NCBI GenBank assembly: GCA_030683155.1
Contig: JAUXMV010000019.1
Location: 6,422 to 70,421, forward strand
Source: Bacteroidales bacterium
Lineage (GTDB): Bacteria > Bacteroidota > Bacteroidia > Bacteroidales > F082
Direction of reading: 5' to 3'
DNA: 64,000 nt
Below are positions 1 to 64,000 of this stretch, piece by piece. The position numbers and the translations under genes were made by a program. The first letter of the stretch is position 1. Every line of letters starts with the position of its first letter. The notes beneath the pieces are model-generated. The model saw nothing but the letters and a program-made list of their open reading frames with translations, had not been told where the DNA came from and searched no databases.

Positions 1-84
1 CTTTCCATTGCGGGATCGGGAGTTGTACTGCTGTGGGTATTTTTCGATTTCCTTTTTTATCTAAGCGATACTCAAGTATTACTA

Positions 85-3000
85 ATGTTTAGGTTTAGTA
101 CCATTGCTGCTTATACTATTAACCTTTTAATTGCATTTAAACGTAATACCTCACTGGGATATCGGCAGCATTTAGTGGCAGGTTTTTACCTGGGAACGTT
201 GTTTTGCGCAATGCTTGCTTCGCATACAGGATACTTTGGAAGCAACTACACCTATGGTTTCCTTTTTATAATAATTTGCTGGCTGGTGCTCATTCCTCTT
301 TCTTACAAAAGACTTGTTGTTCACTTTTTCATGCTTCAGGTTCTATTCAACCTTTCGGTTGCCATTTTATCAAAATTCAATTTCCCGGTTAACCAATTTC
401 AGCAGGCCAACTTTTTGTTTTTGGGGGTTTCGGTAGCGGGGATTATTGCCGCCTTTTTTAGCAACCAGGCTGCTGTAGAAAATTTTTTGATTAAGCAAAA
501 CATTCAAAAAGCCCTTGAGCAGGTTTCCGATGCCAATAGCCAGCTAAAGGTTGAAATGGAAAAAAGAGAAACTGCCGTAACCGAACTTCGTGAAAAGCAA
601 ATGCTGCTTCATGTTCTTTTAAATCAGCTACCATTGATTATTTGGAGCGTCGATTTTGAAGGTAACTTTATATTTAACGAGGGCAGCGGACTTAAAAAAA
701 TTGGTTCGGAATCTGGCTTACGCATTGGGCAAAGTGCTTTTGAAGTATACAAAGGAAACGATCAGCTTCTTGATTTTATCCGAAAGGCAATAAAAGCAGA
801 AGTTGATGCGGAAATAGTTCTGTTAAATGGAATTTACTGGGATACCAGAGTTGTTCCTTACCTCGACCAGCAGGGAAAACAGATAGGAATACTAGGCGTT
901 TCGTTCGACATTACTGAACTCGTTAAAATGCAGCAAAGCCTTTCGGAGAGCGAGATGAAACATAGAACGCTGATCGAGAAGTCCCTCGATGGCATAATTA
1001 TTAGCCAGGATGCTAAGGTAATACTTGCAAATCAAGCCTTAGCCGATTTACTTGGTTATTCACTAGAGGAAATGTACACGGTTTTTGGCACCAATTCCAT
1101 TGCTCCTGAGGATAGGGAGCGGGTCATCGAAATTCATTACAAGAGAATGAGGGGCGAAATTGAAAATATGCGCTACACAGCGTCGTTGTTAACAAAAACG
1201 GGGAGCAGAGTGATATTCGATTTCAATTCAACCTCAATAACAATCAATAATAAACCAGCTTCGCTCATTACACTTCGTGATATTACCGAGTTCACCCAAA
1301 TTCAGAATGCCCTTAAGGAAAGTGAGGCAAAGTATCGTACTCTTATCGAAAAGTCGCTCGATGGCATTATTATTACTCAGGCAGGCAAAGTACACCTTGT
1401 TAACAAGGCGTTTGCCGATATGCTGGGATACACCATAGAGGAAATGTACACTTTGTTTGGTCCCGAAACCATAGCCCCCGAAGATAGGGAGCGTGTAGTA
1501 AAGATTCATTACAAAAGGATGCGGGGCGAAATTGATAATGCAAGATACACAGCAACAATGCTGAAAAAAACTGGTGAACGTGTAATGGTTGAGTTTAATA
1601 CCACCACCATTCAAATCAGCAATGCACCTGCTTCGTTAATAACTGCCCGCGATGTAACTGAGATTTCGCAAATGCAGAATGCCCTGATGGAGAGCGAGGC
1701 AAAGTACCGAATGCTTATTGACCGTGCCAATGATGGTATCATTATCACTCAATATGGCAAGTTCAGGTTTGCAAACCGAGCATTCTGTGAGCTTATGGAG
1801 TATGCAGAGGAAGAAGTAATTGAAAAACCCTTTGTAAACTACTTAGTAGAGGAGGACAAGGAAAGGCTAATTGAATACCACAGAAAACGAATGGCTGGCG
1901 ATATAGCCCAGTTCATTTACGAATGCAGCGCCATTACAAAAACCGGCAAAATTGTTCATCTCGAGCTCAATACAACGTACATTGAGTACCTGGGGAATCC
2001 GGCAACTTTTATAATAATGCGCGACCTCACCGACCGCAAGGCCATTGAGCGCGAGCTGGAAAAAAGCCAAAAACGCTACAAAAATCTCATCGAGAGCATC
2101 CAAGAGGGCCTTTACGTTGTTCAGGATTATAAATTCGTGTTTCTCAACGAGGCTATTGTAGATCTCATCGGCTATTCCGTTAACGAGCTAAAAGGGAATG
2201 ACTTCATAAAAGTGATTCCTCCTGAACACAGAGAAAACGTAGCCCTGCGACACAAAATGCGTATGAGCGGCGAGCCTGTTAGTACCGACTTTGAAACAAC
2301 CCTCTTGCATAAAAACGGAATCACAAGGGTTCCGGTAATTCTCTCCACAACACTTACCGAATTCGATGGGCGGCCAGCAGTGGTTGGAACAGCAAAGGAT
2401 ATTACTGAAAGAATGAAAGCCGAAGAAACCATTCGGAAAGCACATAATAAACTCGAAGAGATAAACCATACGCTGGAAAAAACCATTGAAATGCGTACCA
2501 ACCAGCTTACCGAAGCAAATACTCAATTGCTCAAGTTGCAAAAAGAGAATTTGCAGTCGCAGTTCGAAATGCTGAAGCAACAGGTAAATCCCCATTTTTT
2601 GTTTAATAGCCTCAACGTGCTTTCGTCACTCATTAAGTTAGAGCCCGATTTGGCCGAGCGGTTCACCGAACACCTCTCTAAAGTATACCGATACGTGCTC
2701 GAAAATAAGGATTGCGAACTGGTTAAGCTGAGCACCGAGCTGGAGTTTCTTGAGGCCTATTTATTCCTCCTAAGCATTCGCTTCGAGAATAAACTGCAGG
2801 TAAAACTAAATATCCCAAGCAGCAAACGCGAACTAATGGTTATCCCTCTTGCCTTGCAATTGCTTATTGAGAATGCCATTAAGCACAATGCCATGTCTCA
2901 AAAATCGCCACTTATAATTAATATTTTCATCGACAATGAAAACTATTTGGTTGTTAAAAACAATTTACAAGAAAGAGAAAGTTTCATCCCGTCTACGGGT

Positions 3001-3135
3001 GTAGGCTTAAAGAATATTACCCATAGGTATATGCTTCTTAATCTGAAAGAACCCCAATTCAAAAGAACTAATTCGGAATTTATTGCCAGTGTTCCATTAA
3101 TAAACAAGCAAAATTATGAGAGTATTAATAGTTGA
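85..3135 (+). CDS. Multi-PAS membrane sensor histidine kinase, LytS/YehU type
   Basis: 1016-aa ORF. It has N-terminal hydrophobic segments, a coiled coil and several PAS-like units, three of them tandem paralogs. The C-terminal H-box is QVNPHFLFNSLN, with ENAIKHN and GVGLKN ATPase motifs. The frame stays open upstream to nt 1, so the true start may lie outside the window. Confidence 0.9.
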   Translation: MFRFSTIAAYTINLLIAFKRNTSLGYRQHLVAGFYLGTLFCAMLASHTGYFGSNYTYGFLFIIICWLVLIPLSYKRLVVHFFMLQVLFNLSVAILSKFNFPVNQFQQANFLFLGVSVAGIIAAFFSNQAAVENFLIKQNIQKALEQVSDANSQLKVEMEKRETAVTELREKQMLLHVLLNQLPLIIWSVDFEGNFIFNEGSGLKKIGSESGLRIGQSAFEVYKGNDQLLDFIRKAIKAEVDAEIVLLNGIYWDTRVVPYLDQQGKQIGILGVSFDITELVKMQQSLSESEMKHRTLIEKSLDGIIISQDAKVILANQALADLLGYSLEEMYTVFGTNSIAPEDRERVIEIHYKRMRGEIENMRYTASLLTKTGSRVIFDFNSTSITINNKPASLITLRDITEFTQIQNALKESEAKYRTLIEKSLDGIIITQAGKVHLVNKAFADMLGYTIEEMYTLFGPETIAPEDRERVVKIHYKRMRGEIDNARYTATMLKKTGERVMVEFNTTTIQISNAPASLITARDVTEISQMQNALMESEAKYRMLIDRANDGIIITQYGKFRFANRAFCELMEYAEEEVIEKPFVNYLVEEDKERLIEYHRKRMAGDIAQFIYECSAITKTGKIVHLELNTTYIEYLGNPATFIIMRDLTDRKAIERELEKSQKRYKNLIESIQEGLYVVQDYKFVFLNEAIVDLIGYSVNELKGNDFIKVIPPEHRENVALRHKMRMSGEPVSTDFETTLLHKNGITRVPVILSTTLTEFDGRPAVVGTAKDITERMKAEETIRKAHNKLEEINHTLEKTIEMRTNQLTEANTQLLKLQKENLQSQFEMLKQQVNPHFLFNSLNVLSSLIKLEPDLAERFTEHLSKVYRYVLENKDCELVKLSTELEFLEAYLFLLSIRFENKLQVKLNIPSSKRELMVIPLALQLLIENAIKHNAMSQKSPLIINIFIDNENYLVVKNNLQERESFIPSTGVGLKNITHRYMLLNLKEPQFKRTNSEFIASVPLINKQNYESINS

Positions 3136-3871
3136 AGATGAGCGCCTAGCCGCTCGAAGGCTAGAGAGTATGATACATACTTTCGATTCGGGCATTGTGG
3201 TACTAGCCAAACTCGAATCGGTTGAAGACTCTGTAAATTGGCTTAAATCGAACCCGCAACCTGATCTGATTTTTCTCGATATTCACTTAGAAGATAACCT
3301 GAGCTTCGCCATATTCGAGCACGTTGAGGTGAATGCACCCATAATTTTCACTACTGCCTACGACGAGTATGCGATTAGGGCATTTAAGCTGAAAAGCATC
3401 GATTACCTTCTGAAGCCAATTGTTCAGGACGAACTTAACAATGCAATTGTTAAATATAAAAATTGGAAAGTGCACGATGTCTCTATCGACCTTGCTCCAA
3501 TTTTTGATTTAATTGACAAAAATAAACGTAGCTACCGTGAAAGGTTTTCGGTATCGTTTGGGCAAAAAATTAAATCGTTTAAGGTTTCTGATATTGCTTA
3601 CTTCTATTCCAAAGAGGGCTTAACATTCGCAGTTTTGAATGATAACAAGGAATACCCCATCGACTATTCACTCGAAGCATTGTTAAACGAACTTGATCTT
3701 ACCCAGTTCTTTCGCATCAACAGGCAGTATGTAATATCGCACCAATGCATTAAGCAGGTGCACATTTTCCCCAAAAGCAGACTAAAATTAGAACTAATCC
3801 CCAAGCCCTTAATCGACATTTTTGTGAGTATCGACAGGGTTACTCCATTCAAAAAATGGTTTGGTGAGTAA
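3116..3871 (+). CDS. LytTR-family response regulator
   Basis: The receiver domain has VEDE and LDIHL motifs. The C-terminal LytTR-like DNA-binding domain has FFRINRQYVIS. It overlaps the upstream kinase by 20 nt. Confidence 0.9.
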   Translation: MRVLIVEDERLAARRLESMIHTFDSGIVVLAKLESVEDSVNWLKSNPQPDLIFLDIHLEDNLSFAIFEHVEVNAPIIFTTAYDEYAIRAFKLKSIDYLLKPIVQDELNNAIVKYKNWKVHDVSIDLAPIFDLIDKNKRSYRERFSVSFGQKIKSFKVSDIAYFYSKEGLTFAVLNDNKEYPIDYSLEALLNELDLTQFFRINRQYVISHQCIKQVHIFPKSRLKLELIPKPLIDIFVSIDRVTPFKKWFGE

Positions 3872-3887
3872 TTAAAAGAAAGATGAA

Positions 3888-4421
3888 ATGAATCCTATTA
3901 TTAGACAAGAAAAATTTGATGACCATAAAGCGGTTTTTACCATTACCGAATTAGCCTTTCGCAATCTCGAAATTTCGGAGCATAACGAGCAGTTTCTGGT
4001 TGATCGGTTAAGAAAATCGTCGGCTTTTATTCCCGAGTTATCAATGGTTGCGGAAATAGAGGGAAAGATTGTAGGACATATTCTTTTAACGAAGATTTTA
4101 ATAAAGAACGAGAAAAGCGAACACGAATCGTTAACGTTGGCGCCTGTTTCCGTTCATCCCGATTTTCAGAAAATGGGCATTGGAGCCAAATTAATTCAGG
4201 CGGCACACCAAAAAGCAAGGGAGCTGGGTTACAAATCGGTTGTTCTGATTGGGCATCCACATTACTACCCACGTTTTGGTTACCGTAAGGCAAGCGATTT
4301 TGGCATAAAGTTTCATTTCGACGCACCCGACGAAGTGTGTATGGCCGTTGAGCTGGTCCCAAAGGGTTTTAATGGAGTAAATGGGTTTGTGGAGCTGGCC
4401 AAGGAATTTTTTGAGAATTAG
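3888..4421 (+). CDS. GNAT family N-acetyltransferase (YhbS-like)
   Basis: The acetyl-CoA binding motif is VHPDFQKMGIGAKLIQ. Size is 177 aa. Confidence 0.85.
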   Translation: MNPIIRQEKFDDHKAVFTITELAFRNLEISEHNEQFLVDRLRKSSAFIPELSMVAEIEGKIVGHILLTKILIKNEKSEHESLTLAPVSVHPDFQKMGIGAKLIQAAHQKARELGYKSVVLIGHPHYYPRFGYRKASDFGIKFHFDAPDEVCMAVELVPKGFNGVNGFVELAKEFFEN

Positions 4422-4440
4422 AATAGAAATTAAACATATC

Positions 4441-5307
4441 ATGATACAGGTTAGGAGTTTGTCCCAGGTAGCGTTCGATAGGCTTTACGAAGCGTTCTCG
4501 GAGGCGTTTAAGGATTATGAGATCTCAATAACACGTTACGAATTGCAAAAAATGCATATCCGTCGCGGATTTGAAGCAAAACTTTCGTTTGGAGCATTCG
4601 ATAACGATAGGTTGGTTAGCTTTACCTTTAATGGTATTGGCTGGCACAATGGACAGTATACTGCCTACGACACAGGAACCGGAACAATTGATGAATATAA
4701 GGGGCAAGGTTTGGCATCGAGGGTTTTTACCGAATCAATCCCTTACTTGGTTGAAGATGGAATAACGCAATATCTTCTCGAAGTATTACAACACAACGAT
4801 AAAGCTATTTCGGTCTATAAAAAGCTCGGATTTGAGGTGAGTCGTGAATTCAACTACTTTGTAAATGATGCAGAAATGCTTGCCATTATTAAAAAGGATC
4901 TAGGTAAGGACTATACCATTAAGCAAATAACCGTTGACGATCTGGGTGAGGTAACCATGTTCTGGGATTTTGCCCCATCTTGGCAAAACAGCTTCGCTTC
5001 AATCTTTCGCAGTCAGACCGATTTTATTGTATTAGGTGCATATCGCGAAAAAGACCTGGTGGGCTATGGTATTTTTGAACCCACAACGGGCGATATTACT
5101 CAACTAGCCGTGCATAAGCTGCATCGGAGAAAAGGAATAGGTACAGCACTACTAAAAGAGATGGTAAAGCGTAACAAACATTCTAATATTAAGGCAATTA
5201 ATACTGAAATTGGTTGCGAAAATATTACACGGTTTTTCCTGGCAAATGGGTTACCCTTAAAGGGAAAGCAGTACGAGATGATAAATAGAATGACGTTAAA
5301 TCGTTGA
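4441..5307 (+). CDS. GNAT family N-acetyltransferase (two-lobed)
   Basis: Carries the motif QLAVHKLHRRKGIGTALL. The ATG at 4441 (MIQVRSL) is preferred over the track start at 4381, which overlaps the previous gene. Confidence 0.8.
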   Translation: MIQVRSLSQVAFDRLYEAFSEAFKDYEISITRYELQKMHIRRGFEAKLSFGAFDNDRLVSFTFNGIGWHNGQYTAYDTGTGTIDEYKGQGLASRVFTESIPYLVEDGITQYLLEVLQHNDKAISVYKKLGFEVSREFNYFVNDAEMLAIIKKDLGKDYTIKQITVDDLGEVTMFWDFAPSWQNSFASIFRSQTDFIVLGAYREKDLVGYGIFEPTTGDITQLAVHKLHRRKGIGTALLKEMVKRNKHSNIKAINTEIGCENITRFFLANGLPLKGKQYEMINRMTLNR

Positions 5308-5322
5308 TTATTAAACACACAC

Positions 5323-5950
5323 AGCATAGATGTAATAAAATCATACAAGGTTTGGGCAAGTCAGTACGACACTAACGAGAACAAAACGAGGGATGCTGAA
5401 GCGATTTCGTTAAGAGAATCGCTGGCAGGCATGGAGTTCAGTACTTGATTGCAAATCGGTTGTGGCACAGGTAAAAATCCAAATGGCTTGTGAGCATTGC
5501 AATGGTGTAACTGCTATTGATCTGTAGGACGAAATGCTGGCAAAAGCGAAGGAAAAAATCAAAGCTGATAACGTTAAGTTCATTAGGGCTGACATCACCA
5601 AAGATTGGGACTTTGCCAAAGAGGAATATGACTTCGTTACCTTTAGTCTTGTGCTTGAGCATTTAGAAGTTTTGATTGAAATTTTTCGAAAAGTTTCGAG
5701 AGTAATAGCTCCAAATGGATTGGTTAATGTTGGCAGTCTTCATCACTTTAAGCAGTACACCGGAATAAAAGTCCGATTTGAGACGGAGGATGGGTTACAC
5801 ATTGTTATTTGCTTTAAACATAATATTTTCGATTTTACTGGGGCTGCCAAAAACAATGGATTTCAAATAGAAGATATTATTGAGCGCTTCGACGATGGAA
5901 ATAGGGATACAATCCCAAGGATTATCACATTGCTTCTAAGGAAATTATAA
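5323..5950 (+). pseudogene. Class I SAM-dependent methyltransferase, disrupted
   Basis: Motif I (IGCGTGKN) reads in one frame at 5455-5478 and is preceded by an in-frame TGA at 5446-5448. VTAIDL-TAG-DEMLAKAKEK reads in another frame, with the TAG at 5525-5527. Only the C-terminal 138 aa (5534-5950) remain as an open ORF. Confidence 0.8.
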
Positions 5951-5978
5951 TGGATGATATCTATTTGAATTTGATTGG

Positions 5979-6812
5979 TTACAACTCTCCTCTTTCAAAC
6001 TTTTCGATCATCTCACCCGCGATGCTCAACGATGGTGAAAATGGAGGGAGTTCCCCACGATGAAACCAGACTGCTTCCGAAACTTCTTTTTCATCAATTT
6101 TAATGGGCTCGTTTTCATCAGCCTCGGCTACAAATCCAATCATCATTGATCCACTTAATGGCCATGGCTGACTTTTGTAATATCTAATATTTTTGACTTC
6201 TAAGCCAACTTCTTCGGCAACCTCCCTTTTAACAGCTTGCTCAAGGGTTTCGCCAAAATCAACGTAACCGGCAATTAAGGTATGCCAACCTACCCTACTT
6301 TCCATCCCTCTGATTAATAGAATTTTATGGTTACAAATTACGGCAACAATAATGGCTGGTGCTATCAGAGGATATTTAACTGTATTGCAACTTGGACAAA
6401 CTATAGCTCTCTCATCGGTTTTATGCAGGGTTGCTGCCGCGCACTTGCCACAATACCTGTTGCTTTGATACCAATATTTGAATTGATATCCAAGCAAGCT
6501 TAACCAGGCCAACTCCTTGTCCGGCATAGCCCGAAAAAAAGTAATGTCTTTGAAAACAAAATTCTCACCTTTGGTTTTGGGTTTGTCCCTCAAAAGAAAA
6601 CAGGGAATATTATTGAATGTAAATAGAAAAACGGCTTCAGCATTACCAGGAAAAGCCTCAAAATCTGTTTTTTGTGGTATTGAGAACTCATTCTCTATAA
6701 CCTTCCAAAGTAATCCTTCTTCGTTATAGTAAAGGATATAGTCGTTTTCGGAAATTGATTTATTGCCAGAGAACTGAACGTTTATAATATTTGGGGAGAT
6801 TTCGTTTATCAT
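5979..6812 (-). CDS. nudC: NAD(+) diphosphatase (NADH pyrophosphatase), Nudix family
   Basis: The zinc ribbon is CGKC...CPSC. The Nudix box GYVDFGETLEQAVKREVAEEVGL follows it. Confidence 0.85.
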   Translation of the reverse strand: MINEISPNIINVQFSGNKSISENDYILYYNEEGLLWKVIENEFSIPQKTDFEAFPGNAEAVFLFTFNNIPCFLLRDKPKTKGENFVFKDITFFRAMPDKELAWLSLLGYQFKYWYQSNRYCGKCAAATLHKTDERAIVCPSCNTVKYPLIAPAIIVAVICNHKILLIRGMESRVGWHTLIAGYVDFGETLEQAVKREVAEEVGLEVKNIRYYKSQPWPLSGSMMIGFVAEADENEPIKIDEKEVSEAVWFHRGELPPFSPSLSIAGEMIEKFERGEL

Positions 6813-7029
6813 TTGGAAGCAGTTTGAGTAATTTTATAATTGAATACAAATTTGATGAATGATTTGGTAAGTTGAACCTCTTAAACAATTTTTTTTAATG
6901 CTTGAAAGCCAACAAATTTGTTTCGATTCAATCTTTTGTAAATGCGCTTTTAATCTACTTTTTTCGTTTTTTAACCGTATAAATTCGGCATTCACCTTTT
7001 TTTCTTTTGCGGCAGAACCTGTCACAACC

Positions 7030-7037
7030 TATATTTG
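7030..7037 (+). promoter_or_regulatory. Candidate Bacteroidota -7 promoter box (TATATTTG)
   Basis: Matches TAnnTTTG and lies 19 nt upstream of the ATG at 7056. Confidence 0.3.
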
Positions 7038-7055
7038 GTTCAGTTATAAAAATTA

Positions 7056-7769
7056 ATGGCTATGAATAATGAGTCTAAGGCAAGTGTTCTTAAGTTTGGG
7101 AAATTTGCTGTATACATTAACCTTATGGGCGTAATTCTTTCGGGGCTAGTATTTCCGGTAATTTCATCAATTTTTTATCCTCAACCCCAATGGCAAAGTG
7201 CCGATCTTTTCATCCAATCGTACCATCCCATTCAAACCGCCACTTTCTTCTGCGGTTATTTTCTGGTCATTGGATCTTTACTCACATTCGTTGCTTTGTA
7301 CTTTCTGGCAAGCAAGTCCAAGCAGATTTGGGCACTTTCGGCCCTGTGCATCAATGTAATATTTACAGCCATTGTTTTTATAAACTACATAATACAAACC
7401 ACTTATGTACCCTATCTGGCATCGACCAATGCGTCTGAGGCGCAAAATATTTTAGCAACGTTCACAATGGCTAATCCAGGTTCGTTTGCCTGGGCATTGG
7501 AAATGTATGGTTGGGGTGGAATAGGCTTTTCTTTTATCTTCATGGCGTTTATTTTTGGCAAGGAGCGTTTTGAGCCTACCCTTAAAGTGCTTTTTTGGGC
7601 TAACGGAATTGCTAGTGTAACTTCTGCATTGGCCACTTCGTTAAATATGAAGTGGCTCTTCTCGCCAGCTGGATTTGCCGCTTTAATTGTATGGAATTTA
7701 CTGGTGGTAGTGATTGATATTGTTTTATTAAAGTATTTTTCGATGTATTCTTTTCAAAATAAAAGGTAG
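7056..7769 (+). CDS. Hypothetical integral membrane protein
   Basis: 237-aa ORF with about six hydrophobic helices. No family was recognised. Confidence 0.6.
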   Translation: MAMNNESKASVLKFGKFAVYINLMGVILSGLVFPVISSIFYPQPQWQSADLFIQSYHPIQTATFFCGYFLVIGSLLTFVALYFLASKSKQIWALSALCINVIFTAIVFINYIIQTTYVPYLASTNASEAQNILATFTMANPGSFAWALEMYGWGGIGFSFIFMAFIFGKERFEPTLKVLFWANGIASVTSALATSLNMKWLFSPAGFAALIVWNLLVVVIDIVLLKYFSMYSFQNKR

Positions 7770-7815
7770 CGGAATAATAGATTATAATGCCAACATTAAC
7801 GAAAACAACAAAATT

Positions 7816-9132
7816 ATGAAAAGACTCTTTTTATTGTTAGCAATTGGGCTGATGGCTCAAATGGGATTTGCTCAGGAATTCGATAAGGCTAAATTAGACA
7901 GCTACTTCGATGCACTACAAGCGAACAATAGGTTTATGGGAAGCGTAGCAGTTTCTCGAGACGGCGAAATAATTTATACAAAAGCCATTGGCTACTGCGA
8001 TACCGAGAGCAAAATAAAAGCTAATCCAAATTCCAAGTATCGAATTGGCTCAATAACAAAAACCCTTACAACAGTTTTGGTTTTCAAAGCTGTTGAAAAT
8101 GATCTATTGGATATCAATCAAACTATCGACAAATATTTCCCAACCATTGCTAATGCCAATAAAATTACCATTAGCCAATTGCTTTACCACCGAAGCGGCA
8201 TTCATAGCTTTACCAGCGACAAGGATTATTTAACCTGGAATACCAAGCCAAAAACAGAAAAAGAGATGCTTGATATTATTGCCAAAGGGGGAAGCGATTT
8301 TGAGCCTGACAGTAAAGCGGAGTACAGCAATTCCAATTTCGTTCTGTTGACCTATATTCTCGAAAAGAGTTTTGAAAAACCTTATGCCAACCTTTTGGTG
8401 GAGTACATAATAAACCCTTTGGGTTTGAAGCATACACACTTGGGAGGGAAAATTAATCCAAAAAACAACGAGTGCAATTCGTATAGCATTGGTGGAGACT
8501 GGAAACTTGAGCCCGAAACCGATATTTCAATCCCCCTTGGAGCAGGTGGAATTGTTTCTTCTCCAAGCGATTTGGTAAAATTCAGCGATGCTTTATTTAG
8601 CGATAAGCTATTAAAAAAGGAAAGCGTTGAACAAATGAAAACCATTAAGGACAACTATGGGATGGGTCTGTTTAAATATCCATTTTACGACAAAACTGGC
8701 TACGGACATACAGGTGGAATCGATGGTTTTTCCTCAGTATTCACTCATTTCCCCGACGAAAATATCTCTTACGCAATGACCTCAAATGGAACAAATTTTA
8801 ACAACAACGATATTTCACTTGTTGTTTTAAGCGCCATTTTTGGTAAACCATACACTATACCTGAATTTAAAACATTTAGCATCAGTTCGGAAGAGTTGGA
8901 TAAGTACCTGGGCACCTACTCATCGTTGCAAATTCCATTGAAAATTATGGTTACAAAAGAGAACAATACTTTAAAGGCGCAGGCAACGGGTCAATCGGCG
9001 TTTCCACTTGAACCTAGCGACATTGATAAATTTAAGTTCGACCTGGCAGGAATAGTGATGGAATTTAATCCAAAAGAAAGCACAATGATTCTAAAGCAAG
9101 GTGGTGGACAGTTCTTATTTACCAAAGAATAA
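7816..9132 (+). CDS. Secreted serine hydrolase, beta-lactamase/PBP-like family
   Basis: Has a signal peptide. Motifs are SITK (SxxK), YSN and HTG. Confidence 0.85.
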   Translation: MKRLFLLLAIGLMAQMGFAQEFDKAKLDSYFDALQANNRFMGSVAVSRDGEIIYTKAIGYCDTESKIKANPNSKYRIGSITKTLTTVLVFKAVENDLLDINQTIDKYFPTIANANKITISQLLYHRSGIHSFTSDKDYLTWNTKPKTEKEMLDIIAKGGSDFEPDSKAEYSNSNFVLLTYILEKSFEKPYANLLVEYIINPLGLKHTHLGGKINPKNNECNSYSIGGDWKLEPETDISIPLGAGGIVSSPSDLVKFSDALFSDKLLKKESVEQMKTIKDNYGMGLFKYPFYDKTGYGHTGGIDGFSSVFTHFPDENISYAMTSNGTNFNNNDISLVVLSAIFGKPYTIPEFKTFSISSEELDKYLGTYSSLQIPLKIMVTKENNTLKAQATGQSAFPLEPSDIDKFKFDLAGIVMEFNPKESTMILKQGGGQFLFTKE

Positions 9133-9184
9133 ATAGGTTAAGTAATTAGGTGAGGCATACAATTGTGATATTAATTTAAAAACG

Positions 9185-10129
9185 ATGACAAGTTTTAAAA
9201 GCAGGATTTTCAACTTTATAATCCGTAATGGGCATATCCTCCGAGGACAGCTTCACAAGGAGGTGTTTGATATGAACACATCCATTGATATGTTCAGGGA
9301 GCGATGCGAAAAGGGAGCAAGCAAGTATGCGAAAACTCCTAAAAACGTCGCAATCAAGCCGCTGGTAATTAATGGCATTAATGCCGAGTGGCTTATTCCT
9401 GCAGGTGCAAGCGCTGAAAAAGTAATTCTTTATGTTCATGGTGGAGGCTATGTCTCTGGTTCGTGCAACGACCATAGGGGTTTTGTGTCGAAATTTGCTA
9501 ATAATACAGGAGTTACAAATCTAACTTTCGAGTATCGTCTAGCGCCGGAACATCCATTTCCAGCAGCAGTCGAAGATTCCGTTAAGGTTTACCAATGGTT
9601 ACTCCAATCAGGCTATAAGTCCGAAAACATATTAATAGCAGGTGAGTCGGCTGGAGGCGGATTAACGCTTGCCACGCTCCTTGCGCTAAAGGAGCAACAA
9701 ATTCCTATGCCCAAGGCAGCAGTTGCCATTTCGCCCTGGACTGACCTGACATGCTCGAGCGAATCGTACAAATCTAAGAATAAACTTTCGCCCGCTCCGC
9801 TCAACTCGTGGTTCGTTTTTAGTAACCATTACGTTGGCAACAACAAGGCCGACAATCCTCTTATATCTCCACTCTTTGGCGATTTGAGTGGTTTGCCACC
9901 GTTACTAATAATCTCGGGAGTTGACGATGAGCTGTTTGAGGATGGCGAAAAGTTCTACATAAAAGCCAAGGCTGCAGGAGTTGATATAAGGTTTATAGCA
10001 GGAGAAGGAATGGTACACTGCTTCCCTTTGCTTGCTCCAATGTTCCCCGAGGCTACTGAGGCGATGGTTGAGATAGCTGGCTTCATTAAATTGCATTTAG
10101 GATTGAGGGTTGAGAAAAATAATCGCTAA
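9185..10129 (+). CDS. Alpha/beta hydrolase fold-3 esterase/lipase (HSL family)
   Basis: Has an HGGG oxyanion motif (VHGGGY), the GESAGG nucleophile elbow and a C-terminal His. Confidence 0.85.
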   Translation: MTSFKSRIFNFIIRNGHILRGQLHKEVFDMNTSIDMFRERCEKGASKYAKTPKNVAIKPLVINGINAEWLIPAGASAEKVILYVHGGGYVSGSCNDHRGFVSKFANNTGVTNLTFEYRLAPEHPFPAAVEDSVKVYQWLLQSGYKSENILIAGESAGGGLTLATLLALKEQQIPMPKAAVAISPWTDLTCSSESYKSKNKLSPAPLNSWFVFSNHYVGNNKADNPLISPLFGDLSGLPPLLIISGVDDELFEDGEKFYIKAKAAGVDIRFIAGEGMVHCFPLLAPMFPEATEAMVEIAGFIKLHLGLRVEKNNR

Positions 10130-10233
10130 ACCTTTATGAACCATTATTAAATGACAGTATAACGGCATTTATTAAATTCTTAATGAAGTTGTTATTTAAA
10201 TCTAATTTTCAAAAAACATTAAATACTTAAACT

Positions 10234-10548
10234 ATGATTATTTCAACTACTGAAAACATTCCTAACAAGGAGACCGAAGCCATTTTGGGCATTGCCCGTG
10301 GTAGTACTGTAAGGGCGCGCAATATTGGCAGAGATATTTTTGCCGGTTTAAAAAATATTGTCGGAGGCGAGATTGAAGAATACACCCAGCTTCAGGCCCA
10401 AGCGAGGGAAGAAGCCATGCAGCGAATGGTTGCTGATGCAAAGCGGATGGGTGCCGATGCCATAATTGGGTTCCGACTCGAAAGCGCTATGATTATGCAG
10501 GGAGCAGCCGAAATTCTTGCCTATGGCACTGCAGTAAAAATTTCGTGA
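10234..10548 (+). CDS. YbjQ family protein (UPF0145)
   Basis: 104 aa with the typical YbjQ sequence (GIARGSTVRARNIGRDIFAGLKNIVGGEI). Confidence 0.85.
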   Translation: MIISTTENIPNKETEAILGIARGSTVRARNIGRDIFAGLKNIVGGEIEEYTQLQAQAREEAMQRMVADAKRMGADAIIGFRLESAMIMQGAAEILAYGTAVKIS

Positions 10549-10549
10549 G

Positions 10550-10687
10550 ATGAGCGCATTTGTTAAAGCCATTTTTGGTGTTTACGGGTTGGTTTTTATT
10601 GTTTTTATTGTTCAACTTGTTTTCTTAATTATTAAGCGACGAAAATCAAAGAAGGCTGAGACCTTTGAGAAAAGGGATAATTAGGTA
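10550..10687 (+). CDS. Possible small single-pass membrane protein (45 aa), absent from the ORF track
   Basis: The ATG follows 1 nt after the ybjQ stop codon (10546-10548). Sequence is MSAFVKAIFGVYGLVFIVFIVQLVFLIIKRRKSKKAETFEKRDN, one hydrophobic helix followed by a basic tail. Confidence 0.3.
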
Positions 10688-10846
10688 TATTAATGTATGT
10701 GGCTCAACTCAGATTTTTTGCTTTTTAACCTCTATGGTTCGTCATTCACCGTAAAATTGTTGTGACACATACCCTGAAAAACTACTTTTGATTCAGTTTT
10801 TTAATGAAATATTTCCACTGTAACCTACTTACAAATTAGTTGAATT

Positions 10847-11287
10847 ATGGAAACAAAAATTGATAAGTCAATAGAGCTAAAGGCCAAGCTTGTTCTAATC
10901 AACAGCAAGTTGCATTTCAACGGAATGGTCGACGGGAATCAACCCATCTCCATCGACTACATACCGCCCATTGGCGATGGCTTGGGCTACACTTCGCTGG
11001 AACTTTTGCTACTTAGCTTCTCCTCGTGTCTGGGTAGCGCTTTACTTACCTTTTTGCGCAGGATGCAGAAAAATATTGATGGTTTTGAGATAAATGCCAA
11101 CGGAGTCAGAAACACAGAGCATCCAACTGGATTTAAAACTATCACACTCGAGATTCTAATTAAATCGAATAACACAACAGATTCCGAAGTGAGCAAACTG
11201 ATCAAAATGGCCGAGGAAACATATTGTCCTGTTTGGGCAATGGTAAAAGGAAATGTGAAGGTTGAAACCGTGGTTGTAATTCAATAA
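10847..11287 (+). CDS. OsmC family protein
   Basis: 146 aa with two conserved Cys contexts (SSCLGSA and ETYCPVW). Confidence 0.8.
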   Translation: METKIDKSIELKAKLVLINSKLHFNGMVDGNQPISIDYIPPIGDGLGYTSLELLLLSFSSCLGSALLTFLRRMQKNIDGFEINANGVRNTEHPTGFKTITLEILIKSNNTTDSEVSKLIKMAEETYCPVWAMVKGNVKVETVVVIQ

Positions 11288-11291
11288 TTAT

Positions 11292-11804
11292 ATGAAAGGT
11301 AAACAAGAAATAGCCGAAACGGCCGCCGTGTGTGGTCTTTACTGCGGTGCTTGTGGAATATACATTGCCACCCAGGAAAACGATACTGCTAAACTGGAAT
11401 ATTATGCAAAGATGATGAGCCAAACCATCGACGAGACCCTATGCAATGGGTGTCGATCAAGCGTAGTAACTGCATATTGCAAGAAATGCAAATTCACAAA
11501 ATGCGCAGCCGAAAAGGACATTGGTTTTTGTGGCGAATGTAACGAGTACCCTTGTGCCGGACTAAAAGATTTTCAGACAATGATGCCCCACCGGGCCGAA
11601 CTATGGGAGTCGCAGGAAAGAATTAAGGAAGTTGGCTGGGAGAAGTGGATCAGCGAAAGACACAAATACTTCTCATGCAAGCAGTGCAACACCGTAAATA
11701 CTTCATATGATATGAACTGCAGGAAATGCGGAGCTACTCCAGGAAATGAGTTTGTTAGAAATAATCAGGTGGCAATACTTCAGTTTTTCGCAAAAAGAGA
11801 ATAA
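11292..11804 (+). CDS. DUF3795-type cysteine-rich protein
   Basis: Has CGLYCGACGIY at the N-terminus and several further CxxC pairs. Confidence 0.75.
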   Translation: MKGKQEIAETAAVCGLYCGACGIYIATQENDTAKLEYYAKMMSQTIDETLCNGCRSSVVTAYCKKCKFTKCAAEKDIGFCGECNEYPCAGLKDFQTMMPHRAELWESQERIKEVGWEKWISERHKYFSCKQCNTVNTSYDMNCRKCGATPGNEFVRNNQVAILQFFAKRE

Positions 11805-11844
11805 CCGTTTAAGAAGTTAGTTTAAAGCAAATTTGAGTAAACCA

Positions 11845-12261
11845 ATGAATAAAAGAATAGCTTTTAGCAAGTTTCTCCGATACACCCTTGGCACATTATT
11901 GGCCTTTCTTGCCCTAAACGCCTTTGGAGGCGGTTACTACGGAATTAGTGGAGCCGAAGGTGTTTCGCTTGAACTCCTTGACGGGAGTCCTTTCGAAAGT
12001 TTTTTAATCCCAAGTCTCATACTTTTTATTGTAGTTGGAGGGTCGGCACTTTTTGCTTCCATAGCTGTTTTTGCTAAATCAAAGTATGCCCGAATGGCAT
12101 CGTTTGCCAATGTACTCATTGTATTTGGATGGCTAAGCGTTCAGGTTGCAATAATAGGTTATATTTCGTGGATGCAACCCGCAACGGCATCATTAGCTCT
12201 GGTTATACTTGTGCTTACCTGGTTTTTGCCAAAACGACAATTTGTATCAAGATATTTTTGA
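11845..12261 (+). CDS. Hypothetical membrane protein
   Basis: Four hydrophobic helices. The ATG at 11845 is preferred over the TTG at 11833. Confidence 0.6.
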   Translation: MNKRIAFSKFLRYTLGTLLAFLALNAFGGGYYGISGAEGVSLELLDGSPFESFLIPSLILFIVVGGSALFASIAVFAKSKYARMASFANVLIVFGWLSVQVAIIGYISWMQPATASLALVILVLTWFLPKRQFVSRYF

Positions 12262-12277
12262 AAAATTTTTTCAAACT

Positions 12278-12631
12278 ATGGAAAACATGAATAGCATCCT
12301 CTTTCAAACCATCAATTGGGATTTGGTTCCTAAAACCGAACATGTGGGCGAAACAGGTGTTGCCCATTGGCAAACCTTTCAGTTGCCAGGGTTAAGGATT
12401 CGAATTGTTGAGTACTCCAGCGGCTATTTAGCCGACCATTGGTGTAAAAAGGGTCACATTGTGCATTGCCTCGAAGGGGATTTCGTAAGCGAATTACAAA
12501 CTGGCGAAAAATTAACCCTTACAAAAGGAATGACTTATGTGGTTTCCGACGATCTAAGCTCTCATCGTTCTTCAACCCAAAAAGGAGTTAAACTTCTGAT
12601 AATTGACGGCGATTTATTAAAATTGAAGTAA
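12278..12631 (+). CDS. DHCW-motif cupin fold protein
   Basis: Carries DHWCKKGHIVHCLEG. The ATG at 12278 avoids overlap with the upstream gene. Confidence 0.75.
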   Translation: MENMNSILFQTINWDLVPKTEHVGETGVAHWQTFQLPGLRIRIVEYSSGYLADHWCKKGHIVHCLEGDFVSELQTGEKLTLTKGMTYVVSDDLSSHRSSTQKGVKLLIIDGDLLKLK

Positions 12632-12662
12632 TTATTGATCACTTATATAAAACTTTTAAACT

Positions 12663-13154
12663 ATGAAAAAATCTTCTCTGTCTCCCTTAGGACTCGATCC
12701 ACGTGGTGTGGGGCCATTTTTAATAATTTCGGCTTTACCTTTTGTTATTGCAGGAGTCGTTTTAAGCTATTGGCAACCACAATTAGCAATAATTCCTATA
12801 TCCTTTAGCATTTTCATAAGATTGGTTGGTCTTACTTTTCTAATTGCTGGGAGTGTAATTTGGATTGCAGCAATTGCGCAGTTCGCTATTGGTTTTAAAA
12901 AGGGATTATTGATAACCAATGGTATTTTTGCTCTTTCCCGAAATCCTATCTATGCAAGTTGGTTTGTTCTCATTCTACCCGGATTATTCCTGTTCTATTC
13001 GAACTTTTGGTTTTTGCTCGCTGCAATTGCCATGTTTGTTGCGTTTAAAATGAAAATTAAAAAGGAAGAGGAGTGCTTAAAAAATGTTTTTGGCAGCATT
13101 TTCATAGAGTATTGTGAAAAAGTGGGCAGGGTGTGCAGTTTCCCAAAGAAATAA
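12663..13154 (+). CDS. Isoprenylcysteine carboxyl methyltransferase-like membrane protein
   Basis: Multi-pass membrane protein with an RNPIYASW motif. Confidence 0.65.
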   Translation: MKKSSLSPLGLDPRGVGPFLIISALPFVIAGVVLSYWQPQLAIIPISFSIFIRLVGLTFLIAGSVIWIAAIAQFAIGFKKGLLITNGIFALSRNPIYASWFVLILPGLFLFYSNFWFLLAAIAMFVAFKMKIKKEEECLKNVFGSIFIEYCEKVGRVCSFPKK

Positions 13155-13161
13155 AGAGCAA

Positions 13162-13515
13162 ATGGATAAACTCGAAAGTATTCTTTTAAAGTGCTGGAGT
13201 ATTAAAACAAGCAGCAAATGGACCTCCGCAAATCCCTATTTAGGGCAGTGCGGAGTATCCGCATTGGTTGTTTACGAGCTATTTGGAGGCCAAATCCTAA
13301 AAACCAGGATTAATCATCAATGGCACTACTACAATTCTATAAACTCAATACGCTACGATTTCACCCAAAAGCAATTCGGTTTAGAACCCTGCTATAGCGA
13401 TATTTCATCGAATTGTGAAGAAGCCTTTACGGACACCAATGAGGAACAGTTCATTGAATTAAAAAGCAAGTTTTCACAATTGCTGAATGAGCAAGCTGAA
13501 AAAAAACTTCTCTAA
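13162..13515 (+). CDS. Hypothetical protein (YunG-like)
   Basis: Has a WTSANPYLGQCGVSALVV segment. The ATG at 13162 is preferred. Confidence 0.55.
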   Translation: MDKLESILLKCWSIKTSSKWTSANPYLGQCGVSALVVYELFGGQILKTRINHQWHYYNSINSIRYDFTQKQFGLEPCYSDISSNCEEAFTDTNEEQFIELKSKFSQLLNEQAEKKLL

Positions 13516-13614
13516 TACCCCAGCAAAAAAAAATATTTTTAGATTGTAAATCTCTATCGTTAAATAGTAAAAGGTTCCTGACATAGATTTGAAAATTTAT
13601 TCAATAAGCGAAAA

Positions 13615-14682
13615 ATGAAACTTAAAGCTTTTGGCTACACTGAGCATATCGAACAATATAGGTTGGAAAACAACCTGACAAATTTTGATATTGGGCGTGT
13701 AGTTTCTGTAAATAAAGAAAGATATATTGTTATTACGGAAAAGGGTGAATTTGAATCCGAGATAACAGGGAATTTGCGGTTTTCAGCAAAAAATCGTGAA
13801 GATTTTCCAGCAGTAGGCGATTGGGTTGCACTAACAATTTATGAACCTGATTTTTCGATAATTCACAGAATACTGCCCCGATTCTCAATAATTTCACGAC
13901 AGGCTGTTGGACAATTCGGCGAAATTCAAATAATAGCTGCAAATATTGATTATGCTCTTTTGGTGCAAGCTATTGACCGTGATTTTAATATCAACAGGTT
14001 TGAACGATACCTCACCATTTGCTACGCATCGAAAGTAAACCCGGTAATCGTGCTTACAAAAACTGATTTGATAAACGATGAAAAGCTATCAGAAATAACT
14101 GATGAGATTCGTCAACGGATTAAAAATGTACCGGTTATTGCCATCAGCAACGAAACTCAGGACGGATACGAAACGCTTAAAAAAACCATTGAAAAAGAAA
14201 AGACATACTGTCTGCTTGGTTCTTCAGGAGTTGGAAAATCAACACTGGCAAATAATCTTTCGGGCAGAACCATTATGCGGACTGATTCAATCAGCGACAG
14301 CACAAACAAAGGCAGGCACGTAACAAGCCATAGGGAAATGATTTTGCTTCAAAATGGCGGAATTCTGATTGATAATCCGGGAATGAGGGAGGTTGGAATT
14401 GCTGATTCATCCGGTGGTTTGGAAATTACATTCGACAGGATTTTCAGTCTTTCCAAAAATTGTAAGTTCAAAGATTGCACCCACATCAGTGAAATTGGGT
14501 GTTCGGTTCTTGAAGCCGTTGAAAATGGTATAATAGACAAAAGCTCCTATGAAAACTACCTTAAAATAGAAAGAGAAAAAACGCATTTTGAGGCAACAAT
14601 AGCTGAAAAAAGAAACCGTGACAAACAATTTGGTAAAATGATGAAGAACTATAAAAAGGATATGAAGAAGTATAAAAGTTAA
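13615..14682 (+). CDS. rsgA: Ribosome small subunit-dependent GTPase A
   Basis: Circularly permuted GTPase with LTKTDL, GSSGVGKSTL and the zinc motif CKFKDCTHISEIGC. Confidence 0.9.
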   Translation: MKLKAFGYTEHIEQYRLENNLTNFDIGRVVSVNKERYIVITEKGEFESEITGNLRFSAKNREDFPAVGDWVALTIYEPDFSIIHRILPRFSIISRQAVGQFGEIQIIAANIDYALLVQAIDRDFNINRFERYLTICYASKVNPVIVLTKTDLINDEKLSEITDEIRQRIKNVPVIAISNETQDGYETLKKTIEKEKTYCLLGSSGVGKSTLANNLSGRTIMRTDSISDSTNKGRHVTSHREMILLQNGGILIDNPGMREVGIADSSGGLEITFDRIFSLSKNCKFKDCTHISEIGCSVLEAVENGIIDKSSYENYLKIEREKTHFEATIAEKRNRDKQFGKMMKNYKKDMKKYKS

Positions 14683-14779
14683 TACAACACATTAAGCGAA
14701 AAAGCTGGATGCCAAAATCAATCTTTATTCGAACCGGAGCTCACGGATTTATTTATAACGACAGTGCATTCTTTTCAGT

Positions 14780-15003
14780 TTTCTATAAGCAAGGTTATGG
14801 GTGTTTTGGTTCACAATTGGGCATGCCTGACCAGCTCACAACGAGCCCACAGGCAATCTGTTTCTAGACCAGAAAAGAAAGCCTGGATTTATAAAGCCTA
14901 TTCAAAAACAAATCGATAAATTTGACCTGACTACCAATGACATGCAAATTAGTAAATTGTAAATTACATGAATACAATTAGTTATGGAAACGTTAGTCAG
15001 AAT
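14780..15003 (+). repeat. Non-coding element A, copy 1
   Basis: By hand alignment, about 160 of about 178 core positions (14827-15003) match the reverse complement of 60020-60197. Weaker similarity extends to about 14780. Confidence 0.85.
14917..14924 (+). promoter_or_regulatory. Candidate -7 promoter box TAAATTTG inside element A
   Basis: Matches TAnnTTTG. It is conserved in both A copies and points toward the downstream cargo gene in both. Confidence 0.3.
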
Positions 15004-15109
15004 TACAGAAAACCTTATCACATACCAGACACCTTCATCCAAAAAATAAATTCTATCTACTGTGATTTTTTGGGGACTTCTTACACTAATCAGATGAAGA
15101 TTGATTTCA

Positions 15110-15601
15110 ATGGATAAAAAAAGCCGATTTATAAAAGTTATTAAACAGAACGAAGGACTGATTTTTAAAGTAGCTACACTTTATACAAACAGTCTTCAAG
15201 ACAAAGAAGACCTGTATCAGGAAATCGTCTTCCAGCTTTGGAAATCGTTCGACACATTCAATGAACAATCGAAATTAAGCACTTGGATGTATCGGGTGGC
15301 TATGAATACGGCTATCTATAATTTAAAGAGTGCTAAAAGACAAATAAACACTATTTCAATTGATACAGAAACAGAGTGGTTTGTTGACATAGTAGATAAA
15401 TCGGAAGAGGAAAGCATAAGACTGCTTTATGAAAGTATCCAAAGACTAAACCTACTGGAAAGAGGTATCGTTCTGCTTTACCTTGAAGGAAAAAGCCATC
15501 AGGAAATAGCTGAAATTGTTGGCATAACAATCAGTAACGTGGGCACAAAGATTTCACGAATCAAGGAGAAACTTAAATTTCAAATCATTAAAAAACAATA
15601 A
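15110..15601 (+). CDS. ECF-type RNA polymerase sigma-70 factor
   Basis: Region 2 is DLYQEIVFQLWKSF. The region 4 HTH is HQEIAEIVGITISNVGTKISRIKEKL. Confidence 0.9.
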   Translation: MDKKSRFIKVIKQNEGLIFKVATLYTNSLQDKEDLYQEIVFQLWKSFDTFNEQSKLSTWMYRVAMNTAIYNLKSAKRQINTISIDTETEWFVDIVDKSEEESIRLLYESIQRLNLLERGIVLLYLEGKSHQEIAEIVGITISNVGTKISRIKEKLKFQIIKKQ

Positions 15602-15603
15602 TT

Positions 15604-16197
15604 ATGGAACTGGAAGAAATGAGAAATGCGTGGCAAGAAATGAGTAAGCGGGTAGAAAAACAAGAATTTCTAACCAAACAAGTCGTTGAAAAAATGACGA
15701 CTGATAGATACAATTCTAAATTGAATAAAATTGGCATATCAGAATACATAGGCACTATAATATGCTATATAGGGGCTGCCTATTTAATAATTAATTTCAC
15801 AAAAATAGATGACACCTTGATGCAGGTCTTTGCTCTCGTTGCCATTTTGTTACTTTTTATTCTGCCCATTATTTCACTCAAATCGTTACGTGCGATGAAA
15901 AATGTAAACATCCCATCCAAAAGCTATTTGGAAACTATTGAGGATTTTGCGAAACGAAAAATCAGATTCCAAAAACTTCAAAAACTGAATGTTTCACTCG
16001 GTTTGTTTCTAATGCTTGTGGCAATCCCAGTACTATCAGCTGTGCAGGGTAAAGACATTGGTCAAATACCCTACTTTTGGACATTGATTTTCCCAATATC
16101 AATTGCATTTTTCTTGGCATTTGCCTATTGGGTACTGCGGTCGTACAACAAAATATTGAATGAAACGGAAAAAATGCTTTCCGACATCAACAACTAA
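15604..16197 (+). CDS. Hypothetical membrane protein, possible anti-sigma partner
   Basis: Starts 2 nt after the sigma gene stop. It has four hydrophobic helices. No family was recognised. Confidence 0.55.
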   Translation: MELEEMRNAWQEMSKRVEKQEFLTKQVVEKMTTDRYNSKLNKIGISEYIGTIICYIGAAYLIINFTKIDDTLMQVFALVAILLLFILPIISLKSLRAMKNVNIPSKSYLETIEDFAKRKIRFQKLQKLNVSLGLFLMLVAIPVLSAVQGKDIGQIPYFWTLIFPISIAFFLAFAYWVLRSYNKILNETEKMLSDINN

Positions 16198-16274
16198 CAA
16201 TCTAAACCAATATACTTTTCAAAACGGCAGAAAATATCTGCAACAGGATAGCTATGCCCTAAACAAACTAAACT

Positions 16275-17669
16275 ATGAAAAAAATACTTGCAATTTTAAG
16301 CCTCCTATTAATTACTACTTCCGGATTTTCTCAGGAATTGGAGGGAGTATGGAACGGAAACCTTGAAGTTCAATCAGGAAGAAAATTATTATTCATTTTC
16401 CAGATTTCTAAAACTGCTGACAAACTGGAATCTGAAATTGCAATCCCAAGCCAAGGCGTAAAAGGTATCAAGCCGACCCTGACAACTTTCGAAGATAATA
16501 CACTTTTCATTGATGCTTCAAATGTAGGGTTCAAATATACCGGCAAATGGAATGATACTTCAGGAAATATTGAAGGCACATTCCAAGAAGGGGTAAATAA
16601 AGTTCCTTTGGTACTTACTAAAGAAATCATTGAAGAAGTGAAACTAAACAGACCTCAAGAACCAATCAAGCCGTATCCATATCAGGAAGAGGAGGTAAAG
16701 TTTGAAAATCAAAGGGACAAAATGACCCTTGCAGGCACATTAACCCTTCCAAGACCATCAGGCAAAAAACCACCAGTGGTAATATTGATATCAGGAAGTG
16801 GTGCGCAAGACAGGGACGAATCCTTTGCCGGTCACAAGCCGTTTTTGGTTCTATCGGATTATCTTACCCGTAACGGAATTGCGGTTTTGCGATATGATGA
16901 CAGAGGATTTGGTGAATCTACAGGTAATTTTGCAGAAGGCACTACCGCAGATTTTGCTACGGATGTATTGAGTGCCATCGATTTTTTAAGAAACAGAACA
17001 GATATTGACACCAAAAAAATTGGTTTGGTAGGGCATAGTGAAGGCGCCATCATAGCTCCTATGGTAGCTAACCAATCAAAAGAGGTCGCCTTTATTGTAA
17101 TGCTGGCCGGAACAGGAACAGCAGGAAAAGAGGTATCACTGACCCAAGCGGTAGATTATCGGAATTTTCCAGTAGCTAATGAGAAGCAATATGAAGCCTA
17201 TGTAAAAAGAGCTATCGAAATAGCATCATCTGAAAAGAAAACAGACATAGTTAAGGTGGAGTTGACAGCGTTTTATCAAAATTCAGAAATACTAACATCA
17301 CTTCTCCCACCCAATGTGGATAAAGATGAATTTATCGAAAATCTTGTGTCCACCAGAACCACACCCTGGATCAGGTATTTTTATAATTACAATCCTGCCA
17401 ATGAAATCAGGAAAATCAAAATACCTGCATTGGCATTATATGGAAGTAATGACACCCAAGTACCATCAAAATATCATTTGGAGCCTGTTAAAGATGCATT
17501 GGCCGAAAGTAAATCCAAAAAATATGAAGTAGTTTTGCTGGAAGGTTTAAATCATTTATTTCAGGAAAGTAAAACAGGTCGTATTTCTGAGTATGCCCAA
17601 ATTGAACAAACATTTGCTCCCGAAGCACTGGAAATAATTGGTGGTTGGATTTTAAAACAAACCAGATAG
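16275..17669 (+). CDS. Secreted alpha/beta hydrolase
   Basis: Has a signal peptide, the GHSEGA nucleophile elbow and a lipocalin-like N-terminal region. Confidence 0.8.
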   Translation: MKKILAILSLLLITTSGFSQELEGVWNGNLEVQSGRKLLFIFQISKTADKLESEIAIPSQGVKGIKPTLTTFEDNTLFIDASNVGFKYTGKWNDTSGNIEGTFQEGVNKVPLVLTKEIIEEVKLNRPQEPIKPYPYQEEEVKFENQRDKMTLAGTLTLPRPSGKKPPVVILISGSGAQDRDESFAGHKPFLVLSDYLTRNGIAVLRYDDRGFGESTGNFAEGTTADFATDVLSAIDFLRNRTDIDTKKIGLVGHSEGAIIAPMVANQSKEVAFIVMLAGTGTAGKEVSLTQAVDYRNFPVANEKQYEAYVKRAIEIASSEKKTDIVKVELTAFYQNSEILTSLLPPNVDKDEFIENLVSTRTTPWIRYFYNYNPANEIRKIKIPALALYGSNDTQVPSKYHLEPVKDALAESKSKKYEVVLLEGLNHLFQESKTGRISEYAQIEQTFAPEALEIIGGWILKQTR

Positions 17670-17677
17670 GTTGTGTT

Positions 17678-18040
17678 ATGAAAATAAACTTAGAAGAAAA
17701 ATTCGCGAAAATAGCTAATCACTGGCATCCCTACATTATAGGGGAGCTTAACGAAAACTTTGTTAAGTTAGCAAAACTTAAAGGAGAATTGGTTTGGCAC
17801 AGTCATCAGGAAGAAGATGAAATGTTTGTTGTACTTAGTGGCATATTGATGATGGACTTTAGAGATGGGAAGACAATTTCTACTGAATCAGGAGAAATAT
17901 TGATAGTACCAAAAGGAGTAGAACACAGACCTTGGACTAATGGAGAAGAAGTAATGGTAATGCTTATCGAACCTAAAACTACCCAGCATACTGGAGAACT
18001 TAAAGTATCACAAACTATTGAAAAATTAGAATGGATTTGA
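17678..18040 (+). CDS. Cupin domain protein
   Basis: Cupin motifs are WHSHQEEDEMFVV and VPKGVEHRP. The ATG is at 17678. Confidence 0.8.
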   Translation: MKINLEEKFAKIANHWHPYIIGELNENFVKLAKLKGELVWHSHQEEDEMFVVLSGILMMDFRDGKTISTESGEILIVPKGVEHRPWTNGEEVMVMLIEPKTTQHTGELKVSQTIEKLEWI

Positions 18041-18066
18041 AGGGAGAGGCAAAAGTAACAGCTGGC

Positions 18067-18162
18067 AACACTAAGTCGAATAGCCAAAAAGCCAAAAAAA
18101 AAGAGCCATTATACCGCTGAGGTGTAATGGCTTTTTGGTCTATTCGCTGTTCAGCGAAACCC
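18067..18162 (+). repeat. Non-coding element B, copy 1 (imperfect palindrome)
   Basis: A 26-nt exact match links 18116-18141 to the reverse complement of 58363-58388, with flanking similarity. The arms AGTCGAATAGCCAAAAAGCC and GGCTTTTTGGTCTATTCGCT are complementary apart from bulged bases. Confidence 0.85.
18105..18136 (+). terminator. Rho-independent terminator candidate
   Basis: An 11-bp stem (GCCATTATACC / GGTGTAATGGC, one GT pair) closes the loop GCTGA and is followed by TTTTT. It lies downstream of the cupin gene. Confidence 0.55.
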
Positions 18163-18184
18163 GTAGTTGGGCTTCAGCTACATC

Positions 18185-18370
18185 ATGACCAAGAAAACAA
18201 TCAAAAGCACCTCAGCCGATGTGGGCTTGAAAGAACATTTCATGGAGATTCTTACATCATCAGGCCTGGCAGCCAACTTTGCAGGCATGATGTACGCTTT
18301 GCTTTATACACCGCTACTTTTTTTTCCGGCATTGGCATTATTCAAACCTAAGATATTCATAAAACTATAA
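18185..18370 (+). CDS. Possible small membrane protein (61 aa)
   Basis: The ORF MTKKTIKSTS...LLYTPLLFFPALALF has a hydrophobic C-terminus. No homology was recognised. Confidence 0.25.
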   Translation: MTKKTIKSTSADVGLKEHFMEILTSSGLAANFAGMMYALLYTPLLFFPALALFKPKIFIKL

Positions 18371-18430
18371 GTTGCACGGATGCTTTCAGACATCAGGTTT
18401 TTTGGGTTTTATCCGACCGTAATAAGTGGA

Positions 18431-19600
18431 TCATGTTGTTTTATCCTTTCCAAGCCATGTAGCTTTGTGCCATAATCCCTCAAGTGGTCCATGCCTGTGA
18501 TTTTTGGCCCAGTACCTGCAAAAAAAGACAAAAATCAGAGTTAGTGAAATGCCAATCAATAAACTGTAAGTTGCACCGGTATGTTTGTACAGCCCCAGAC
18601 CAAATCCGTAATACAGGTAGGCGCCGGCAACAGATTGCATGATGTAGTTGGTCAGGCTCATCCGACCCATCGGAGAAAAGAAATTCAGCAAAACACGAAT
18701 ACTGTTGTGGTAAAAAAGAAGTGTAAATCCTGAAACCAGAACCAATGTAAAAGCCAGATTTGACCAGCTTTTAACCAACAAATCAATTGATTGTAAGCTT
18801 GCCGGATCTTTTACCCATGTTGCCAGATTTTTCTGAAAGATGAAAAGGAACGTAAAAGATAGTGTAGAAAACAACAAAGCTTTTGCCCACAATTTTTTGT
18901 TTTTCGTATTGGGTGTAAACACTCCTTTTCGCCCCGCCAGCATTCCGAGCAGAAAAAGCGCCAGAATAATGAAATACCTGCCATTTTCAAAATTCCAGAG
19001 CAGTACAGCCCATTTTCCATTGGTCAGGTTGCCTTTTGCTGCGTCCAAAAAAGAACTGTTCATCAGGTAAGAGCCCATTTGACCAAAATATGCCCAGGAA
19101 GCTGGGTCTGAAACCGGCAGTCCGGGATGAAGGAGTGCTTCGATAAGTTTATAGATCTCAATGGGCTGCAAAAGCAAAATTACTGAAACTGCCAGCAATT
19201 GTTTATTGCTCAATCGCGACAGGGGAATCAGAAAGAATCCCAGAATAGCATAAATCGACAATATGTCTCCCTGATAGAAAACCGAATTAATGAGTCCAAA
19301 CAATAACAAAAGCGTCATTCTCCAGGCAAACCTGCCACTGAAACCCTTGCCTTTTTTTGCTTGATTGTCTGACTGGATAAAGAACGTAAGCCCAAAAAGC
19401 AAAGCAAATAGGGCAAAGGCTTTTCCTCCAAACAAAAAGAAAACTGAACTCCAGATTGCACCATCAAGCGTCTTTATCCATTCGGGCAGGCTCTCAGGAA
19501 AATAATACAGGTCAAAATGCTCGATATTGTGCAGCAACATAATGGCCGCTACGGCAAAACCGCGAAGGGCATCCACAACTTCGAGTCTTGGCTTTTGCAT
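18431..19600 (-). CDS. DUF418/YeiB-like membrane protein
   Basis: Multi-pass protein with the N-terminal VDALRGFAVAAIMLLHNIEHF typical of the family. Confidence 0.8.
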   Translation of the reverse strand: MQKPRLEVVDALRGFAVAAIMLLHNIEHFDLYYFPESLPEWIKTLDGAIWSSVFFLFGGKAFALFALLFGLTFFIQSDNQAKKGKGFSGRFAWRMTLLLLFGLINSVFYQGDILSIYAILGFFLIPLSRLSNKQLLAVSVILLLQPIEIYKLIEALLHPGLPVSDPASWAYFGQMGSYLMNSSFLDAAKGNLTNGKWAVLLWNFENGRYFIILALFLLGMLAGRKGVFTPNTKNKKLWAKALLFSTLSFTFLFIFQKNLATWVKDPASLQSIDLLVKSWSNLAFTLVLVSGFTLLFYHNSIRVLLNFFSPMGRMSLTNYIMQSVAGAYLYYGFGLGLYKHTGATYSLLIGISLTLIFVFFCRYWAKNHRHGPLEGLWHKATWLGKDKTT

Positions 19601-19649
19601 TTGATGTAAATGTTTTTATACTAGGTGGTTAGCATAAAGCAAGTGCCAT

Positions 19650-21911
19650 TTATTGCGTTAATTCAACCGTTCCTTTGAGCGGCAGATTATTAGATGCTGA
19701 TCCAACCGATATTTCAAACAATCCCGGTTCAAGCACCCAGCCCAATTTCTCCGGATGGTAAAAACTGAAGGCTGATTCATCAAGCGCAATGCTTATAGTG
19801 GTTGATTCCCCCGGATTAAGTGTGACCTTTTCAAAACCCTTCAACTCCTTTAGTGGCCGTTCAACTGAGGCTACCCTTTGATGAACATAAACCTGAGCGA
19901 CCTCTGCACCAGCGCGGTTTCCGGTGTTGGTAAGCGTGCATTCAACGAAAATCTTCTTATCCTTTTGGGTTAATTTCAGACCAGAGAAATCAAAACTTGT
20001 GTAGGAAAGTCCAAAACCAAATGGAAATACCACTTCAATATTTTTTGAGTCGAAATAGCGATAACCGACATAAATATCTTCGGTATATTGAACTGTTTTG
20101 TTTCCGGGAAACTCACCGACAGCATGTGAAGGATAATCTTCATGTGAATTGGCAAATGTCACAGGCAGCTTGCCGGAAGGATTTATATCACCAAATAAAA
20201 CCTGCGCAATGGCTGTTCCACCTTCCATTCCCGGATACCATGCATGAAGATAGGCGCGCGTTTCAGGCAGCCAGTTTTTCATTTCTACGTTGCTTCCACC
20301 CATCAGCACAACGGCTGTTTTTTTGTTCACCTTATTGATTTCCTGAATCAGCTCTTCCTGACCAAACAACAGCTTGAGGTTCAGCTTGTCGCGTGCCTCA
20401 GCATCGTAGGTACCTTCGCCCCAAGGCATGCCATCGTGGCCATGAATCCAGCCGCCGACAAAAATGACAGCGTCTGCACTTCTGGCAACTTCTATGGCCT
20501 CCGTCATTAGTTTGGCATTGGCAGTTTTTGCCAGATCTGTACTTTTCTTGTTGTCTCTGGACTGTGAAGCCACTTCACTTGTATAATTCCTGAAAAGACT
20601 TTCATCATAATAGGGTTCATAACCTTCAGCAAAAATGATTTCAACCTGATCCCCAACCAGTTTTTGAATGCCTTCAAGCGGTGTGATTTCATACAATGGC
20701 TTCACCTGAGAGCTTCCGCCTCTTTCAGCAAACTTGCGTATAGCATTATGGCCAATGACAGCAAGGGTTTTGATTTCTTTTTTGTCAAGCGGCAAAAGAC
20801 CATCGTTTTTAAGTAGCACTAAACCTTCCTGAGCCACTTTTAATGCCAGTTGCTGATGCTCAGGCACATTTCTTTTGCCCGGAGCATGATTTCCAAGTGC
20901 AGTTGTGCGATACATCAGTCTCAAAACACGTTTTACTTTTTCATCCACCACACTTTCATCGATATCACCGTCTTCAATCATTTTTTTTGCATGTTTTGCA
21001 AGATAAAAATCATCATAATCAGGATTGCTGAATGACTTAAGCAGTTCTGTACCCATTTCTATGTCAGTTCCATAAAGTAGCGCCTCCCTGGTATTTTTCA
21101 CTGAACCCCAGTCGCTGATAACAACGCCGTCAAATCCCCAATCGCCTTTGAGCACAACGTTGTTAAGGTATTCGTGATGGGTTGTGTACTGACCGTTGAT
21201 TTTGTTGTAGGCGCCCATTACACTCCAGACATTCGCTTCCTGAACTGCCGCTTTAAAGGCAGGGAAATAAATTTCATGCAATGCCCTTTTGCTTATTATT
21301 ACATCAATATTATGACGATCGGTTTCCTGATTGTTTGCGGCATAATGCTTAACACATGAGGCAACACCTTGTTCCTGAACGCCTTTTATATATCCAACTG
21401 CCATCACTGCGGCATGAAAGGGGTCTTCGCTCAGGTATTCAAAATTTCGTCCATTGAGTGGACTTCTTATAATGTTGACTCCAGGCCCGAGAATTATATT
21501 TTTTCCCCTTTCCTTGGCTTCATTGCCCAAAACAACACCATATTCATAGCCCAGATTTTTGTTCCAGGTTGAGGCAAGACAAATCCCAACGGGCAGGTAA
21601 GTAGCTTTGTCGTCGGCATTTTCGAGTGCATACCAGCCACGACCATGCTCATGACGAACGCCATGAGGGCCGTCGGACATGGTTATTTCAGGTAAACCGA
21701 GTCTTTCGACACCTCCTGAAGTAAATGATGAACTTGCATGGATAAGACTGAGTTTTTCATCAAGTGTCATCATGCTGATCAGGGAATCCAACTTTTCAGC
21801 AGGAACTGATGTTTTTTCGAAAGCCATCTGCTTGTTTTTGGTATTTGTTTGACATGCAAAGAATGTTGTTGTCAAGAGTAACATGATTGAAAGAAAGAGT
21901 TTTGTTTTCAT
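19650..21911 (-). CDS. Glycoside hydrolase family 3 beta-glucosidase (BglX-like), secreted
   Basis: Has a signal/lipoprotein-like N-terminus, the GVVISDWGS nucleophile context and a fibronectin-like C-terminus. Confidence 0.9.
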   Translation of the reverse strand: MKTKLFLSIMLLLTTTFFACQTNTKNKQMAFEKTSVPAEKLDSLISMMTLDEKLSLIHASSSFTSGGVERLGLPEITMSDGPHGVRHEHGRGWYALENADDKATYLPVGICLASTWNKNLGYEYGVVLGNEAKERGKNIILGPGVNIIRSPLNGRNFEYLSEDPFHAAVMAVGYIKGVQEQGVASCVKHYAANNQETDRHNIDVIISKRALHEIYFPAFKAAVQEANVWSVMGAYNKINGQYTTHHEYLNNVVLKGDWGFDGVVISDWGSVKNTREALLYGTDIEMGTELLKSFSNPDYDDFYLAKHAKKMIEDGDIDESVVDEKVKRVLRLMYRTTALGNHAPGKRNVPEHQQLALKVAQEGLVLLKNDGLLPLDKKEIKTLAVIGHNAIRKFAERGGSSQVKPLYEITPLEGIQKLVGDQVEIIFAEGYEPYYDESLFRNYTSEVASQSRDNKKSTDLAKTANAKLMTEAIEVARSADAVIFVGGWIHGHDGMPWGEGTYDAEARDKLNLKLLFGQEELIQEINKVNKKTAVVLMGGSNVEMKNWLPETRAYLHAWYPGMEGGTAIAQVLFGDINPSGKLPVTFANSHEDYPSHAVGEFPGNKTVQYTEDIYVGYRYFDSKNIEVVFPFGFGLSYTSFDFSGLKLTQKDKKIFVECTLTNTGNRAGAEVAQVYVHQRVASVERPLKELKGFEKVTLNPGESTTISIALDESAFSFYHPEKLGWVLEPGLFEISVGSASNNLPLKGTVELTQ

Positions 21912-22120
21912 TTCTGTTCTTTTAGAATTTCTAAATCATCGTAAAGAATATGTAGTCAACACTTTATGCTTACGAGCAATATTTCCGGATAAATTTTCAT
22001 TTTATTTCAAAATGGGAACTACAGGCTTTTTTCGATGGTTTTTTATCAATTATTTTATTTATTCAGTGTTTCAATTTTTGCTTTTCAGCGGTCAAGTTTT
22101 GGAGAACCGCAACTTTACAA

Positions 22121-23119
22121 TCACATGCTTTTAATAATTTCCAGAATTTTCGATGACTCCTCTTCAGAAAAAGCAATGTTTTTCAAAGTTTCGATATTAT
22201 CATTCAACTGCTTCACGGAACTCACACCAACGATCACTGAAGTCACGCGGTTGTCTCGCAGCAGCCATGCAGTTGCCATCTGAGCAAGCGTTTGACCTCT
22301 TTGAAAGGCAATTTCGTTGAGCAGACTGACTTTTTCAATCAGTTGAGGAGTGATATATTCGGGTTTAAGAAAGAATGCTTTCGAAGCCCTTGAATCAGAA
22401 GGGATTCCGTTGAGATATCTGTCGGTCAGAATGCCTTGTGCAAGCGGAGAATATGCCACAAAACCAACACCATTGTCCTCCAAAACATTCAGCAAGCCAT
22501 TCTCCACAGTTCTGTCGATCATTGAATATCTTCCCTGATGAATCAGACAAGGTGTTCCAAGCTTATTCAGAATTTCGATGGCATTTTTTGTTTGTTCGGG
22601 CGAATAGTTTGAGATGCCGGCATACAAAGCTTTCCCGCTTTTTACGATGTGATCAAGCGTCATCATGGTTTCTTCGAGTGGTGTTTTCGGATCAAAACGG
22701 TGGGAATAAAAAATATCAACATAATCCAGACCCATGCGTTTCAGGCTTTGATTCAGGCTTGCAACCAAATATTTTCTTGAACCCCACTCACCATAAGGCC
22801 CTTCCCACATGCCATAGCCGGCCTTGGTTGTGATGATCATTTCATCCCTATAAGCAGCAAAATCCTTTTTCAGGATGGACCCAAAAACCTCTTCAGCCGA
22901 GCCTGCAGGCGGACCATAGTTGTTTGCAAGGTCAAAATGCGTGATGCCCTGATCAAAAGCCGATCGAATGATATCCCTTGCAGTGTCGAAACAATCAACA
23001 TGTCCGAAGTTGTGCCACAAACCCAATGAAACAGCAGGAAGCAATAGTCCGCTTTTTCCGCAACGGTTGTATTTCATAGTGCTGTATCTGAAGCTGTTAG
23101 CTGTATAATTATTTTCCAT
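22121..23119 (-). CDS. Aldo/keto reductase (YghZ/Gpr-like)
   Basis: Carries [16 protein letters not shown] and further AKR motifs. It overlaps the upstream GH94 gene by 11 nt. Confidence 0.85.
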
Positions 23120-25541
23120 CTTTGTTTAGTATTATTTCAACTTCAAATATCTCATTATTTTTTGAAAGTGGAAGCGTTCCATTCCACGCTTTGCCGTTGA
23201 CGCGGCAAGACTGCTTTTTACCACCATGATTGACAATTTTCACAAGATAGGTATTGTCTCTGAATTTTCTGGTGAAGCTAAGTTCCTTTATCGAGGATGG
23301 AAGGTTGGGTGCAATGGTCAAGCCATCATAATCCGGTTTAATGCCTAAGATATATTGACTTACAGTATAAAAGTTCCAGGCTGCAGTGCCGGTAAGCCAT
23401 GAGTTTTTTGCCTCGCCGGGCTTTGCGGCATCCTTTCCTGCAATCATCTGAGAATACACATAAGGCTCGGTTTTATGCAATTCGCTGATGTCTTCAAGAT
23501 AGGCCGGTGTTATTCTTTTGTAATAATCAAAAGCTAAATCAGCATGTCCAATCATGGTTTCTGCAATGATAATCCATGGATTGTTATGGCAAAAAATACC
23601 CGCATTTTCTTTATATCCGGGAGGATAAGTAGTGATCTCGCCCAGATTAATGTGATATTTTGTGTAGGCAGGATTCAACAGAACGATGCCGTATGGGGTT
23701 GCTAATTTCTCTTTTACGCTTTTCAAGGCTTTTTCAGCACGACCATCTTCGATTCCAATTCCGGCCATGACGCAAAATCCCTGCGGTTCGATGAAAATCT
23801 GTCCTTCTTCATTTTCCTTGCTTCCGACTTTATCGCCATAAAAATCATATGCTCTTAAAAACCAGTCGCCATCCCAGCCGGCTTTGTCGATAGCGCTTTT
23901 CATGTTTTCGACATGAATTCTTGCCTGATTTGCCTCTTCTGTTTTGCCAGTAAAATCGCAAATGCGCGCAAACTCCTCACCATATAAAACAAACATTCCT
24001 GCTATCATCACTGACTCGGCTGTTTTTCCGATTTTGTTGTTCGTAGTCTGAAACGACTCTCCCGGTTTATCAGAAAAGCAGTTCAGGTTGAGGCAGTCGT
24101 TCCAGTCGGCACGACCGATCAATGGTAGTTTATGCGGCCCTAAGTTATTCACTACATGATAAAAAGAACGTTTTATATGTTCAAAAACCGGAGCGTCATT
24201 TCCGTTGTTATTAAAAGGGGCTGTTTGCTCGAGCAGGGACCAATCGCCGGTTTCCTTCAGGTAAGCAGAAACGGAAAGGATAAGCCACAATGGATCGTCA
24301 TTGAAATTGCCTCCCACTTCATGGTTTCCTTTTTTTGTTAAAGGCTGATACTGATGGTAGGCGCTTCCATCTTCCAATTGGGTACTTGCCAGATCGATGA
24401 TACGTTGTCGTGCAAGCTCAGGCGCAAGGTGCACCATGCCGATTATGTCCTGATTGGAATCACGGAAACCCATTCCACGGCCTATTCCAGACTCAAAGTA
24501 AGAAGTGCTTCTCGAGAAGAAATAAGTCACCATGCATTGGTATTGATTCCAGATGTTTACCATACGATCCAGTTTCTCATCTTCGGAGCGGATATTCAAT
24601 TTTGCAAGTAAATCTGACCAAAAAGCCTGAAGCGCTTTCAATGCATCGTCCACCTGTTCAGAGGTCTGAAACTGACTGATCATTTTTGTCGCCTTCGATT
24701 TATTAATGACATTTGGAGCTGAAAACTTTTCCTCGTTGTCATTTTCCACATATCCCAGAACAAAAACAAATTCTCTTTCTTCGCCAGCTTCAAGGTTAAC
24801 TTCGATAAAATGCGACGCCACCGGCGACCACCCATGTGCAACAGAATTTCCACTTTGCCCTTTGCAAACCATTTCGGGATTGTCGAAACCATTATAGGTT
24901 CCTAAAAAAGTTTCGCGATCGGTATCAAATCCATTGATATCGGTATTGACGTTGTAAAAAGCAAAATGATTCCGGCGCTCGCGGTATTCGGTTTTGTGGT
25001 AGATGCAGGAGCCTTCAATTTCAACTTCTCCGGTATTGAAATTTCGTTGAAAATTAGTCATATCGTCCAAAGCATCCCACAATGCCCATTCGGCAAAAGA
25101 GTGCAATTTGACAGCTTTTTGGGTGGCGCACTTGTTCGAGAGTTTTACTTTGATTACTTCTCCATCAAATTCAAGCGGAACAAAATACAACACCTCAGCC
25201 TCAAGCAGGTTCAACTCGCCTGTAATTTTTGAATAACCCAAACCATGCCGGCACTCGTAGCTATCCAGCTCATTTTTAACCGGTTTCCAGCCCGGCGACC
25301 AGATTTGGCCTCCATCATTGATATAAAAATATTTTCCTCCGTCATCAACAGGCACATTGTTGTATCTGTTTCGGGTAATTCTGCGTAAACGGGCATCTCT
25401 ATAAAAGCTATATCCCCCCCCGGTGTTGGATATGATGCTGAAGAAATCGCCAGTACCCATATAATTAATCCATGGAAAAGGCGTCCTTGGATTCGTAATT
25501 ACATACTCCTTATTTATATCGTCAAAAAATCCGTATTTCAT
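23109..25541 (-). CDS. GH94 cellobiose (cellodextrin/chitobiose-type) phosphorylase
   Basis: 810 aa, closely colinear with characterised cellobiose phosphorylases. Shared segments include [54 protein letters not shown] and [12 protein letters not shown]. Confidence 0.9.
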
Positions 25542-25598
25542 GTTAGATTTGTCTTTTAAAATTAATTTCTTCGATTGAAATAAAATGCGCTTCTGAGA

Positions 25599-27203
25599 CT
25601 ATTCTCCGGCTCTGCGCCTGTTTAATTCGATTGTAATTTCATCCATTTTATGTTGTGTGAGCGGATATAGTGTCATTAATGCTGCTGCCAGCAATGCTAT
25701 CAAAGCGGGAATCCAGCTCATCAGCATTTTTATGCCCGGGATGGCACTCTGAATAGCAACAGCATCCTGTCCGCTGTAGTGAAATGCTCCAAGCACAAGA
25801 CCGATAATGGCTCCAGCTATTCCACCACCAAATTTGGTAGAAAACGATCCCGCAGAATAGATCAATCCGGTAGCTCTGCGACCGTTTTTGAACTCAGAAT
25901 AATCGGCAGCATCGCCCAGCATGGCAAAAAACAATGTTGGAAAAATGGCTGCTGCAAACTCTGAAATCATACCAATAACAAAGATGAAAAGAATGTCCTG
26001 CGGCCCACAGAAAACAAGCAAAACATTCACCAGAGCCGAAAAAATAAGTGCATAAATAAAGAGTTTTCTTTTGCCGAGTTTCTTTCCAAGATATGCAGTA
26101 GCCATGGCTCCGGCAATGGAAACGACCATTAAACCAACCAGATAGGAGCCTGTTAAGAGCTGATCATTCAAATAATGGGTAAAATAGATGACCACAATGC
26201 CTTGCTTAATGTTGTTGTAAACATTAAACAGCAGACCAATAATCAAAAGTACCATCCAGGGCTTGTTGCTGAACAGGTCTTTTAAATCCTTTTTCAGATT
26301 TGTTTGTTGATTTTTGGAAGGCTGAACCCGTTCACGTGTGGTGTAAAAGGTGGCAAGCATCAGCAGCGATAAGATTACTGACATGATATAGATTGAGCTG
26401 CTATACCCTTTTTTCTGATCGATGATTGAGATTTTTTCAGCGCCAATTTTCTCTTCACCTTCTACAAGAAACATATAGCTTGAATCTTTCTGCATCGAGA
26501 AACTTACAGAATTTACAGGCTCAGCGTTTTCGTTTCCGTCATTGCGATCAACCCACGAAAACAGCGCGATACCGTCTTTGGTTTTAATGTTTACATTTTC
26601 CACATCTTTGGAAACAGAAACAGAAACCTGAAATTTGTCTGCTGCCAATTCATTCACCTTCACTTCTGGATTTACATTACCAAAGTGAGCCACTAAAAAA
26701 AGCAATGCGCCCTGAACAATCATTCCACCACCAAAAGCACCAACCATGCGGTATGAGCCAAGAACAGTCCTTTCTTTGTCATCACCGGTAATCACAGCCA
26801 TCAGTGCGCCATAAGGAATGTTGTTGGCTGTGTAAATGAGGGTAAATAAGATGTAAGTGACGTAGGCATAGATTATTTTGCCGGTCGATGTTAAGTCAGG
26901 CGTTGTGAAAAGCAATGACAAAACGATACCCAGCGGGATTGCAGTCCATAAAATCCAGGGACGGAATTTACCGTATCTGCTGTTTGTCCTGTCGCCGATT
27001 ACCCCCATCAGAATGTCGCTTATGCCATCGCTGAAACGGGCAACGAGCATCAGCATTCCAACAGCCACCGGACTGATTCCAAATACATCGGTATAGAAAA
27101 CAAACAGGAAGGTTGCTACACCACGCCAGGCAATATTGGCAGCTCCATCGCCCAGGGCGTAACCTATTTTTTCTCTTATCTTTATTTTATTGTTTTCAGT
27201 CAT
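25599..27203 (-). CDS. Glycoside-pentoside-hexuronide (GPH):cation symporter, MFS
   Basis: The N-terminus is GYALGDGAANIAW..F..FYTDV and there are 12 predicted helices. An extra segment of about 95 aa sits in the central loop. Confidence 0.85.
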   Translation of the reverse strand: MTENNKIKIREKIGYALGDGAANIAWRGVATFLFVFYTDVFGISPVAVGMLMLVARFSDGISDILMGVIGDRTNSRYGKFRPWILWTAIPLGIVLSLLFTTPDLTSTGKIIYAYVTYILFTLIYTANNIPYGALMAVITGDDKERTVLGSYRMVGAFGGGMIVQGALLFLVAHFGNVNPEVKVNELAADKFQVSVSVSKDVENVNIKTKDGIALFSWVDRNDGNENAEPVNSVSFSMQKDSSYMFLVEGEEKIGAEKISIIDQKKGYSSSIYIMSVILSLLMLATFYTTRERVQPSKNQQTNLKKDLKDLFSNKPWMVLLIIGLLFNVYNNIKQGIVVIYFTHYLNDQLLTGSYLVGLMVVSIAGAMATAYLGKKLGKRKLFIYALIFSALVNVLLVFCGPQDILFIFVIGMISEFAAAIFPTLFFAMLGDAADYSEFKNGRRATGLIYSAGSFSTKFGGGIAGAIIGLVLGAFHYSGQDAVAIQSAIPGIKMLMSWIPALIALLAAALMTLYPLTQHKMDEITIELNRRRAGE

Positions 27204-27473
27204 CGCTTAAATTTTAGTAATCAGGTCAGAAAGGATTCTTCTTTCACAATGCACAAAGTTTAATCAAAAACATGTTATTGATTTTGCCTTGACCTTGATT
27301 ATCCCAATCCACTGTATTGCAACGGATTGCAGCCAAGATACTGGCAAAGTTAAGAGCAGAATCAATTACGTGTAATTTCATTTGCGCTGATTCAATCAAC
27401 AAACACCAAAAACAAGCGCAAGACGCCAAGGTCAAGTACCACAACAAAAACACCTAATTACTATCAGAATATA

Positions 27474-28235
27474 TCATATGGAAAAGTCAAGCTTTTCCTT
27501 TTTTGTTCTATCATAAACATCCCGGCTGAAAATAAAAACCTGTGCCGGCTTGTGTGCCACACCTTTTTGCTTTTCATTCAATGGGATGACATATTTCATT
27601 TGCGCCACCTTTTTTCGGAAATTCCGTCTGTCGAGGGCTGTATTCAAAATAACTTCATAAAGGTTTTGAAGTTGTGTCAGGGTAAACTTTTCCGGAAGCA
27701 ACTCAAAACCAATAGGCTCTCTTCTGATTTCTTCCTGAAGATATTCCAGCGCCATTTTGATAATTTTTTCATGGTCAAATCCAAGCTCCGGCAAGTCATT
27801 TACAGGAAACCATTTCGAGTCCTGATGCTGATGATCCGGTTTTATTTTGGTGCTGTCAACCAATGAATAGTATGCAACTGTAATAACATGGTTCAAAACC
27901 ATTGGAAACTTTGTTTTTAGCCAAAGCTGGTCCTTCTCTTTTAAAAGACGGTCAGTATCGCCGAAAGTATGAAATTGTTTCAAAAAAATGTTTTCAAGTC
28001 CGGTTTTATCCTTCAATACCCTTTTAGCGGCATTATCCAGGTTTTCATTCTCCAAAACATGATGGCCCTGCATTGTGTAATCCTGTAAAATGACTTCTCC
28101 TGATTCAGGGTCAGTCAATTCACGTTTTGTAAGCAACACATTTAAACTTGTGTTGTCAAAACCGAATATCACACAATCCACAGATACATTATTAATTATT
28201 GGCCTTACCATAGCTAAAGCGTATTTATTACACAC
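27474..28235 (-). CDS. Nudix-domain transcriptional regulator (NrtR-like)
   Basis: An N-terminal Nudix-like fold (VSVDCVIFGF) is followed by a C-terminal winged-helix region. It is divergent from susC. Confidence 0.7.
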   Translation of the reverse strand: MCNKYALAMVRPIINNVSVDCVIFGFDNTSLNVLLTKRELTDPESGEVILQDYTMQGHHVLENENLDNAAKRVLKDKTGLENIFLKQFHTFGDTDRLLKEKDQLWLKTKFPMVLNHVITVAYYSLVDSTKIKPDHQHQDSKWFPVNDLPELGFDHEKIIKMALEYLQEEIRREPIGFELLPEKFTLTQLQNLYEVILNTALDRRNFRKKVAQMKYVIPLNEKQKGVAHKPAQVFIFSRDVYDRTKKEKLDFSI

Positions 28236-28403
28236 TGCAAAAATATTTACTTTTTGATTAATAAAACATTTTTTTAAAAAATAAATCTTTATTCAGTAAA
28301 AAACTAAATATACACATAAACAACTATATAGGAACGAAACAATTTAGAATTAATATAAATTACAAGAATTTTTAAAAAAAGTTTAAACTTAACATTTTTT
28401 ATA

Positions 28404-28411
28404 TATTTTTG
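28404..28411 (+). promoter_or_regulatory. Candidate -7 promoter box TATTTTTG upstream of susC-like gene
   Basis: Matches TAnnTTTG in the AT-rich divergent intergenic region. Confidence 0.2.
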
Positions 28412-28577
28412 CTGTTGTGTATTTTTTACACTAAGTAAAAATGAAGAATAAATGAATTAATCATCAAAAAAAAAACGAACCTATGAACAAACAGCATCTC
28501 CTCTAATTATTATCAGAATTATCATTTTTTGTTTTGTAATGTAATCTTATCACTCACTTAAATTAAACGTTATACTT

Positions 28578-31500
28578 ATGAAATCAGATGTTTACAATTT
28601 ATTAAAATTGAACACCCTAGCGAAGAAAGTATTATTCCTGACCGGGATATTATTTCTTAGTGTCACTTTTACATTAACCGCGCAAGGAGCTTTCAACTTC
28701 AGCGGAATGGTTCAGGGTGAAAACGGCGAAGCTTTACCCGGAGTTAATGTTGTTGAGAAAGGTACAACAAATGGTACTATCTCTGGCATTGACGGAGCAT
28801 TTCAGATTAACCTGAACAAACAAACTATTCTTTTCGTCTTTTCCATGGTTGGTTATGAAACCATTGAAAAAGAGTTAAAGGCAAATGTTAAAGAAATTAT
28901 TGTACTTAAAGAAAGTGTTGTAGGACTAAGCGAAATTCTTGTTGTTGGATATGGTATTCAAAAAAGATCCAATATTACAGGGGCAATTGCGAAATTGGGA
29001 AACAAAGAGCTTGCTCAACTTCCAACCACCAATGTGAATGAAGCACTGCAGGGCCGCATTGCAGGTGTGAATGTAACCACAACTTCAGGTTCTCCGGGTG
29101 CAGGACAAAAAGTTGTTATCCGCGGGGTGGCAACAAACGGAAATGTTCAGCCACTGTATATAGTAGACGGTATGGCAACGGGCAATATTGATAATCTGGA
29201 ACCAAATGATGTTGAGTCCGTTACCGTTCTTAAAGACGCCGCTTCTGCTGCCATTTATGGTGCTGAAGCAGCCAATGGCGTTGTGCTGATTACAACCAAA
29301 AGTGGCGTCAAAGGTCCGGGAAAAGTTGAATACAGTTTTCAGGCTGGCTCACAAAGTATAGGCTCCTACACGCAACCAATGGATGCAGCAAGCTATGCAA
29401 CATGGATCAATGAAGCGAATGTTGGAGTTACAATACCAACAAATTCAAGCACAAACACCAACTGGATGGACGAAACACTGAATACAGCCATGCTGCAGCG
29501 TCATCATCTTGCTTTCAGCGGTGCAACTGAAAAAGGAAATTATTATGTTTCTGGTGGTTATATGAACCAGGATGGTGTTATTGGTGGCGACAAGTCACAT
29601 TATGAACGCTTTACACTTCGCACCAACATAACCCAGCAAATCAAACCATGGATAAAAGTTGGAACCAATGTGAACTATACACACATGCAAAGAAACTCCA
29701 TTACTGAGGACTCCGAATTTGGCGGTATTATTTCATCTGCTTTGATGCTGGATCCATTAACTCCTGTAATTTACACCGGAGCTTTGCCTGATTTTGCACA
29801 AACAGTTTTAGGTCAGGGAAATACACTTGTTCAAAACGCTGATGGATTCTACTATGGATTGTCACCTTATGTAAAAGGTGAGATTGCGAACCCACTTGCC
29901 ATGATTGAAATTGCCAAAGGCGGAACAAAGGAAGACAAATTCATGGGCAATATGTACCTGACTTTAGGTGATGAAAGCTGGAGAGGTTTCAAATTTACCA
30001 CACGCACCAGTGCCGATGTTGCCAACCAGCTTTTCCATACATGGTTCCCTACCTATTGGTTTTCTTCAGAAAGAATGAATACACAGGCCAATGTCAGAGA
30101 CAACACCAACACCTGGTTTACTTGGATGTGGGAAAACTATGTTTCGTATGACAAAACCTTTGGTATAAAGCACAATATCAGTGCTGTTGCAGGTATTTCC
30201 GCAAAACAATTTACACACAAGTACCTCAATACCCAGTCGGGACCAATGTTTGCTGAAGGCGACAATTTTGCACAGCATGGAGGTGTTGAAATCGCAGGCA
30301 GGGTAAGTGGAAATCTAAGAGACACAAGAACTTCATCCTATTTTGCCCGTGCATCCTATGATTATGATGGAAAATATCTCGTGAATGCGATCTTCCGCCG
30401 TGATGGAACTTCCCTTTTGCATCCAGACCAAAGATGGGGCAACTTCCCTTCAGTTTCTGCAGGCTGGATTCTTTCAAAAGAAGAATTCTGGAATGTTGAT
30501 TTCATCGATTTCTTTAAGGTCAGAGCTTCATGGGGAACAAACGGCAATCTTTCAGGTTTAGGCCCGGATCAATTCCGCTCTTTGATTATTTCATCAGGGA
30601 TTCAATATCCAAAGCCAGGTGGTGGCTTCTACACAGGTGCTGAACCTGAATTACTTGCCAATCCTGAATTGACATGGGCCACAAGCGAGCAAATTGACCT
30701 CGGTTTTGACATGAATCTGCTTGGAGATAAATTTTCTGTTGGATTTGATTATTTCCATAAAAAAACCAGAGATCTTTTAGTTCCCGGAACTCCTCCACCA
30801 TCCGTTGGAAACAATGCTCCATTTGTGAATGCAGGTGATGTTACCAATAAAGGCGTCGAACTTGAACTGGTTTACAGAAATTATGACCATGCCCTTAAAT
30901 ATGACATCAGCGCAAACTTCACATGGTTAAACAATGAAGTTACATTTCTGAACCCATTGCTCGACAGAGTGGGTGGCACAAGTGTAGGCACAGGCTGGAC
31001 AGCAACATATCTTGAATTAAATCAACCTGTTTGGTTCTTCCGTGGCTACAAAACTGATGGAATTTTCCAAAATCAGGCTGAAATCGATGCTTATAAAGCT
31101 GCTAACGGTGGTTTAGCTGGCTACAATCCTGTTCCGGGCGATCCAATTGTTGTAAACACCAATGGTGACAACCTTATCAACAATGAAGACCAGACAAGCA
31201 TCGGTAGTCCTCATCCAAAATTTATGTGGGGAACTTACCTCAACTTCTCCTATTCAGGATTTGATATGCGATTGTTCGTGCAAGGAGTTCATGGTCAGGA
31301 TGTATTATTGGGATGGAATCGCTATGACAGATCGACATCAAACCGACCGCAATTTTTCTTCGATGAAAGATGGACAGGCGAAGGAAGCACCAACGAAAGG
31401 CCAAGAGCTGATCAATCAAGCCCTTACATATACAATAGTGATCTGATGATTTTTAAAGGTTCTTACGTAAAAATCAGACAAATTCAATTAGGCTACACTG

Positions 31501-31694
31501 TGCCTGTGAAACTGATGAAAAACAATGTTCAAAATCTGAGACTTTCACTTTCACTGGATGAGTTTTTCACATTCACCAATTATCCCGGAATGGATCCTGT
31601 TGCAGGTTCTGGAACTGACGCAGGACAAGGAATTGACCGCGGATTCTATCCAAGTCCACGCAAGGTTCTCTTCGGTTTAAATCTGGCTTTCTAG
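28578..31694 (+). CDS. SusC/RagA family TonB-dependent outer membrane transporter
   Basis: Has a carboxypeptidase-regulatory-like N-terminal domain, a plug domain, and a C-terminal barrel ending in F. Confidence 0.92.
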   Translation: MKSDVYNLLKLNTLAKKVLFLTGILFLSVTFTLTAQGAFNFSGMVQGENGEALPGVNVVEKGTTNGTISGIDGAFQINLNKQTILFVFSMVGYETIEKELKANVKEIIVLKESVVGLSEILVVGYGIQKRSNITGAIAKLGNKELAQLPTTNVNEALQGRIAGVNVTTTSGSPGAGQKVVIRGVATNGNVQPLYIVDGMATGNIDNLEPNDVESVTVLKDAASAAIYGAEAANGVVLITTKSGVKGPGKVEYSFQAGSQSIGSYTQPMDAASYATWINEANVGVTIPTNSSTNTNWMDETLNTAMLQRHHLAFSGATEKGNYYVSGGYMNQDGVIGGDKSHYERFTLRTNITQQIKPWIKVGTNVNYTHMQRNSITEDSEFGGIISSALMLDPLTPVIYTGALPDFAQTVLGQGNTLVQNADGFYYGLSPYVKGEIANPLAMIEIAKGGTKEDKFMGNMYLTLGDESWRGFKFTTRTSADVANQLFHTWFPTYWFSSERMNTQANVRDNTNTWFTWMWENYVSYDKTFGIKHNISAVAGISAKQFTHKYLNTQSGPMFAEGDNFAQHGGVEIAGRVSGNLRDTRTSSYFARASYDYDGKYLVNAIFRRDGTSLLHPDQRWGNFPSVSAGWILSKEEFWNVDFIDFFKVRASWGTNGNLSGLGPDQFRSLIISSGIQYPKPGGGFYTGAEPELLANPELTWATSEQIDLGFDMNLLGDKFSVGFDYFHKKTRDLLVPGTPPPSVGNNAPFVNAGDVTNKGVELELVYRNYDHALKYDISANFTWLNNEVTFLNPLLDRVGGTSVGTGWTATYLELNQPVWFFRGYKTDGIFQNQAEIDAYKAANGGLAGYNPVPGDPIVVNTNGDNLINNEDQTSIGSPHPKFMWGTYLNFSYSGFDMRLFVQGVHGQDVLLGWNRYDRSTSNRPQFFFDERWTGEGSTNERPRADQSSPYIYNSDLMIFKGSYVKIRQIQLGYTVPVKLMKNNVQNLRLSLSLDEFFTFTNYPGMDPVAGSGTDAGQGIDRGFYPSPRKVLFGLNLAF

Positions 31695-31748
31695 TCTTGA
31701 CTGACATTTAAATAAAAAAATTAGTAGTATTCATAAAAAGATAATACA

Positions 31749-33263
31749 ATGAAAACACATTATAAAATAATATTTGTCCTGGCATTTATCACACTTTTTT
31801 CAGCATGCAACAAAGACTTTTTAGAAGTAGATCCTATCGGAAAAATGTCTGTTGACCTTTTCTATAAAACAGATGAAGATGCTACAAAAGCCATCATGGC
31901 CACATACGACATCCTTCAATGGATGAATGCACGCGACTGGAATAGTGCCTATTTGGTAAAAACTTTCCCTTCCGACGAGTCGAATGTTGGCGGAGGTGAT
32001 GCCGGTGACCAACCTCCTTATCAGGAGTTGGGTATATATACCTACGGACCCAGTAATGCACCTATTACTGCAGTGTGGCAATCTAATTATTTTGGTGTAT
32101 ATCGCGCAAACCTTGTTTTGAACAATGTTCTTCCGGAGACAGATTTACGCAAGCAAATTCTTGCAGAGGCAAAATTCCTTCGCGCCTATTACTATTTCGA
32201 GATTGCATCCATGTTTGGCGGTGGCCCGCTAATTCTTGCAGAACTTGCTCCAAGCGAATACAGTCAACCTTTTGTTAATGCAGCGGCACTTTATGCGCAA
32301 ATTGAAAAAGACCTTACAGACGCGATAGCTGGACTTCCATTAAAAAGCGCTTATGGCATGAGCGATAAATTCAGAGCATCAAAAGGCACTGCGCAGGCAT
32401 TGCTCGGAAAAGCTTATTTATACCAAAAGAAATACACCGAAGCTGCGGCAGCTTTTGAGCAGGTCATCGCATCAACAGAATACGCTTTACAGGAAAATTA
32501 TTCAACACTTTTCCTTCAGGAGTCAGAATTTGGTGTAGAATCACTTTTTGAAGTTTCCTGGGTTACAACAGCCGGTTATGATTGGGGAACATTCCAGTGG
32601 GGTGGTGCAAGACCAATGGAAAACAACATCACCTGGCAGCTGACAGGGCCCAGAGGCGATTATTTTGAAGCTGGAACCACTGGTTTAATTGGCGGTTGGG
32701 GCTTCAACTATCCAAAGCAGAGTTTATACAATGTTTTTGCAGCAGCTGGTGATACCGTCAGAAAACCGGCTTCAATTCTGTCGCTTGCCGACTTAAGAGC
32801 TTTGGGTGGCAACTGGACCAATGAAAGCTCATGGGGCTGGGATGGCTGTATCCGTGTTAAATACGGAACCAGAATGGACGAAACAAGTGGTGATGATGGC
32901 GCAGTTCCTGAGTTAAACTACGGAACCAATCTTCGTCTCATCCGCTATGCCGATGTACTGTTGATGGCAGCTGAAGCTTACCACATGGCCGGCGACAACG
33001 GAACTGCAGCTTTATATCTGAACAAAGTAAGAGAAAGAGCAAATCTCGGTGCATTCCAGGGAAACATTATGGATGCAATCAAAAAAGAACGTCAAATGGA
33101 ACTGTGTTTTGAAGGTGTTCGCTTCCTCGACCTTGTTCGTTGGGGAGATGCACCAACAGTTTTAGGACCTTTAGGCTTCGTTGCTGGCAAACATGAAGTG
33201 TTTCCAATCCCTCAGGATGAAATGAGAAACAACTCCAATGCTGTCCAGAACAATAACTATTAG
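31749..33263 (+). CDS. SusD/RagB family nutrient-binding outer membrane lipoprotein
   Basis: Has a lipoprotein signal (LFSAC). The SusD-like TPR core lies immediately downstream of susC. Confidence 0.92.
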   Translation: MKTHYKIIFVLAFITLFSACNKDFLEVDPIGKMSVDLFYKTDEDATKAIMATYDILQWMNARDWNSAYLVKTFPSDESNVGGGDAGDQPPYQELGIYTYGPSNAPITAVWQSNYFGVYRANLVLNNVLPETDLRKQILAEAKFLRAYYYFEIASMFGGGPLILAELAPSEYSQPFVNAAALYAQIEKDLTDAIAGLPLKSAYGMSDKFRASKGTAQALLGKAYLYQKKYTEAAAAFEQVIASTEYALQENYSTLFLQESEFGVESLFEVSWVTTAGYDWGTFQWGGARPMENNITWQLTGPRGDYFEAGTTGLIGGWGFNYPKQSLYNVFAAAGDTVRKPASILSLADLRALGGNWTNESSWGWDGCIRVKYGTRMDETSGDDGAVPELNYGTNLRLIRYADVLLMAAEAYHMAGDNGTAALYLNKVRERANLGAFQGNIMDAIKKERQMELCFEGVRFLDLVRWGDAPTVLGPLGFVAGKHEVFPIPQDEMRNNSNAVQNNNY

Positions 33264-33303
33264 CACTTAATTTTTGGGTTTTTAAATATAGTGGTTAGTG
33301 ATT

Positions 33304-33341
33304 AAAGCGGGGCAACTCATAATGCCCCGCTTTTCGTTTTT
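33304..33341 (+). terminator. Rho-independent terminator
   Basis: The stem AAAGCGGGGCA / TGCCCCGCTTT is followed by a T-rich tract. Confidence 0.7.
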
Positions 33342-33417
33342 TCATTAATACAAACAAAAAATCATTTGGCGTTCAAATTATTTCCATCAATTTTGCAGAT
33401 TCATTAAAAATTATTCA

Positions 33418-34452
33418 ATGTATATTTCAGATACTATCTTTGGCAAACTTCCAGACGGACGAGAATCAAGATTGTTTCAGGTTGCCACCAAAAATGGATT
33501 ACAAACCAGCATTACAAATTTCGGAGGTATTATTACTTCAATAAAGATGCCTGACCGCAATGGGGTGGTGAAGGAAATTTGTGCCGGTTTTGAGAAATTT
33601 GATGACTATCTAAAACCTCATCCGCAATTTGGAGCTTTGATAGGCCGATACGCAGGCCGTATTGCAGCTGGTCTTTTTAAAATTGACGACACGTTTTATC
33701 AGCTTAATTTAAACAATCCGGACTATCAGCTTCATGGCGGCGAAACAGGTTTTCACACACGTCTCTGGGACTATCAGTTAGAAGAAAACGAAGAATCTGC
33801 AAGCATAAAACTTAACTATAAAAGCCTCCATCTTGAAGAAGGATTTCCCGGGAATTTATCTGCAGAAGTGATCTATACAATTTTTGATGATAACCGGCTG
33901 GTGATTGAATACAGTGCACAAACTGATCAGCCGACACATGTAAATCTTACCAATCACGCCTATTTTAACCTGAGCGGATTTGAAGAAGATATCAGCAGTC
34001 ATTGTCTGACCATAAACGCCGATAAATTTGTTGAATTGAATGAACTGATGCTTCCTACAGGAAAGTTTATTGACTGTGAAAAAAGCCCTTTTGAATTCAG
34101 AAATCCGGTTTTACTTTCTGAGCGAAATATTCCTTATCATATTGAGCTTGACAATTGTTTTGTGCTTCAGGAAGTTGATACAAAGAGTCCTTTGGCCATT
34201 TTACACCATAACAAGTCGGGCAGAAAGATCAATGTTTGGAGCACACAACCAGGCATTCAGGTTTATTCCGGTAATTTTCTTGATGGCAGTTTGCGTGGAC
34301 ACAACAGCCAGAAATATTTCAGACACAGTGCAATATGTCTCGAAACGCAACACTTTCCGGACAGCCCGAATCATTTAAACTTTCCTTCTACCCTGCTCAA
34401 ACCAAAGGAAAAATATCATCATATCGCTACTTTCCAATTTTGCATCGAATGA
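33418..34452 (+). CDS. Aldose 1-epimerase (galactose mutarotase family)
   Basis: Carries YQLHGGETGFHTRLW and the colinear mutarotase motifs NLTNHAYFNL and ETQHFPDSPN. Confidence 0.88.
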   Translation: MYISDTIFGKLPDGRESRLFQVATKNGLQTSITNFGGIITSIKMPDRNGVVKEICAGFEKFDDYLKPHPQFGALIGRYAGRIAAGLFKIDDTFYQLNLNNPDYQLHGGETGFHTRLWDYQLEENEESASIKLNYKSLHLEEGFPGNLSAEVIYTIFDDNRLVIEYSAQTDQPTHVNLTNHAYFNLSGFEEDISSHCLTINADKFVELNELMLPTGKFIDCEKSPFEFRNPVLLSERNIPYHIELDNCFVLQEVDTKSPLAILHHNKSGRKINVWSTQPGIQVYSGNFLDGSLRGHNSQKYFRHSAICLETQHFPDSPNHLNFPSTLLKPKEKYHHIATFQFCIE

Positions 34453-34569
34453 AAATTAAATCGTTTGAGCCACAATCTTAGGTTCGATCCCTTTTGAGAA
34501 AATTAAGAAAACTTTAAGAATAAAAAGTCAGAGAGATTCAAAAAAACTCCTGGAATCATTTAGAGTATT

Positions 34570-36651
34570 TCAATTCAGGATCACAAATTTTGAAACGCTT
34601 GTGGCTCCATCAGTAAATCTTGCTTTCAAAAAATAAGTGTCTGGATTTAGTTCATTGACATCGATGGTAAATAATGTCGAATTTATTGCCATTCCCTGAA
34701 TAAGCAAACGTCCAAGCACATCCAAAATTTCATAGGATACAATTTCCGAGTTACTTCTTAATGTTATGCTGGAGCTTGCAGGGTTTGGATACAAATTCAA
34801 TCCGGTATTGATCTCAGACTCCGGAATGCTCACAAGTTGATCGTTGGAAGCAATCCAGCTTTGGGGCAGACTGTTGTCAAGATCGAGGTCAATAAGTTTC
34901 AGGTAAGGACCATTTCCATCAGCTTGTGAAGGCCATGGCGAGGAATCAAAATACCGCACTTCGTCAATAATATTTCCCCAAACATCAGACAGTACAATGT
35001 TGTAGGATTTGTTTGACAGGTAACGGGTGTATTGTCCGAAGGCTGAAAAACCATAAAATTGTTGAAAAACATCTGCATTGCTGGCCAGTCTGATAGCCGC
35101 CCTGGGAACGACAAAAGAATTGGGGGGAAACTGATAGCTTATACCCAGCTCTTTGATATAGAACCCTGTTAAATCAACAGTCTCGTCACTGTGATTGGTA
35201 ATTTCGATAAACTCCAGATCGTCTTTAGAAAAACCCTGTGCTGACTTCGGGTGGTAATGGATTTTTGAAATAACAAGGGAAGGAATGCCTGGATTGGCGC
35301 AGTTCTGATAGTTATTCAAATTCGTATTAAGCCATGTAATTCGGGCTAAAATCCAACTTTTCATGGTATAAATATGGGTGGGATGATAGCCAATCGTTCC
35401 CCATCGCTGATTTTCTCTTTGCACAGCTTCCGAAATCAGATTGACAGTTTCATCAATTTTTGCTGTTACTGATGCATTGCTCAAAGGACCTCCTGAAGCA
35501 GCAAGTTCATTCCATCTTTTGGCCAGATAGCATTTGAATGTTGGATTGTCGTATAAATTTTTCCAGAACTTTGAACCTCTGTTATCACTGTAGTTGAATT
35601 GCCATACATTTGGATGACTCCTGTCAAAACCCCAGAAAAACAGGTCATTGCCATAAGTAAGGTTCAAATCCCATATTGGCCCTGCCCTCAGTTTTCCACC
35701 TCTGTCTTTATGAAAAAAAGTACTGAACTGATAGGCATCTACATTGGAGGCAAACTCATTGATGATCATAAAATCAATGAAAGATGGGATGTCAATCATC
35801 GTCGGAAAACCATCAATCAAAGAGGCGTTTTGTGTATTCATGGCCGTTTGAAAGCCCATAAAATGATTACGGATGTAGTTGTGCTGTTGGGTGGTAACCT
35901 CGGAAGGCTTTGGGTTTTCGTGAATATAATCTACCAACCCATTGACCCCTGCATAGGAAGGCATTGTCCATGCAACAGGATCTCCACCTGTGGTTTTATC
36001 AGCCTTCGTGATATACCCACCTGTAAGGTTGGGAAGGGTATTATCGGAAGTTGTAAGCTTGACCATATTCAGTCTGTCAGTATCAATTTTTATTTTCTCC
36101 ATGAAAGTATACAGACCTTTATAATCGCCATTAACAATCACTTCACAGTATACGCCACGCGTAGAGTAATTTCCGATTTCACGCGATAAGTAGTATGATA
36201 AATAATCGCGAATTAATGAAGCATCATAAGCCAGTGCATTTAAAATCCAGTCATTTTCGCTGGGCATTCCTAAAATTGACACATTGTTGTTGGAGACATT
36301 ATCGCTTAAGCGTGTTGTTAAACCATATGGTTTTTTTGGAAGCATTTGCGAGGTTGAGCCTCTTGTTTCGATTCCGATTCTGCCGTTATAGTTCAGATAG
36401 GCTGCTGTATTTTGATCCGAGACGTAGTTGCGTGATCCATCCGGCCTAAAAATCACTTTCATGTTTCCGGGCACTTTAGGTTCATCCGGAATTTCATAAG
36501 GTTGCCCGGTAACAGGGTTGATATCAGTGGTAATAATTACAATCGGCAAATTGCTGCTCGTGAAATTCTGTGCAAAGCCAGTGAGCGACAAAAGAAAAAG
36601 AGCAAGAAGGGAAGCGATTAAATTAATCTTTTTAATAGAAGTTACAGTCAT
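34570..36651 (-). CDS. CotH kinase-family protein with lamin-tail domain and T9SS C-terminal sorting domain
   Basis: Has a signal peptide and a CotH-like core. An LTD-like segment (ISKIHYHP...LEFIEITN) follows. The C-terminal segment (LNLYPNPASSSITL...) is of Por secretion tail type. Confidence 0.8.
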   Translation of the reverse strand: MTVTSIKKINLIASLLALFLLSLTGFAQNFTSSNLPIVIITTDINPVTGQPYEIPDEPKVPGNMKVIFRPDGSRNYVSDQNTAAYLNYNGRIGIETRGSTSQMLPKKPYGLTTRLSDNVSNNNVSILGMPSENDWILNALAYDASLIRDYLSYYLSREIGNYSTRGVYCEVIVNGDYKGLYTFMEKIKIDTDRLNMVKLTTSDNTLPNLTGGYITKADKTTGGDPVAWTMPSYAGVNGLVDYIHENPKPSEVTTQQHNYIRNHFMGFQTAMNTQNASLIDGFPTMIDIPSFIDFMIINEFASNVDAYQFSTFFHKDRGGKLRAGPIWDLNLTYGNDLFFWGFDRSHPNVWQFNYSDNRGSKFWKNLYDNPTFKCYLAKRWNELAASGGPLSNASVTAKIDETVNLISEAVQRENQRWGTIGYHPTHIYTMKSWILARITWLNTNLNNYQNCANPGIPSLVISKIHYHPKSAQGFSKDDLEFIEITNHSDETVDLTGFYIKELGISYQFPPNSFVVPRAAIRLASNADVFQQFYGFSAFGQYTRYLSNKSYNIVLSDVWGNIIDEVRYFDSSPWPSQADGNGPYLKLIDLDLDNSLPQSWIASNDQLVSIPESEINTGLNLYPNPASSSITLRSNSEIVSYEILDVLGRLLIQGMAINSTLFTIDVNELNPDTYFLKARFTDGATSVSKFVILN

Positions 36652-37160
36652 CGGAAAAAACTTGAAGTTGAATTATTGATCACTTTTCCAGAAAAATTAT
36701 TCAAATAAAAGTTGAACAGTGGATTGTGAAACTATTTCACAAAAGTAGTGATTCATACGCATTAAGACCAGAATTTACCGCATATAAATAGATAAAAGCT
36801 TAAAAAAAAATCTTATTCACAATCAAAAAACCTGACTTGGTTATTCATTTCTTTCTGTTGCATGAAATCAATGGATTGCAAACAGTATTTCTTTCTTTTT
36901 ATCACTTTTGAAATAAAACACCCTCTGACGGAGACAAAAAGCAACCATAAGCAAAAAAAATACGTCATTAAACCAGCGCATTGTTAAGGTACATGTATTG
37001 AATAATCAACATCGTTTTTTTTAAGCGTAATTTATTTCGTATTCTATCAAACAATAATGCTGTTCTGGTGTAGTTATTAATAAAAATAAATGCACCAGAT
37101 TCAATAAATTCAAGGCTAAAAAAAGTAAAGGAACCAAACCAGTAACACTTATAATTCACG

Positions 37161-37985
37161 ATGAACCAACTGATTTCACCACGCGCAGAAATACACCCTG
37201 AAGCAATGATTGGCAATAATGTTATTGTTGAAGCATTTGCAAAAATTGACAAAGATGTTTTTATTGGCGACGGCACCTGGGTAGCTTCCAACGCAATTAT
37301 TTATCCCGGTGCAAGAATAGGATCACATTGCAAAATATTTCCCGGAGCCGTGATTTCAGCTGAACCACAGGATCTTAAGTTCAAAGGAGAATATTCAACC
37401 GTAGAAATCGGCAACCATACTACAATCAGAGAATATGTTACTGTCAACCGCGGGACTGCAGCAAAGGGCGTTACAAAAATTGGTGATCATTCTTTACTGA
37501 TGGCTTATACCCATCTTGGTCATGATTCAGAAATTGGCAACCATTGCGTGATTGTCAACAATGTGCAGATTGCCGGTGAGGTGGTTGTTGAAGATTGGGT
37601 TGTTATTGGGGGAATGAGCGCGATACATCAGTTTTGCCGTATTGGTCAGCACGCCATGGTTTCTGGTATGACAGGTATTTTGTCTGATGTTGCACCCTAT
37701 ACCAAGGTAATTGGAATGCCGGCAAGCTATATGGGCATCAATTATCTGGGTATGAAAAGACGTGGTTTTACCAAAAAACAGATCGATGCCGTCCATGATG
37801 CATACAGAATCATTTATCAGAATGGTTTAAACACATCGCAGGCAGTTGAATACATGCAAATGTGCCTTGATCCATCGGAGGAGATGGATGAAATAATTTC
37901 CTTTATTCGCAACTCGAAACGTGGAATCATTAAAGGTGTTGTTGCCGATATTCCCAGAAACGTTGTTGTTACTGAAGTTGCCTAG
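37161..37985 (+). CDS. lpxA: Acyl-ACP--UDP-N-acetylglucosamine O-acyltransferase
   Basis: Left-handed beta-helix hexapeptide repeats plus an LpxA C-terminal helical domain. Confidence 0.88.
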   Translation: MNQLISPRAEIHPEAMIGNNVIVEAFAKIDKDVFIGDGTWVASNAIIYPGARIGSHCKIFPGAVISAEPQDLKFKGEYSTVEIGNHTTIREYVTVNRGTAAKGVTKIGDHSLLMAYTHLGHDSEIGNHCVIVNNVQIAGEVVVEDWVVIGGMSAIHQFCRIGQHAMVSGMTGILSDVAPYTKVIGMPASYMGINYLGMKRRGFTKKQIDAVHDAYRIIYQNGLNTSQAVEYMQMCLDPSEEMDEIISFIRNSKRGIIKGVVADIPRNVVVTEVA

Positions 37986-38013
37986 GAAGTAGTCAAAAAT
38001 ATTTCTGGATTTT

Positions 38014-38556
38014 CTATAAATGCCCGGCTTGCTCAAGCTGCTGCCTGCACTTACTGCAATATGAAGTTGATTTCTGATCGATGTCTTCCACATAGGTGCT
38101 CACTTTCATCACACAATCATAAGTATGGCAATGAATCAAACCAAAGCAATGTCCAAGTTCGTGAATAATTTCTTTGGCAAAACGACTGTATAACAAGGCT
38201 TCATCGCGTGGCAAGCCATAGCGTTCGTTTCCAAGCCTGTAGAGCGATGCAATGCCAGAGTTTCCATTCAAATATGCTTGTCCGAAAATATATGTCAGAA
38301 TGGGAATATATAAATCAACTGCAACCAGGGCTATCGTTATTCTATCATCATAAGCAAGGTTTGATTCAACATACTTGAGCAATGTATTTCCGTTGTACTG
38401 TTTTCTAACAGGATCGAAGTGAGATTCCAGATCATAATGTTCCCTTTTAAAATTCACTCTGCCCTTTAGTTCATTTTCAACCAGAGCAGCCACATGCTCA
38501 AGGATTTCCTTTTCGAAATACCCAAGTGTGATAAGTGTTATTTTTTTTAAGCCCAT
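38014..38556 (-). CDS. Archaemetzincin-family zinc metalloprotease
   Basis: Carries HELGHCFGLIHCHTYDCVM followed by CSKC. This matches the archaemetzincin signature HExxHxxGxxHCxxxxCxM...CxxC. Confidence 0.85.
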   Translation of the reverse strand: MGLKKITLITLGYFEKEILEHVAALVENELKGRVNFKREHYDLESHFDPVRKQYNGNTLLKYVESNLAYDDRITIALVAVDLYIPILTYIFGQAYLNGNSGIASLYRLGNERYGLPRDEALLYSRFAKEIIHELGHCFGLIHCHTYDCVMKVSTYVEDIDQKSTSYCSKCRQQLEQAGHL

Positions 38557-38660
38557 TAAGTTTTTTATGTGATCCTGATCAGTTTCTATGGAAACATCAA
38601 TGTCTGTTAGGTTCGATATTTTAGTTTAAGGCCTGGCATAGGTAACTTGGAAAGTAAGGG

Positions 38661-40001
38661 TTAACCGTTTTGTTTCAAGTCGTACTTTTTAATTTTATTA
38701 TACAGCGTGACTCTATCAACCTGTAGTGCCTTGGCAGCGCGTGATACATTCCATTCATATTTATCAAGGATAAAAAGAATATGCTTTTTTTCAAGATCTT
38801 CAAGACTTTCAACCTGACTCACTGCCACATCTTTATTCAGTGGAAGATCTTTCACTTTTATTTCTTTGCCATTTCCAATTACAATAGCACGTTCAATCAT
38901 ATTTTCAAGCTCTCTGACATTTCCTGGAAAATCGAATTCCTGGAGTCGTTTGATTGCTCCTGACTCAATGCTGACGATGTTCCGACTCATCGAAGTACAG
39001 AATTTCTTTATGAAATGATCTACCAAAAGCGGAATATCTTCTTTTCGGCTGCGCAAAGGCGGGATCACTATATTCACAACATTGAGCCTGTAATAAAGGT
39101 CTTCGCGAAAAGTTCCGTTATCAACCATTTTTTTCAGATCTCTGTTAGTGGCACAAATGACACGGAAATCAGAATTTATCAGCTTGTTTCCACCAACGCG
39201 CATAAAGCTTTTTGATTCCAATACACGCAAAAGTTCAATCTGCATTTTAGGCGAAATTGTTGCTATCTCATCCAAAAAAATTGTGCCATTGTCGGCCATT
39301 TCAAAGCGGCCTTTTCTGTTGTAAACAGCTCCTGTGAATGCACCTTTTTCGTGACCAAACAATTCGCTTTCGAGCAAACTTTCGCTTAATGCGCCGCAAT
39401 GTACGCTCACCATAGGAAAAAATCTTCGCGAAGAATTTGCGTGTATTGCTCTAGCTATCAATTCTTTACCCGTACCACTTTCGCCATTGATAATGACAGA
39501 GGCGCTTGACTGTGCAACACTTTCAACCTCTTTCAGCAAATTTCGCATGGCTTCACTATCGCCAATGATATCTTCTACATTTTCGAGTGTGACAACGCGA
39601 TCGCGCAGTCGTTCGTTTTCTGAAGCCAGAGTTATTTGCTTGGAAGCATTTCGAATCAGGTGCGAGAGGTCATCTGGGTCAAAAGGTTTTGTTACATAAT
39701 CAAATGCTCCGTCTTTGAGTGCTTGAACGGCAGTATCGACTGTCGCAAAAGCTGTCATAACGATGACAACGGCATCAGGTTTTAGTGTTTTAATACGTTT
39801 TAGCATTTCCAATCCGTCCATGCCTGGCATTTTGATATCTGTCAGAATGATATCAAAACTTTCATTTTCAAGCAGTGCCAGTGCTTCTTTTGCGCTTTCA
39901 GCACATGCAACGTTATAGCCGTCCTCGAGAAACCAGTTATGCAGGGAATCTCTTACTGATTCTTCATCATCAACGACAAGGAGTGATATTTTCTTTGACA
40001 T
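38661..40001 (-). CDS. Sigma-54-dependent response regulator (NtrC family)
   Basis: Has a receiver domain and an AAA+ domain with GESGTGKE and GAFTGA. The C-terminal Fis-type HTH is present. Confidence 0.92.
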   Translation of the reverse strand: MSKKISLLVVDDEESVRDSLHNWFLEDGYNVACAESAKEALALLENESFDIILTDIKMPGMDGLEMLKRIKTLKPDAVVIVMTAFATVDTAVQALKDGAFDYVTKPFDPDDLSHLIRNASKQITLASENERLRDRVVTLENVEDIIGDSEAMRNLLKEVESVAQSSASVIINGESGTGKELIARAIHANSSRRFFPMVSVHCGALSESLLESELFGHEKGAFTGAVYNRKGRFEMADNGTIFLDEIATISPKMQIELLRVLESKSFMRVGGNKLINSDFRVICATNRDLKKMVDNGTFREDLYYRLNVVNIVIPPLRSRKEDIPLLVDHFIKKFCTSMSRNIVSIESGAIKRLQEFDFPGNVRELENMIERAIVIGNGKEIKVKDLPLNKDVAVSQVESLEDLEKKHILFILDKYEWNVSRAAKALQVDRVTLYNKIKKYDLKQNG

Positions 40002-40003
40002 GT

Positions 40004-41695
40004 CTAGGCTTCTTTGTTTTTAATAAGGTTAAAAGTAATAGCGAAAGTTGTTCCGTGACCAACTTCAGACTCAATATTTATTTTTCCTTTATGGTTTTGG
40101 ATGATTCCATGAACAATAGCAAGACCCAGTCCAATGCCACTTGCCTCATGCTTGGTCGAAAAGAAAGGCTCAAAAATATGCGGAAGATTTTCTTTAGCAA
40201 TACCTTTCCCGTTGTCGATGATCTCTATCTGAACAGTGTCTTCTGTAGGGTTTGATGTTTTAAGCAGAATTTCGCCCTGAACCCCGGGCGAAATGGCCTC
40301 ACTTGCATTTACAATCATCGCCAGACAAGCTTGCTTTATCTGATTAGGACTGCATTTGATAAGATCGCTTGTTGCCTGAAAGTGTGTGTTAAAAGCCACG
40401 TTGGCAATCTTCATCGGATGCTTCATTAGCTCATAGGTGCCAGCTAAAATTTCATGTAAATGGCAGGATTCGTGATCATTTTCGTCTTTTCTTGAAAAAT
40501 CGAGCAAACCTTTTACAATATCGCCACACCGCTTTGTTTCACCTTCAATCAGTTTCAGTTTTTTCAGCATGGAATCCCTTTTAGCATCATCGATTTCAGG
40601 ATTGGCCAATTGCTTATGCACAAGTTTGGTATAAATAAGGATGCCTGAAAGAGGATTATTCAGCTCATGAGCAACGGAGGCAGATAATTTACCTAGTGAG
40701 GCTATTCGCTCTATTTGAATTAGTTCGTTCTGAACCGCTCCAAGCTCCTCTGATTTTTTTTGCACCTTATATTCAAGCTGTTTTGACCAGTTTTCAAGCT
40801 CAAGATTTGCTGTTTGCAATTTATCAAGCATTTCGTTGAATGCAAGCGAAACCATGCGCATATCCTGAAGTTGATTGGGTACTATTTTCAGCCTTTTATT
40901 TGTATCACCTTTAGCAACAGCCAAACTTGCATCAACCAATGCATGTAAAGGTATTTTGATATTTACCCTTGTGAAAAGCACTAAAATAAATGAAAGTGTA
41001 AATGTTATCAAAACTGCTATCAGAAAATAACGTGTGGAAGATGCCTTGATAGCATTATCAAATGAACCCAATGGCATTTTTATTATCAATGAGCCTAAAA
41101 CACGCTCTTCCTTATCATGTGCATGGCAATCGGCGGTATAGCATGAGGTCTCATTCAAAATAGGATTTCTGATAAGAAGATAACGTTGGCTATTTTCAAG
41201 CATATGCATACTGCATGAGCTTTCAAGTTCAATAATACGATAAGATTTTTCCTCACCGGGGAAAAGTGAGTTTAAATCATTATGACAATTTGAACAATCA
41301 GGATCGTGGTTGTGTGAAGAGGTAGGTGAGTAAGACGAATAAACAAGATAATCAGTATTATCATAAAGATTTACTTCGTCAATACCTGTAAGATTGTTAA
41401 TGATATCAAGGGTATTATACAGCTCTGTTTTGTCGTTTCTAAGCATTGAATGATAAAGAGCTCCTTCAACAATAGAACCAATATTACCTCCATTTTCATG
41501 AATCATGGTCATTAAGAACCTCTCATTGACAGATTTAAAAATGATTATATAAGACCCTAACAAAAAAATAGACAGCATCGCAATAATAAGAACTACCCTG
41601 CTGTATACTGATGAATGAAAGCGCACAAATCTGGGATATAACTTATTATCAGTGAGGATAGCCCTAAGCTTTGCTTTAATACTGTAGCTTTTCAT
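40004..41695 (-). CDS. Sensor histidine kinase with periplasmic CXXCH-containing domain
   Basis: Two TM helices flank a domain of about 170 aa that carries CSNCH and [12 protein letters not shown]-like linker, the H-box [10 protein letters not shown] and an HATPase domain follow. Confidence 0.88.
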
Positions 41696-41727
41696 TTTTG
41701 TGTTTTTTTTCGCTAATTAAAATACTT

Positions 41728-41775
41728 ATGTGCTTTCACCAGTCAAGAGTTTGCAACTGATAGATGAAAGCACAT
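41728..41775 (-). terminator. Hairpin between the GcvH-fold gene and the kinase gene
   Basis: A perfect 11-bp inverted repeat (ATGTGCTTTCA / TGAAAGCACAT) encloses a 26-nt loop. There is no clear T tract. Confidence 0.3.
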
Positions 41776-41858
41776 AAAGCAGTCTGAAAATATGAGACTA
41801 TCATAATACCCTGTTTTGATCCCGCAATATCGGAAAAAAAACAGTTCGTCAAAGAGGT

Positions 41859-42593
41859 TTATGCCTCAATTTTTTGAAAAGGTCTTCCGAGAAATTCGTT
41901 TTCAAAATCATTCCATACCTCTTGCGGTAGTTCGGTCAAAAGATGTTCGCGCAATTCACCACCATCCTGAAGTGTTTGTGCCATTTGAGTTGCACTGTTC
42001 TTCCAGAGTGATGACATTAAAAAGTCTTTAAAGCGAACCAATTCGGATGAAGTCCAGCTAATAGCTTCTTCAGCAATTACACAATCAGCTGTTTCTGAAA
42101 TCCAGCTTTTAGGCTTAATTTCATACATCCAACCCTTTCCATAGGTATCTTCCATCATTTTTGAGGCATCATCTTTCAGTTCACTGTTGAATTTTCTGAT
42201 GCTTCCGGATAAAGGAGAGAACACCTTTATTTGTTTTTCTTTCTGATGAATAATTGCAATCAGATCACCTTTCACAACATTGTCACTAGCCTGTTTCATT
42301 GGTTCGACTGAAACAAGGCCAGTAATGCGCAACATGAGTTCATCTAATCCAAAGCGAGCCATGCCAGATTTATACATATACATCCACATATGGTTCGGGC
42401 TGTGATAAACTCCGGATGGAATGTTGAGCCTTTTGATGCTAAGAACACTTAGTGCTTCATGAAATTTTTGAGAAATCTTTGATCTCTTGTTGAGTATGAT
42501 CCAAAATGGGACGAGCAACAGAAAAAAAGCTACTGTAACCAGGTATTCTATACCCTTGGTTTCGAAGATGTTGGTGTAATAAAACGCTTCCAT
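41859..42593 (-). CDS. Membrane-anchored GcvH-fold protein (paralog 1)
   Basis: An N-terminal TM helix precedes a GcvH-like core (HMW...GLD...GD...SPLSG...GWMYEIKP). The C-terminal tail is LQDGGELRE...VWNDFENEFL. Confidence 0.75.
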   Translation of the reverse strand: MEAFYYTNIFETKGIEYLVTVAFFLLLVPFWIILNKRSKISQKFHEALSVLSIKRLNIPSGVYHSPNHMWMYMYKSGMARFGLDELMLRITGLVSVEPMKQASDNVVKGDLIAIIHQKEKQIKVFSPLSGSIRKFNSELKDDASKMMEDTYGKGWMYEIKPKSWISETADCVIAEEAISWTSSELVRFKDFLMSSLWKNSATQMAQTLQDGGELREHLLTELPQEVWNDFENEFLGRPFQKIEA

Positions 42594-42678
42594 GATATTA
42601 TTATTTTTTGAGGTTAATTTTTATAAATCTTTTTTAAATAAATGTCTGCTTGTAATCTTTAAAATAGCGTTGACTTTT

Positions 42679-43905
42679 TTAATGACCTTTTGCCCAGTCT
42701 GGTCCATTGCGCAACACAGGCATTCTAAGGATAATCCATCTGAAGACCCAGATTTGAATCAAAATAATTGCCAGAGAAACGGTAAGCTCTTGCCATGTAG
42801 GAACATATCTCACTGGTGCATCAATATTATAGGCAATCAGAGATACATTTAAACGGTTGATTAAAATGCCCATAAGTGTTATTACTGATGAAACTATAAC
42901 CATCGTAGCATTTTTCGTTTTATAGCTATACATGAACAGAAACATTGGAAGAATAACCAATCCAATCATTTCAAGCAGGTACCAATTGCCCCAGCCAGTT
43001 CCCATGTATGCGAAATATTTCTCATGCACAAAAATGATGATATGCATAAAAACATATGAAAAGAGTCCAACAGAGCAAATCCCGGCAAGACCAACAAGAA
43101 TATCATCCTTTGCTTTAATCATTTTTTCTGTGAGTTGAAAAGCAAATATTTTCCAGCTTATGGCAACAACCACAACAACAAGGGATAGACCGCCAAATAC
43201 ACTTTGGATCACGAACATAAGTGGCATATAATTATTGTACCACAATGGGTGAATCTTACCTTTTGCAAGCAAGAATAGCGCGCCAATACCACCCTGATGC
43301 AAAACTGAAAGGGTGATGCCAAAAACGACTGCAACAAGCGTGATGCCGGTAAGGAATTTATGCATTTTTCTTGCGTTTAGCCATGCTGCAATAGATGGTG
43401 AAAACTCAAGGAAAAGACACAAAATGTATAGCATAAAATGCCAGGCTACCAAAAACAAAATCGAACTAACACCATAATCATTACCAATGATAACATTGAA
43501 AATGTCAAGTGGACGACCCAATTCAAGAACGAGCGCTGCTGAATAAAATACGTAAGCCAGCAGTCCGTTCAATACAGCAATTTTCAATACAGGCTCATAA
43601 CGTTTTATGTGTAAAACATGGGTCATGAAAACAAGCACATAGGCTCCACCAGCCATGGCCACACCAACGACAACATTAAAAGCCTTCCATATTCCCCAGG
43701 GCACATCCTGTGAAAGATTTGTTACTGCTTCGAGTCCGAACCTGAAGCGATATACGATTAGTCCTAATCCAAGAAGAATAATCGGGAGGGTAATGATATT
43801 GAAGGCGGTGAATATTTTAGTCTTTGGCTTAAGTTCACTGATTAAAAACCGCCATGTTTTATTCTCTTTATTGTCGAGATATTGGATTGTATCTGTCTGG
43901 TTCAT
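42679..43905 (-). CDS. NrfD/PsrC/HybB-like polytopic membrane protein (quinone-interacting subunit)
   Basis: 408 aa with about 10 hydrophobic helices. It overlaps the upstream FeS gene by 4 nt, as in NrfCD, DsrOP and HybAB pairs. Confidence 0.8.
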   Translation of the reverse strand: MNQTDTIQYLDNKENKTWRFLISELKPKTKIFTAFNIITLPIILLGLGLIVYRFRFGLEAVTNLSQDVPWGIWKAFNVVVGVAMAGGAYVLVFMTHVLHIKRYEPVLKIAVLNGLLAYVFYSAALVLELGRPLDIFNVIIGNDYGVSSILFLVAWHFMLYILCLFLEFSPSIAAWLNARKMHKFLTGITLVAVVFGITLSVLHQGGIGALFLLAKGKIHPLWYNNYMPLMFVIQSVFGGLSLVVVVVAISWKIFAFQLTEKMIKAKDDILVGLAGICSVGLFSYVFMHIIIFVHEKYFAYMGTGWGNWYLLEMIGLVILPMFLFMYSYKTKNATMVIVSSVITLMGILINRLNVSLIAYNIDAPVRYVPTWQELTVSLAIILIQIWVFRWIILRMPVLRNGPDWAKGH

Positions 43906-44768
43906 ATTTCGTCCTCCTCAGTAATGGTAGAAGTTGATTTTGTTGCTTGATAAACACCCAGTAAAAATGTAGGTAATAGTAAATCTACCGGAGCAATGCT
44001 TGAAATAAAGCCTTTTGTTAGTCCTGGAAATGATTTCTTTTGAATCTTCATGTTAAACCCAAGTTCTTCAAACGGAACAGGTGAAAGATACATCCATGAG
44101 GTTCCGCCAGCTTCATGTTCACCATAAATATAGTCAACATAAGTATCAGGATTTTCAATGATTCTAGTCCGGGCTTCCTTTATGAGGTCGCTGCGTTTTC
44201 CGTAGGTCAATGCTTCTTCAGGACAAAAATATGAACAGGCAGGAATTTCGCCTTCTGCAAGACGATTAACACACATATCACATTTAACAACTTTAGGATT
44301 TGTACTCTTATATTCAAATTTTGGAATATCAAAAGGACATGCAATCATGCAGTAGCGGCAGCCCATGCATTTGTCTTCACGCCAGATAACAGGGCCTTCC
44401 TGAGTTTTATACATGGCCATTGTAAGGCAAGCTGCTGTACAGGCCGGTTCGCTGCAATGTCTGCACTGATCTTTAAAAGCGACCATTCCGATCGAAGTTT
44501 CGTGTCTGTTTACAACTGTGCGACAAGTTTCATCTAGTTTTCGTGGTGGCGGATTTCTTGGAATATCAGGCATTTCAGCTTCGTGTGCTTCGGCGCAGTC
44601 GTACTCGCATCCGAAGCATCCAACGCAACGCGACATATCATACAGCATTCCATTGAGTTCCGTGCCATTGTCTGAAAAGGCCTCTGATGCAGTGCTTACT
44701 TTTCCTACCGAAAGTGCTACTGCAGTAGCGCCCATGGCTTTGAAAAATGTTCTTCTGTTAAGGGACAT
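43902..44768 (-). CDS. Tat-exported 4x[4Fe-4S] ferredoxin-type subunit (HybA/NrfC/DsrO-like)
   Basis: The twin-arginine leader is MSLNRRTFFKAMG. There are four Cys clusters (CVGCFGCEYDC, CRHCSEPAC, CMGCRYCMIAC, CDMC...C..FC). A hydrophobic segment sits near the C-terminus. Confidence 0.85.
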   Translation of the reverse strand: MSLNRRTFFKAMGATAVALSVGKVSTASEAFSDNGTELNGMLYDMSRCVGCFGCEYDCAEAHEAEMPDIPRNPPPRKLDETCRTVVNRHETSIGMVAFKDQCRHCSEPACTAACLTMAMYKTQEGPVIWREDKCMGCRYCMIACPFDIPKFEYKSTNPKVVKCDMCVNRLAEGEIPACSYFCPEEALTYGKRSDLIKEARTRIIENPDTYVDYIYGEHEAGGTSWMYLSPVPFEELGFNMKIQKKSFPGLTKGFISSIAPVDLLLPTFLLGVYQATKSTSTITEEDEI

Positions 44769-44818
44769 ACTTTTAATTTTTTATATTGGGGAGATGGTAG
44801 TTGTTGAGAAAAACAGGA

Positions 44819-46414
44819 TTACGATAATGTATTCAAAAATTCATTCTGAAAATCTTCCCACACTTGTGGTTCGAGATCTGCCATAAAACCTTCTCTTAAT
44901 TCACCACCATCCTGAAGCACTATTTGCGCATATTGTGGTGAACTGGCTTGTAATGCCCTTGCGATAAAATCCTTAAGTCTGTTAAATTCTGATTTCAACC
45001 AAACAGTATATTGATCTGCCATCAACATGAAATCAATTTCACGTTTCCAGTTGGTTGGTTCAATTTTATAGAGCCAGTTTTCAACGAAAGAATTTCCTTC
45101 TACTGGTTGATTGTTTATTGCAACTATGGTTCCTGAAACCGGAGAATTGAGCGTGATTTGCTTTCCACCCTGAATGATTGTTACAACGGCTTCACCTTTA
45201 TTTACTTTTTCACCTTTTGCAAGTGTTTTAATACGACTTACAGACCCAATTACATGATGCAGAAAGTCATCCATTCCTACTGCAACATTACCGTTGTTTT
45301 CCATGAATGCCCATGTATGAGATTTATCATAGAGTAGTCCTTTCGGAGTTTCAACTGAACTAAGATTAAAAACACCATCTGCTGTTAAAGCATCAATTTC
45401 TGTAGTTTGACTTCTGTCGCGAAACAACCATGTAAGCAATAATCCAAATAAGATAAATCCGCCGATTGTGATGATCAAAAGAAGGATCCATGCCTGATCG
45501 TTTTCTTCGGAAACAGTTTTCAGTTCAGGTGCATTAAGATTTCTGACTGCAGCAAGTTTTTCGTGTGAAGTGAGCGCTACAAAACCGTTTGCTGATAAAA
45601 CATCTTGTCCCTCAGTCATCATCCAGGAAACAAGGCTTGTTTCCATTGCATTCATTTCACTTTTGGTAGAAACAACATGAATGTTTCTTCCAAGTTGCTT
45701 TGGATATCTGCCAACCCATAATGCATTTGCAAAAGTTTCTACTGAACCGTAAAAATCTTCTGCAGATTCAATACGTCCGTTGTTATTTCTGTCGATTGGC
45801 AATAAAGCAAATCCGTCAACAAAACTTTGATCAGCATTAAGAATATCTGAAAGCATGCAGAAACCGATTATTTCATTGTTGTTTTTTAGATTGGAAAAGA
45901 AATCATTCTTCGAATCAAATGGCTTCCTGGTTAAAGGAATGGCCTCTATGTTCAAATATTCTGATAGACCATCAAGTACTTTTACATTTGAAAAACACAA
46001 AACAGAATTCTCAGCCGTGAGCATTTCAGTGATTTTTTGAAATGATACACCTTGCTCCATATACATTCCAAATTTTGGGTTGGCTGTATTGATAACAGGA
46101 ACGATCGCATCGCGACCAACTAAAAGCTGCCAGGCGTAAGATTCGGATTGCTTTCTCAGGTTATCGGTATAAACAAGGTTTAAACCTTCAACAGGTTTTA
46201 CTCCATCTGAAATATTCAGCGTAAATTGTATCTCTGGATTGATGCTGATGTAATCATTGGCAAGGTCAGATGCTAACTGCTCCAGTCCGGGAGCTGCTGA
46301 TAAACGAATGTTCTTTTCTGACTGTCCAAACATTGTGAGACTAAATGCCATCATGATGCTGATAAAAATGATCCGGGTTTTCATGGCTGTAATTTTTATT
46401 TGATGAGTTTTCAT
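44819..46414 (-). CDS. Fusion protein: periplasmic PstS-like binding domain, TM helix, cytoplasmic GcvH-fold domain (paralog 2)
   Basis: Has a signal peptide and a PBP-like region (VGRDAIVPVINTANP). The TM helix spans aa 308-331. The GcvH-like core is HTW...GMD...SPVSG...NWLYKIEP. The tail LQDGGELRE...VWEDFQNEFL is the same as in paralog 1. An alternative start is the ATG at 46384. Confidence 0.75.
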   Translation of the reverse strand: MKTHQIKITAMKTRIIFISIMMAFSLTMFGQSEKNIRLSAAPGLEQLASDLANDYISINPEIQFTLNISDGVKPVEGLNLVYTDNLRKQSESYAWQLLVGRDAIVPVINTANPKFGMYMEQGVSFQKITEMLTAENSVLCFSNVKVLDGLSEYLNIEAIPLTRKPFDSKNDFFSNLKNNNEIIGFCMLSDILNADQSFVDGFALLPIDRNNNGRIESAEDFYGSVETFANALWVGRYPKQLGRNIHVVSTKSEMNAMETSLVSWMMTEGQDVLSANGFVALTSHEKLAAVRNLNAPELKTVSEENDQAWILLLIITIGGFILFGLLLTWLFRDRSQTTEIDALTADGVFNLSSVETPKGLLYDKSHTWAFMENNGNVAVGMDDFLHHVIGSVSRIKTLAKGEKVNKGEAVVTIIQGGKQITLNSPVSGTIVAINNQPVEGNSFVENWLYKIEPTNWKREIDFMLMADQYTVWLKSEFNRLKDFIARALQASSPQYAQIVLQDGGELREGFMADLEPQVWEDFQNEFLNTLS

Positions 46415-46442
46415 TGATTTCTTTTTTTCTTGTCTCTATATA

Positions 46443-46458
46443 GACGAAAACCATGCCA
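46443..46458 (-). promoter_or_regulatory. Weak sigma-54 promoter candidate
   Basis: The minus strand reads TGGCATGGTTTTCGT against the consensus TGGCACG-N4-TTGC. The -24 GG and the -13 G are present, but the -12 C is T. It lies 30-60 nt upstream of the possible starts of the 44819-46414 gene. Confidence 0.25.
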
Positions 46459-47054
46459 AACTCATTTTTTGATACTTAACATGTTGTTTTTCAATTATTT
46501 ATATTAACACTTGTTTAACTTTTAAACACTTCGTACTGTTGAATTATTATACACTTTTTTCTCACTTGTTGTTTATAACGTTGATTTACAATTTATTACA
46601 CACTTTGTTTAATTTATATACAGCTGTATATTTTTTCATCAGTAGTGTTTTAAAATACTGATTTTCTGATACATACAAATATATAAATTCGTGAAATATT
46701 GAGGCCAGAGGTGTTTTTATGCGGGGAGGCTCATTGAGAATGTGTGCAAAAAGAAATGATTTCTTTTACACTTTTTTTTAATTATTCAAGAAAATTAGCG
46801 GGGATTTAATAAAAAGACATGCCGTCACACCAGGTTGCATTACTTTGTGCAAAACAGAAAAAGAATGCAAATGCATTCAACCTGAAAGAATTTATATGTA
46901 ATGTGGAACCCTGAAAAATGAGGAATCAAGAGTTATTAATTGCGAGCAAATGCATTCTGCCAATGCAATCATTTAGTAAATCAGGCAATCTTTATCAACT
47001 GGATCTATCAAAACAGCACGATCGAAAGATTTATTTATGCAATTTTACAACATC

Positions 47055-48410
47055 TTACATAAAATCCATTATGCTTCCTGAGATTTGCATCAAAGAAATT
47101 TCAGCAATTTTTGTCAGATATTTAATGGATATAAGTCGTTCTTCAGCATCAAGAAGACTCTTTTGAACTTCCCTGAGCTCAAGTCCGGCCAGATTGCCAA
47201 GTTTATAGCGCTCAAGGGCAATCTGTAGGTTTTCGCGAGCTACAGCCAGATTCTTTTCTTCAAGTCGGAGGAGCCTGATATTATTTTCGTAGGCAAAGAA
47301 GATGGTCAGCAGATCGGCTTTCACTTCCTGTTCAACCTCTTTAAATTGAATGTTCGTGTTTTCAATTCCAATGCGTGCAACACTTTTTTCGCGCTTTCTG
47401 TTTGAACCATCAAATAAATCCATTCCAAGGCTAAGCCCATAATTCATTCCATGCGAACGTTGATTCAGATAATCACCCATGTTATATCCATTATAATTAT
47501 ACCCGTAACCTGTCGATAAATTAAGGTAAGGATAAGAGCGGGATTTGATAATTTGATAATCAAGTGTTGAAATAATTTGATTTTTTGACGCTATCTGCAA
47601 GCTTGTATTAAAAACAATGGTTTTTCGAAGCAGCTCATCGTAAGTCAGCTTTTCATTGATTTGAATCAATGTATCTTTTAGGACAATATTCTTTCCCAGA
47701 TCCTCCGAAGCCATTAATTCGTTAAGTCTTATCTGGGCAGAACGGAGCACTGCGCTCTGCCGCGAATACCTTGAGCTATCCGCATTGAGATAAACGAGTG
47801 ATTGCAGCAGTTCCAGTTTGGATGCACCACCCAGTAAATAACGCTGTTCATCAATCCTGACACGTTCACGTGACAATGAGATTGCATATGCCAGATTCTT
47901 ATATAAAGTAAGCTGCTCGATGTAATAATTATACTCAGCGGCAATGCGTCCAACAAGATTTTCAACCGCCATCTGCGTGCTAAGACCCTCTAATTCATTC
48001 AGCTGACCAAGCTTTCGATAGGTATTCTGCACCTGAAACCCCCTGAAAATAGTCATCCCAAGATTGACAGAAGCCGCAGCGGAAGTATTATGGATTCCGG
48101 TAGAAGATGTTTCGCCCCCATCCCGTAAATTTCGGTTGACAGCGTTCACTGTACCTCCAAAACTGTTGTTTGCTGTTACACTTGGCAACATTCCGGCATT
48201 TCCATACGTATAATTAATTGCAGAAATTTCTTCACGATTTCTTACAGCCTGTAATCCAAAATTATTATCTAAACCGATCTGAATACAGCGGCTCAAATCA
48301 TATAAATCCTGAGAATAAACAGGAGCAAGGCTATAGAAGTAAAGAATCGGAAAAACTATAAGTCTGATTCCTACCGGCAATTTAAACTTCGACAGGATAA
48401 TTTTGTTCAT
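47055..48410 (-). CDS. TolC-family outer membrane efflux protein
   Basis: 451 aa with two repeated OEP halves. It is the last gene of the RND operon. Confidence 0.85.
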   Translation of the reverse strand: MNKIILSKFKLPVGIRLIVFPILYFYSLAPVYSQDLYDLSRCIQIGLDNNFGLQAVRNREEISAINYTYGNAGMLPSVTANNSFGGTVNAVNRNLRDGGETSSTGIHNTSAAASVNLGMTIFRGFQVQNTYRKLGQLNELEGLSTQMAVENLVGRIAAEYNYYIEQLTLYKNLAYAISLSRERVRIDEQRYLLGGASKLELLQSLVYLNADSSRYSRQSAVLRSAQIRLNELMASEDLGKNIVLKDTLIQINEKLTYDELLRKTIVFNTSLQIASKNQIISTLDYQIIKSRSYPYLNLSTGYGYNYNGYNMGDYLNQRSHGMNYGLSLGMDLFDGSNRKREKSVARIGIENTNIQFKEVEQEVKADLLTIFFAYENNIRLLRLEEKNLAVARENLQIALERYKLGNLAGLELREVQKSLLDAEERLISIKYLTKIAEISLMQISGSIMDFM

Positions 48411-51400
48411 GTGTAATGTTTTTTGATTCGCTTGAAATAAGAAGGTAAATAGCTGGCACTACATACAAGGTAAGAAATGTTGAAAGTGTTAGTCCGCCAA
48501 CAACGGCAACCCCCATAGCCACGCGGCTTTGAGCACCTTCGCCCCAGCCAAGGGCAAGTGGCAAAACACCAAGTACGGTTGACAAACTTGTCATCAGAAT
48601 TGGTCTGAACCTTGCGGCAGAAGCATAGCGAATGGCGTTGAGTTTGTTCATCCCTGCTTCTTTACGCTGATTGGCAAATTCAACAATCAGGATCCCGTTT
48701 TTTGAAACAAGGCCTATGAGCATGATAATGCCAATTTCGCTGAAAATATTCATCGTGATGTTAAAGTACCACATAAAAAGCAAGGCTCCGGTGATCGCCA
48801 GAGGAACTGTCATCATCACGATGATAGGATCTTTGAAACTTTCAAACTGTGCAGAAAGCACTAAAAAAATCAAAACGATTGCCAATAAAAAGGCAAACAT
48901 GAGGCTCGAAGAGCTCTCCATAAAATCTTTAGAATCGCCTGAAAGTGCAGTCCTGAAAGAATCGTCAAGCACCTTCTCTGCGATTTTGTCCATCTCCTCA
49001 ATACCCTGACTGATGGTTTTTCCATCTGCCAGACCTGAAGAAATTGTAGCGGCAACAAAACGGTTGTAACGATAAAGTTGAGGAGGTGCAGTTGACTCCT
49101 GCAAAATGATGAAATTATCAAGCTGAATCATATTGCCTTTATCATTTCTCACATACAAAGACTTCAAATCCAGTGGCTTATTTCTGTCTTCGCGGGCAAG
49201 TTCACCTAAAATCTGGTATTGTTTGCCGTTCATAATAAAATAGCCAAATCGCTGTCCGCTCAATGCCAGCTGCAAAGTCTGTCCAATATTTTGTGTGGAA
49301 ACACCTAAAAGATTGGCTTTATCGCGATTGATAACAATCTGAAGCTCAGGCTTTGTAAATTTCAAATTCACATCGGCCATAACGAAAGTAGGGTTATCCT
49401 GAACTTCTGCCATAAATGCAGGGAGCACTTCGCGAAGTTTATCAATGGTGGGCGCTTGCAGCACATATTGAATTGGGAGACCTGCCCGACGACCTCCAAA
49501 CGTTGATTGCTGAATAACATTAGCCCTTGAACGTGTCATTTTTCTTAACGCTGCCGAAAGTCTATTCGCAATCTCTTGTTGTGTTTCATCTCTTTCAGAA
49601 GGATCGACCAAAGTTACGCGGACAAAACCACCTCCACCCCAAGCTCTTTCTGTAATCTTATCATAGTCCGGAATGATTTTTTCTATCAATTGCGCAACCT
49701 CAGTGATATAAGTTTGGTTAAACTCATAAGTGGAACCTTCCTGTGAGGACACATTTACGTTGAATGAAGATCTGTCTTCAAGTGGAGCCATTTCAGCAGG
49801 AATATTTTTATAAAGAACATAAATCAACACAAAAGCTGACCCTAGAATTGCTATAGCAATATATTTTTTTGCAAGAAATGTATCAAGTGACTTTTGATAA
49901 GCATTGTTCAACGCAATAAAATACTTTTCAGATGCATTATACGCCTTGCTTCTTTTATGTCTGGTTTTCAAGAATTTAGTTGATAACATGGGCGTAAAAG
50001 TAAGGGCCACAAAGGAGGAAATCGCTACTGCGCCAGCAATCACAATGCTAAATTCCCTGAATAGTCTTCCGGTCATTCCTTCCAGAAAAACAATCGGAAT
50101 AAACACTGCAACAAGTGTGATTGTTGTTGAAATAATGGCAAAAAATATTTCATTCGAACCACTGATTCCTGCTTCAAGCGGGGTCATTCCCTGCTCAATT
50201 TTGACATAAATGTTTTCCATCATCACAATGGCATCATCAACAACAAGACCAATGGAAAGAACGATGGCAAGAAGTGTAAGAACATTAATGGTATAGCCGG
50301 CGACGTACATGATAAAAAAGGCTCCTACCAATGAAATTGGGATAACCAGAATCGGTATGATGGTGGTACGCCAATCGCGCAGAAAGACGAAAATGATAAT
50401 TATAACCAATAAAAATGCAAGGTATATGGTTGACTGCACTTCCTTGATTGATGAACGTATATATTGCGTGTTATCGAAACCAACATCATACTGCACATCG
50501 TCAGGCAGGTTCTTTTTTATGTATTCTAATCTTGCGTAAATTTCATCTACAATATCAATATGATTGGCTCCGGGCTGAGGAACTATTACTGCAGCAACCA
50601 TAGGAATTCCATTCATCTTCATTATTCCGCGCAAATCTTCAGGCCCAAGTTCTGCTCTTCCAATGTCGCTAACTCTAACAATTTGATCGCCTGTCTGCCT
50701 TAAAATGAGACTGTTGAACTCCTGTGGAGTCGTCATCAGCCCCAAAGCCCTGATCGTAAGTTCAGTATTTGTTCCCTCAATACTTCCGGCCGGAAGCTCA
50801 ACATTTTCTCTTAGGATTGCATTTCTAACATCAAGTGGTGTCATTTGGTAGCCTGCCAGTTTTGCCGGATCAAGCCAGATGCGCATTGCATAACGCTTTT
50901 CGCCCCAAATCATAACAGCGCTTACGCCCGAAATGGTTTGCAACTGTTCTTTAAAAGTTAGCTCAGCAATTTCTGAAATTTCCAGAAGTGACCTTTGCGT
51001 GCTTTTCACCGCAATCATCATAATAGGACTTGCGTCAGCATCGGCTTTTGACACTGTTGGCGGATCGCAGTCGCGTGGCAGAAAACGTTGTGCTTGTGAT
51101 ACTTTATCCCGCACATCATTGGCGGCAGCTTCCATATCAACCGAAAGTTCAAACTCAACAGTGATATTACTGCTCCCTTGTCTGCTGCTGCTCGTAAGGG
51201 TGCGAATACCGGGTATGCCATTGATTGACTGCTCCAAAGGTTCTGTAATCTGCGTTTCAATCACGTCAGAGTTTGCGCCGGGATAAGAAGTCCGGACAGA
51301 AATTATGGGTGGGTCGACGCTTGGAAACTCTCTGACGCCGAGATATGTCATGCCAATCAAGCCAAAAAGAAGAATAACCAATGAAAAGACTGTGGCCAGA

Positions 51401-51435
51401 ACAGGCCGTTTTATGCTAATGGATGACAAACTCAT
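48382..51435 (-). CDS. RND efflux transporter permease (AcrB/HAE1-like)
   Basis: 1017 aa. The N-terminus SIKRPVLATVFSLVILLFG and a 12-TM architecture are typical of AcrB-type pumps. Confidence 0.92.
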   Translation of the reverse strand: MSLSSISIKRPVLATVFSLVILLFGLIGMTYLGVREFPSVDPPIISVRTSYPGANSDVIETQITEPLEQSINGIPGIRTLTSSSRQGSSNITVEFELSVDMEAAANDVRDKVSQAQRFLPRDCDPPTVSKADADASPIMMIAVKSTQRSLLEISEIAELTFKEQLQTISGVSAVMIWGEKRYAMRIWLDPAKLAGYQMTPLDVRNAILRENVELPAGSIEGTNTELTIRALGLMTTPQEFNSLILRQTGDQIVRVSDIGRAELGPEDLRGIMKMNGIPMVAAVIVPQPGANHIDIVDEIYARLEYIKKNLPDDVQYDVGFDNTQYIRSSIKEVQSTIYLAFLLVIIIIFVFLRDWRTTIIPILVIPISLVGAFFIMYVAGYTINVLTLLAIVLSIGLVVDDAIVMMENIYVKIEQGMTPLEAGISGSNEIFFAIISTTITLVAVFIPIVFLEGMTGRLFREFSIVIAGAVAISSFVALTFTPMLSTKFLKTRHKRSKAYNASEKYFIALNNAYQKSLDTFLAKKYIAIAILGSAFVLIYVLYKNIPAEMAPLEDRSSFNVNVSSQEGSTYEFNQTYITEVAQLIEKIIPDYDKITERAWGGGGFVRVTLVDPSERDETQQEIANRLSAALRKMTRSRANVIQQSTFGGRRAGLPIQYVLQAPTIDKLREVLPAFMAEVQDNPTFVMADVNLKFTKPELQIVINRDKANLLGVSTQNIGQTLQLALSGQRFGYFIMNGKQYQILGELAREDRNKPLDLKSLYVRNDKGNMIQLDNFIILQESTAPPQLYRYNRFVAATISSGLADGKTISQGIEEMDKIAEKVLDDSFRTALSGDSKDFMESSSSLMFAFLLAIVLIFLVLSAQFESFKDPIIVMMTVPLAITGALLFMWYFNITMNIFSEIGIIMLIGLVSKNGILIVEFANQRKEAGMNKLNAIRYASAARFRPILMTSLSTVLGVLPLALGWGEGAQSRVAMGVAVVGGLTLSTFLTLYVVPAIYLLISSESKNITHEQNYPVEV

Positions 51436-52559
51436 AGTTCAGAATTTACTTGTTTATTGGTAACTATAGTATCAAGCTGAACAGGTGTCTGATGCCTAAG
51501 CTGCAAAATCGCAGACGTAAGCAATGTGTCGCCAAAATTGAGGCCTGATCTGATCTGTACATGCGATTCAGTGCGCAGCCCGAGCGTAACTCTGACTTCT
51601 TCTGCCTTACCATTTCTGTAAACAAAAACCTTTTCACCGTCCATTTCAGGAATAATTGCCTGTGTTGGCACTGAGATCGCGTTTTCGATTTGCGAAAGCA
51701 ATGCTCTCACACTTGCAAAACGACCCGGCTTCAATTCTTCGTTGAGGTTTGGATAAAGAGCCCTGACGATAATTGTGCGTGTATTGACATCTACCTTTGG
51801 TGCAACAGCATACACCTTGGCATTAAACGTTTTATGAATGCCGTCAACAACAAAAGTTACCGGAAAACCAGGTAAAATTTCGCCCGCATACCTTTCAGGA
51901 ACAGAAAACTCAAGTTTCAAAGGACTTATTTTGACGAGTTGAACGATTTTGGTTTGCGTGGTTGCAAATGCACCTTCGCTGATCATCCTCAAGCCAACAA
52001 CACCATCAAAAGGGGCTCTTAATTCAGTTTCAGAAATGCGTGCTTTGCTGAGCAGAATATCAGCTTCTAAAGATTGTAATTCTGTTAAAGCCTGATCATA
52101 ACTTTCACGGCTGATGGCATCACTGCTAAGCAATTGCCGTTGACGAAACTCACGTTCCATACTAAGTTTGAGTTGAGCCTGAAGCTTTAAAAGCTGAGCC
52201 TGAAGTGGTCTGTCATTGATTTTTGCCATCAACTCACCCTTTTTGACGCGACTTCCCTCATTAAAAAATATTTCAACCACCTTTCCCGCTGTTTCGAAAG
52301 CAAGTTCAACTTCTTCGTCTGGAATCAATGAGCCGGTGCTATAAATCATTTCGTTCATGTTACCCGGAACAATAACATATCCGCTGGCATACAAGGGCTG
52401 TCCTCCACTTCTTGAAGTCTGGGTTGGTGCTGGAACCTTATTTTTTGAGCCGGAAAGAAGCCATGGTTTTAGCTTGGGATAGAAAATAATTCCAAGAAGA
52501 ACCACCGTCAGTATGACAATAATAGAAGTCCTGAATGATTTTTTGGATGACAATGCCAT
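51432..52559 (-). CDS. RND efflux periplasmic adaptor (membrane fusion protein)
   Basis: Has an N-terminal anchor plus lipoyl-like, coiled-coil and beta-barrel segments. It overlaps the pump gene by 4 nt. Confidence 0.88.
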   Translation of the reverse strand: MALSSKKSFRTSIIVILTVVLLGIIFYPKLKPWLLSGSKNKVPAPTQTSRSGGQPLYASGYVIVPGNMNEMIYSTGSLIPDEEVELAFETAGKVVEIFFNEGSRVKKGELMAKINDRPLQAQLLKLQAQLKLSMEREFRQRQLLSSDAISRESYDQALTELQSLEADILLSKARISETELRAPFDGVVGLRMISEGAFATTQTKIVQLVKISPLKLEFSVPERYAGEILPGFPVTFVVDGIHKTFNAKVYAVAPKVDVNTRTIIVRALYPNLNEELKPGRFASVRALLSQIENAISVPTQAIIPEMDGEKVFVYRNGKAEEVRVTLGLRTESHVQIRSGLNFGDTLLTSAILQLRHQTPVQLDTIVTNKQVNSEL

Positions 52560-52885
52560 TTGATAAATTTTATAAAAACTTGTTAACTATGTTTACTTTA
52601 AGCATTTCATGTATGCTTATAACATCTCAAAAGGTGGTAGTACAAAAGTACTAATTCTTTATTAAACCGAGGCTGACAATTTCATGAATTGATGGAGGAC
52701 AGCCAAATAAATAAACTCTGCATGTTTGGTCTTAGTTCAGAAACACCTGGAATTAAAGAAATTCGCAAAATACATTGCTTTGAAATTGTTTCATCAAGGC
52801 TTCCAAAAGAAAGTAATCTCAGAAATTTCTGCTCTAATGTTAAAACCTTAAATAAAACAAAAAGCAATGATTTGAAACAAAAAAA

Positions 52886-52908
52886 AGCAGCACAATGGCT
52901 GCTTTTTT
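52886..52908 (-). terminator. Terminator hairpin downstream of ssrA
   Basis: The stem AGCAGC / GCTGCT is flanked by A and T runs on both sides, so it could act bidirectionally. Confidence 0.5.
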
Positions 52909-52909
52909 G

Positions 52910-53303
52910 TGGAGCTGCAGGGAGTCGAACCCTGGTCCAAACAAGGAATACCTAAGCTTTCTACATGCTTATGCTGTTATTGGTTTTCGTACAGTGCAAG
53001 GAAACAGCCATCCTAAACCCTGTCTTATCTTCTGAATTTCGCTTTGGTGTCGAAGTTCCGCCAAAGCTATCCCGAATTTGATTAGCACCCCGTGATCAGG
53101 CCGGTATCAGGCATTTCCACCTGCGGGATGTCTCGTCCGGACACCTTGTGTCTGGATAAGCTTAATCTAATTTGATTAGATTAGGCTGCAAGAGCAAAAT
53201 TGTTTTCGCCAATTGTTGTTCGCGATCAAGATTTACGAGCGTCATCGCAAGGCTCGGCATGCTTACATAACCATTCATCTTGCTGTCAAAACCAGTCAGC
53301 CCC
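52910..53303 (-). ncRNA. ssrA: Transfer-messenger RNA (tmRNA)
   Basis: The minus strand starts GGGGCTGACTGGTTTTGACAGC. The tag frame GGC GAA AAC AAT TTT GCT CTT GCA GCC TAA encodes GENNFALAA and lies at 53181-53210. The 3' end is GGTTCGACTCCCTGCAGCTCCA, with a G3-U70 pair in the acceptor stem. Confidence 0.93.
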
Positions 53304-53544
53304 GATGTTTTGAATCCAGCAAAAACTTTGCCGGAAACAGCTGCAAAGATAGATAAAAAGTGAGCCCGTGTTGGGTAAATAATAAAATTCCTGCTAAATA
53401 TCTGATTGAAAGCATGTTTGAAAAAATAACAGCAAATAACTGAATCAGCAGAACTATTTCTGTGATGACATTGGTTCTTAAAAAAAGTCAAATACTGACA
53501 CACAAAAAATCATTTGACTACATTTGTCTTGAATTCAGTTTTTT

Positions 53545-54855
53545 ATGAACCTGCAAAAATTTAATATACTGGTAGCTGTTGCATTGCTTTCAATGATTGG
53601 CGTTGTTGTGATGCAGGTATACTGGGTTCAGAATGCAGTTCAGCTGAAGGAGGAGCAGTTCAGCCGAAGCGTGAGTATCGCAATGAAGTCTGTTTTGAAC
53701 AGAATACTTGAGCTGAATACTGACATTACAATAAAAAGACTTGCAGACGACTTGCCGTGCAATATTGGCAAAACAGATATAACTGAAGCTATTCCGCCAC
53801 GTCTGCTCGACTCTTTACTCCGGGTAGAACTTGGATGCATGAAAATTATGAAAGGCTATGAATATGCTGTTTACAATAAAGCAAACAATAAAATAGTCAT
53901 TGGAAATTCGAAAGATTTTGCAAGTGAGATCCATTTTTCTGAACATCAGCAAAGTGTGGAGGCACTTTTTAAGCCGGGAAGCTATTATTTATCATTGTAC
54001 TTTCCAAATCAAAAATCGACAGTGCTGAAACAGCTTTCAGGCTGGATGTTGCTTTCTGCGATCTTTTTACTGACGGTAATTTTGAGTTTCTGGTACACCA
54101 TATTTACAGTGTTCAGACAAAAGAAATTGTCTGAAATGAAAAGCGATTTCATCAACAATATGACCCATGAATTCAAAACGCCGATCTCTACTATCTCCAT
54201 TGCTGCTGAGATGCTGCTCAAAGAAAATGTTTACCGTTCTGAAGATCGTATAAAAAAATACGCTTTAGTGATTCTAAACGAAAACAAAAGACTTCAGCAA
54301 CAAGCTGAACAGGTGCTTCAAAGTGCTACACTGGAAAACGGAGCAATCAGACTTAATTTGAAAAAATCGGACATCCATCGTTTACTAAACAAAATCGTTG
54401 GCAACTTCGAGTTGCCCATAAAAGAGCTTTCCGGCAAGATAGAAACACATTTTAATGCTGACCCAATTGAAGTGTATGTTGACAGAATGCACATGACAAA
54501 TGTTTTTGCCAATCTGATAGAAAACGCAATCAAATATTCTGCAAATCCTCCGGAAATTTCAATCAATACAAATTTGCGCAAAGATGGCATTGCAATAAGC
54601 ATTTCCGACAAAGGGATTGGCATTGAAAAGGAAAACCAGAAATTGGTTTTTAAAAACCTTTTTCGGGTTCACACCGGTGATGTTCATAATGTAAAAGGCT
54701 TTGGCATAGGCCTTTTCTATGTGAAAAAAATTGTAGAAATGCATGGCGGTAAAATCACACTTCAAAGCGAGCCCAACAAAGGTTCCACATTTGAAGTTTT
54801 TTTACCTTTTAAAAATGAATTAAAAAATGAAAAGCATGAACACATTGACTCCTGA
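53545..54855 (+). CDS. Sensor histidine kinase (RprX/PhoR-like)
   Basis: Has two TM helices, the H-box MTHEFKTPIS and an HATPase domain with GIGLFYVKKIVEMHGG. Confidence 0.88.
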   Translation: MNLQKFNILVAVALLSMIGVVVMQVYWVQNAVQLKEEQFSRSVSIAMKSVLNRILELNTDITIKRLADDLPCNIGKTDITEAIPPRLLDSLLRVELGCMKIMKGYEYAVYNKANNKIVIGNSKDFASEIHFSEHQQSVEALFKPGSYYLSLYFPNQKSTVLKQLSGWMLLSAIFLLTVILSFWYTIFTVFRQKKLSEMKSDFINNMTHEFKTPISTISIAAEMLLKENVYRSEDRIKKYALVILNENKRLQQQAEQVLQSATLENGAIRLNLKKSDIHRLLNKIVGNFELPIKELSGKIETHFNADPIEVYVDRMHMTNVFANLIENAIKYSANPPEISINTNLRKDGIAISISDKGIGIEKENQKLVFKNLFRVHTGDVHNVKGFGIGLFYVKKIVEMHGGKITLQSEPNKGSTFEVFLPFKNELKNEKHEHIDS

Positions 54856-55552
54856 AGATTTTAAAATCCTGCTCGTGGAAGACGATCCTGGTTTAAGCAT
54901 GGTTTTGCAGGATTACCTTGAGCTGATGCAATACAAAACTATTCTTGGAGGCGATGGAGAAGAAGGTTTAGCGCGCTTCAAAGAACAAGAATTTGACTTG
55001 TGCATCCTTGATGTGATGCTTCCAAAAATGGATGGTTTTGCTCTGGCCACAGCCCTGAGACAAATTAAAAAAAATATCCCGATCATTTTTCTGACAGCAA
55101 AATCATTAAAAGAAGACCGGTTGAAGGGTTTTTTGCATGGTTGCGACGATTATATCACAAAACCATTTAGTACGGATGAACTCAATTTACGCATCAAAGC
55201 CATTCTTCGGAGATGCGTCGTGAGGTATCCTCAAATACATGCCGGAGAGCAAAAGATTTTCAACATTGGCAAGCTTGTTTTTGACGTCCCCAATCTTGAA
55301 ATTTCTTCAGAGAACGCAAAATACAGCCTCACCCGAAAAGAAGCAGGACTGCTGAAGCTGCTGTGCGAAAACGAAAACAAGCTGTTGTCACGCGAAATTG
55401 CACAACAAACAATCTGGGGAGAAAGTGATTATTTTATAAGCAGAAGCATGGATGTTTTTATAGCACGTCTACGAAAATATCTCAAAGAAGATCCTGATAT
55501 TAAGATAAAAAATGTACACGGCTCCGGGTTCATTCTTCAGGTAAATAAATGA
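54827..55552 (+). CDS. OmpR/PhoB-family response regulator
   Basis: Receiver domain (LLVEDD, LDVMLP) plus a winged-helix output domain. It overlaps the kinase gene. An alternative ATG is at 54836. Confidence 0.9.
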   Translation: MKSMNTLTPEDFKILLVEDDPGLSMVLQDYLELMQYKTILGGDGEEGLARFKEQEFDLCILDVMLPKMDGFALATALRQIKKNIPIIFLTAKSLKEDRLKGFLHGCDDYITKPFSTDELNLRIKAILRRCVVRYPQIHAGEQKIFNIGKLVFDVPNLEISSENAKYSLTRKEAGLLKLLCENENKLLSREIAQQTIWGESDYFISRSMDVFIARLRKYLKEDPDIKIKNVHGSGFILQVNK

Positions 55553-55636
55553 GGAAAAACTCATCGATATCAAGAATGGATGCTTGTTAAACTATAATTA
55601 TCAGATTTTTAACCTCTATTAAAAGCTCAAACACAA

Positions 55637-56050
55637 ATGACCAAAGAATCAAAATTAATGAGTGGTATTATCCTGCTCTCTATACCAACAATCATGTTTG
55701 GCGGCAACTTTCTGCTCGGACTTCTGTCGGGCAGCTACCCTGAAATGGAGCTCACAGAATTTCAAAAATCGATGTTCAGAGCCGGCCATGGTCATGCAGG
55801 CGTATTGGTAATTCTTGCCTTGATAGCGCAGTTTATGACAGATCATGCAAAACTGACCAATAGCTGGAAATGGATCGTAAGAAGCGGATTTCCAGCGGCA
55901 TCCATTCTGGTGAGCGGCGGCTTTTTTGCTGCTGCCGGCGGACCCGGATTGATCCAGCCCAATTCATTTATAGCAATTTTATATTTAGGAATTCTGGTGT
56001 TGACAGTTTCCCTTGTCGCGCTTGGAGCCGGCCTTATCCGAAGCAAATAG
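55637..56050 (+). CDS. Hypothetical membrane protein
   Basis: 137 aa with four hydrophobic helices. Confidence 0.55.
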   Translation: MTKESKLMSGIILLSIPTIMFGGNFLLGLLSGSYPEMELTEFQKSMFRAGHGHAGVLVILALIAQFMTDHAKLTNSWKWIVRSGFPAASILVSGGFFAAAGGPGLIQPNSFIAILYLGILVLTVSLVALGAGLIRSK

Positions 56051-56069
56051 CAGTCTCTGCAAAATGATT

Positions 56070-57197
56070 TTACTTCTCAGGAACAAGTTTAAAAAACAAG
56101 CCCGGGCCTTCAGTTAACGCATAAATATAGCCATCCGGGCCTTGTCTTATATCGCGGAATCGGGCAAATTCTTCCAGAAGTTTCTCGGTATAAACTACTT
56201 TGCTTCCATCAAAGACCAATCGTTGTATTTGTCTTCCTGCCAAAGCACCAACCAAAAGATTGTTTTTCCAGTTTGGATAAATATCGCTTGTGACGAAATC
56301 CATGCCGCAAGGTGCAATCGACGGAACCCAGTAATGGATTGGATCGGTGATGCCGGGTAAGGTAGTGTCGGTGGTAATGATGGTGCCATTATAGTTGATT
56401 CCGAAAGTAGCTTTTGGCCAGCCATAATTTGCGCCTTTTTGCTCGATGTTGATCTCATCACCCCCTTTTGGGCCGTGTTCGTGTGTCCACAATTCCTTTG
56501 TCACAGGATGAAGTGCCATGCCCTGAATGTTGCGGTGACCGTAGTTCCAGATTTCAGCTTTTGCTCCTTCCACACCAACATAAGGGTTGTCGGCTGGTAT
56601 GCTACCATCAGCATGAAGACGCATTACTTTTCCATTGTGGTTTGCCAGGGTTTGCGCATTGTTCATCACACCGCGATCTCCAATCGTGAAATAAAAAGCG
56701 TTTTCATTTTCAAAAACAATGCGGCAGCCAAAATGGTATTGCAATTCAGTGAAAGGGTCTCCTCTGAAAAGCTCCTCCAGTTGAACAAGATTATTTCCTT
56801 CAAGCTTTGCCCTTGCGATAGCCGTACTTCCAATGGCGCCTTCATTGGTGGAATAGGCAAGATAAATCCAGCCATTATTTTCATAATCAGGGTGTAAAAC
56901 AACATCGAGAAGCCCACCCTGTCCATGCGCCCATATAACAGGCAAGCCTGAAACAGATTCCTTTGAAAGTTGACCGTTTTCAAAAATCCTGAGTTTTCCG
57001 GGTCTTTCGGCCAATAAAATTCTGCCATCCGGCAAAAAGGCCATACTCCATGGATTTTCTAGACCTTCGGCAAGTACTTCAACCCTGATTTTATGGGTAC
57101 TCTCAATATTTGGCACTTCAATCGGAGGATGTTGACTGCCTGTGCAGCCGAAGTAAACAAAGAGTGCCAAAAGGGAAACTGCAGATAATTTTTTCAT
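56070..57197 (-). CDS. PQQ-dependent sugar dehydrogenase (soluble aldose/sorbosone dehydrogenase family)
   Basis: Has a lipoprotein-type signal. Beta-propeller family motifs include GLENPWSMAFLPDGR, HFGCRIVF and GHRNIQG. Confidence 0.85.
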   Translation of the reverse strand: MKKLSAVSLLALFVYFGCTGSQHPPIEVPNIESTHKIRVEVLAEGLENPWSMAFLPDGRILLAERPGKLRIFENGQLSKESVSGLPVIWAHGQGGLLDVVLHPDYENNGWIYLAYSTNEGAIGSTAIARAKLEGNNLVQLEELFRGDPFTELQYHFGCRIVFENENAFYFTIGDRGVMNNAQTLANHNGKVMRLHADGSIPADNPYVGVEGAKAEIWNYGHRNIQGMALHPVTKELWTHEHGPKGGDEINIEQKGANYGWPKATFGINYNGTIITTDTTLPGITDPIHYWVPSIAPCGMDFVTSDIYPNWKNNLLVGALAGRQIQRLVFDGSKVVYTEKLLEEFARFRDIRQGPDGYIYALTEGPGLFFKLVPEK

Positions 57198-57388
57198 GAT
57201 AATGGAGATTTATGGGTTCAAAAAGTGGCATAAAAGTACAATAATCTAAACAAATCTTCTCCAATATCCATACAAAAACAATCCTAATGCAAACTTTCAG
57301 ACTAAAATCCAAAGAAACGCTTGCCAAATACTATCTTTGGCATTCAATAAGCCAAAGCGCTAAATTTCGGTTATCAAAACTTAAAAAT

Positions 57389-58270
57389 ATGGATGTAACT
57401 ATTAAGCATAAGGTGATTGTTTTCATTGCCTTTACATCAATAATTCAACTTGCATTTTATGGAAATATTCAGGCCCAGGAAACACTAAAAGTGATGAGTT
57501 GGAACATCCGTCTCGACACACCGCATGACGGCAAGTTTGCATGGGATTTCAGAAAAGAAAAATTTGTCGCCTTCGTGAAAGAGCAAAAAGCCGATTTACT
57601 TGGCTTTCAGGAGTTGCTTCATAACCAACTGACTTATACCGCTGATCATCTGACTGAATACAGTTGGTTTGGTGTTGGAAGAACTGATGGAAAAATGGCG
57701 GGAGAATATTCGCCGGTATTTTTCAAAACTGAGCGCTTTGATTTTTTGCAGGGAGGAAATTTCTGGCTCTCTGAGGAGCCTGAAACTGCAGGTTCGAAAG
57801 GATGGGATGCAGCTTATGAAAGAATAGTGAGCTGGGTGCAGTTGTTTGATAAAAATTCAGGAGATACACTTTGGTTTTTCAACACGCATTTCGACCATAT
57901 TGGTGAAGAAGCACGCAAAAACAGCGCTTTACTTATCCTTCGGAAAATAAATGAGCTTACAATCGGGCAAACAACAATATTAACAGGAGACTTGAATGTT
58001 AAACCGGATAATGAAGCCTACAAAATGATGAGCAATCCACCTTCTTTGTTGTTTGATTCGCGCAAAATTGCCTTTGGAAGCAAGATGTACGAGCAGAATA
58101 CTTTTACTGGTTTTGATGATGATCCGTCCAATGATTCACTCATTGACTATATTTTTCACACGCAAACATTGCAACCCCATAGTTATGAAGTATTCCTGCC
58201 GAATACTGATGACTTTTACTATTCCGATCATCTGCCTGTCGTTACTGTTTTCAACCTTAATACTAAATGA
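57389..58270 (+). CDS. Endonuclease/exonuclease/phosphatase (EEP) family protein, secreted
   Basis: A signal-like N-terminus follows the ATG at 57389. EEP motifs are MSWNIR, GFQE, FNTHFDH, GDLN and SDHLPV. Confidence 0.82.
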   Translation: MDVTIKHKVIVFIAFTSIIQLAFYGNIQAQETLKVMSWNIRLDTPHDGKFAWDFRKEKFVAFVKEQKADLLGFQELLHNQLTYTADHLTEYSWFGVGRTDGKMAGEYSPVFFKTERFDFLQGGNFWLSEEPETAGSKGWDAAYERIVSWVQLFDKNSGDTLWFFNTHFDHIGEEARKNSALLILRKINELTIGQTTILTGDLNVKPDNEAYKMMSNPPSLLFDSRKIAFGSKMYEQNTFTGFDDDPSNDSLIDYIFHTQTLQPHSYEVFLPNTDDFYYSDHLPVVTVFNLNTK

Positions 58271-58341
58271 CATTTAGAGATTTGTGCCGATAATACAGAT
58301 CATTGGAAAATGCGAATTAAGCAATCGGAGTTAGTCTCTAT

Positions 58342-58433
58342 GGGTTTCGCTGAACAACGTACAGACCAAAAAGCCATTACACCTCAGCAGTAAAAAGGTT
58401 CATTTATTAGGGCTTTTCGGCTTAGTGTTGTGG
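58342..58433 (-). repeat. Non-coding element B, copy 2 (inverted relative to copy 1)
   Basis: The reverse complement aligns with 18067-18162, including a 26-nt exact core. It starts 8 nt after the antitoxin stop codon. Confidence 0.85.
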
Positions 58434-58440
58434 GCCGTAC

Positions 58441-58755
58441 TTATTGTCCAAGACTGATTTTGAAATGAGGTAATTCAACACTTAACATAACTTTCGCCTG
58501 TAAAGCGTTGAATACTCTCATAAGCGTCTCTATTGTTACGTTACTGGCATTATTTTCAATTCTTGAAATTTGTGCTTTTTGAACGCCAATAAGTTTTCCT
58601 AGCTCCGCCTGGGTTAATTTTCGCTCTTGTCTGGTCTGTTTTATAGCTTGCCCAATCAAGTCCATTTGCAATTCATATTCAAATCTGTCTCGGTTTGGAG
58701 TGCCAATTTTCCCGATAAGTTTGTCTTGAACTTCGTCTAATGTATGAGTTTTCAT
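58441..58755 (-). CDS. XRE-family HTH antitoxin (HigA-like)
   Basis: The HTH is LTQAELGKLIGVQKAQISRIENN. It overlaps the upstream toxin gene by 4 nt. Confidence 0.85.
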   Translation of the reverse strand: MKTHTLDEVQDKLIGKIGTPNRDRFEYELQMDLIGQAIKQTRQERKLTQAELGKLIGVQKAQISRIENNASNVTIETLMRVFNALQAKVMLSVELPHFKISLGQ

Positions 58756-59111
58756 TTTCTTTTCTTTTTAATGATTTCTTTATCTTCAAAATATCGTGAA
58801 CGAACTTGCTTTGCTTTTTGGATTTCGCTGTCAGGTGTTTTACTGGTTTTCTTGACTATTCCATGTGTTGAAACAACAAGTGTATTCTCAGAATCTGTCT
58901 TGTCCCAAAATGCTAACAATCTGTATTGCAGCCCTTGATGAAGTGCTTTGAACTCCCAGATTTCATCTTTCAGTTTTTTGAAAAGTTCAGGATCATGTCT
59001 TGTCTGCGCTTTACGAATATTAAAAAGGATTTTTTCGTAGTGTTTCTTTTCAAGACTGCTGAGAAATTCAAAAGTTTCATCTAAAAAAACAATTTCAAAA
59101 AGCTTGTCCAT
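58752..59111 (-). CDS. Type II toxin, RelE/ParE superfamily (Gp49/DUF891-like)
   Basis: 119 aa. The organisation, with a small basic protein upstream of an XRE antitoxin, and the IWEFKA...YRLLAF motif are typical of HigB/Gp49-like toxins. Confidence 0.75.
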   Translation of the reverse strand: MDKLFEIVFLDETFEFLSSLEKKHYEKILFNIRKAQTRHDPELFKKLKDEIWEFKALHQGLQYRLLAFWDKTDSENTLVVSTHGIVKKTSKTPDSEIQKAKQVRSRYFEDKEIIKKKRK

Positions 59112-59195
59112 TCATTTAATTCTTGATAGTGCAAAGATACAGTAATGTTTCATTATATAGAAACTATTTTTGGGTTGTGATTTTTCTCACTTTGG

Positions 59196-59331
59196 CCCAA
59201 ACGGACGTTTTGCAGATTTGCGATGGGCGGAACTTATACCATAAATGTTGATGCGGAGAACCAAACTTTGATTAACCACAAATGTGTCTGCGGAGCACTG
59301 AACCGCCACTTTTGCCAAACCCGTGTTATAG
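59196..59331 (-). repeat. Element D: 136-nt imperfect palindrome
   Basis: On the minus strand, CTATAACACGGGTTTGGCAAAAGTGGCGG pairs imperfectly with CCGCCCATCGCAAATCTGCAAAACGTCCGTTTGGG. It lies 50 nt downstream of the PH-domain gene stop. Confidence 0.6.
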
Positions 59332-59379
59332 GGCGTTTTTCTTTCGGTCGTCAATGAGTTGTCTGTCCACATAGTTGTT

Positions 59380-59871
59380 TTAATTTGCTATGAAATGTTC
59401 GTAAAGCCAATAAATCAAATATCCAACTGCAATAAGTCTAACGATAATACTAAACGCGGAATGTTTTACTTGTCCTTTTTCAAGTGTCAATGGAAGTTGT
59501 TGTTGATTCGACCATTCTGAATTTAGTTGCATTCCGAATTGATAGTTTTTGTCGTCAGTTGTTTGAACTTTTAAAACTTGTCCACCACCAAAAAGCGAAT
59601 TGATTTTTATTAATTGAGCAGTCGCAATGGTGTCAAGAGGAATTGTCCACTTACCACAAACAAGTTTTTTGTCTGTCAGTAAAACAACTGCTCGTTGTGA
59701 AGTAACCCAATCGAGTCCACGCTGAATGTCTTGATTTGTAGTCGTCACTATACCTTTACTTGCGTCTGCCGCCAAAACCCTTTCGTTCGGATTGTTAAGT
59801 TCAAACTTTCGCCTTACTCGTCTTGTCCCGTAAATTAGGTCAACAAGTCCTTTTAATAGTTGATTTATCAT
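59380..59871 (-). CDS. Bacterial PH-domain-like protein with C-terminal TM helix
   Basis: 163-aa ORF. The central region resembles bPH/YdbT-like domains and the tail (FSIIVRLIAVGYLIYWLY) is hydrophobic. Assignment is tentative. Confidence 0.55.
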   Translation of the reverse strand: MINQLLKGLVDLIYGTRRVRRKFELNNPNERVLAADASKGIVTTTNQDIQRGLDWVTSQRAVVLLTDKKLVCGKWTIPLDTIATAQLIKINSLFGGGQVLKVQTTDDKNYQFGMQLNSEWSNQQQLPLTLEKGQVKHSAFSIIVRLIAVGYLIYWLYEHFIAN

Positions 59872-60019
59872 TGTCGTTGTGTCGTATTTTAAAATCCTGA
59901 CTAACGTTTTTGTTAAATACTGATCTTCAATTATTTACATCTCATTGATCTATTCGAAATTTATGTTCTATTTCCACTAAACGTTAGCTTCCGAAATCAA
60001 CTTTTGTAAAGTAGGGTGA

Positions 60020-60245
60020 ATTCTGACTAACGTTTCCATAACTAATTGTATTCGTGTAATTTACAATTTACTAATTTGTAAATCATCGGTAGTCAGGGCA
60101 AATTTATCGATTTGTTTTTAAACAGGCTTTGCAAATCCGGGTTTTCTTTTCCTGTCTAGAAACAGATGGTCAGTGGGCTCGTTGTGAGCTGTTCAGGTAT
60201 TCCCGCTCCTAAACCAAAAATACCCAAAACCGCTCTTTTGAATAC
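60020..60245 (-). repeat. Non-coding element A, copy 2 (inverted relative to copy 1)
   Basis: The reverse complement aligns with 14780-15003. It contains the same TAAATTTG box (60099-60106) pointing toward the PH-domain gene. Confidence 0.85.
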
Positions 60246-60413
60246 TAGACCAACCTTGCAAAAGACAATAGAAAGTCCAAAAACCTGCTATTCTTCAAAG
60301 AACCTCTGTTCAAATATATGGCAAAAAACACCAAAAACCGTCAATATGTGCATAACACCTTCTGGCTCTGGGTGGATGTAGTTCAATCCCAGAAGTTTCG
60401 GGAACTCATCGCT

Positions 60414-60439
60414 GGGTTTCCGACTTGTCGGAACAGACC
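60414..60439 (-). repeat. Partial third copy of the element-B distal end
   Basis: GGGTTTCCGACTTGTCGGAACAGACC shares its first 7 nt (GGGTTTC) and last 7 nt (ACAGACC) with 58342-58367 (GGGTTTCGCTGAACAACGTACAGACC). Confidence 0.45.
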
Positions 60440-60533
60440 GTTCAGAGTCCTATTTATTGGTGACTGGTGTTCATTCATATCCGACTGTATGTCATTTATT
60501 TAGCTTTTATTTTCTTGTCATTCTCAACCTGCA

Positions 60534-60703
60534 CCAACCTACCCACGAAGCATAAATTTATTCTGTCTTTTTGATCGTGGCAGTCCTAAAACCGCCCTGA
60601 AAGGCTGTTTCTTGGGATTGAAAGGCGGAAGCTCTTTTGCAAGCCTTTGGTTTGACCGTTGGCTCGTGTGGACTTGCAAATGTGCTAACGACTGTGGGTT
60701 GGC
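60534..60703 (-). repeat. Element E: about 170-nt imperfect palindrome abutting the hsdM stop codon
   Basis: On the minus strand GCCAACCCAC pairs with GTGGGTAGGTTGG (60534-60546 on plus-strand coordinates). There is an inner CCGCC / GGCGG stem. Confidence 0.5.
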
Positions 60704-62161
60704 TTAATCCATATTTTCCTTTATAGTTTTAAAACTTGCTAATGCACTTTCAATATTATCAATAATCTCGTCTAATAATATTTCTGGTTCAGGGAGATTT
60801 TCTAAATCAATTAACTTATCATCTTTAAGCCAGAAAATATCAAGATTAGTTTTGTCTCTGGCAATTAAATCTTTGTAATCGTATTTTCGCCAACGACCAT
60901 CTTCATTTTTGTCACTCCAGGTTTCCTTACGTTTAGTCCTATCATAAGCTTGATAACATTCTACAAACTCTTTCAGATGTTCAACCCGAAGCGGATTCTT
61001 CTTTGGTGTATGTCTAACATTTGTCCGATAATCATAATACCAAACTTCTTTTGTTGCAGGCGTTTTCTGTTCTGTGTTTCTTTCAAAAAACAAAACATTT
61101 GCTTTTACTCCTTGTGCATAGAATATTCCTGTTGGAAGTCTTAAAATTGTATGCAAATCTGTTTCTTCCAAAAGTTTTTTGCGGATTGTTTCGCCTGCAC
61201 CACCTTCAAATAAAACATTGTCCGGAAGTACAACGGCTGCACGTCCATTTGCGTTAAGCATAGTTACAATATGCTGCAAAAATGCTAATTGTTTATTACT
61301 TGTTGTAACCCAAAAGTCTTCACGAAGAAAGTATCCATCTTTCTCAGATTGTTTTTTATCAACCGTGGGAATATCGCTACTGCTGATTCCAAAGGGAGGA
61401 TTGGCAAGAATAATATTTACTTTTTCTGAATCTTTAACTTTGCCTTCTTTCCCTCTTTTTAAACTGTCAGTAACCTCAATGTCGGGCGTTTTTATCAGGT
61501 CGCCAATTCCATGAAGAAACAAATTCATTAAGCATAAACGTGCCGTAGATTTTTCAATTTCCCAGCCGTGAAAAGTATCAAACTTTAAGAAGTTTGCTTC
61601 GGAGGATGTTAAACTTTTTTGATTTAAGTAATTCACCGCTCCTAGAAAAAAACCACCGGTTCCACAAGCAGGGTCTGCAATGGTTTCCTTCGGTTTAGGT
61701 TGAATACATTCTACCATTGCAGAAATGACCGGTCTTGGAGTGAAATATTGACCAGCACCACTGTTTTCAGCATTCTTTTGCAATAACGACTCGTAAATTT
61801 CTCCTTTGATATCAGTTTCTTTTGATGTCCAATTTTCTTCATCAATAAGATTGATTAATTTCTTGAGTTTTACTGAATCATGGATTTTGTTTTGAGCACC
61901 GGCAAATATTTTTTCAAGCATTCCTCCAGAAGTAGAAAGCTCTTTTAAAACTCTTTCATAGTTTTCAATCAATGGTTTTTTTGTTTTCAAAGTTTGCCAG
62001 TCACAACCAGATGGAATATTATATTGGCTCATATTCTCATCTGCCATTTTTAGGAATAGCAAAAAAGTTAACTGTTCCAAATAATCGCCATATCCTAAAC
62101 CATCATCTCTTAAAGTGTCACAAAATGACCATATTTTTGCTACTAATATATTTGTTGCCAT
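60704..62161 (-). CDS. hsdM: Type I restriction-modification system methyltransferase subunit
   Basis: Has an HsdM N-terminal domain (WSFCDTLRDDG...YLEQLTFLLFLK), the AdoMet motif DPACGTGGF and the catalytic NPPFG. Confidence 0.9.
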   Translation of the reverse strand: MATNILVAKIWSFCDTLRDDGLGYGDYLEQLTFLLFLKMADENMSQYNIPSGCDWQTLKTKKPLIENYERVLKELSTSGGMLEKIFAGAQNKIHDSVKLKKLINLIDEENWTSKETDIKGEIYESLLQKNAENSGAGQYFTPRPVISAMVECIQPKPKETIADPACGTGGFFLGAVNYLNQKSLTSSEANFLKFDTFHGWEIEKSTARLCLMNLFLHGIGDLIKTPDIEVTDSLKRGKEGKVKDSEKVNIILANPPFGISSSDIPTVDKKQSEKDGYFLREDFWVTTSNKQLAFLQHIVTMLNANGRAAVVLPDNVLFEGGAGETIRKKLLEETDLHTILRLPTGIFYAQGVKANVLFFERNTEQKTPATKEVWYYDYRTNVRHTPKKNPLRVEHLKEFVECYQAYDRTKRKETWSDKNEDGRWRKYDYKDLIARDKTNLDIFWLKDDKLIDLENLPEPEILLDEIIDNIESALASFKTIKENMD

Positions 62162-62170
62162 AATTTGTAT

Positions 62171-63064
62171 CTATTGTAAAACCATAATTGCATCTTCTAG
62201 CCATTCATGGTTTTTTTCTTTTGATTTTATTTTTATAAAGCTTTTTACGACCATTGAAAACGGTTGTGTTATTGAAGATAGTTCTGCCAGTTTAGAATAA
62301 CATTCATCTATTGTTTCTTCGCGTTTGATTTCATCGTCAAAGTAGGTTCTGAGATAATTATTCGCAAAAGAAACAATGTTATCACATTTATCCCACACAC
62401 CTTTTCGCCCTCTTTTTAAAGGTGTTTGAACTAAGCCATAATGTTTTATGGAAACAGAACCTTTTCTATATCTCATAATATTTTCTTCTTTTGTATAAGT
62501 TGGATACACCTCTCCATTTTTATCAAACGAAATCAACGAACAATCTCGCGGTTTTATCGGGTCTAACAGTAAAGGTCTTTCACAGGTACAATACAAATCC
62601 TCAGGTTCAGCAATTGGGGAGTTATCTTCTAATGGAAAAAAGTCTCCTTTCCCATAAACCTCTTCACCCTCAGCAAATCTGTCTTTCCTAAGCTTATTGA
62701 CTAATGAACCAGCCAATCGATAATTTTTCCAATGATATGATAACCACCAATACCCGTCATCTCGAATAACTATTTTATTATCATTCTTTGACTTTGATTT
62801 TGGTCGATAGTGTTCAATTTCCCATTCACTTGAACTTTCAGGTGCTTCAGAATACCAACATTTATTACCACTTAATTTTGACAATGCAGGATAAAGCTCC
62901 CTCCAATAATTATTTTTACTCCAATAAACAGCTCTTTCTGGTTTTGACAAACCTTTAATTGCATTTGAATGCTTTTCTGCTTGCTCAAGCCAGCTTTCAA
63001 AAGCACCTTCACCTTTTATATTGTCGTAAACTTCTGGGAGTCTATCTATTTGAATAAATCTCAT
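62171..63064 (-). CDS. HNH-type nuclease, TIGR02646/PtuB-like
   Basis: The CWYSE....EIEHYRPKS...WKNYRLAGSLVN layout matches the PtuB-type HNH core. Its start overlaps the upstream ATPase stop by 1 nt (TAATG). Confidence 0.7.
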   Translation of the reverse strand: MRFIQIDRLPEVYDNIKGEGAFESWLEQAEKHSNAIKGLSKPERAVYWSKNNYWRELYPALSKLSGNKCWYSEAPESSSEWEIEHYRPKSKSKNDNKIVIRDDGYWWLSYHWKNYRLAGSLVNKLRKDRFAEGEEVYGKGDFFPLEDNSPIAEPEDLYCTCERPLLLDPIKPRDCSLISFDKNGEVYPTYTKEENIMRYRKGSVSIKHYGLVQTPLKRGRKGVWDKCDNIVSFANNYLRTYFDDEIKREETIDECYSKLAELSSITQPFSMVVKSFIKIKSKEKNHEWLEDAIMVLQ

Positions 63065-64000
63065 TACTTCTGTGCTTTTATTCTTTGCAAAACTCGTTCA
63101 ACAGCTTTTTTACTTTCTTCTTTTAACAATATTTTTTCATCATTTGAATATTCTACTTTCTGCATTAACTCATTTTTTGACATTTCAGCTAAGAAAAGTT
63201 TGAAAAATTGGTCTTCTACTTCTTCGTAAAAGCCAAACTCCTCTAATTCAACCTTTAATTTTTGATATTCATTATACTCATTTGCATCAAGTTCGTCTCG
63301 CATTAGTCGACCTTGCAGGTATCTTTTTCTGTTAAGCTTTTCTTGTGTGTTTTTATCTAAAATTGTTGGCATCCCAAACAATTCACTAGTTAAGATACCA
63401 GCAACCCCCAAACCTTTAGGACTAACATCAGGTTCAATTACTTCTGTTTTATATTTTTCGTCTCTTTTAAACACTCTTACTTGTTCTTTTTCCATACCTC
63501 CAATCACAAGTGGGTCATGAGAACAAAAAACGATTTGTGTTCTTTTTGAATTATGAACTACACTATCCAAGAACTCAAGATATTTCCATTTCCACATTGG
63601 ATTTAAATGAGTATCCGGTTCATCTAATAAGATAAGTGCTTCATCATCTTTTGTGAATTTCAGAAGACCAAGAACTGTAATCAATTGCTTCTCTCCTTCA
63701 CTCAACTCACCCATTGCAAGTTCACCTTTTATGTTTTCCTTAACAACTTTTATTCGAACATCTTGGTCTTCTACTAATTCGGAATAATGCAAACTACATA
63801 AAGCATTAAATAATGGGATTTTACTTTTATACATTTTCATGTCAACCAAAGAGTCGAATGTCTCTTTATCTTTTATGAACAGGAACAGTCTATTTAGAGT
63901 TTCCCTTTTATTTAAAGAACCTTTCACTGTTTCCTTGTAAAACATTGGAGCTGTTGAAAAATTCCACAAATCATCAATAAACCTCCGCACAAGACCGTCA
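63064..64000 (-). CDS. ABC/AAA_21-type ATPase, PtuA-like (5' end outside window)
   Basis: Has an ABC signature-like LSEGEKQ, Walker B ILLDEPDTHLNP and H-loop CSHDP. The frame stays open to the window edge, so Walker A is not visible. Confidence 0.75.
   Translation of the reverse strand, partial: DGLVRRFIDDLWNFSTAPMFYKETVKGSLNKRETLNRLFLFIKDKETFDSLVDMKMYKSKIPLFNALCSLHYSELVEDQDVRIKVVKENIKGELAMGELSEGEKQLITVLGLLKFTKDDEALILLDEPDTHLNPMWKWKYLEFLDSVVHNSKRTQIVFCSHDPLVIGGMEKEQVRVFKRDEKYKTEVIEPDVSPKGLGVAGILTSELFGMPTILDKNTQEKLNRKRYLQGRLMRDELDANEYNEYQKLKVELEEFGFYEEVEDQFFKLFLAEMSKNELMQKVEYSNDEKILLKEESKKAVERVLQRIKAQK

Follow-up and report, generated by a model that had tools for sequence, protein, structure and literature searches.

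The stretch of DNA analysed here (the window, 64,000 nucleotides from a Bacteroidales genome) contains a 40-kb chromosomal segment with a variable island on either side; the two islands are separate, face each other and carry accessory and defence genes. The repeats bracketing the segment are probably, for the most part, the dead ends of two IS91-type elements together with a portable promoter piece, rather than the termini of a single unit that could move or invert. We put the probability of this reading at about 0.72, a joint figure for the whole explanation (IS91 relics in cassette sites, a separate module A, and a segment that is not a unit). The mirror-image layout of the two islands appears to be coincidental.

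On the plus strand, the left part of the window contains genes for an ECF sigma factor (15101-15601), a membrane protein (15604-16197), an alpha/beta hydrolase (16275-17669) and a cupin (17645-18040). On the minus strand, the right island contains a toxin-antitoxin cassette (58441-59111) composed of a Gp49/HigB-like toxin (58752-59111) and an HTH antitoxin (58441-58755). Pfam searches agreed with the identities given to these genes and to rsgA in an earlier note on this DNA, and returned no match for the 163-aa cargo gene at 59380-59871 (minus strand), which that note had called a PH-domain gene. Next to this gene is module G (59877-60022, minus strand), a spacer common to contigs C37 and C27; a second AACGTTAGTCAGGATTT box, ~20 nt ahead of the start codon, forms its end. 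Another species (G015:C19) has a copy of the toxin-antitoxin cassette that is 91% identical over 665 nt (58628-59291, extending into element D) and is likewise the last cassette before core genes. hsdM and the defence-type genes upstream of it (60704-64000, minus strand) belong to the same 12.5-kb island, which corresponds to contig C76:64710-77270 and extends 6.8 kb beyond the end of the window.

The ends of the chromosomal segment (18236-58288; a tmRNA gene lies inside it at 52907-53303) match contigs of a near relative, G123, at 76-88% nucleotide identity; the comparison covered 18236-25874 (against G123:C7) and 53198-58288 (against G123:C257). At the right edge, the G123:C257 equivalent of window position 58288 joins that of C76:77271 directly; the 12.5 kb between them is missing, and the right island is absent from the near relative. 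At the left edge, G123:C7 contains an intact gene for a 364-aa acyltransferase-like membrane protein (3285-4379), of which the window retains after element B only a 3' remnant of the last ~46-50 codons (18221-18370, plus strand). Comparison of the left island is not clean, as the G123 assembly has 9% contamination and contains no close copy of window positions 1-18200.

Two nested inverted repeat pairs had been described around 18.2-58.3 kb, and both were found and both are inverted: the A pair (14804-15004 and 60019-60219; 201 nt, 88% identity) and the B pair (18082-18166 and 58338-58422; 85 nt, 85% identity). In a repeat census of the source genome we counted ~17 copies of B, 6 of A and ~25 of F, the last being the most abundant family and one missing from the earlier inventory. 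Neither the A nor the B pair is unique to this locus, and the two elements occur independently of each other elsewhere in the genome, which leaves the proposed "A-cargo-B" unit unsupported. All five boxes described after gene 3' ends (rsgA, cupin, antitoxin, the 163-aa gene and hsdM) are present at the positions given. The idea that they share AYAACAC as a signal held for the junction, with YAAC in 14 of 16 B copies, and not for the heptamer, which is not clearly enriched in the window (23 observed versus 14.8 ± 4.0 expected, with 23 reached in 2 of 100 shuffles). A start 0-57 nt past the stop codon of a co-oriented ORF was observed for 10 of 15 B, 10 of 14 F and 3 of 4 D copies.

Element B (18070-18166, plus strand) follows a GGCAAC target box (18064-18069, plus strand) that is located 23 nt past the cupin stop codon and resembles the inverse core (R'') of an attC site. 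Its shape is that of an imperfect, attC-like hairpin carrying a single bulged base, with a centre made up of an A-run, an 11-bp stem and T5. When 16 B copies of the source genome were aligned, the flanks were unrelated up to the YAAC box (14 of 16) and the sequence was conserved from there on. Among 12 further B loci from eight Bacteroidales or Lentimicrobiaceae MAGs, 11 follow YAAC and one AAAC, the upstream DNA is unrelated in all, and transposase sequence lies antisense in six. In G044:C37, G024:C82 and G036:C147, B is found ~240 nt past the stop codon of a 393-394-aa gene; the G044 and G024 copies have 91-95% identity, and that of G036 is a diverged variant (74% over ~100 nt, with only a 34-nt core at 94%). 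The G044 gene product scores 389 bits with NF033538 (IS91 family transposase; cut-off 125) and is preceded by an overlapping gene for a 304-aa recombinase that scores 167 bits with TIGR02249 against a cut-off of 265, its IntI-specific middle segment being unmatched. In G036, the cargo ORF is followed after 40 nt by B and then by the transposase and recombinase genes, both antisense. B is the 100-nt transposase-side end of a 2.5-kb IS91-family element (element 1) that also encodes an Xer/IntI-like recombinase and that is intact in related MAGs and absent from the source genome. The junctions of element 1 read YAAC|A... on one side and ...CGCTTGAAC|A on the other. Although IS91-family elements lack terminal inverted repeats, a 16-17-nt inverted match links the left tip of element 1 to sequence ~85 nt inside the right end. 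Which end would be the origin and which the terminus is suggested solely by position downstream of the transposase gene.

In the window, B is a solo relic of this end, as is B' (58330-58426, minus strand), which has lost part of its left arm and follows a CACAAC target box (58432-58427, minus strand) 8 nt past the antitoxin stop codon. The tail after B' and four other B copies (AGACTAACCTGCC...) is internal sequence of element 1. At the inner edge of the right island (58289-58329, minus strand), ~10 nt from the interior of element 1 (AGACTAAC) and ~30 nt of further sequence are joined to the shared segment. A TACAAC|AC box plus ~25 nt that look like the beginning of B (ACATTAAGCGAAAAAGC; 14683-14715, plus strand), directly after the rsgA stop codon, is probably a third, short (~30-nt) fragment of B and a relic of the element 1 end; it was read by eye against the B alignments and lies below the BLAST threshold. 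B itself is followed by the first ~50 nt of module S (18167-18220, plus strand), which is truncated here. An IS200/IS605-type element probably entered the element 1 end, with S as its left end; at C48:24477-24836, B-S is followed by an intact Y1 transposase.

Element F (60195-60467, minus strand) is a 265-nt solo relic with the left junction CACCAAT|AAATAGGACTCTGAAC. Alignment and BLAST also identified the last ~40 nt of F, fused to A, at 14787-14826 (plus strand), and the same fusion occurs in two other F-A copies. More than 120 metagenome contigs contain the first 21 nt of F. A near-full-length IS91 transposase lies antisense at ~+340 to +1370 in at least 17 F contigs (401 bits with NF033538 for L154:323-1501), and the recombinase follows at ~+1460 to +2320. 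The junctions of this second element, seen in nine full copies, are YAA|TAAATAGG and, at the opposite end, ...TTAGTTCAA|C. F is the same, transposase-gene-side end of a second IS91 subfamily (element 2).

Both elements have a fixed junction, YAA|C, and a fixed orientation, with their genes antisense to the cargo throughout; no target duplication was seen at their insertions, and the B and F copies are co-oriented inside every contig. Because both elements lie antisense at YAA|C just past cassette stop codons, AYAACAC is read as the target joined to the opening bases of the element. One 360-nt miniature deletion derivative retains both ends (C85:7777-8136), and its host site reads GATAAC|CCGTATAAGCGTAATGCGGG ... 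CCCGCACTACGCTTATAC TTGACC GTTGAAAC; metagenome flanks (L190, for example) are similar to it, and, judged by eye, the C85 and L190 sites form good hairpins. In G044 and G015, D-like bodies come after the left end of element 1.

These observations suggest the following mechanism. The islands would have the build of cassette arrays that lack an integron integrase, with a structured site behind every gene or small operon, and two related rolling-circle elements of ~2.5 kb, each with a gene for an Xer/IntI-like tyrosine recombinase and then one for an HUH-Y2 transposase, would have inserted repeatedly into those sites. Insertion would take place at YAA|C, with the transposase-side end, itself of attC-like fold, adjoining the cargo; the far end, finishing in ...TTSAA (S = C or G), would together with the displaced target C rebuild an AAC box before the remainder of the site. 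Both elements would now be dead in the source genome, with solo ends B (element 1) and F (element 2) left behind, and later deletions and nested insertions, such as that of module S, would have cut these relics. B and B' would both be ends of this kind, closing their respective islands on the side of the 40-kb segment. As no HUH-Y2 transposase gene was found in the source genome by HMM or tblastn, the window copies are relics and not members able to move. Neither an intact element nor a candidate array recombinase was found in the window or beside the arrays, and the only full-length non-Xer recombinase in the genome is a 501-aa protein on the 3-kb contig C83.

The sites that the elements would have entered recall integron attC sites, which are imperfect palindromes of ~57-141 nt located directly 3' of cassette ORFs, with an R'' box (RYYYAAC), an R' box (GTTRRRY) and extrahelical bases. 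Here, co-oriented accessory, toxin-antitoxin and defence genes are each followed, at 0-57 nt, by a 100-180-nt imperfect palindrome that starts with YAAC on the gene side, ends near GTT and contains bulged bases; the AAC and GTT are present, with flanking bases that fit the consensus only loosely. Imperfect palindromes had been claimed behind the cupin, antitoxin, 163-aa and hsdM genes. When folded as single-stranded DNA, B was strongly structured (z -5.4, with 0 of 200 shuffles as stable) and E moderately so (z -2.2, 6 of 200), and D (z +0.2) and B' (z -0.1) were no better than shuffles. D (59190-59330, minus strand; TATAAC ... GTTTGGG) belongs to a family of ~5 copies, and E (60528-60703, minus strand; GCCAAC ... 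GGTTGGTG), a 176-nt imperfect palindrome abutting the hsdM stop codon, is essentially single-copy. Across only four sequences of the D family, a long hairpin is kept (88% of cells paired versus 81% in shuffled and 31-48% in slid alignments), including a 21-pair helix with 5-6 compensated pairs. With moderate confidence, we regard D and E as candidate unoccupied attC-like recombination sites, a term that describes hand-read anatomy; Rfam searches with A, B, D, E and F gave no matches.

The setting is integron-like, as had been proposed, and its arrangement is CALIN-like because no integrase is nearby. The absence of an integrase extends to the source genome (98.6% complete), which contains no IntI match above the TIGR02249 cut-off of 265; the best matches are two pieces of 86-87 bits that skip model positions ~170-240, the IntI-specific segment. 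In a complete integron, an IntI containing this segment is encoded divergently from the array, along with attI and Pc. Some of the "cassettes" here are multi-gene, a further difference from integrons, which are rare in Bacteroidetes according to published surveys (PMC9024848). The homology block of the toxin-antitoxin cassette shared by two species begins inside D, not at a GTT box, and is not what classical integron exchange gives. Conservation past the GTT of B, F and A likewise extends 10-15 nt beyond what a G|TT crossover would leave.

Element A (14827-15004, plus strand) has a conserved core at 14890-15004, comprising TTCAAAAACAAATCGATAAATTTG (with a TAnnTTTG -7 box), CTGACTACC, an inner palindrome and GTTAGTCAGAATT; A' (60019-60196, minus strand) is its inverted copy. 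Matches were found in 10 genomes of five genera, and an alignment was made of 19 distinct copies from five genomes. They share a sharp 3' boundary after GTTAGTCAGAAWT, with an ATG 10-45 nt further on in 11 of the 19, and A is distributed before unrelated genes, recurring before successive genes in G034 (807-960 nt spacing for the first three copies). Bacteroidetes sigma-A promoters combine a TAnnTTTG -7 box with a TTTG-like -33 box further upstream; nearly all aligned A copies contain TAAATTTG, and the -33 box is not clear-cut. From this motif match, A may be a working promoter, and we picture it as a portable module that would place a promoter box of Bacteroidetes type, along with a palindromic leader or site, 10-45 nt before unrelated cassette-gene starts. 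The possibility that A is the partner end of B was ruled out; A is a separate module with a putative promoter, found before many unrelated genes.

Two other readings concern which repeat is the recombination site. One holds that B, B', D and E are all attC sites of their own cassettes in a classical array that has lost its integrase, with B a homogeneous attC type like the repeats of Vibrio cholerae. The anatomy of B would suit this (YAAC, L''/L' arms with one bulged base, and GTTCAGC within 100 nt of stable fold), as would the position of B and B' 8-23 nt past stop codons and the ~17 co-oriented, 80-93% alike copies. However, B keeps 91-95% identity between species that share only ~70% identity in the rsgA protein, it lies ~240 nt past an IS91 transposase gene in G044 and G024 (a diverged B likewise in G036), and the DNA after it is element-internal sequence; the far end of the element and the split host site are visible in G044, G015 and C85, and the genome has no IntI over the cut-off. 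These points largely refute B as the cassette's own attC, and we consider the classical array quite improbable. The other reading, which is unlikely although it deserves some weight, makes A rather than D or E the true recombination site, an equivalent of attI or attC with a built-in promoter, and B and F incidental parasites. In its favour, the core reads GACTAMC, a variable inner palindrome and GTTAGTC, with boxes that are near reverse complements, ends sharply 10-45 nt ahead of unrelated start codons and is repeated before successive genes of one G034 array; in two C85 copies, the inner palindrome is swapped for a different one. Against it, A folds weakly (z -0.9 and -2.1), its outer stem is uncompensated in the G034 copies, the left box lacks AAC in most copies, and a promoter with a structured 5' leader accounts for the same facts at the RNA level.

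Two further readings were weighed. If the nested order A, B ... B', A' were functional, the repeats would be substrates for inversion of the 40-kb segment or parts of a composite element carrying it. Homologous recombination between two inverted pairs of 85-201 nt with 85-88% identity, 40-45 kb apart, is physically possible, but the near-relative contigs have no such repeats at either segment end and the same orientation relative to the right flank, and the right island is a simple gain or loss of 12.5 kb. A, B and F are each multi-copy in ~10 clusters, and a single facing pair is unremarkable for that reason; the 12-15% divergence also speaks against frequent exchange between the two copies. 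The near-relative comparison thus lends no support to the inversion or mobility of the segment, to which we give very little credence. Still harder to credit is a lineage-specific REP/BIME or MITE family, or plain terminators or 3' UTR elements, which a RAYT-type enzyme or gene conversion would have spread independently of cassettes. Such a family would share with the present repeats their multiple structured, extragenic copies just 3' of genes; the centre of B is shaped like a bidirectional terminator, and Y1 (IS200/RAYT-type) transposase genes are present in the genome. REP/BIME units are palindromes of 20-40 nt, often of alternating orientation and linked to RAYTs. Size and anatomy do not suit the REP version suggested earlier: the units here are 100-265 nt, of one orientation per cluster that is strictly tied to the cargo, without target duplications, and bounded sharply on the cargo side only, with element-internal sequence or a few classes on the other. 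In other genomes they lie at the ends of an autonomous element, in direct physical linkage with IS91 transposase genes, and the Y1 transposase found beside one B copy is part of module S rather than of B. The MITE version stands only in that miniature deletion derivatives such as the one true example in C85 exist. The relic reading leaves room for a terminator function.

The IS91-relic reading places elements 1 and 2 near known systems of two kinds. The IS91 family comprises IS91, IS801, IS1294 and the ISCR relatives; some ISfinder-listed members have an upstream tyrosine-recombinase gene, and the target of IS91 is GTTC/CTTG. The present elements share with this family an HUH-Y2 transposase (389 and 401 bits with NF033538), an upstream recombinase gene, hairpins near the ends, and a fixed short target (here GTTR, which is YAAC on the cargo strand) entered in one orientation without visible duplication. 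They differ in that the target goes beyond a tetranucleotide to the inverse-core box of attC-like sites after stop codons, that the transposase-side end is a 100-265-nt attC-like fold, that the other end rebuilds the AAC box, and that the window has relics only. We found no paper describing this target rule, IS91 insertion into an attC-like inverse core, in a literature search. The IS1111-attC group (IS110 family) and group IIC-attC introns, described in Proteobacteria, target attC sites. As in those systems, insertion here is orientation-specific and into what would be folded recombination sites of cassette arrays, within which copies and relics pile up, whereas the enzymes differ (a DEDD transposase or reverse transcriptase there, HUH-Y2 here), as does the insertion point, and the arrays described here are from Bacteroidota.

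The assembly to which the window belongs (4.74 Mb in 111 contigs, 98.6% complete) contains about 17 copies of B, six of A, five of D and about 25 of F, a 265-nt family that the earlier note had not singled out and whose window copy lies at 60195-60467 on the minus strand. A, B, D and F are genome-wide families, not a local pair. Their copies are concentrated on about ten contigs, and within each cluster all elements share the orientation of the adjoining genes: a start 0-57 nt past the stop codon of a co-oriented ORF was seen for B in 10 of 15 copies, for F in 10 of 14 and for D in 3 of 4. The cargo of these arrays is accessory, comprising Fic, AAA_21 and DUF4143 ATPases, toxin-antitoxin pairs and methylases. 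In the window, the two inverted repeat pairs were recovered as reported, A at 14804-15004 versus 60019-60219 (201 nt, 88%) and B at 18082-18166 versus 58338-58422 (85 nt, 85%). Pfam likewise supported the calls of rsgA and of an ECF sigma factor, a membrane protein, an alpha/beta hydrolase and a cupin in the first unit, and of a Gp49/HigB-like toxin and an HTH antitoxin in the second, but the gene proposed to encode a PH domain had no match. An Rfam search with A, B, D, E and F returned no match at the gathering score nor at E values up to 5; the sole Rfam matches were a tmRNA, a tRNA and a DUF805b motif beside another A copy.

When 16 B copies from this genome were aligned, the upstream DNA was unrelated up to a YAAC box (14 of 16) and the sequence was conserved from there onward, while the downstream sides fell into three classes instead of diverging freely. 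Elsewhere in the genus and family B has a patchy distribution, with identities of up to 95%, although rsgA proteins within the genus share only 62-73%. Twelve more loci, in eight MAGs (labelled Bacteroidales, Bacteroidetes or Lentimicrobiaceae), came from an exact-pattern scan of species-representative genomes; 11 of them start directly after YAAC and the remaining one after AAAC. All 12 are preceded by unrelated DNA, and antisense transposase sequence is present in six. By domain scan, the IS91-type transposase domain PF04986 occurs in 30 of 121 genomes of the family, and in G044:C37, G024:C82 and G036:C147 a B copy stands on the other strand within a few hundred bases of the match. The intact element in these contigs, hereafter element 1 (~2.5 kb), consists of a left tip (TGTTCAAGCGAAACCC...), a 304-aa tyrosine recombinase gene, an overlapping 394-aa transposase gene, a spacer of ~240 nt and a right end (...GGGTTTCGCTGAACAGCGAATAGACC-hairpin-GGCTATTCGACTTAGTGTT(R)) that is the reverse complement of B. 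Against a cut-off of 125, the transposase reaches 389 bits on the NCBIfam model for IS91 family transposases (NF033538). The recombinase stays below the cut-off of the integron-integrase model (167 bits against 265) with the IntI-specific middle segment unmatched, and is therefore Xer/IntI-like and not IntI. B is the end of an IS91-family element, and it is also the best palindrome of the window. Neither HMM nor tblastn searches found an IS91 transposase in the window's own genome, so the B copies there are relics. The short tail past the inverted copy B' in the window (AGACTAAC...) is the start of element 1 internal sequence, and a relic at C85:7777-8136 retains both ends of element 1 and the first 32 recombinase codons as a 360-nt miniature.

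Both boundaries of F are sharp, and its small hairpins show compensating changes. The initial 21 bases are present on more than 120 metagenome contigs among the matches listed, and at least 17 of these contigs carry a near-full-length antisense IS91-family transposase at about +340 to +1370 from the F motif (one scoring 401 bits on NF033538), followed at about +1460 to +2320 by a 300-aa recombinase. The transposase and recombinase beside F indicate that it is the counterpart of B, the equivalent end in a second subfamily (element 2). We also considered F as a decayed part of a recombinase gene, a reading that was rejected because the F-recombinase fusion ORF matches tyrosine recombinases only past the F boundary.

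Many B copies and some F copies are followed by two further modules, S and T; B-S-T forms a 410-nt unit with at least six copies. On C48 (24138-24836), a B copy and then S precede an intact gene for a 150-aa Y1 (IS200/IS605-type) transposase (138 bits). S therefore looks to be the left end, and T the right end, of an IS200/IS605-type element, probably one that is nested in IS91 ends; B-S-T in turn looks like a miniature of it that lies within an IS91 end. A first reading of MTKKTIKRATADVGLIFTAYNLRR took S for the C-terminus of a DDE transposase; no full-length gene was found in that frame, and the reading was dropped in view of the intact Y1 gene directly after B-S. T shows no similarity that would make it the left end of element 2. 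F relics have a companion of their own: at C76:528-683, C14:33109-33441 and C37:7153-7416, a diverged C-terminal piece (starting near residue 388) of a recombinase similar to the 501-aa tyrosine recombinase at C83:315-1820 comes after an F relic, each time in cargo orientation and with an identically placed junction. The full-length protein has an N-terminal extension of ~220 aa, and its gene sits on a 3-kb repeat-bounded contig, likewise in the near relative G123 (contig C30). A tandem repeat array with a 21-nt period lies upstream of this gene at C83:2275-2745, with related arrays on C2, C27 and C85.

At its cargo-side junction element 2 reads YAA/TAAATAGG, and at the opposite one ...GGATTTAGTTCAA/C (the slash marks the boundary); the insertion point thus falls after the second A of the box and before its C. 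The junctions of element 1, YAAC/A... and ...CGCTTGAAC/A, follow the same rule within one base. At the junctions of both elements, the element ends restore an AAC box ahead of the displaced remainder of the target. When the miniature on C85 is removed, the target reads GATAAC/CCGTATAAGCGTAATGCGGG ... CCCGCACTACGCTTATAC TTGACC GTTGAAAC, a long, imperfect palindrome bounded by AAC and GTT boxes. Element 2 flanks in metagenomes are similar, as in GCCATATTCCAAGCGGG ... CCCGCTCGGCACATGGC GTCGAAC GTTGGCG in L190, and in G044 and G015 the DNA past the left end of element 1 resembles the body of window palindrome D. The four complete D-family sites share a 30-pair consensus fold in which 88% of cells are paired, as compared with 81% when shuffled (reached in 0 of 500) and 31-48% when partners are slid; among these four sequences six pairs have changed on both sides. 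From this target anatomy, the D-like flanks and the D-family fold, we read D and E as putative unoccupied integron-like cassette sites, although D of the window is itself a poor hairpin.

Homing of IS91-type elements into cassette sites at AA/C is well supported. In the proposed mechanism, the elements would read the folded cassette site and insert at AA/C, with one end mimicking the site and the other rebuilding the AAC box. IS91-family elements are known, including members with an upstream tyrosine recombinase gene, and attC-targeting elements are known from other families, namely the IS1111-attC group and the group IIC-attC introns; here, in contrast, the elements are of IS91 type, and we found no description in the literature of an IS91-type element with an attC-like target. 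F marks a second, very widespread subfamily (at least 120 metagenome contigs) of IS91-type elements that carry an IntI-like recombinase and home into Bacteroidota cassette sites. For annotators, about 50 previously unexplained repeats of this genome can now be named, and the relic ends B and F are easy sequence tags for locating such arrays.

These results bear on the suggestion in the earlier note that the trailing palindromes are attC-like or REP-like elements marked by a common AYAACAC box. The box alone is not clearly enriched: the window has 23 occurrences where 14.8 ± 4.0 are expected, and 2 of 100 shuffles give at least as many. Folded as single-stranded DNA, B is an outstanding hairpin (z = -5.4) and E a moderate one (z = -2.2), but D and B' are no better than shuffles. 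The attC-like flavour is real, but the best palindrome is an insertion-sequence end. A genome-wide search for an integron integrase found none, in line with the absence noted earlier for the window; the top TIGR02249 matches are two pieces, at 86-87 bits, from the 501-aa recombinase on the 3-kb contig. Evidence that the islands (the variable regions on either side of the 40-kb segment) move comes from the toxin-antitoxin cassette, which together with the right part of D (window 58628-59291) is 91% identical over 665 nt to G015:C19:2244-2908, with much of the two genes at least 95% identical. G015 is another species, its rsgA protein being 71% identical. There the cassette is also the last one and is followed by a shorter B-like relic, but it stands beside a different core gene (DUF4153), and its D site has been interrupted by a left-end relic of element 1. 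The homology block begins in the middle of D and not at the GTT box, which does not fit textbook integron exchange. The 501-aa ORF after the cassette in G015 was set aside as the array recombinase, being a DUF4153 membrane protein. A 539-aa recombinase 2.7 kb upstream of an F-type insertion (L154) was considered as the head of a cassette array, but the three genes that follow are 7-143 nt apart without long sites, unlike such an array.

The A core (window 14890-15004) was aligned from 19 distinct copies in five genomes, and A matches occur in ten genomes from five genera of the family. The core comprises TTCAAAAACAAATYGATAAATTTG, then CTGACTAMC, a variable inner palindrome and GTTAGTCAGAAWT, after which conservation ends abruptly; an ATG follows 10-45 nt further in 11 of the 19 copies. 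TAAATTTG in A fits the Bacteroidetes -7 promoter consensus TAnnTTTG, and on G034:C37 A is repeated ahead of successive genes, the first three copies being spaced 807-960 nt apart. On sequence grounds we read A as a portable promoter with a structured leader, a candidate that could serve genetics in Bacteroidales. Alternatively, A, often preceded by the last part of F, may itself be the recombination site of the arrays, in which case each cassette would travel with its own promoter. This alternative enters a wider reading that we consider rather unlikely, in which Bacteroidota carry an IntI-less cassette system parallel to integrons, with A as its own promoter-bearing recombination site and with cassette sites parasitised by site-mimicking IS91-family elements. 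Unlike homing, neither this part for A nor the occurrence of any recombination is well supported. If the arrays truly exchange cassettes, they would constitute a large, barely described gene-sharing system in a phylum for which published surveys report few integrons (PMC9024848). The box AACGTTAGTCAG, with which the A core closes on its 3' side, is found again where the spacer G ends, ~20 nt 5' of the start codon of a 163-aa gene, with a looser copy, AACGTTTAGTGG, in between (boxes at window 59884-59909, 59990-60003 and 60019-60035); G may be a unit without an ORF, delimited by two of these boxes. The DUF805b RNA motif (G000:C85:13355-13387, L057; 43 bits against a gathering score of 35.6) lies directly 3' of an A copy and 5' of a 248-aa gene.

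The proposal that the nested inverted repeats serve inversion of the 40-kb segment is not supported by comparison with G123, an assembly of the genus (9% contamination) with contigs 76-90% identical to the central segment and far flank of the window; the comparison covers the two ends of the segment, 18236-25874 and 53198-58288. Contig C257 of G123 spans window 53198-58288 and continues directly at C76:77271, so that 12.5 kb is absent there, from window 58289 onward and including 6.8 kb past the window end. This stretch holds B', the toxin-antitoxin pair, D, the 163-aa gene, A', F, E, hsdM and further defence-type genes; no obvious integrase gene was seen on ORF inspection, with a Pfam scan covering the in-window ORFs. 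At the other edge, G123:C7 matches the window from 18236 and carries upstream an intact 364-aa acyltransferase-like gene, of which the window retains the last ~46-50 codons fused to B and ~50 nt of S. B and B' are therefore the last items of two separate variable regions abutting one shared segment. G123 has no repeats at the segment ends and keeps the same orientation toward the right flank. The mirror arrangement is most likely a coincidence, and A, cargo and B do not together make up a unit; for this window, the idea of a 40-kb composite or invertible element is removed as a false lead. Window 1-18200 has no close copy in G123, and downstream of rsgA seven members of the genus share no gene order, which makes that comparison uninformative. 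The tmRNA gene inside the segment (52907-53303, minus strand; Rfam 155 bits; tag peptide GENNFALAA) is the integration site of neither island. About 6.3 kb past the right end of the window, at the far end of the 12.5-kb island (C76:76719-77179), lies a repeat of ~450 nt without a convincing ORF and with about ten copies (C26, three on C43, C59, C64, C84, C70, C38 and C27). A 125-nt insertion in G123 (C7:4424-4552, L051), absent at window 18414/18421, recurs at 85-95% identity at other places of the window's genome, in at least 13 copies (C89, C8, C3, C64, C47 and others), and is a separate MITE-like family.

Follow-up and report, generated by a model that had tools for sequence, protein, structure and literature searches.

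In several sensory systems a histidine kinase receives accessory input from a redox enzyme or from a binding protein of the periplasm; among them are H2 sensing by regulatory hydrogenase-HoxJ-HoxA (HupUV-HupT-HupR), AioXSR and TorTSR, and the response regulators of Hox and Aio are NtrC-family activators. The single-pass membrane proteins YycH and YycI are encoded together with the PDC-sensor kinase WalK, and the Wal operon ends with a metallohydrolase gene. ZraP is a sigma-54-induced periplasmic accessory protein. In HmcBC/NhcBC (and HybAB), found in sulfate reducers or enterobacteria, a Tat-exported, tail-anchored four-cluster iron-sulfur (FeS) protein is paired with a cofactor-less NrfD-family subunit of 10 transmembrane (TM) helices whose gene overlaps its own. 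Proteins with a GcvH fold include LbpA, the lipoate-binding proteins of sHdr sulfur oxidation (PMC6067878). Here, a locus with likenesses to these systems was analyzed in a 64,000-nucleotide stretch of Bacteroidales DNA (the window).

A conserved seven-gene cassette in Bacteroidales

The first-pass annotation had described six co-oriented minus-strand genes (38661-46458). All six are present, but the unit is larger, as an M54 peptidase gene (38014-38556) and an enhancer/promoter region (46444-46641) also belong to it; every feature given below lies on the minus strand. Loci were surveyed in 80 species-level genomes. Of the 65 complete loci, 60 share one order, bigG, FeS, NrfD, smallG, histidine kinase (HK), response regulator (RR) and M54, with intact genes at 32-45% protein identity and unrelated flanking genes. 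Such agreement among loci from different species is far beyond chance. A literature search found no paper or experiment on this cassette, which is a real and undescribed seven-gene unit present in hundreds of environmental Bacteroidales species. It unites two GcvH-fold proteins tethered to the membrane (bigG and smallG) with an iron-sulfur module linked to quinone, a sigma-54 activator and a sensor kinase that probably binds haem. The conserved gene order and HMM matches support the earlier proposal of an undescribed redox/signalling module under sigma-54 control, and the 60 loci confirm that its GcvH-fold paralogues are conserved beside the FeS/NrfD pair.

Comparison of the loci separated an invariant core (bigG, HK, RR and M54) from an exchangeable block. 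FeS-NrfD-smallG was lost independently in at least three lineages and FeS-NrfD only in one further case, each time leaving bigG-HK-RR-M54 intact, while in one lineage a Tat-exported periplasmic [FeFe] hydrogenase stands in place of FeS-NrfD-smallG in an otherwise syntenic locus that has kept bigG. Since bigG persists with HK-RR-M54 after these losses and the swap, it is part of the signalling core and not dependent on the FeS/NrfD pair. In one clade, a tetrahaem cytochrome c is encoded directly upstream of the hydrogenase-swapped locus, which suggests that the redox partners are ordinary periplasmic ones with their genes at other sites. No catalytic gene was found in the 64-kb window and no catalytic subunit was consistently encoded at the equivalent loci of relatives, in agreement with the first-pass annotation, which saw no catalytic partner nearby.

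Residual co-variation, an exploratory measure confounded by shared phylogeny, grouped NrfD with smallG and the bigG periplasmic domain, FeS with the kinase sensor domain, and the HK-cyt portion of the kinase with RR and M54. Known HK-RR partners scored similarly (0.42), and the expected FeS-NrfD pair was absent among the top scores.

The FeS/NrfD pair and its GcvH-fold neighbors

The FeS protein (43902..44768) is marked for export by a TAT signal (NRRTFFK) and anchored by a TM helix at its C-terminus; it has four Cys motifs and matched Fer4_11 with 71.5 bits. The NrfD-family subunit (42679..43905), whose gene shares 4 nt with that of the FeS protein, has about 10 TM helices by hydropathy and matched PF03916 with 58.4 bits (cut-off 25.8). 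The initial description of a Tat-exported ferredoxin overlapping an NrfD-like gene was thus upheld by Fer4_11, TAT_signal and PF03916. Among NCBIfam models, HmcB (301 bits) scored better than HybA (201 bits) for the FeS protein and HmcC (325 bits) better than HybB (204 bits) for the membrane subunit, all as likenesses, with both proteins falling below the equivalog cut-offs for HmcB/HmcC.

Upstream of the pair, bigG (44819..46414; translation probably starts at Met11, the ATG at 46384) consists of a signal peptide, a periplasmic PstS-fold domain, a TM helix, a cytoplasmic GcvH-fold domain and a conserved tail. Its AlphaFold2 model (pLDDT 81) matched PstS/ModA and GcvH structures in Foldseek searches, and conservation was read from a 35-sequence alignment. 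The periplasmic type-II binding-protein domain (PstS/ModA fold; 45515..46321, aa 32-300) resembles 4jwo, 4omb and 4gd5 (TM about 0.6). The PstS-like assignment made at first pass is backed by these models and by PF12849 matches in many bigG orthologues, but not by Pfam in the window copy, which gave no match even at E <= 10. Although the domain matches PstS-structure profiles, its GSTS/GSxxG phosphate motifs are replaced, and comparison to PstS structures found the phosphate-binding Ser/Thr/Gly motifs absent. An EF-hand-like loop (45758..45793; D208-R-N-N-N-G-R-I-E-S-A-E219) was invariant in the alignment, and the first 12 positions of the PROSITE PS00018 pattern were matched in 81/82 bigG proteins. 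The TM helix (45425..45493) was modeled at aa 308-330, with a hydropathy peak at 310-328.

The cytoplasmic domain of bigG (44993..45346, aa 357-474) superimposes on the GcvH structure 1onl (TM 0.85, rmsd 2.0). On the other side of the pair, smallG (41859..42593) has a conserved N-terminal stub and TM helix, with its first 35 aa highly conserved, followed by a cytoplasmic GcvH-fold domain and the same type of tail. Both proteins had been annotated as flanking GcvH-core paralogues with a common tail, and this was corroborated by Pfam GCV_H (51.9 bits for bigG and 46.1 bits for smallG; cut-off 22.2) and by 31% identity over 221 aa (E = 9e-36), LQDGGELRE...VW-DF-NEFL tail included. In bigG the tail (44822..45052, aa 455-531) reads QDGG...VWEDFQxxF. 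No match to it was found in Pfam, NCBIfam or PDB; it occurred in 485 clusters among 1.84 billion representatives, always C-terminally, and the complete proteins among the best 150 fell into two length classes of about 240 and about 560 aa.

Sensor kinase, activator and promoter

The kinase (40004..41695) comprises, by Pfam, a TM helix, a periplasmic sCache/PDC domain with c-haem motifs, a second TM helix, HAMP, HisKA and HATPase. Of the CXXCH motifs annotated previously, one is genuine (C134-C137-H138), but the other is CX4CH (C185-C190-H191). C134xxC137H138, C161xM163 and C185x4C190H191xH193 were invariant in 70 kinase sequences, and sCache_4 matched 12/34 family members. When the sensor domain (41030..41533, aa 55-222; AlphaFold2 pLDDT 77) was searched with Foldseek, the top match was the WalK-YycH model, and the matches included the WalK ectodomain (TM 0.68), the CusS sensor domain and those of GSU0935 and GSU0582, which bind c-haem. 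Haem binding by the kinase is probable from its motifs, and the five Cys and three His could bind metal instead.

The RR gene (38661..40001) encodes a receiver, an AAA+ domain and a Fis-type HTH (Sigma54_activat, 234.7 bits; Response_reg; HTH_8). With GAFTGA read directly from the translation, its annotation as an NtrC-type sigma-54 activator holds. AtoSC and ZraSR were the best-scoring models for HK and RR. The last gene, M54 (38014..38556), encodes a cytoplasmic archaemetzincin-type metallopeptidase (HELGHCFGLIH; PF07998, 88.2 bits) and followed RR, or a frameshifted RR remnant, in 65/65 loci reaching that far.

Upstream of bigG, a sigma-54-type -24/-12 promoter (TGGCATGGTTTTCGT, 46444..46458) is the sole intergenic match to TGGCAY-N5-TTGR within the window. 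This pattern was present upstream of bigG in 72/78 loci (0.3 expected), and its -12 element, TTGA versus canonical TTGC, counts against the assignment. A 17-bp palindrome, TGTTKA-N5-TMAACA, was found in 72/73 loci, where 3.6 would be expected, and its copies keep constant distances of about 69, 93, 163 and 181 bp. In the window, site 1 (TGTTTAAAAGTTAAACA, 46512..46528, conserved -69 position) is a perfect match, sites 2 (TGTATAATAATTCAACA, 46537..46553, -93) and 3 (TGTATATAAATTAAACA, 46606..46622, -163) each have 1 mismatch, and site 4 (TGATGAAAAAATATACA, 46625..46641), with 2 mismatches, lies 183 bp upstream of the -24 element at a position kept across loci (-181). The four palindromes and the promoter stand before bigG-FeS-NrfD-smallG.

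A possible redox sensing and relay cassette

Our tentative reading, to which we give somewhat less than an even chance, is of a self-contained cassette for sensing and relaying periplasmic redox state, autoregulated and driven by its enhancer and sigma-54-type promoter. The kinase would sense the redox state of its own periplasmic haems, and the activator would bind the palindromes and turn on the bigG operon. The HmcB/HmcC-like pair may act as a haem-less wire between the menaquinone pool and low-potential periplasmic carriers, for which small multihaem cytochromes, a hydrogenase and the haem domain of the kinase itself are candidates. It could serve either as an induced electron outlet or as an antenna by which the quinone pool poises the haems of the sensor. 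smallG would dock on NrfD through its highly conserved TM helix, while bigG would span the membrane as an accessory to the sensory complex, carrying a periplasmic binding-protein domain that has an EF-hand loop. The GcvH-fold proteins would act as membrane subunits or regulators, their GcvH-fold domains being cytoplasmic interaction or regulatory modules and not canonical lipoyl swinging arms.

The whole cassette could instead be purely an input apparatus with its regulon elsewhere, the FeS-NrfD pair (or the hydrogenase) serving only as an antenna to bring the kinase haems into redox equilibrium with the menaquinone pool (or H2), analogous to regulatory hydrogenase-HoxJ-HoxA. Docking to a multihaem cytochrome is the norm for HmcB-type proteins, and the only haem-motif domain of the cassette is the sensor, which is also the best co-variation partner of FeS; moreover, FeS-NrfD-smallG is interchangeable with a hydrogenase, and the core persists without it. 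Against this, a four-cluster protein and a 10-TM subunit are costly for sensing, and the enhancer promoter in front of their genes has four sites and is strongly regulated, as is usual for effectors, leaving this reading unlikely. We consider it quite improbable that the locus is a ZraPSR/Cpx-type envelope, metal or Ca2+ stress system in which the ligand of the Cys/His-rich sensor is a metal and not haem, with bigG as an induced protein for periplasmic binding and feedback and FeS-NrfD as a facultative detoxifying reductase. The AtoSC and ZraSR scores, the invariant EF-hand loop, the CusS match and the ZraP-like logic of a sigma-54-induced periplasmic accessory fit such a system, but CXXCH and CX4CH, together with the invariant His and Met, form a signature of c-haem attachment, and the hydrogenase swap and adjacent tetrahaem cytochrome point to redox.

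The first-pass annotation had proposed that the GcvH-fold domains, together with the periplasmic binding domain, replace the catalytic subunit of the FeS/NrfD pair. Spelled out, the two domains would be modified swinging arms that trade reducing equivalents or a bound substrate with the pair. The fold itself, membrane tethering beside NrfD, NrfD-smallG co-variation, the LbpA precedent and a hairpin Lys invariant in both paralogue families (K418 in bigG, codon 45161-45163, within an invariant G417-K418; K120 in smallG) speak for this. However, a swinging-arm role is doubtful because K418 lies 1 residue past the lipoyl-Lys (3/3 GcvH alignments) and the canonical position is held by an invariant Gly. 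Genes for lipoate ligase, Lpd, cytochrome b or an HdrD-like subunit are missing from the cassette, and NrfD proteins are not known to carry a cofactor able to pass electrons to the cytoplasmic face. With bigG also retained where FeS/NrfD is absent, the phosphate motifs missing from its PstS-fold domain and a tetrahaem cytochrome encoded upstream in one clade, the catalytic-replacement idea is not supported and seems quite improbable. Finally, the absence of a catalytic gene from the window would suit a decayed HybAB/HmcBC pair that lost its hydrogenase or cytochrome next to unrelated GcvH-like genes, but this is contradicted by the intact genes, the gene order conserved at such low protein identity and the promoter and enhancer common to the loci, and can be given almost no credence.

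Comparison with known systems

The cassette would share with Hox/Hup, Aio and Tor the principle of an accessory input, but its accessory is a TM-anchored PstS-fold/GcvH-fold fusion, with an HmcBC-like module or an [FeFe] hydrogenase as redox partner. Unlike HmcBC/NhcBC/HybAB, the Bacteroidales pair lacks an HmcA/NhcA cytochrome, HmcDEF and a hydrogenase in its locus and is flanked by two GcvH-fold membrane proteins. These share the Pfam GCV_H domain and fold with GcvH/LbpA, but are membrane tethered, carry an extra 75-aa tail, have Gly where the lipoyl-Lys would be and Lys one residue further on, and have no glycine-cleavage or sHdr genes nearby. The kinase sensor resembles the Geobacter chemoreceptors GSU0582/GSU0935 in its PDC/Cache-like periplasmic fold and covalent-haem motif (only 13-16% identity in Foldseek alignments), but sits within a histidine kinase and combines CXXCH, CX4CH and an extra invariant Cys. 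WalK with YycH/YycI offers an analogy only, as its auxiliary proteins and regulator class are unrelated to those of the cassette.

Conservation and variants of the cassette

The six co-oriented minus-strand ORFs of the first-pass annotation were recovered at 38661-46414, and they are joined by a seventh gene, M54 (38014-38556, minus strand). When genomes were scanned, one for each species, relatives of bigG (the larger GcvH-fold protein) turned up in at least 555 loci, of which the best 80 were inspected; these come from metagenome-assembled genomes (MAGs). All 80 belong to Bacteroidota, among them Prolixibacteraceae, Lentimicrobiaceae, Draconibacterium, Tangfeifania and Mariniphaga, and the closest bigG relative among them is found in MAG CROMO_A_64 (89% identity). 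The ORFs of each locus were searched with the window proteins and then classified; 65 loci extend to the cassette end. Sixty of these 65, two of them frameshifted, have the full canonical order (bigG-FeS-NrfD-smallG-HK-RR-M54), with the GcvH-fold paralogues kept beside the FeS/NrfD pair and with unrelated flanks. M54 is the final cassette gene in every complete locus (65/65). Clustering of flanking ORFs for additional conserved genes returned only antisense artefacts and clade-specific synteny.

The other complete loci comprise bigG-HK-RR-M54 (3/65), bigG-smallG-HK-RR-M54 (1/65) and bigG-[FeFe] hydrogenase-HK-RR-M54 (1/65, locus L005). The minimal variants are flanked by housekeeping genes, and each of the three minimal loci is nearest to canonical loci, so the block was lost independently. 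The hydrogenase of L005 has a twin-arginine signal, complete H-cluster motifs and a fused small-subunit domain, and apart from this replacement the locus keeps synteny with L087, where the FeS-NrfD-smallG block is the canonical one. These two loci (L005, 8810-13297; L087, 8811-14582), from one Bacteroidales clade, share a gene immediately upstream of bigG that encodes a tetrahaem cytochrome c of 179 aa. The kinase of L005 is split over two ORFs, perhaps through a frameshift or an error of long-read sequencing. A common occurrence of the hydrogenase variant was rejected, as the two closest relatives of its bigG among those examined both carry the canonical block. Overall, the cassette consists of an invariant signalling core (bigG, haem-motif kinase, sigma-54 activator and M54) and a separate, exchangeable periplasmic redox block, which is FeS-NrfD-smallG, an [FeFe] hydrogenase or nothing.

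An FeS/NrfD pair outside Hmc and Hyb

The FeS protein (43902-44768) has the predicted twin-arginine signal and four cubane Cys motifs, plus a C-terminal transmembrane (TM) helix, and its gene overlaps that of NrfD (42679-43905) by 4 nt. NrfD matches PF03916 with 58.4 bits (gathering threshold 25.8) and has about 10 hydrophobic or TM segments; the score and the pairing of a polytopic protein with a periplasmic four-cluster FeS subunit place it in the NrfD/PsrC family. Quinone/quinol turnover by NrfD is a putative function. The prevailing view is that every NrfC/NrfD pair works for a catalytic subunit. The proposed lack of such a partner held in the window, where hydrogenase, cytochrome and molybdoenzyme are all absent, and a catalytic subunit was not consistently encoded in the 80 related loci either.

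The closest curated NCBIfam models were HmcB for FeS (301 bits, cut-off 420) and HmcC for NrfD (325 bits, cut-off 550), which scored above HybA (201, cut-off 263) and HybB (204, cut-off 450), all four falling under their equivalog cut-offs. The Hmc complex includes HmcA and HmcDEF, whereas neither the HmcA multihaem cytochrome nor HmcDEF was found in the window or the 80 related loci. Likewise, HybAB of hydrogenase 2 adjoins a [NiFe] hydrogenase, but none was found near the cassette. Judged by equivalog scores and gene context, the pair is of the NrfC/NrfD kind, yet lies outside both Hmc and Hyb.

Membrane-anchored GcvH-fold proteins flank the pair

Both proteins flanking the pair, bigG (44819-46414) and smallG (41859-42593), match GCV_H (Pfam, 51.9 and 46.1 bits versus a threshold of 22.2), and their annotation as paralogues was upheld by 31% identity over 221 aa (E = 9e-36), C-terminal tail included. 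The AlphaFold2 model of bigG (pLDDT 81) comprises a signal peptide, a type-II binding-protein domain, a TM helix (aa 308-330), a GcvH fold and a helical tail, and its GcvH fold superimposes on 1onl with a TM score of 0.85 and an rmsd of 2.0 (Foldseek). The bigG ORF as listed is probably 10 codons too long at its start (46384-46414); nearly all homologues begin MKT(R/K)I, corresponding to Met11.

GCV_H domain and fold are shared with the GcvH lipoyl carrier, but lysine position, family cut-off and gene context are not. Both proteins missed the NCBIfam GcvH cut-off (54 and 50 bits versus 117), and no glycine-cleavage neighbours (gcvT/gcvP) occur at the loci. The hairpin lysine is invariant in both paralogue families (K418 in bigG, K120 in smallG). 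The canonical lipoyl-lysine was defined as the lysine of xVK lying eight residues ahead of the proline in SPxxG; in three ungapped alignments to authentic H proteins the invariant lysine is at +1 from it, and the canonical position is taken by an invariant glycine (G417 in bigG). Lipoylation depends on the exact position of the lysine within the turn, and a lysine one residue out of place makes canonical lipoylation of bigG and smallG doubtful.

The tail shared by the two proteins has no relative in Pfam, NCBIfam or, when searched as a profile, the PDB. It occurs in only 485 clusters of 1.84 billion representatives, always at the C-terminus, and among the best 150 the complete tail proteins are about 240 or about 560 residues long. 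The N-terminus of smallG matched nothing in NCBIfam, HmcD-like anchors included. This N-terminal stub with its TM helix is the best-conserved region of smallG, whereas the TM helix of bigG is not conserved, which suggests a specific contact of smallG within the membrane.

The PstS-like assignment of the periplasmic domain of bigG was right as to fold: PstS and ModA structures were matched by Foldseek (4jwo, 4omb and 4gd5; E = 1e-11 to 1e-10) and PF12849 matches many bigG orthologues, although no Pfam model hits the copy in the window. With PstS/PBP_like_2 the domain shares the type-II fold but not the Ser/Thr/Gly phosphate-binding motifs, as profile alignments to 4h1x and 4pqj placed SSPE or non-conserved residues at GSTS and GSxxG. 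Of 82 bigG family members, 81 have an EF-hand loop of 12 residues (D-x-N-x-N-G-x-I-[DE]-x-x-E).

Kinase, activator and metallopeptidase

Downstream of smallG lie, as annotated, a HAMP-HisKA-HATPase sensor kinase (HK, 40004-41695) and a receiver-AAA+-HTH activator (RR, 38661-40001) with GAFTGA read in the translation. With its receiver, GAFTGA-bearing AAA+ domain, HTH and HisKA partner, the activator conforms to the usual NtrC type. The haem motifs ascribed to the kinase were found only in part: instead of several CXXCH motifs there is one CXXCH and one CX4CH. C134xxC137H138, C161xM163 and C185x4C190H191xH193 are invariant in 70 sequences, those of the minimal and hydrogenase variants included. 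The sensor model (pLDDT 77) adopts a PDC/Cache fold and matches the WalK ectodomain (TM score 0.68) as well as the Geobacter sensor domains GSU0935 and GSU0582 (Foldseek), both of which bind c-haem. sCache_4 matched weakly in 12 of 34 sensor members; the window sensor itself gave nothing significant in Pfam, and a sensor profile found no match among PDB sequences. The combination of PDC fold and conserved CXXCH is that of c-haem PAS/Cache sensors and resembles GSU0582/0935; the kinase sensor would work like these haem sensors, covalent haem on it being putative.

M54 belongs to the archaemetzincin family (88.2 bits versus 24.4), with HExxHxxGxxH present as HELGHCFGLIH together with Cys pairs. 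Archaemetzincins are little studied in bacteria.

A conserved, putative sigma-54-type promoter and enhancer array upstream of bigG

The element TGGCAY-N5-TTGR, mostly with TTGA, was found 5' of bigG in 72 of 78 loci (0.3 expected from shuffles). The -12 base is A instead of C in 58 of the 72, and the -24/-12 spacing is correct. The strict sigma-54 consensus (TGGYAY-N5-TTGCH) had been tried and set aside, having matched only 3 of 84 upstream regions, and the conserved TTGA at -12 was seen on reading. In the window the element lies at 46444-46458 and is the sole intergenic match in 64 kb. A 17-bp palindrome, TGTTKA-N5-TMAACA, accompanies it in 72 of 73 loci (3.6 expected) at fixed distances from the -24 element of about 69, 93, 163 and 181 bp, all four being occupied in the window. 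This layout is the standard one for a promoter dependent on an enhancer-binding protein; RpoN dependence is predicted, and we infer that the adjacent activator binds the palindromes.

HK is separated from smallG by a 163-bp gap that starts with a weak hairpin and T-run, and similar gaps were found at other loci, so HK-RR-M54 may have a promoter of its own. A sigma-70/terminator scan was uninformative for this Bacteroidota genome.

Directly upstream of the cassette, at 47055-52559 (minus strand), three ORFs (451, 1017 and 375 aa) have translations that look like those of an RND efflux operon (TolC/AcrB/membrane fusion). A hairpin with T-run (46863-46878) lies between them and the cassette, and the upstream neighbour differs in other species.

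Other features of the window

A glucan-utilization region (19650-34452) carries GH3, aldo-keto reductase, GH94 phosphorylase, MFS_2 transporter and NrtR-like Nudix regulator genes on the minus strand; on its plus strand are a pair of ORFs (1038 and 504 aa) whose sizes would fit SusC and SusD, and an ORF (33418-34452) whose translation reads as aldose 1-epimerase. It is followed at 34570-36651 (minus strand) by a secreted protein that combines a CotH-kinase domain, a lamin-tail domain and a C-terminal sorting domain for type IX secretion. At 85-3871 (plus strand) lie the genes for a kinase of 1016 aa, which has several PAS domains and a His_kinase (LytS-type) domain, and then for a LytTR response regulator. 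The low-GC block at 59400-64000 (0.33-0.37), with an HsdM type I restriction-modification methylase (60704-62161) and an AAA_21/AbiEii-like ATPase (63064-63990), is probably a defense island.

Co-variation and interpretation

Distance matrices of nine protein parts from 59 loci were compared in an exploratory analysis after removal of the shared background. The largest residual correlations were 0.46 for the bigG periplasmic domain and NrfD, 0.42 for the cytoplasmic part of HK and RR (a known interacting pair), 0.42 for RR and M54, 0.39 for NrfD and smallG, and 0.38 for FeS and the kinase sensor domain. FeS-NrfD was missing from the top-scoring pairs, a sign of noise and of phylogenetic confounding in the method, and the values were used only as a hint, here of a membrane sub-block (NrfD, smallG and bigG), a cytoplasmic signalling block (HK, RR and M54) and, in the periplasm, contact of FeS with the sensor.

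The first-pass annotation had proposed that the GcvH folds and the binding domain replace the usual catalytic partner, which was not borne out. Because bigG is not tied to FeS/NrfD and the lysine is shifted from its canonical place, the GcvH-fold proteins look like membrane subunits or regulators and not a substitute catalytic site. In the most economical reading, this would be an autoregulated cassette that senses periplasmic redox state through the kinase haems; an HmcBC-like wire linking low-potential carriers of the periplasm to menaquinone would then either be induced by it or serve it as antenna. In Desulfovibrio both types of block exchange electrons with small multihaem cytochromes (Hmc/Qrc, periplasmic hydrogenases), and one clade here has such a tetrahaem cytochrome next to the cassette. 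A further proposal, which we consider rather unlikely, is a new class of two-component system wired to the respiratory chain, in which the HmcBC-type quinone module (in one lineage the periplasmic [FeFe] hydrogenase) would serve as an interchangeable redox antenna that poises the c-haems of the Cache kinase, and the membrane-tethered GcvH-fold proteins, possibly with a non-canonical modification at the +1 lysine, would relay or integrate cytoplasmic redox or metabolic state into the same sigma-54 switch.

Literature searches on NrfD with GcvH, HmcB with HmcC and Bacteroidetes, GcvH/NrfD/sigma-54, and archaemetzincin returned nothing relevant, and a review of NrfD describes no such complex among those covered. 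Judged by the literature that could be searched, novelty lies in the family of TM-anchored GcvH-fold proteins with its tail, in the PstS-fold fusion and in the obligatory coupling to kinase, activator and peptidase. The significance lies in an FeS/NrfD pair that is conserved without a catalytic subunit in at least 555 matched loci (the 80 inspected all being from Bacteroidota) and is tied to a haem-motif kinase, a metallopeptidase, a sigma-54 activator and membrane-anchored GcvH-fold proteins of a new family. If the wiring is true, it would show how Bacteroidales of anaerobic sediment, groundwater and serpentinite sense and use periplasmic reducing power (H2, cytochromes, the quinone pool), and the GcvH fold would gain a role beyond lipoyl-carrier chemistry. 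The sharply defined putative promoter and enhancer make the cassette directly testable in cultured genera, should they be carriers; candidates are Draconibacterium, Prolixibacter, Mariniphaga and Tangfeifania, the loci here being known from MAGs alone. By analogy, and with no homology implied, the accessory logic may be likened to that of the regulatory hydrogenase-HoxJ-HoxA, AioXSR, ZraPSR and WalK-YycHI systems.
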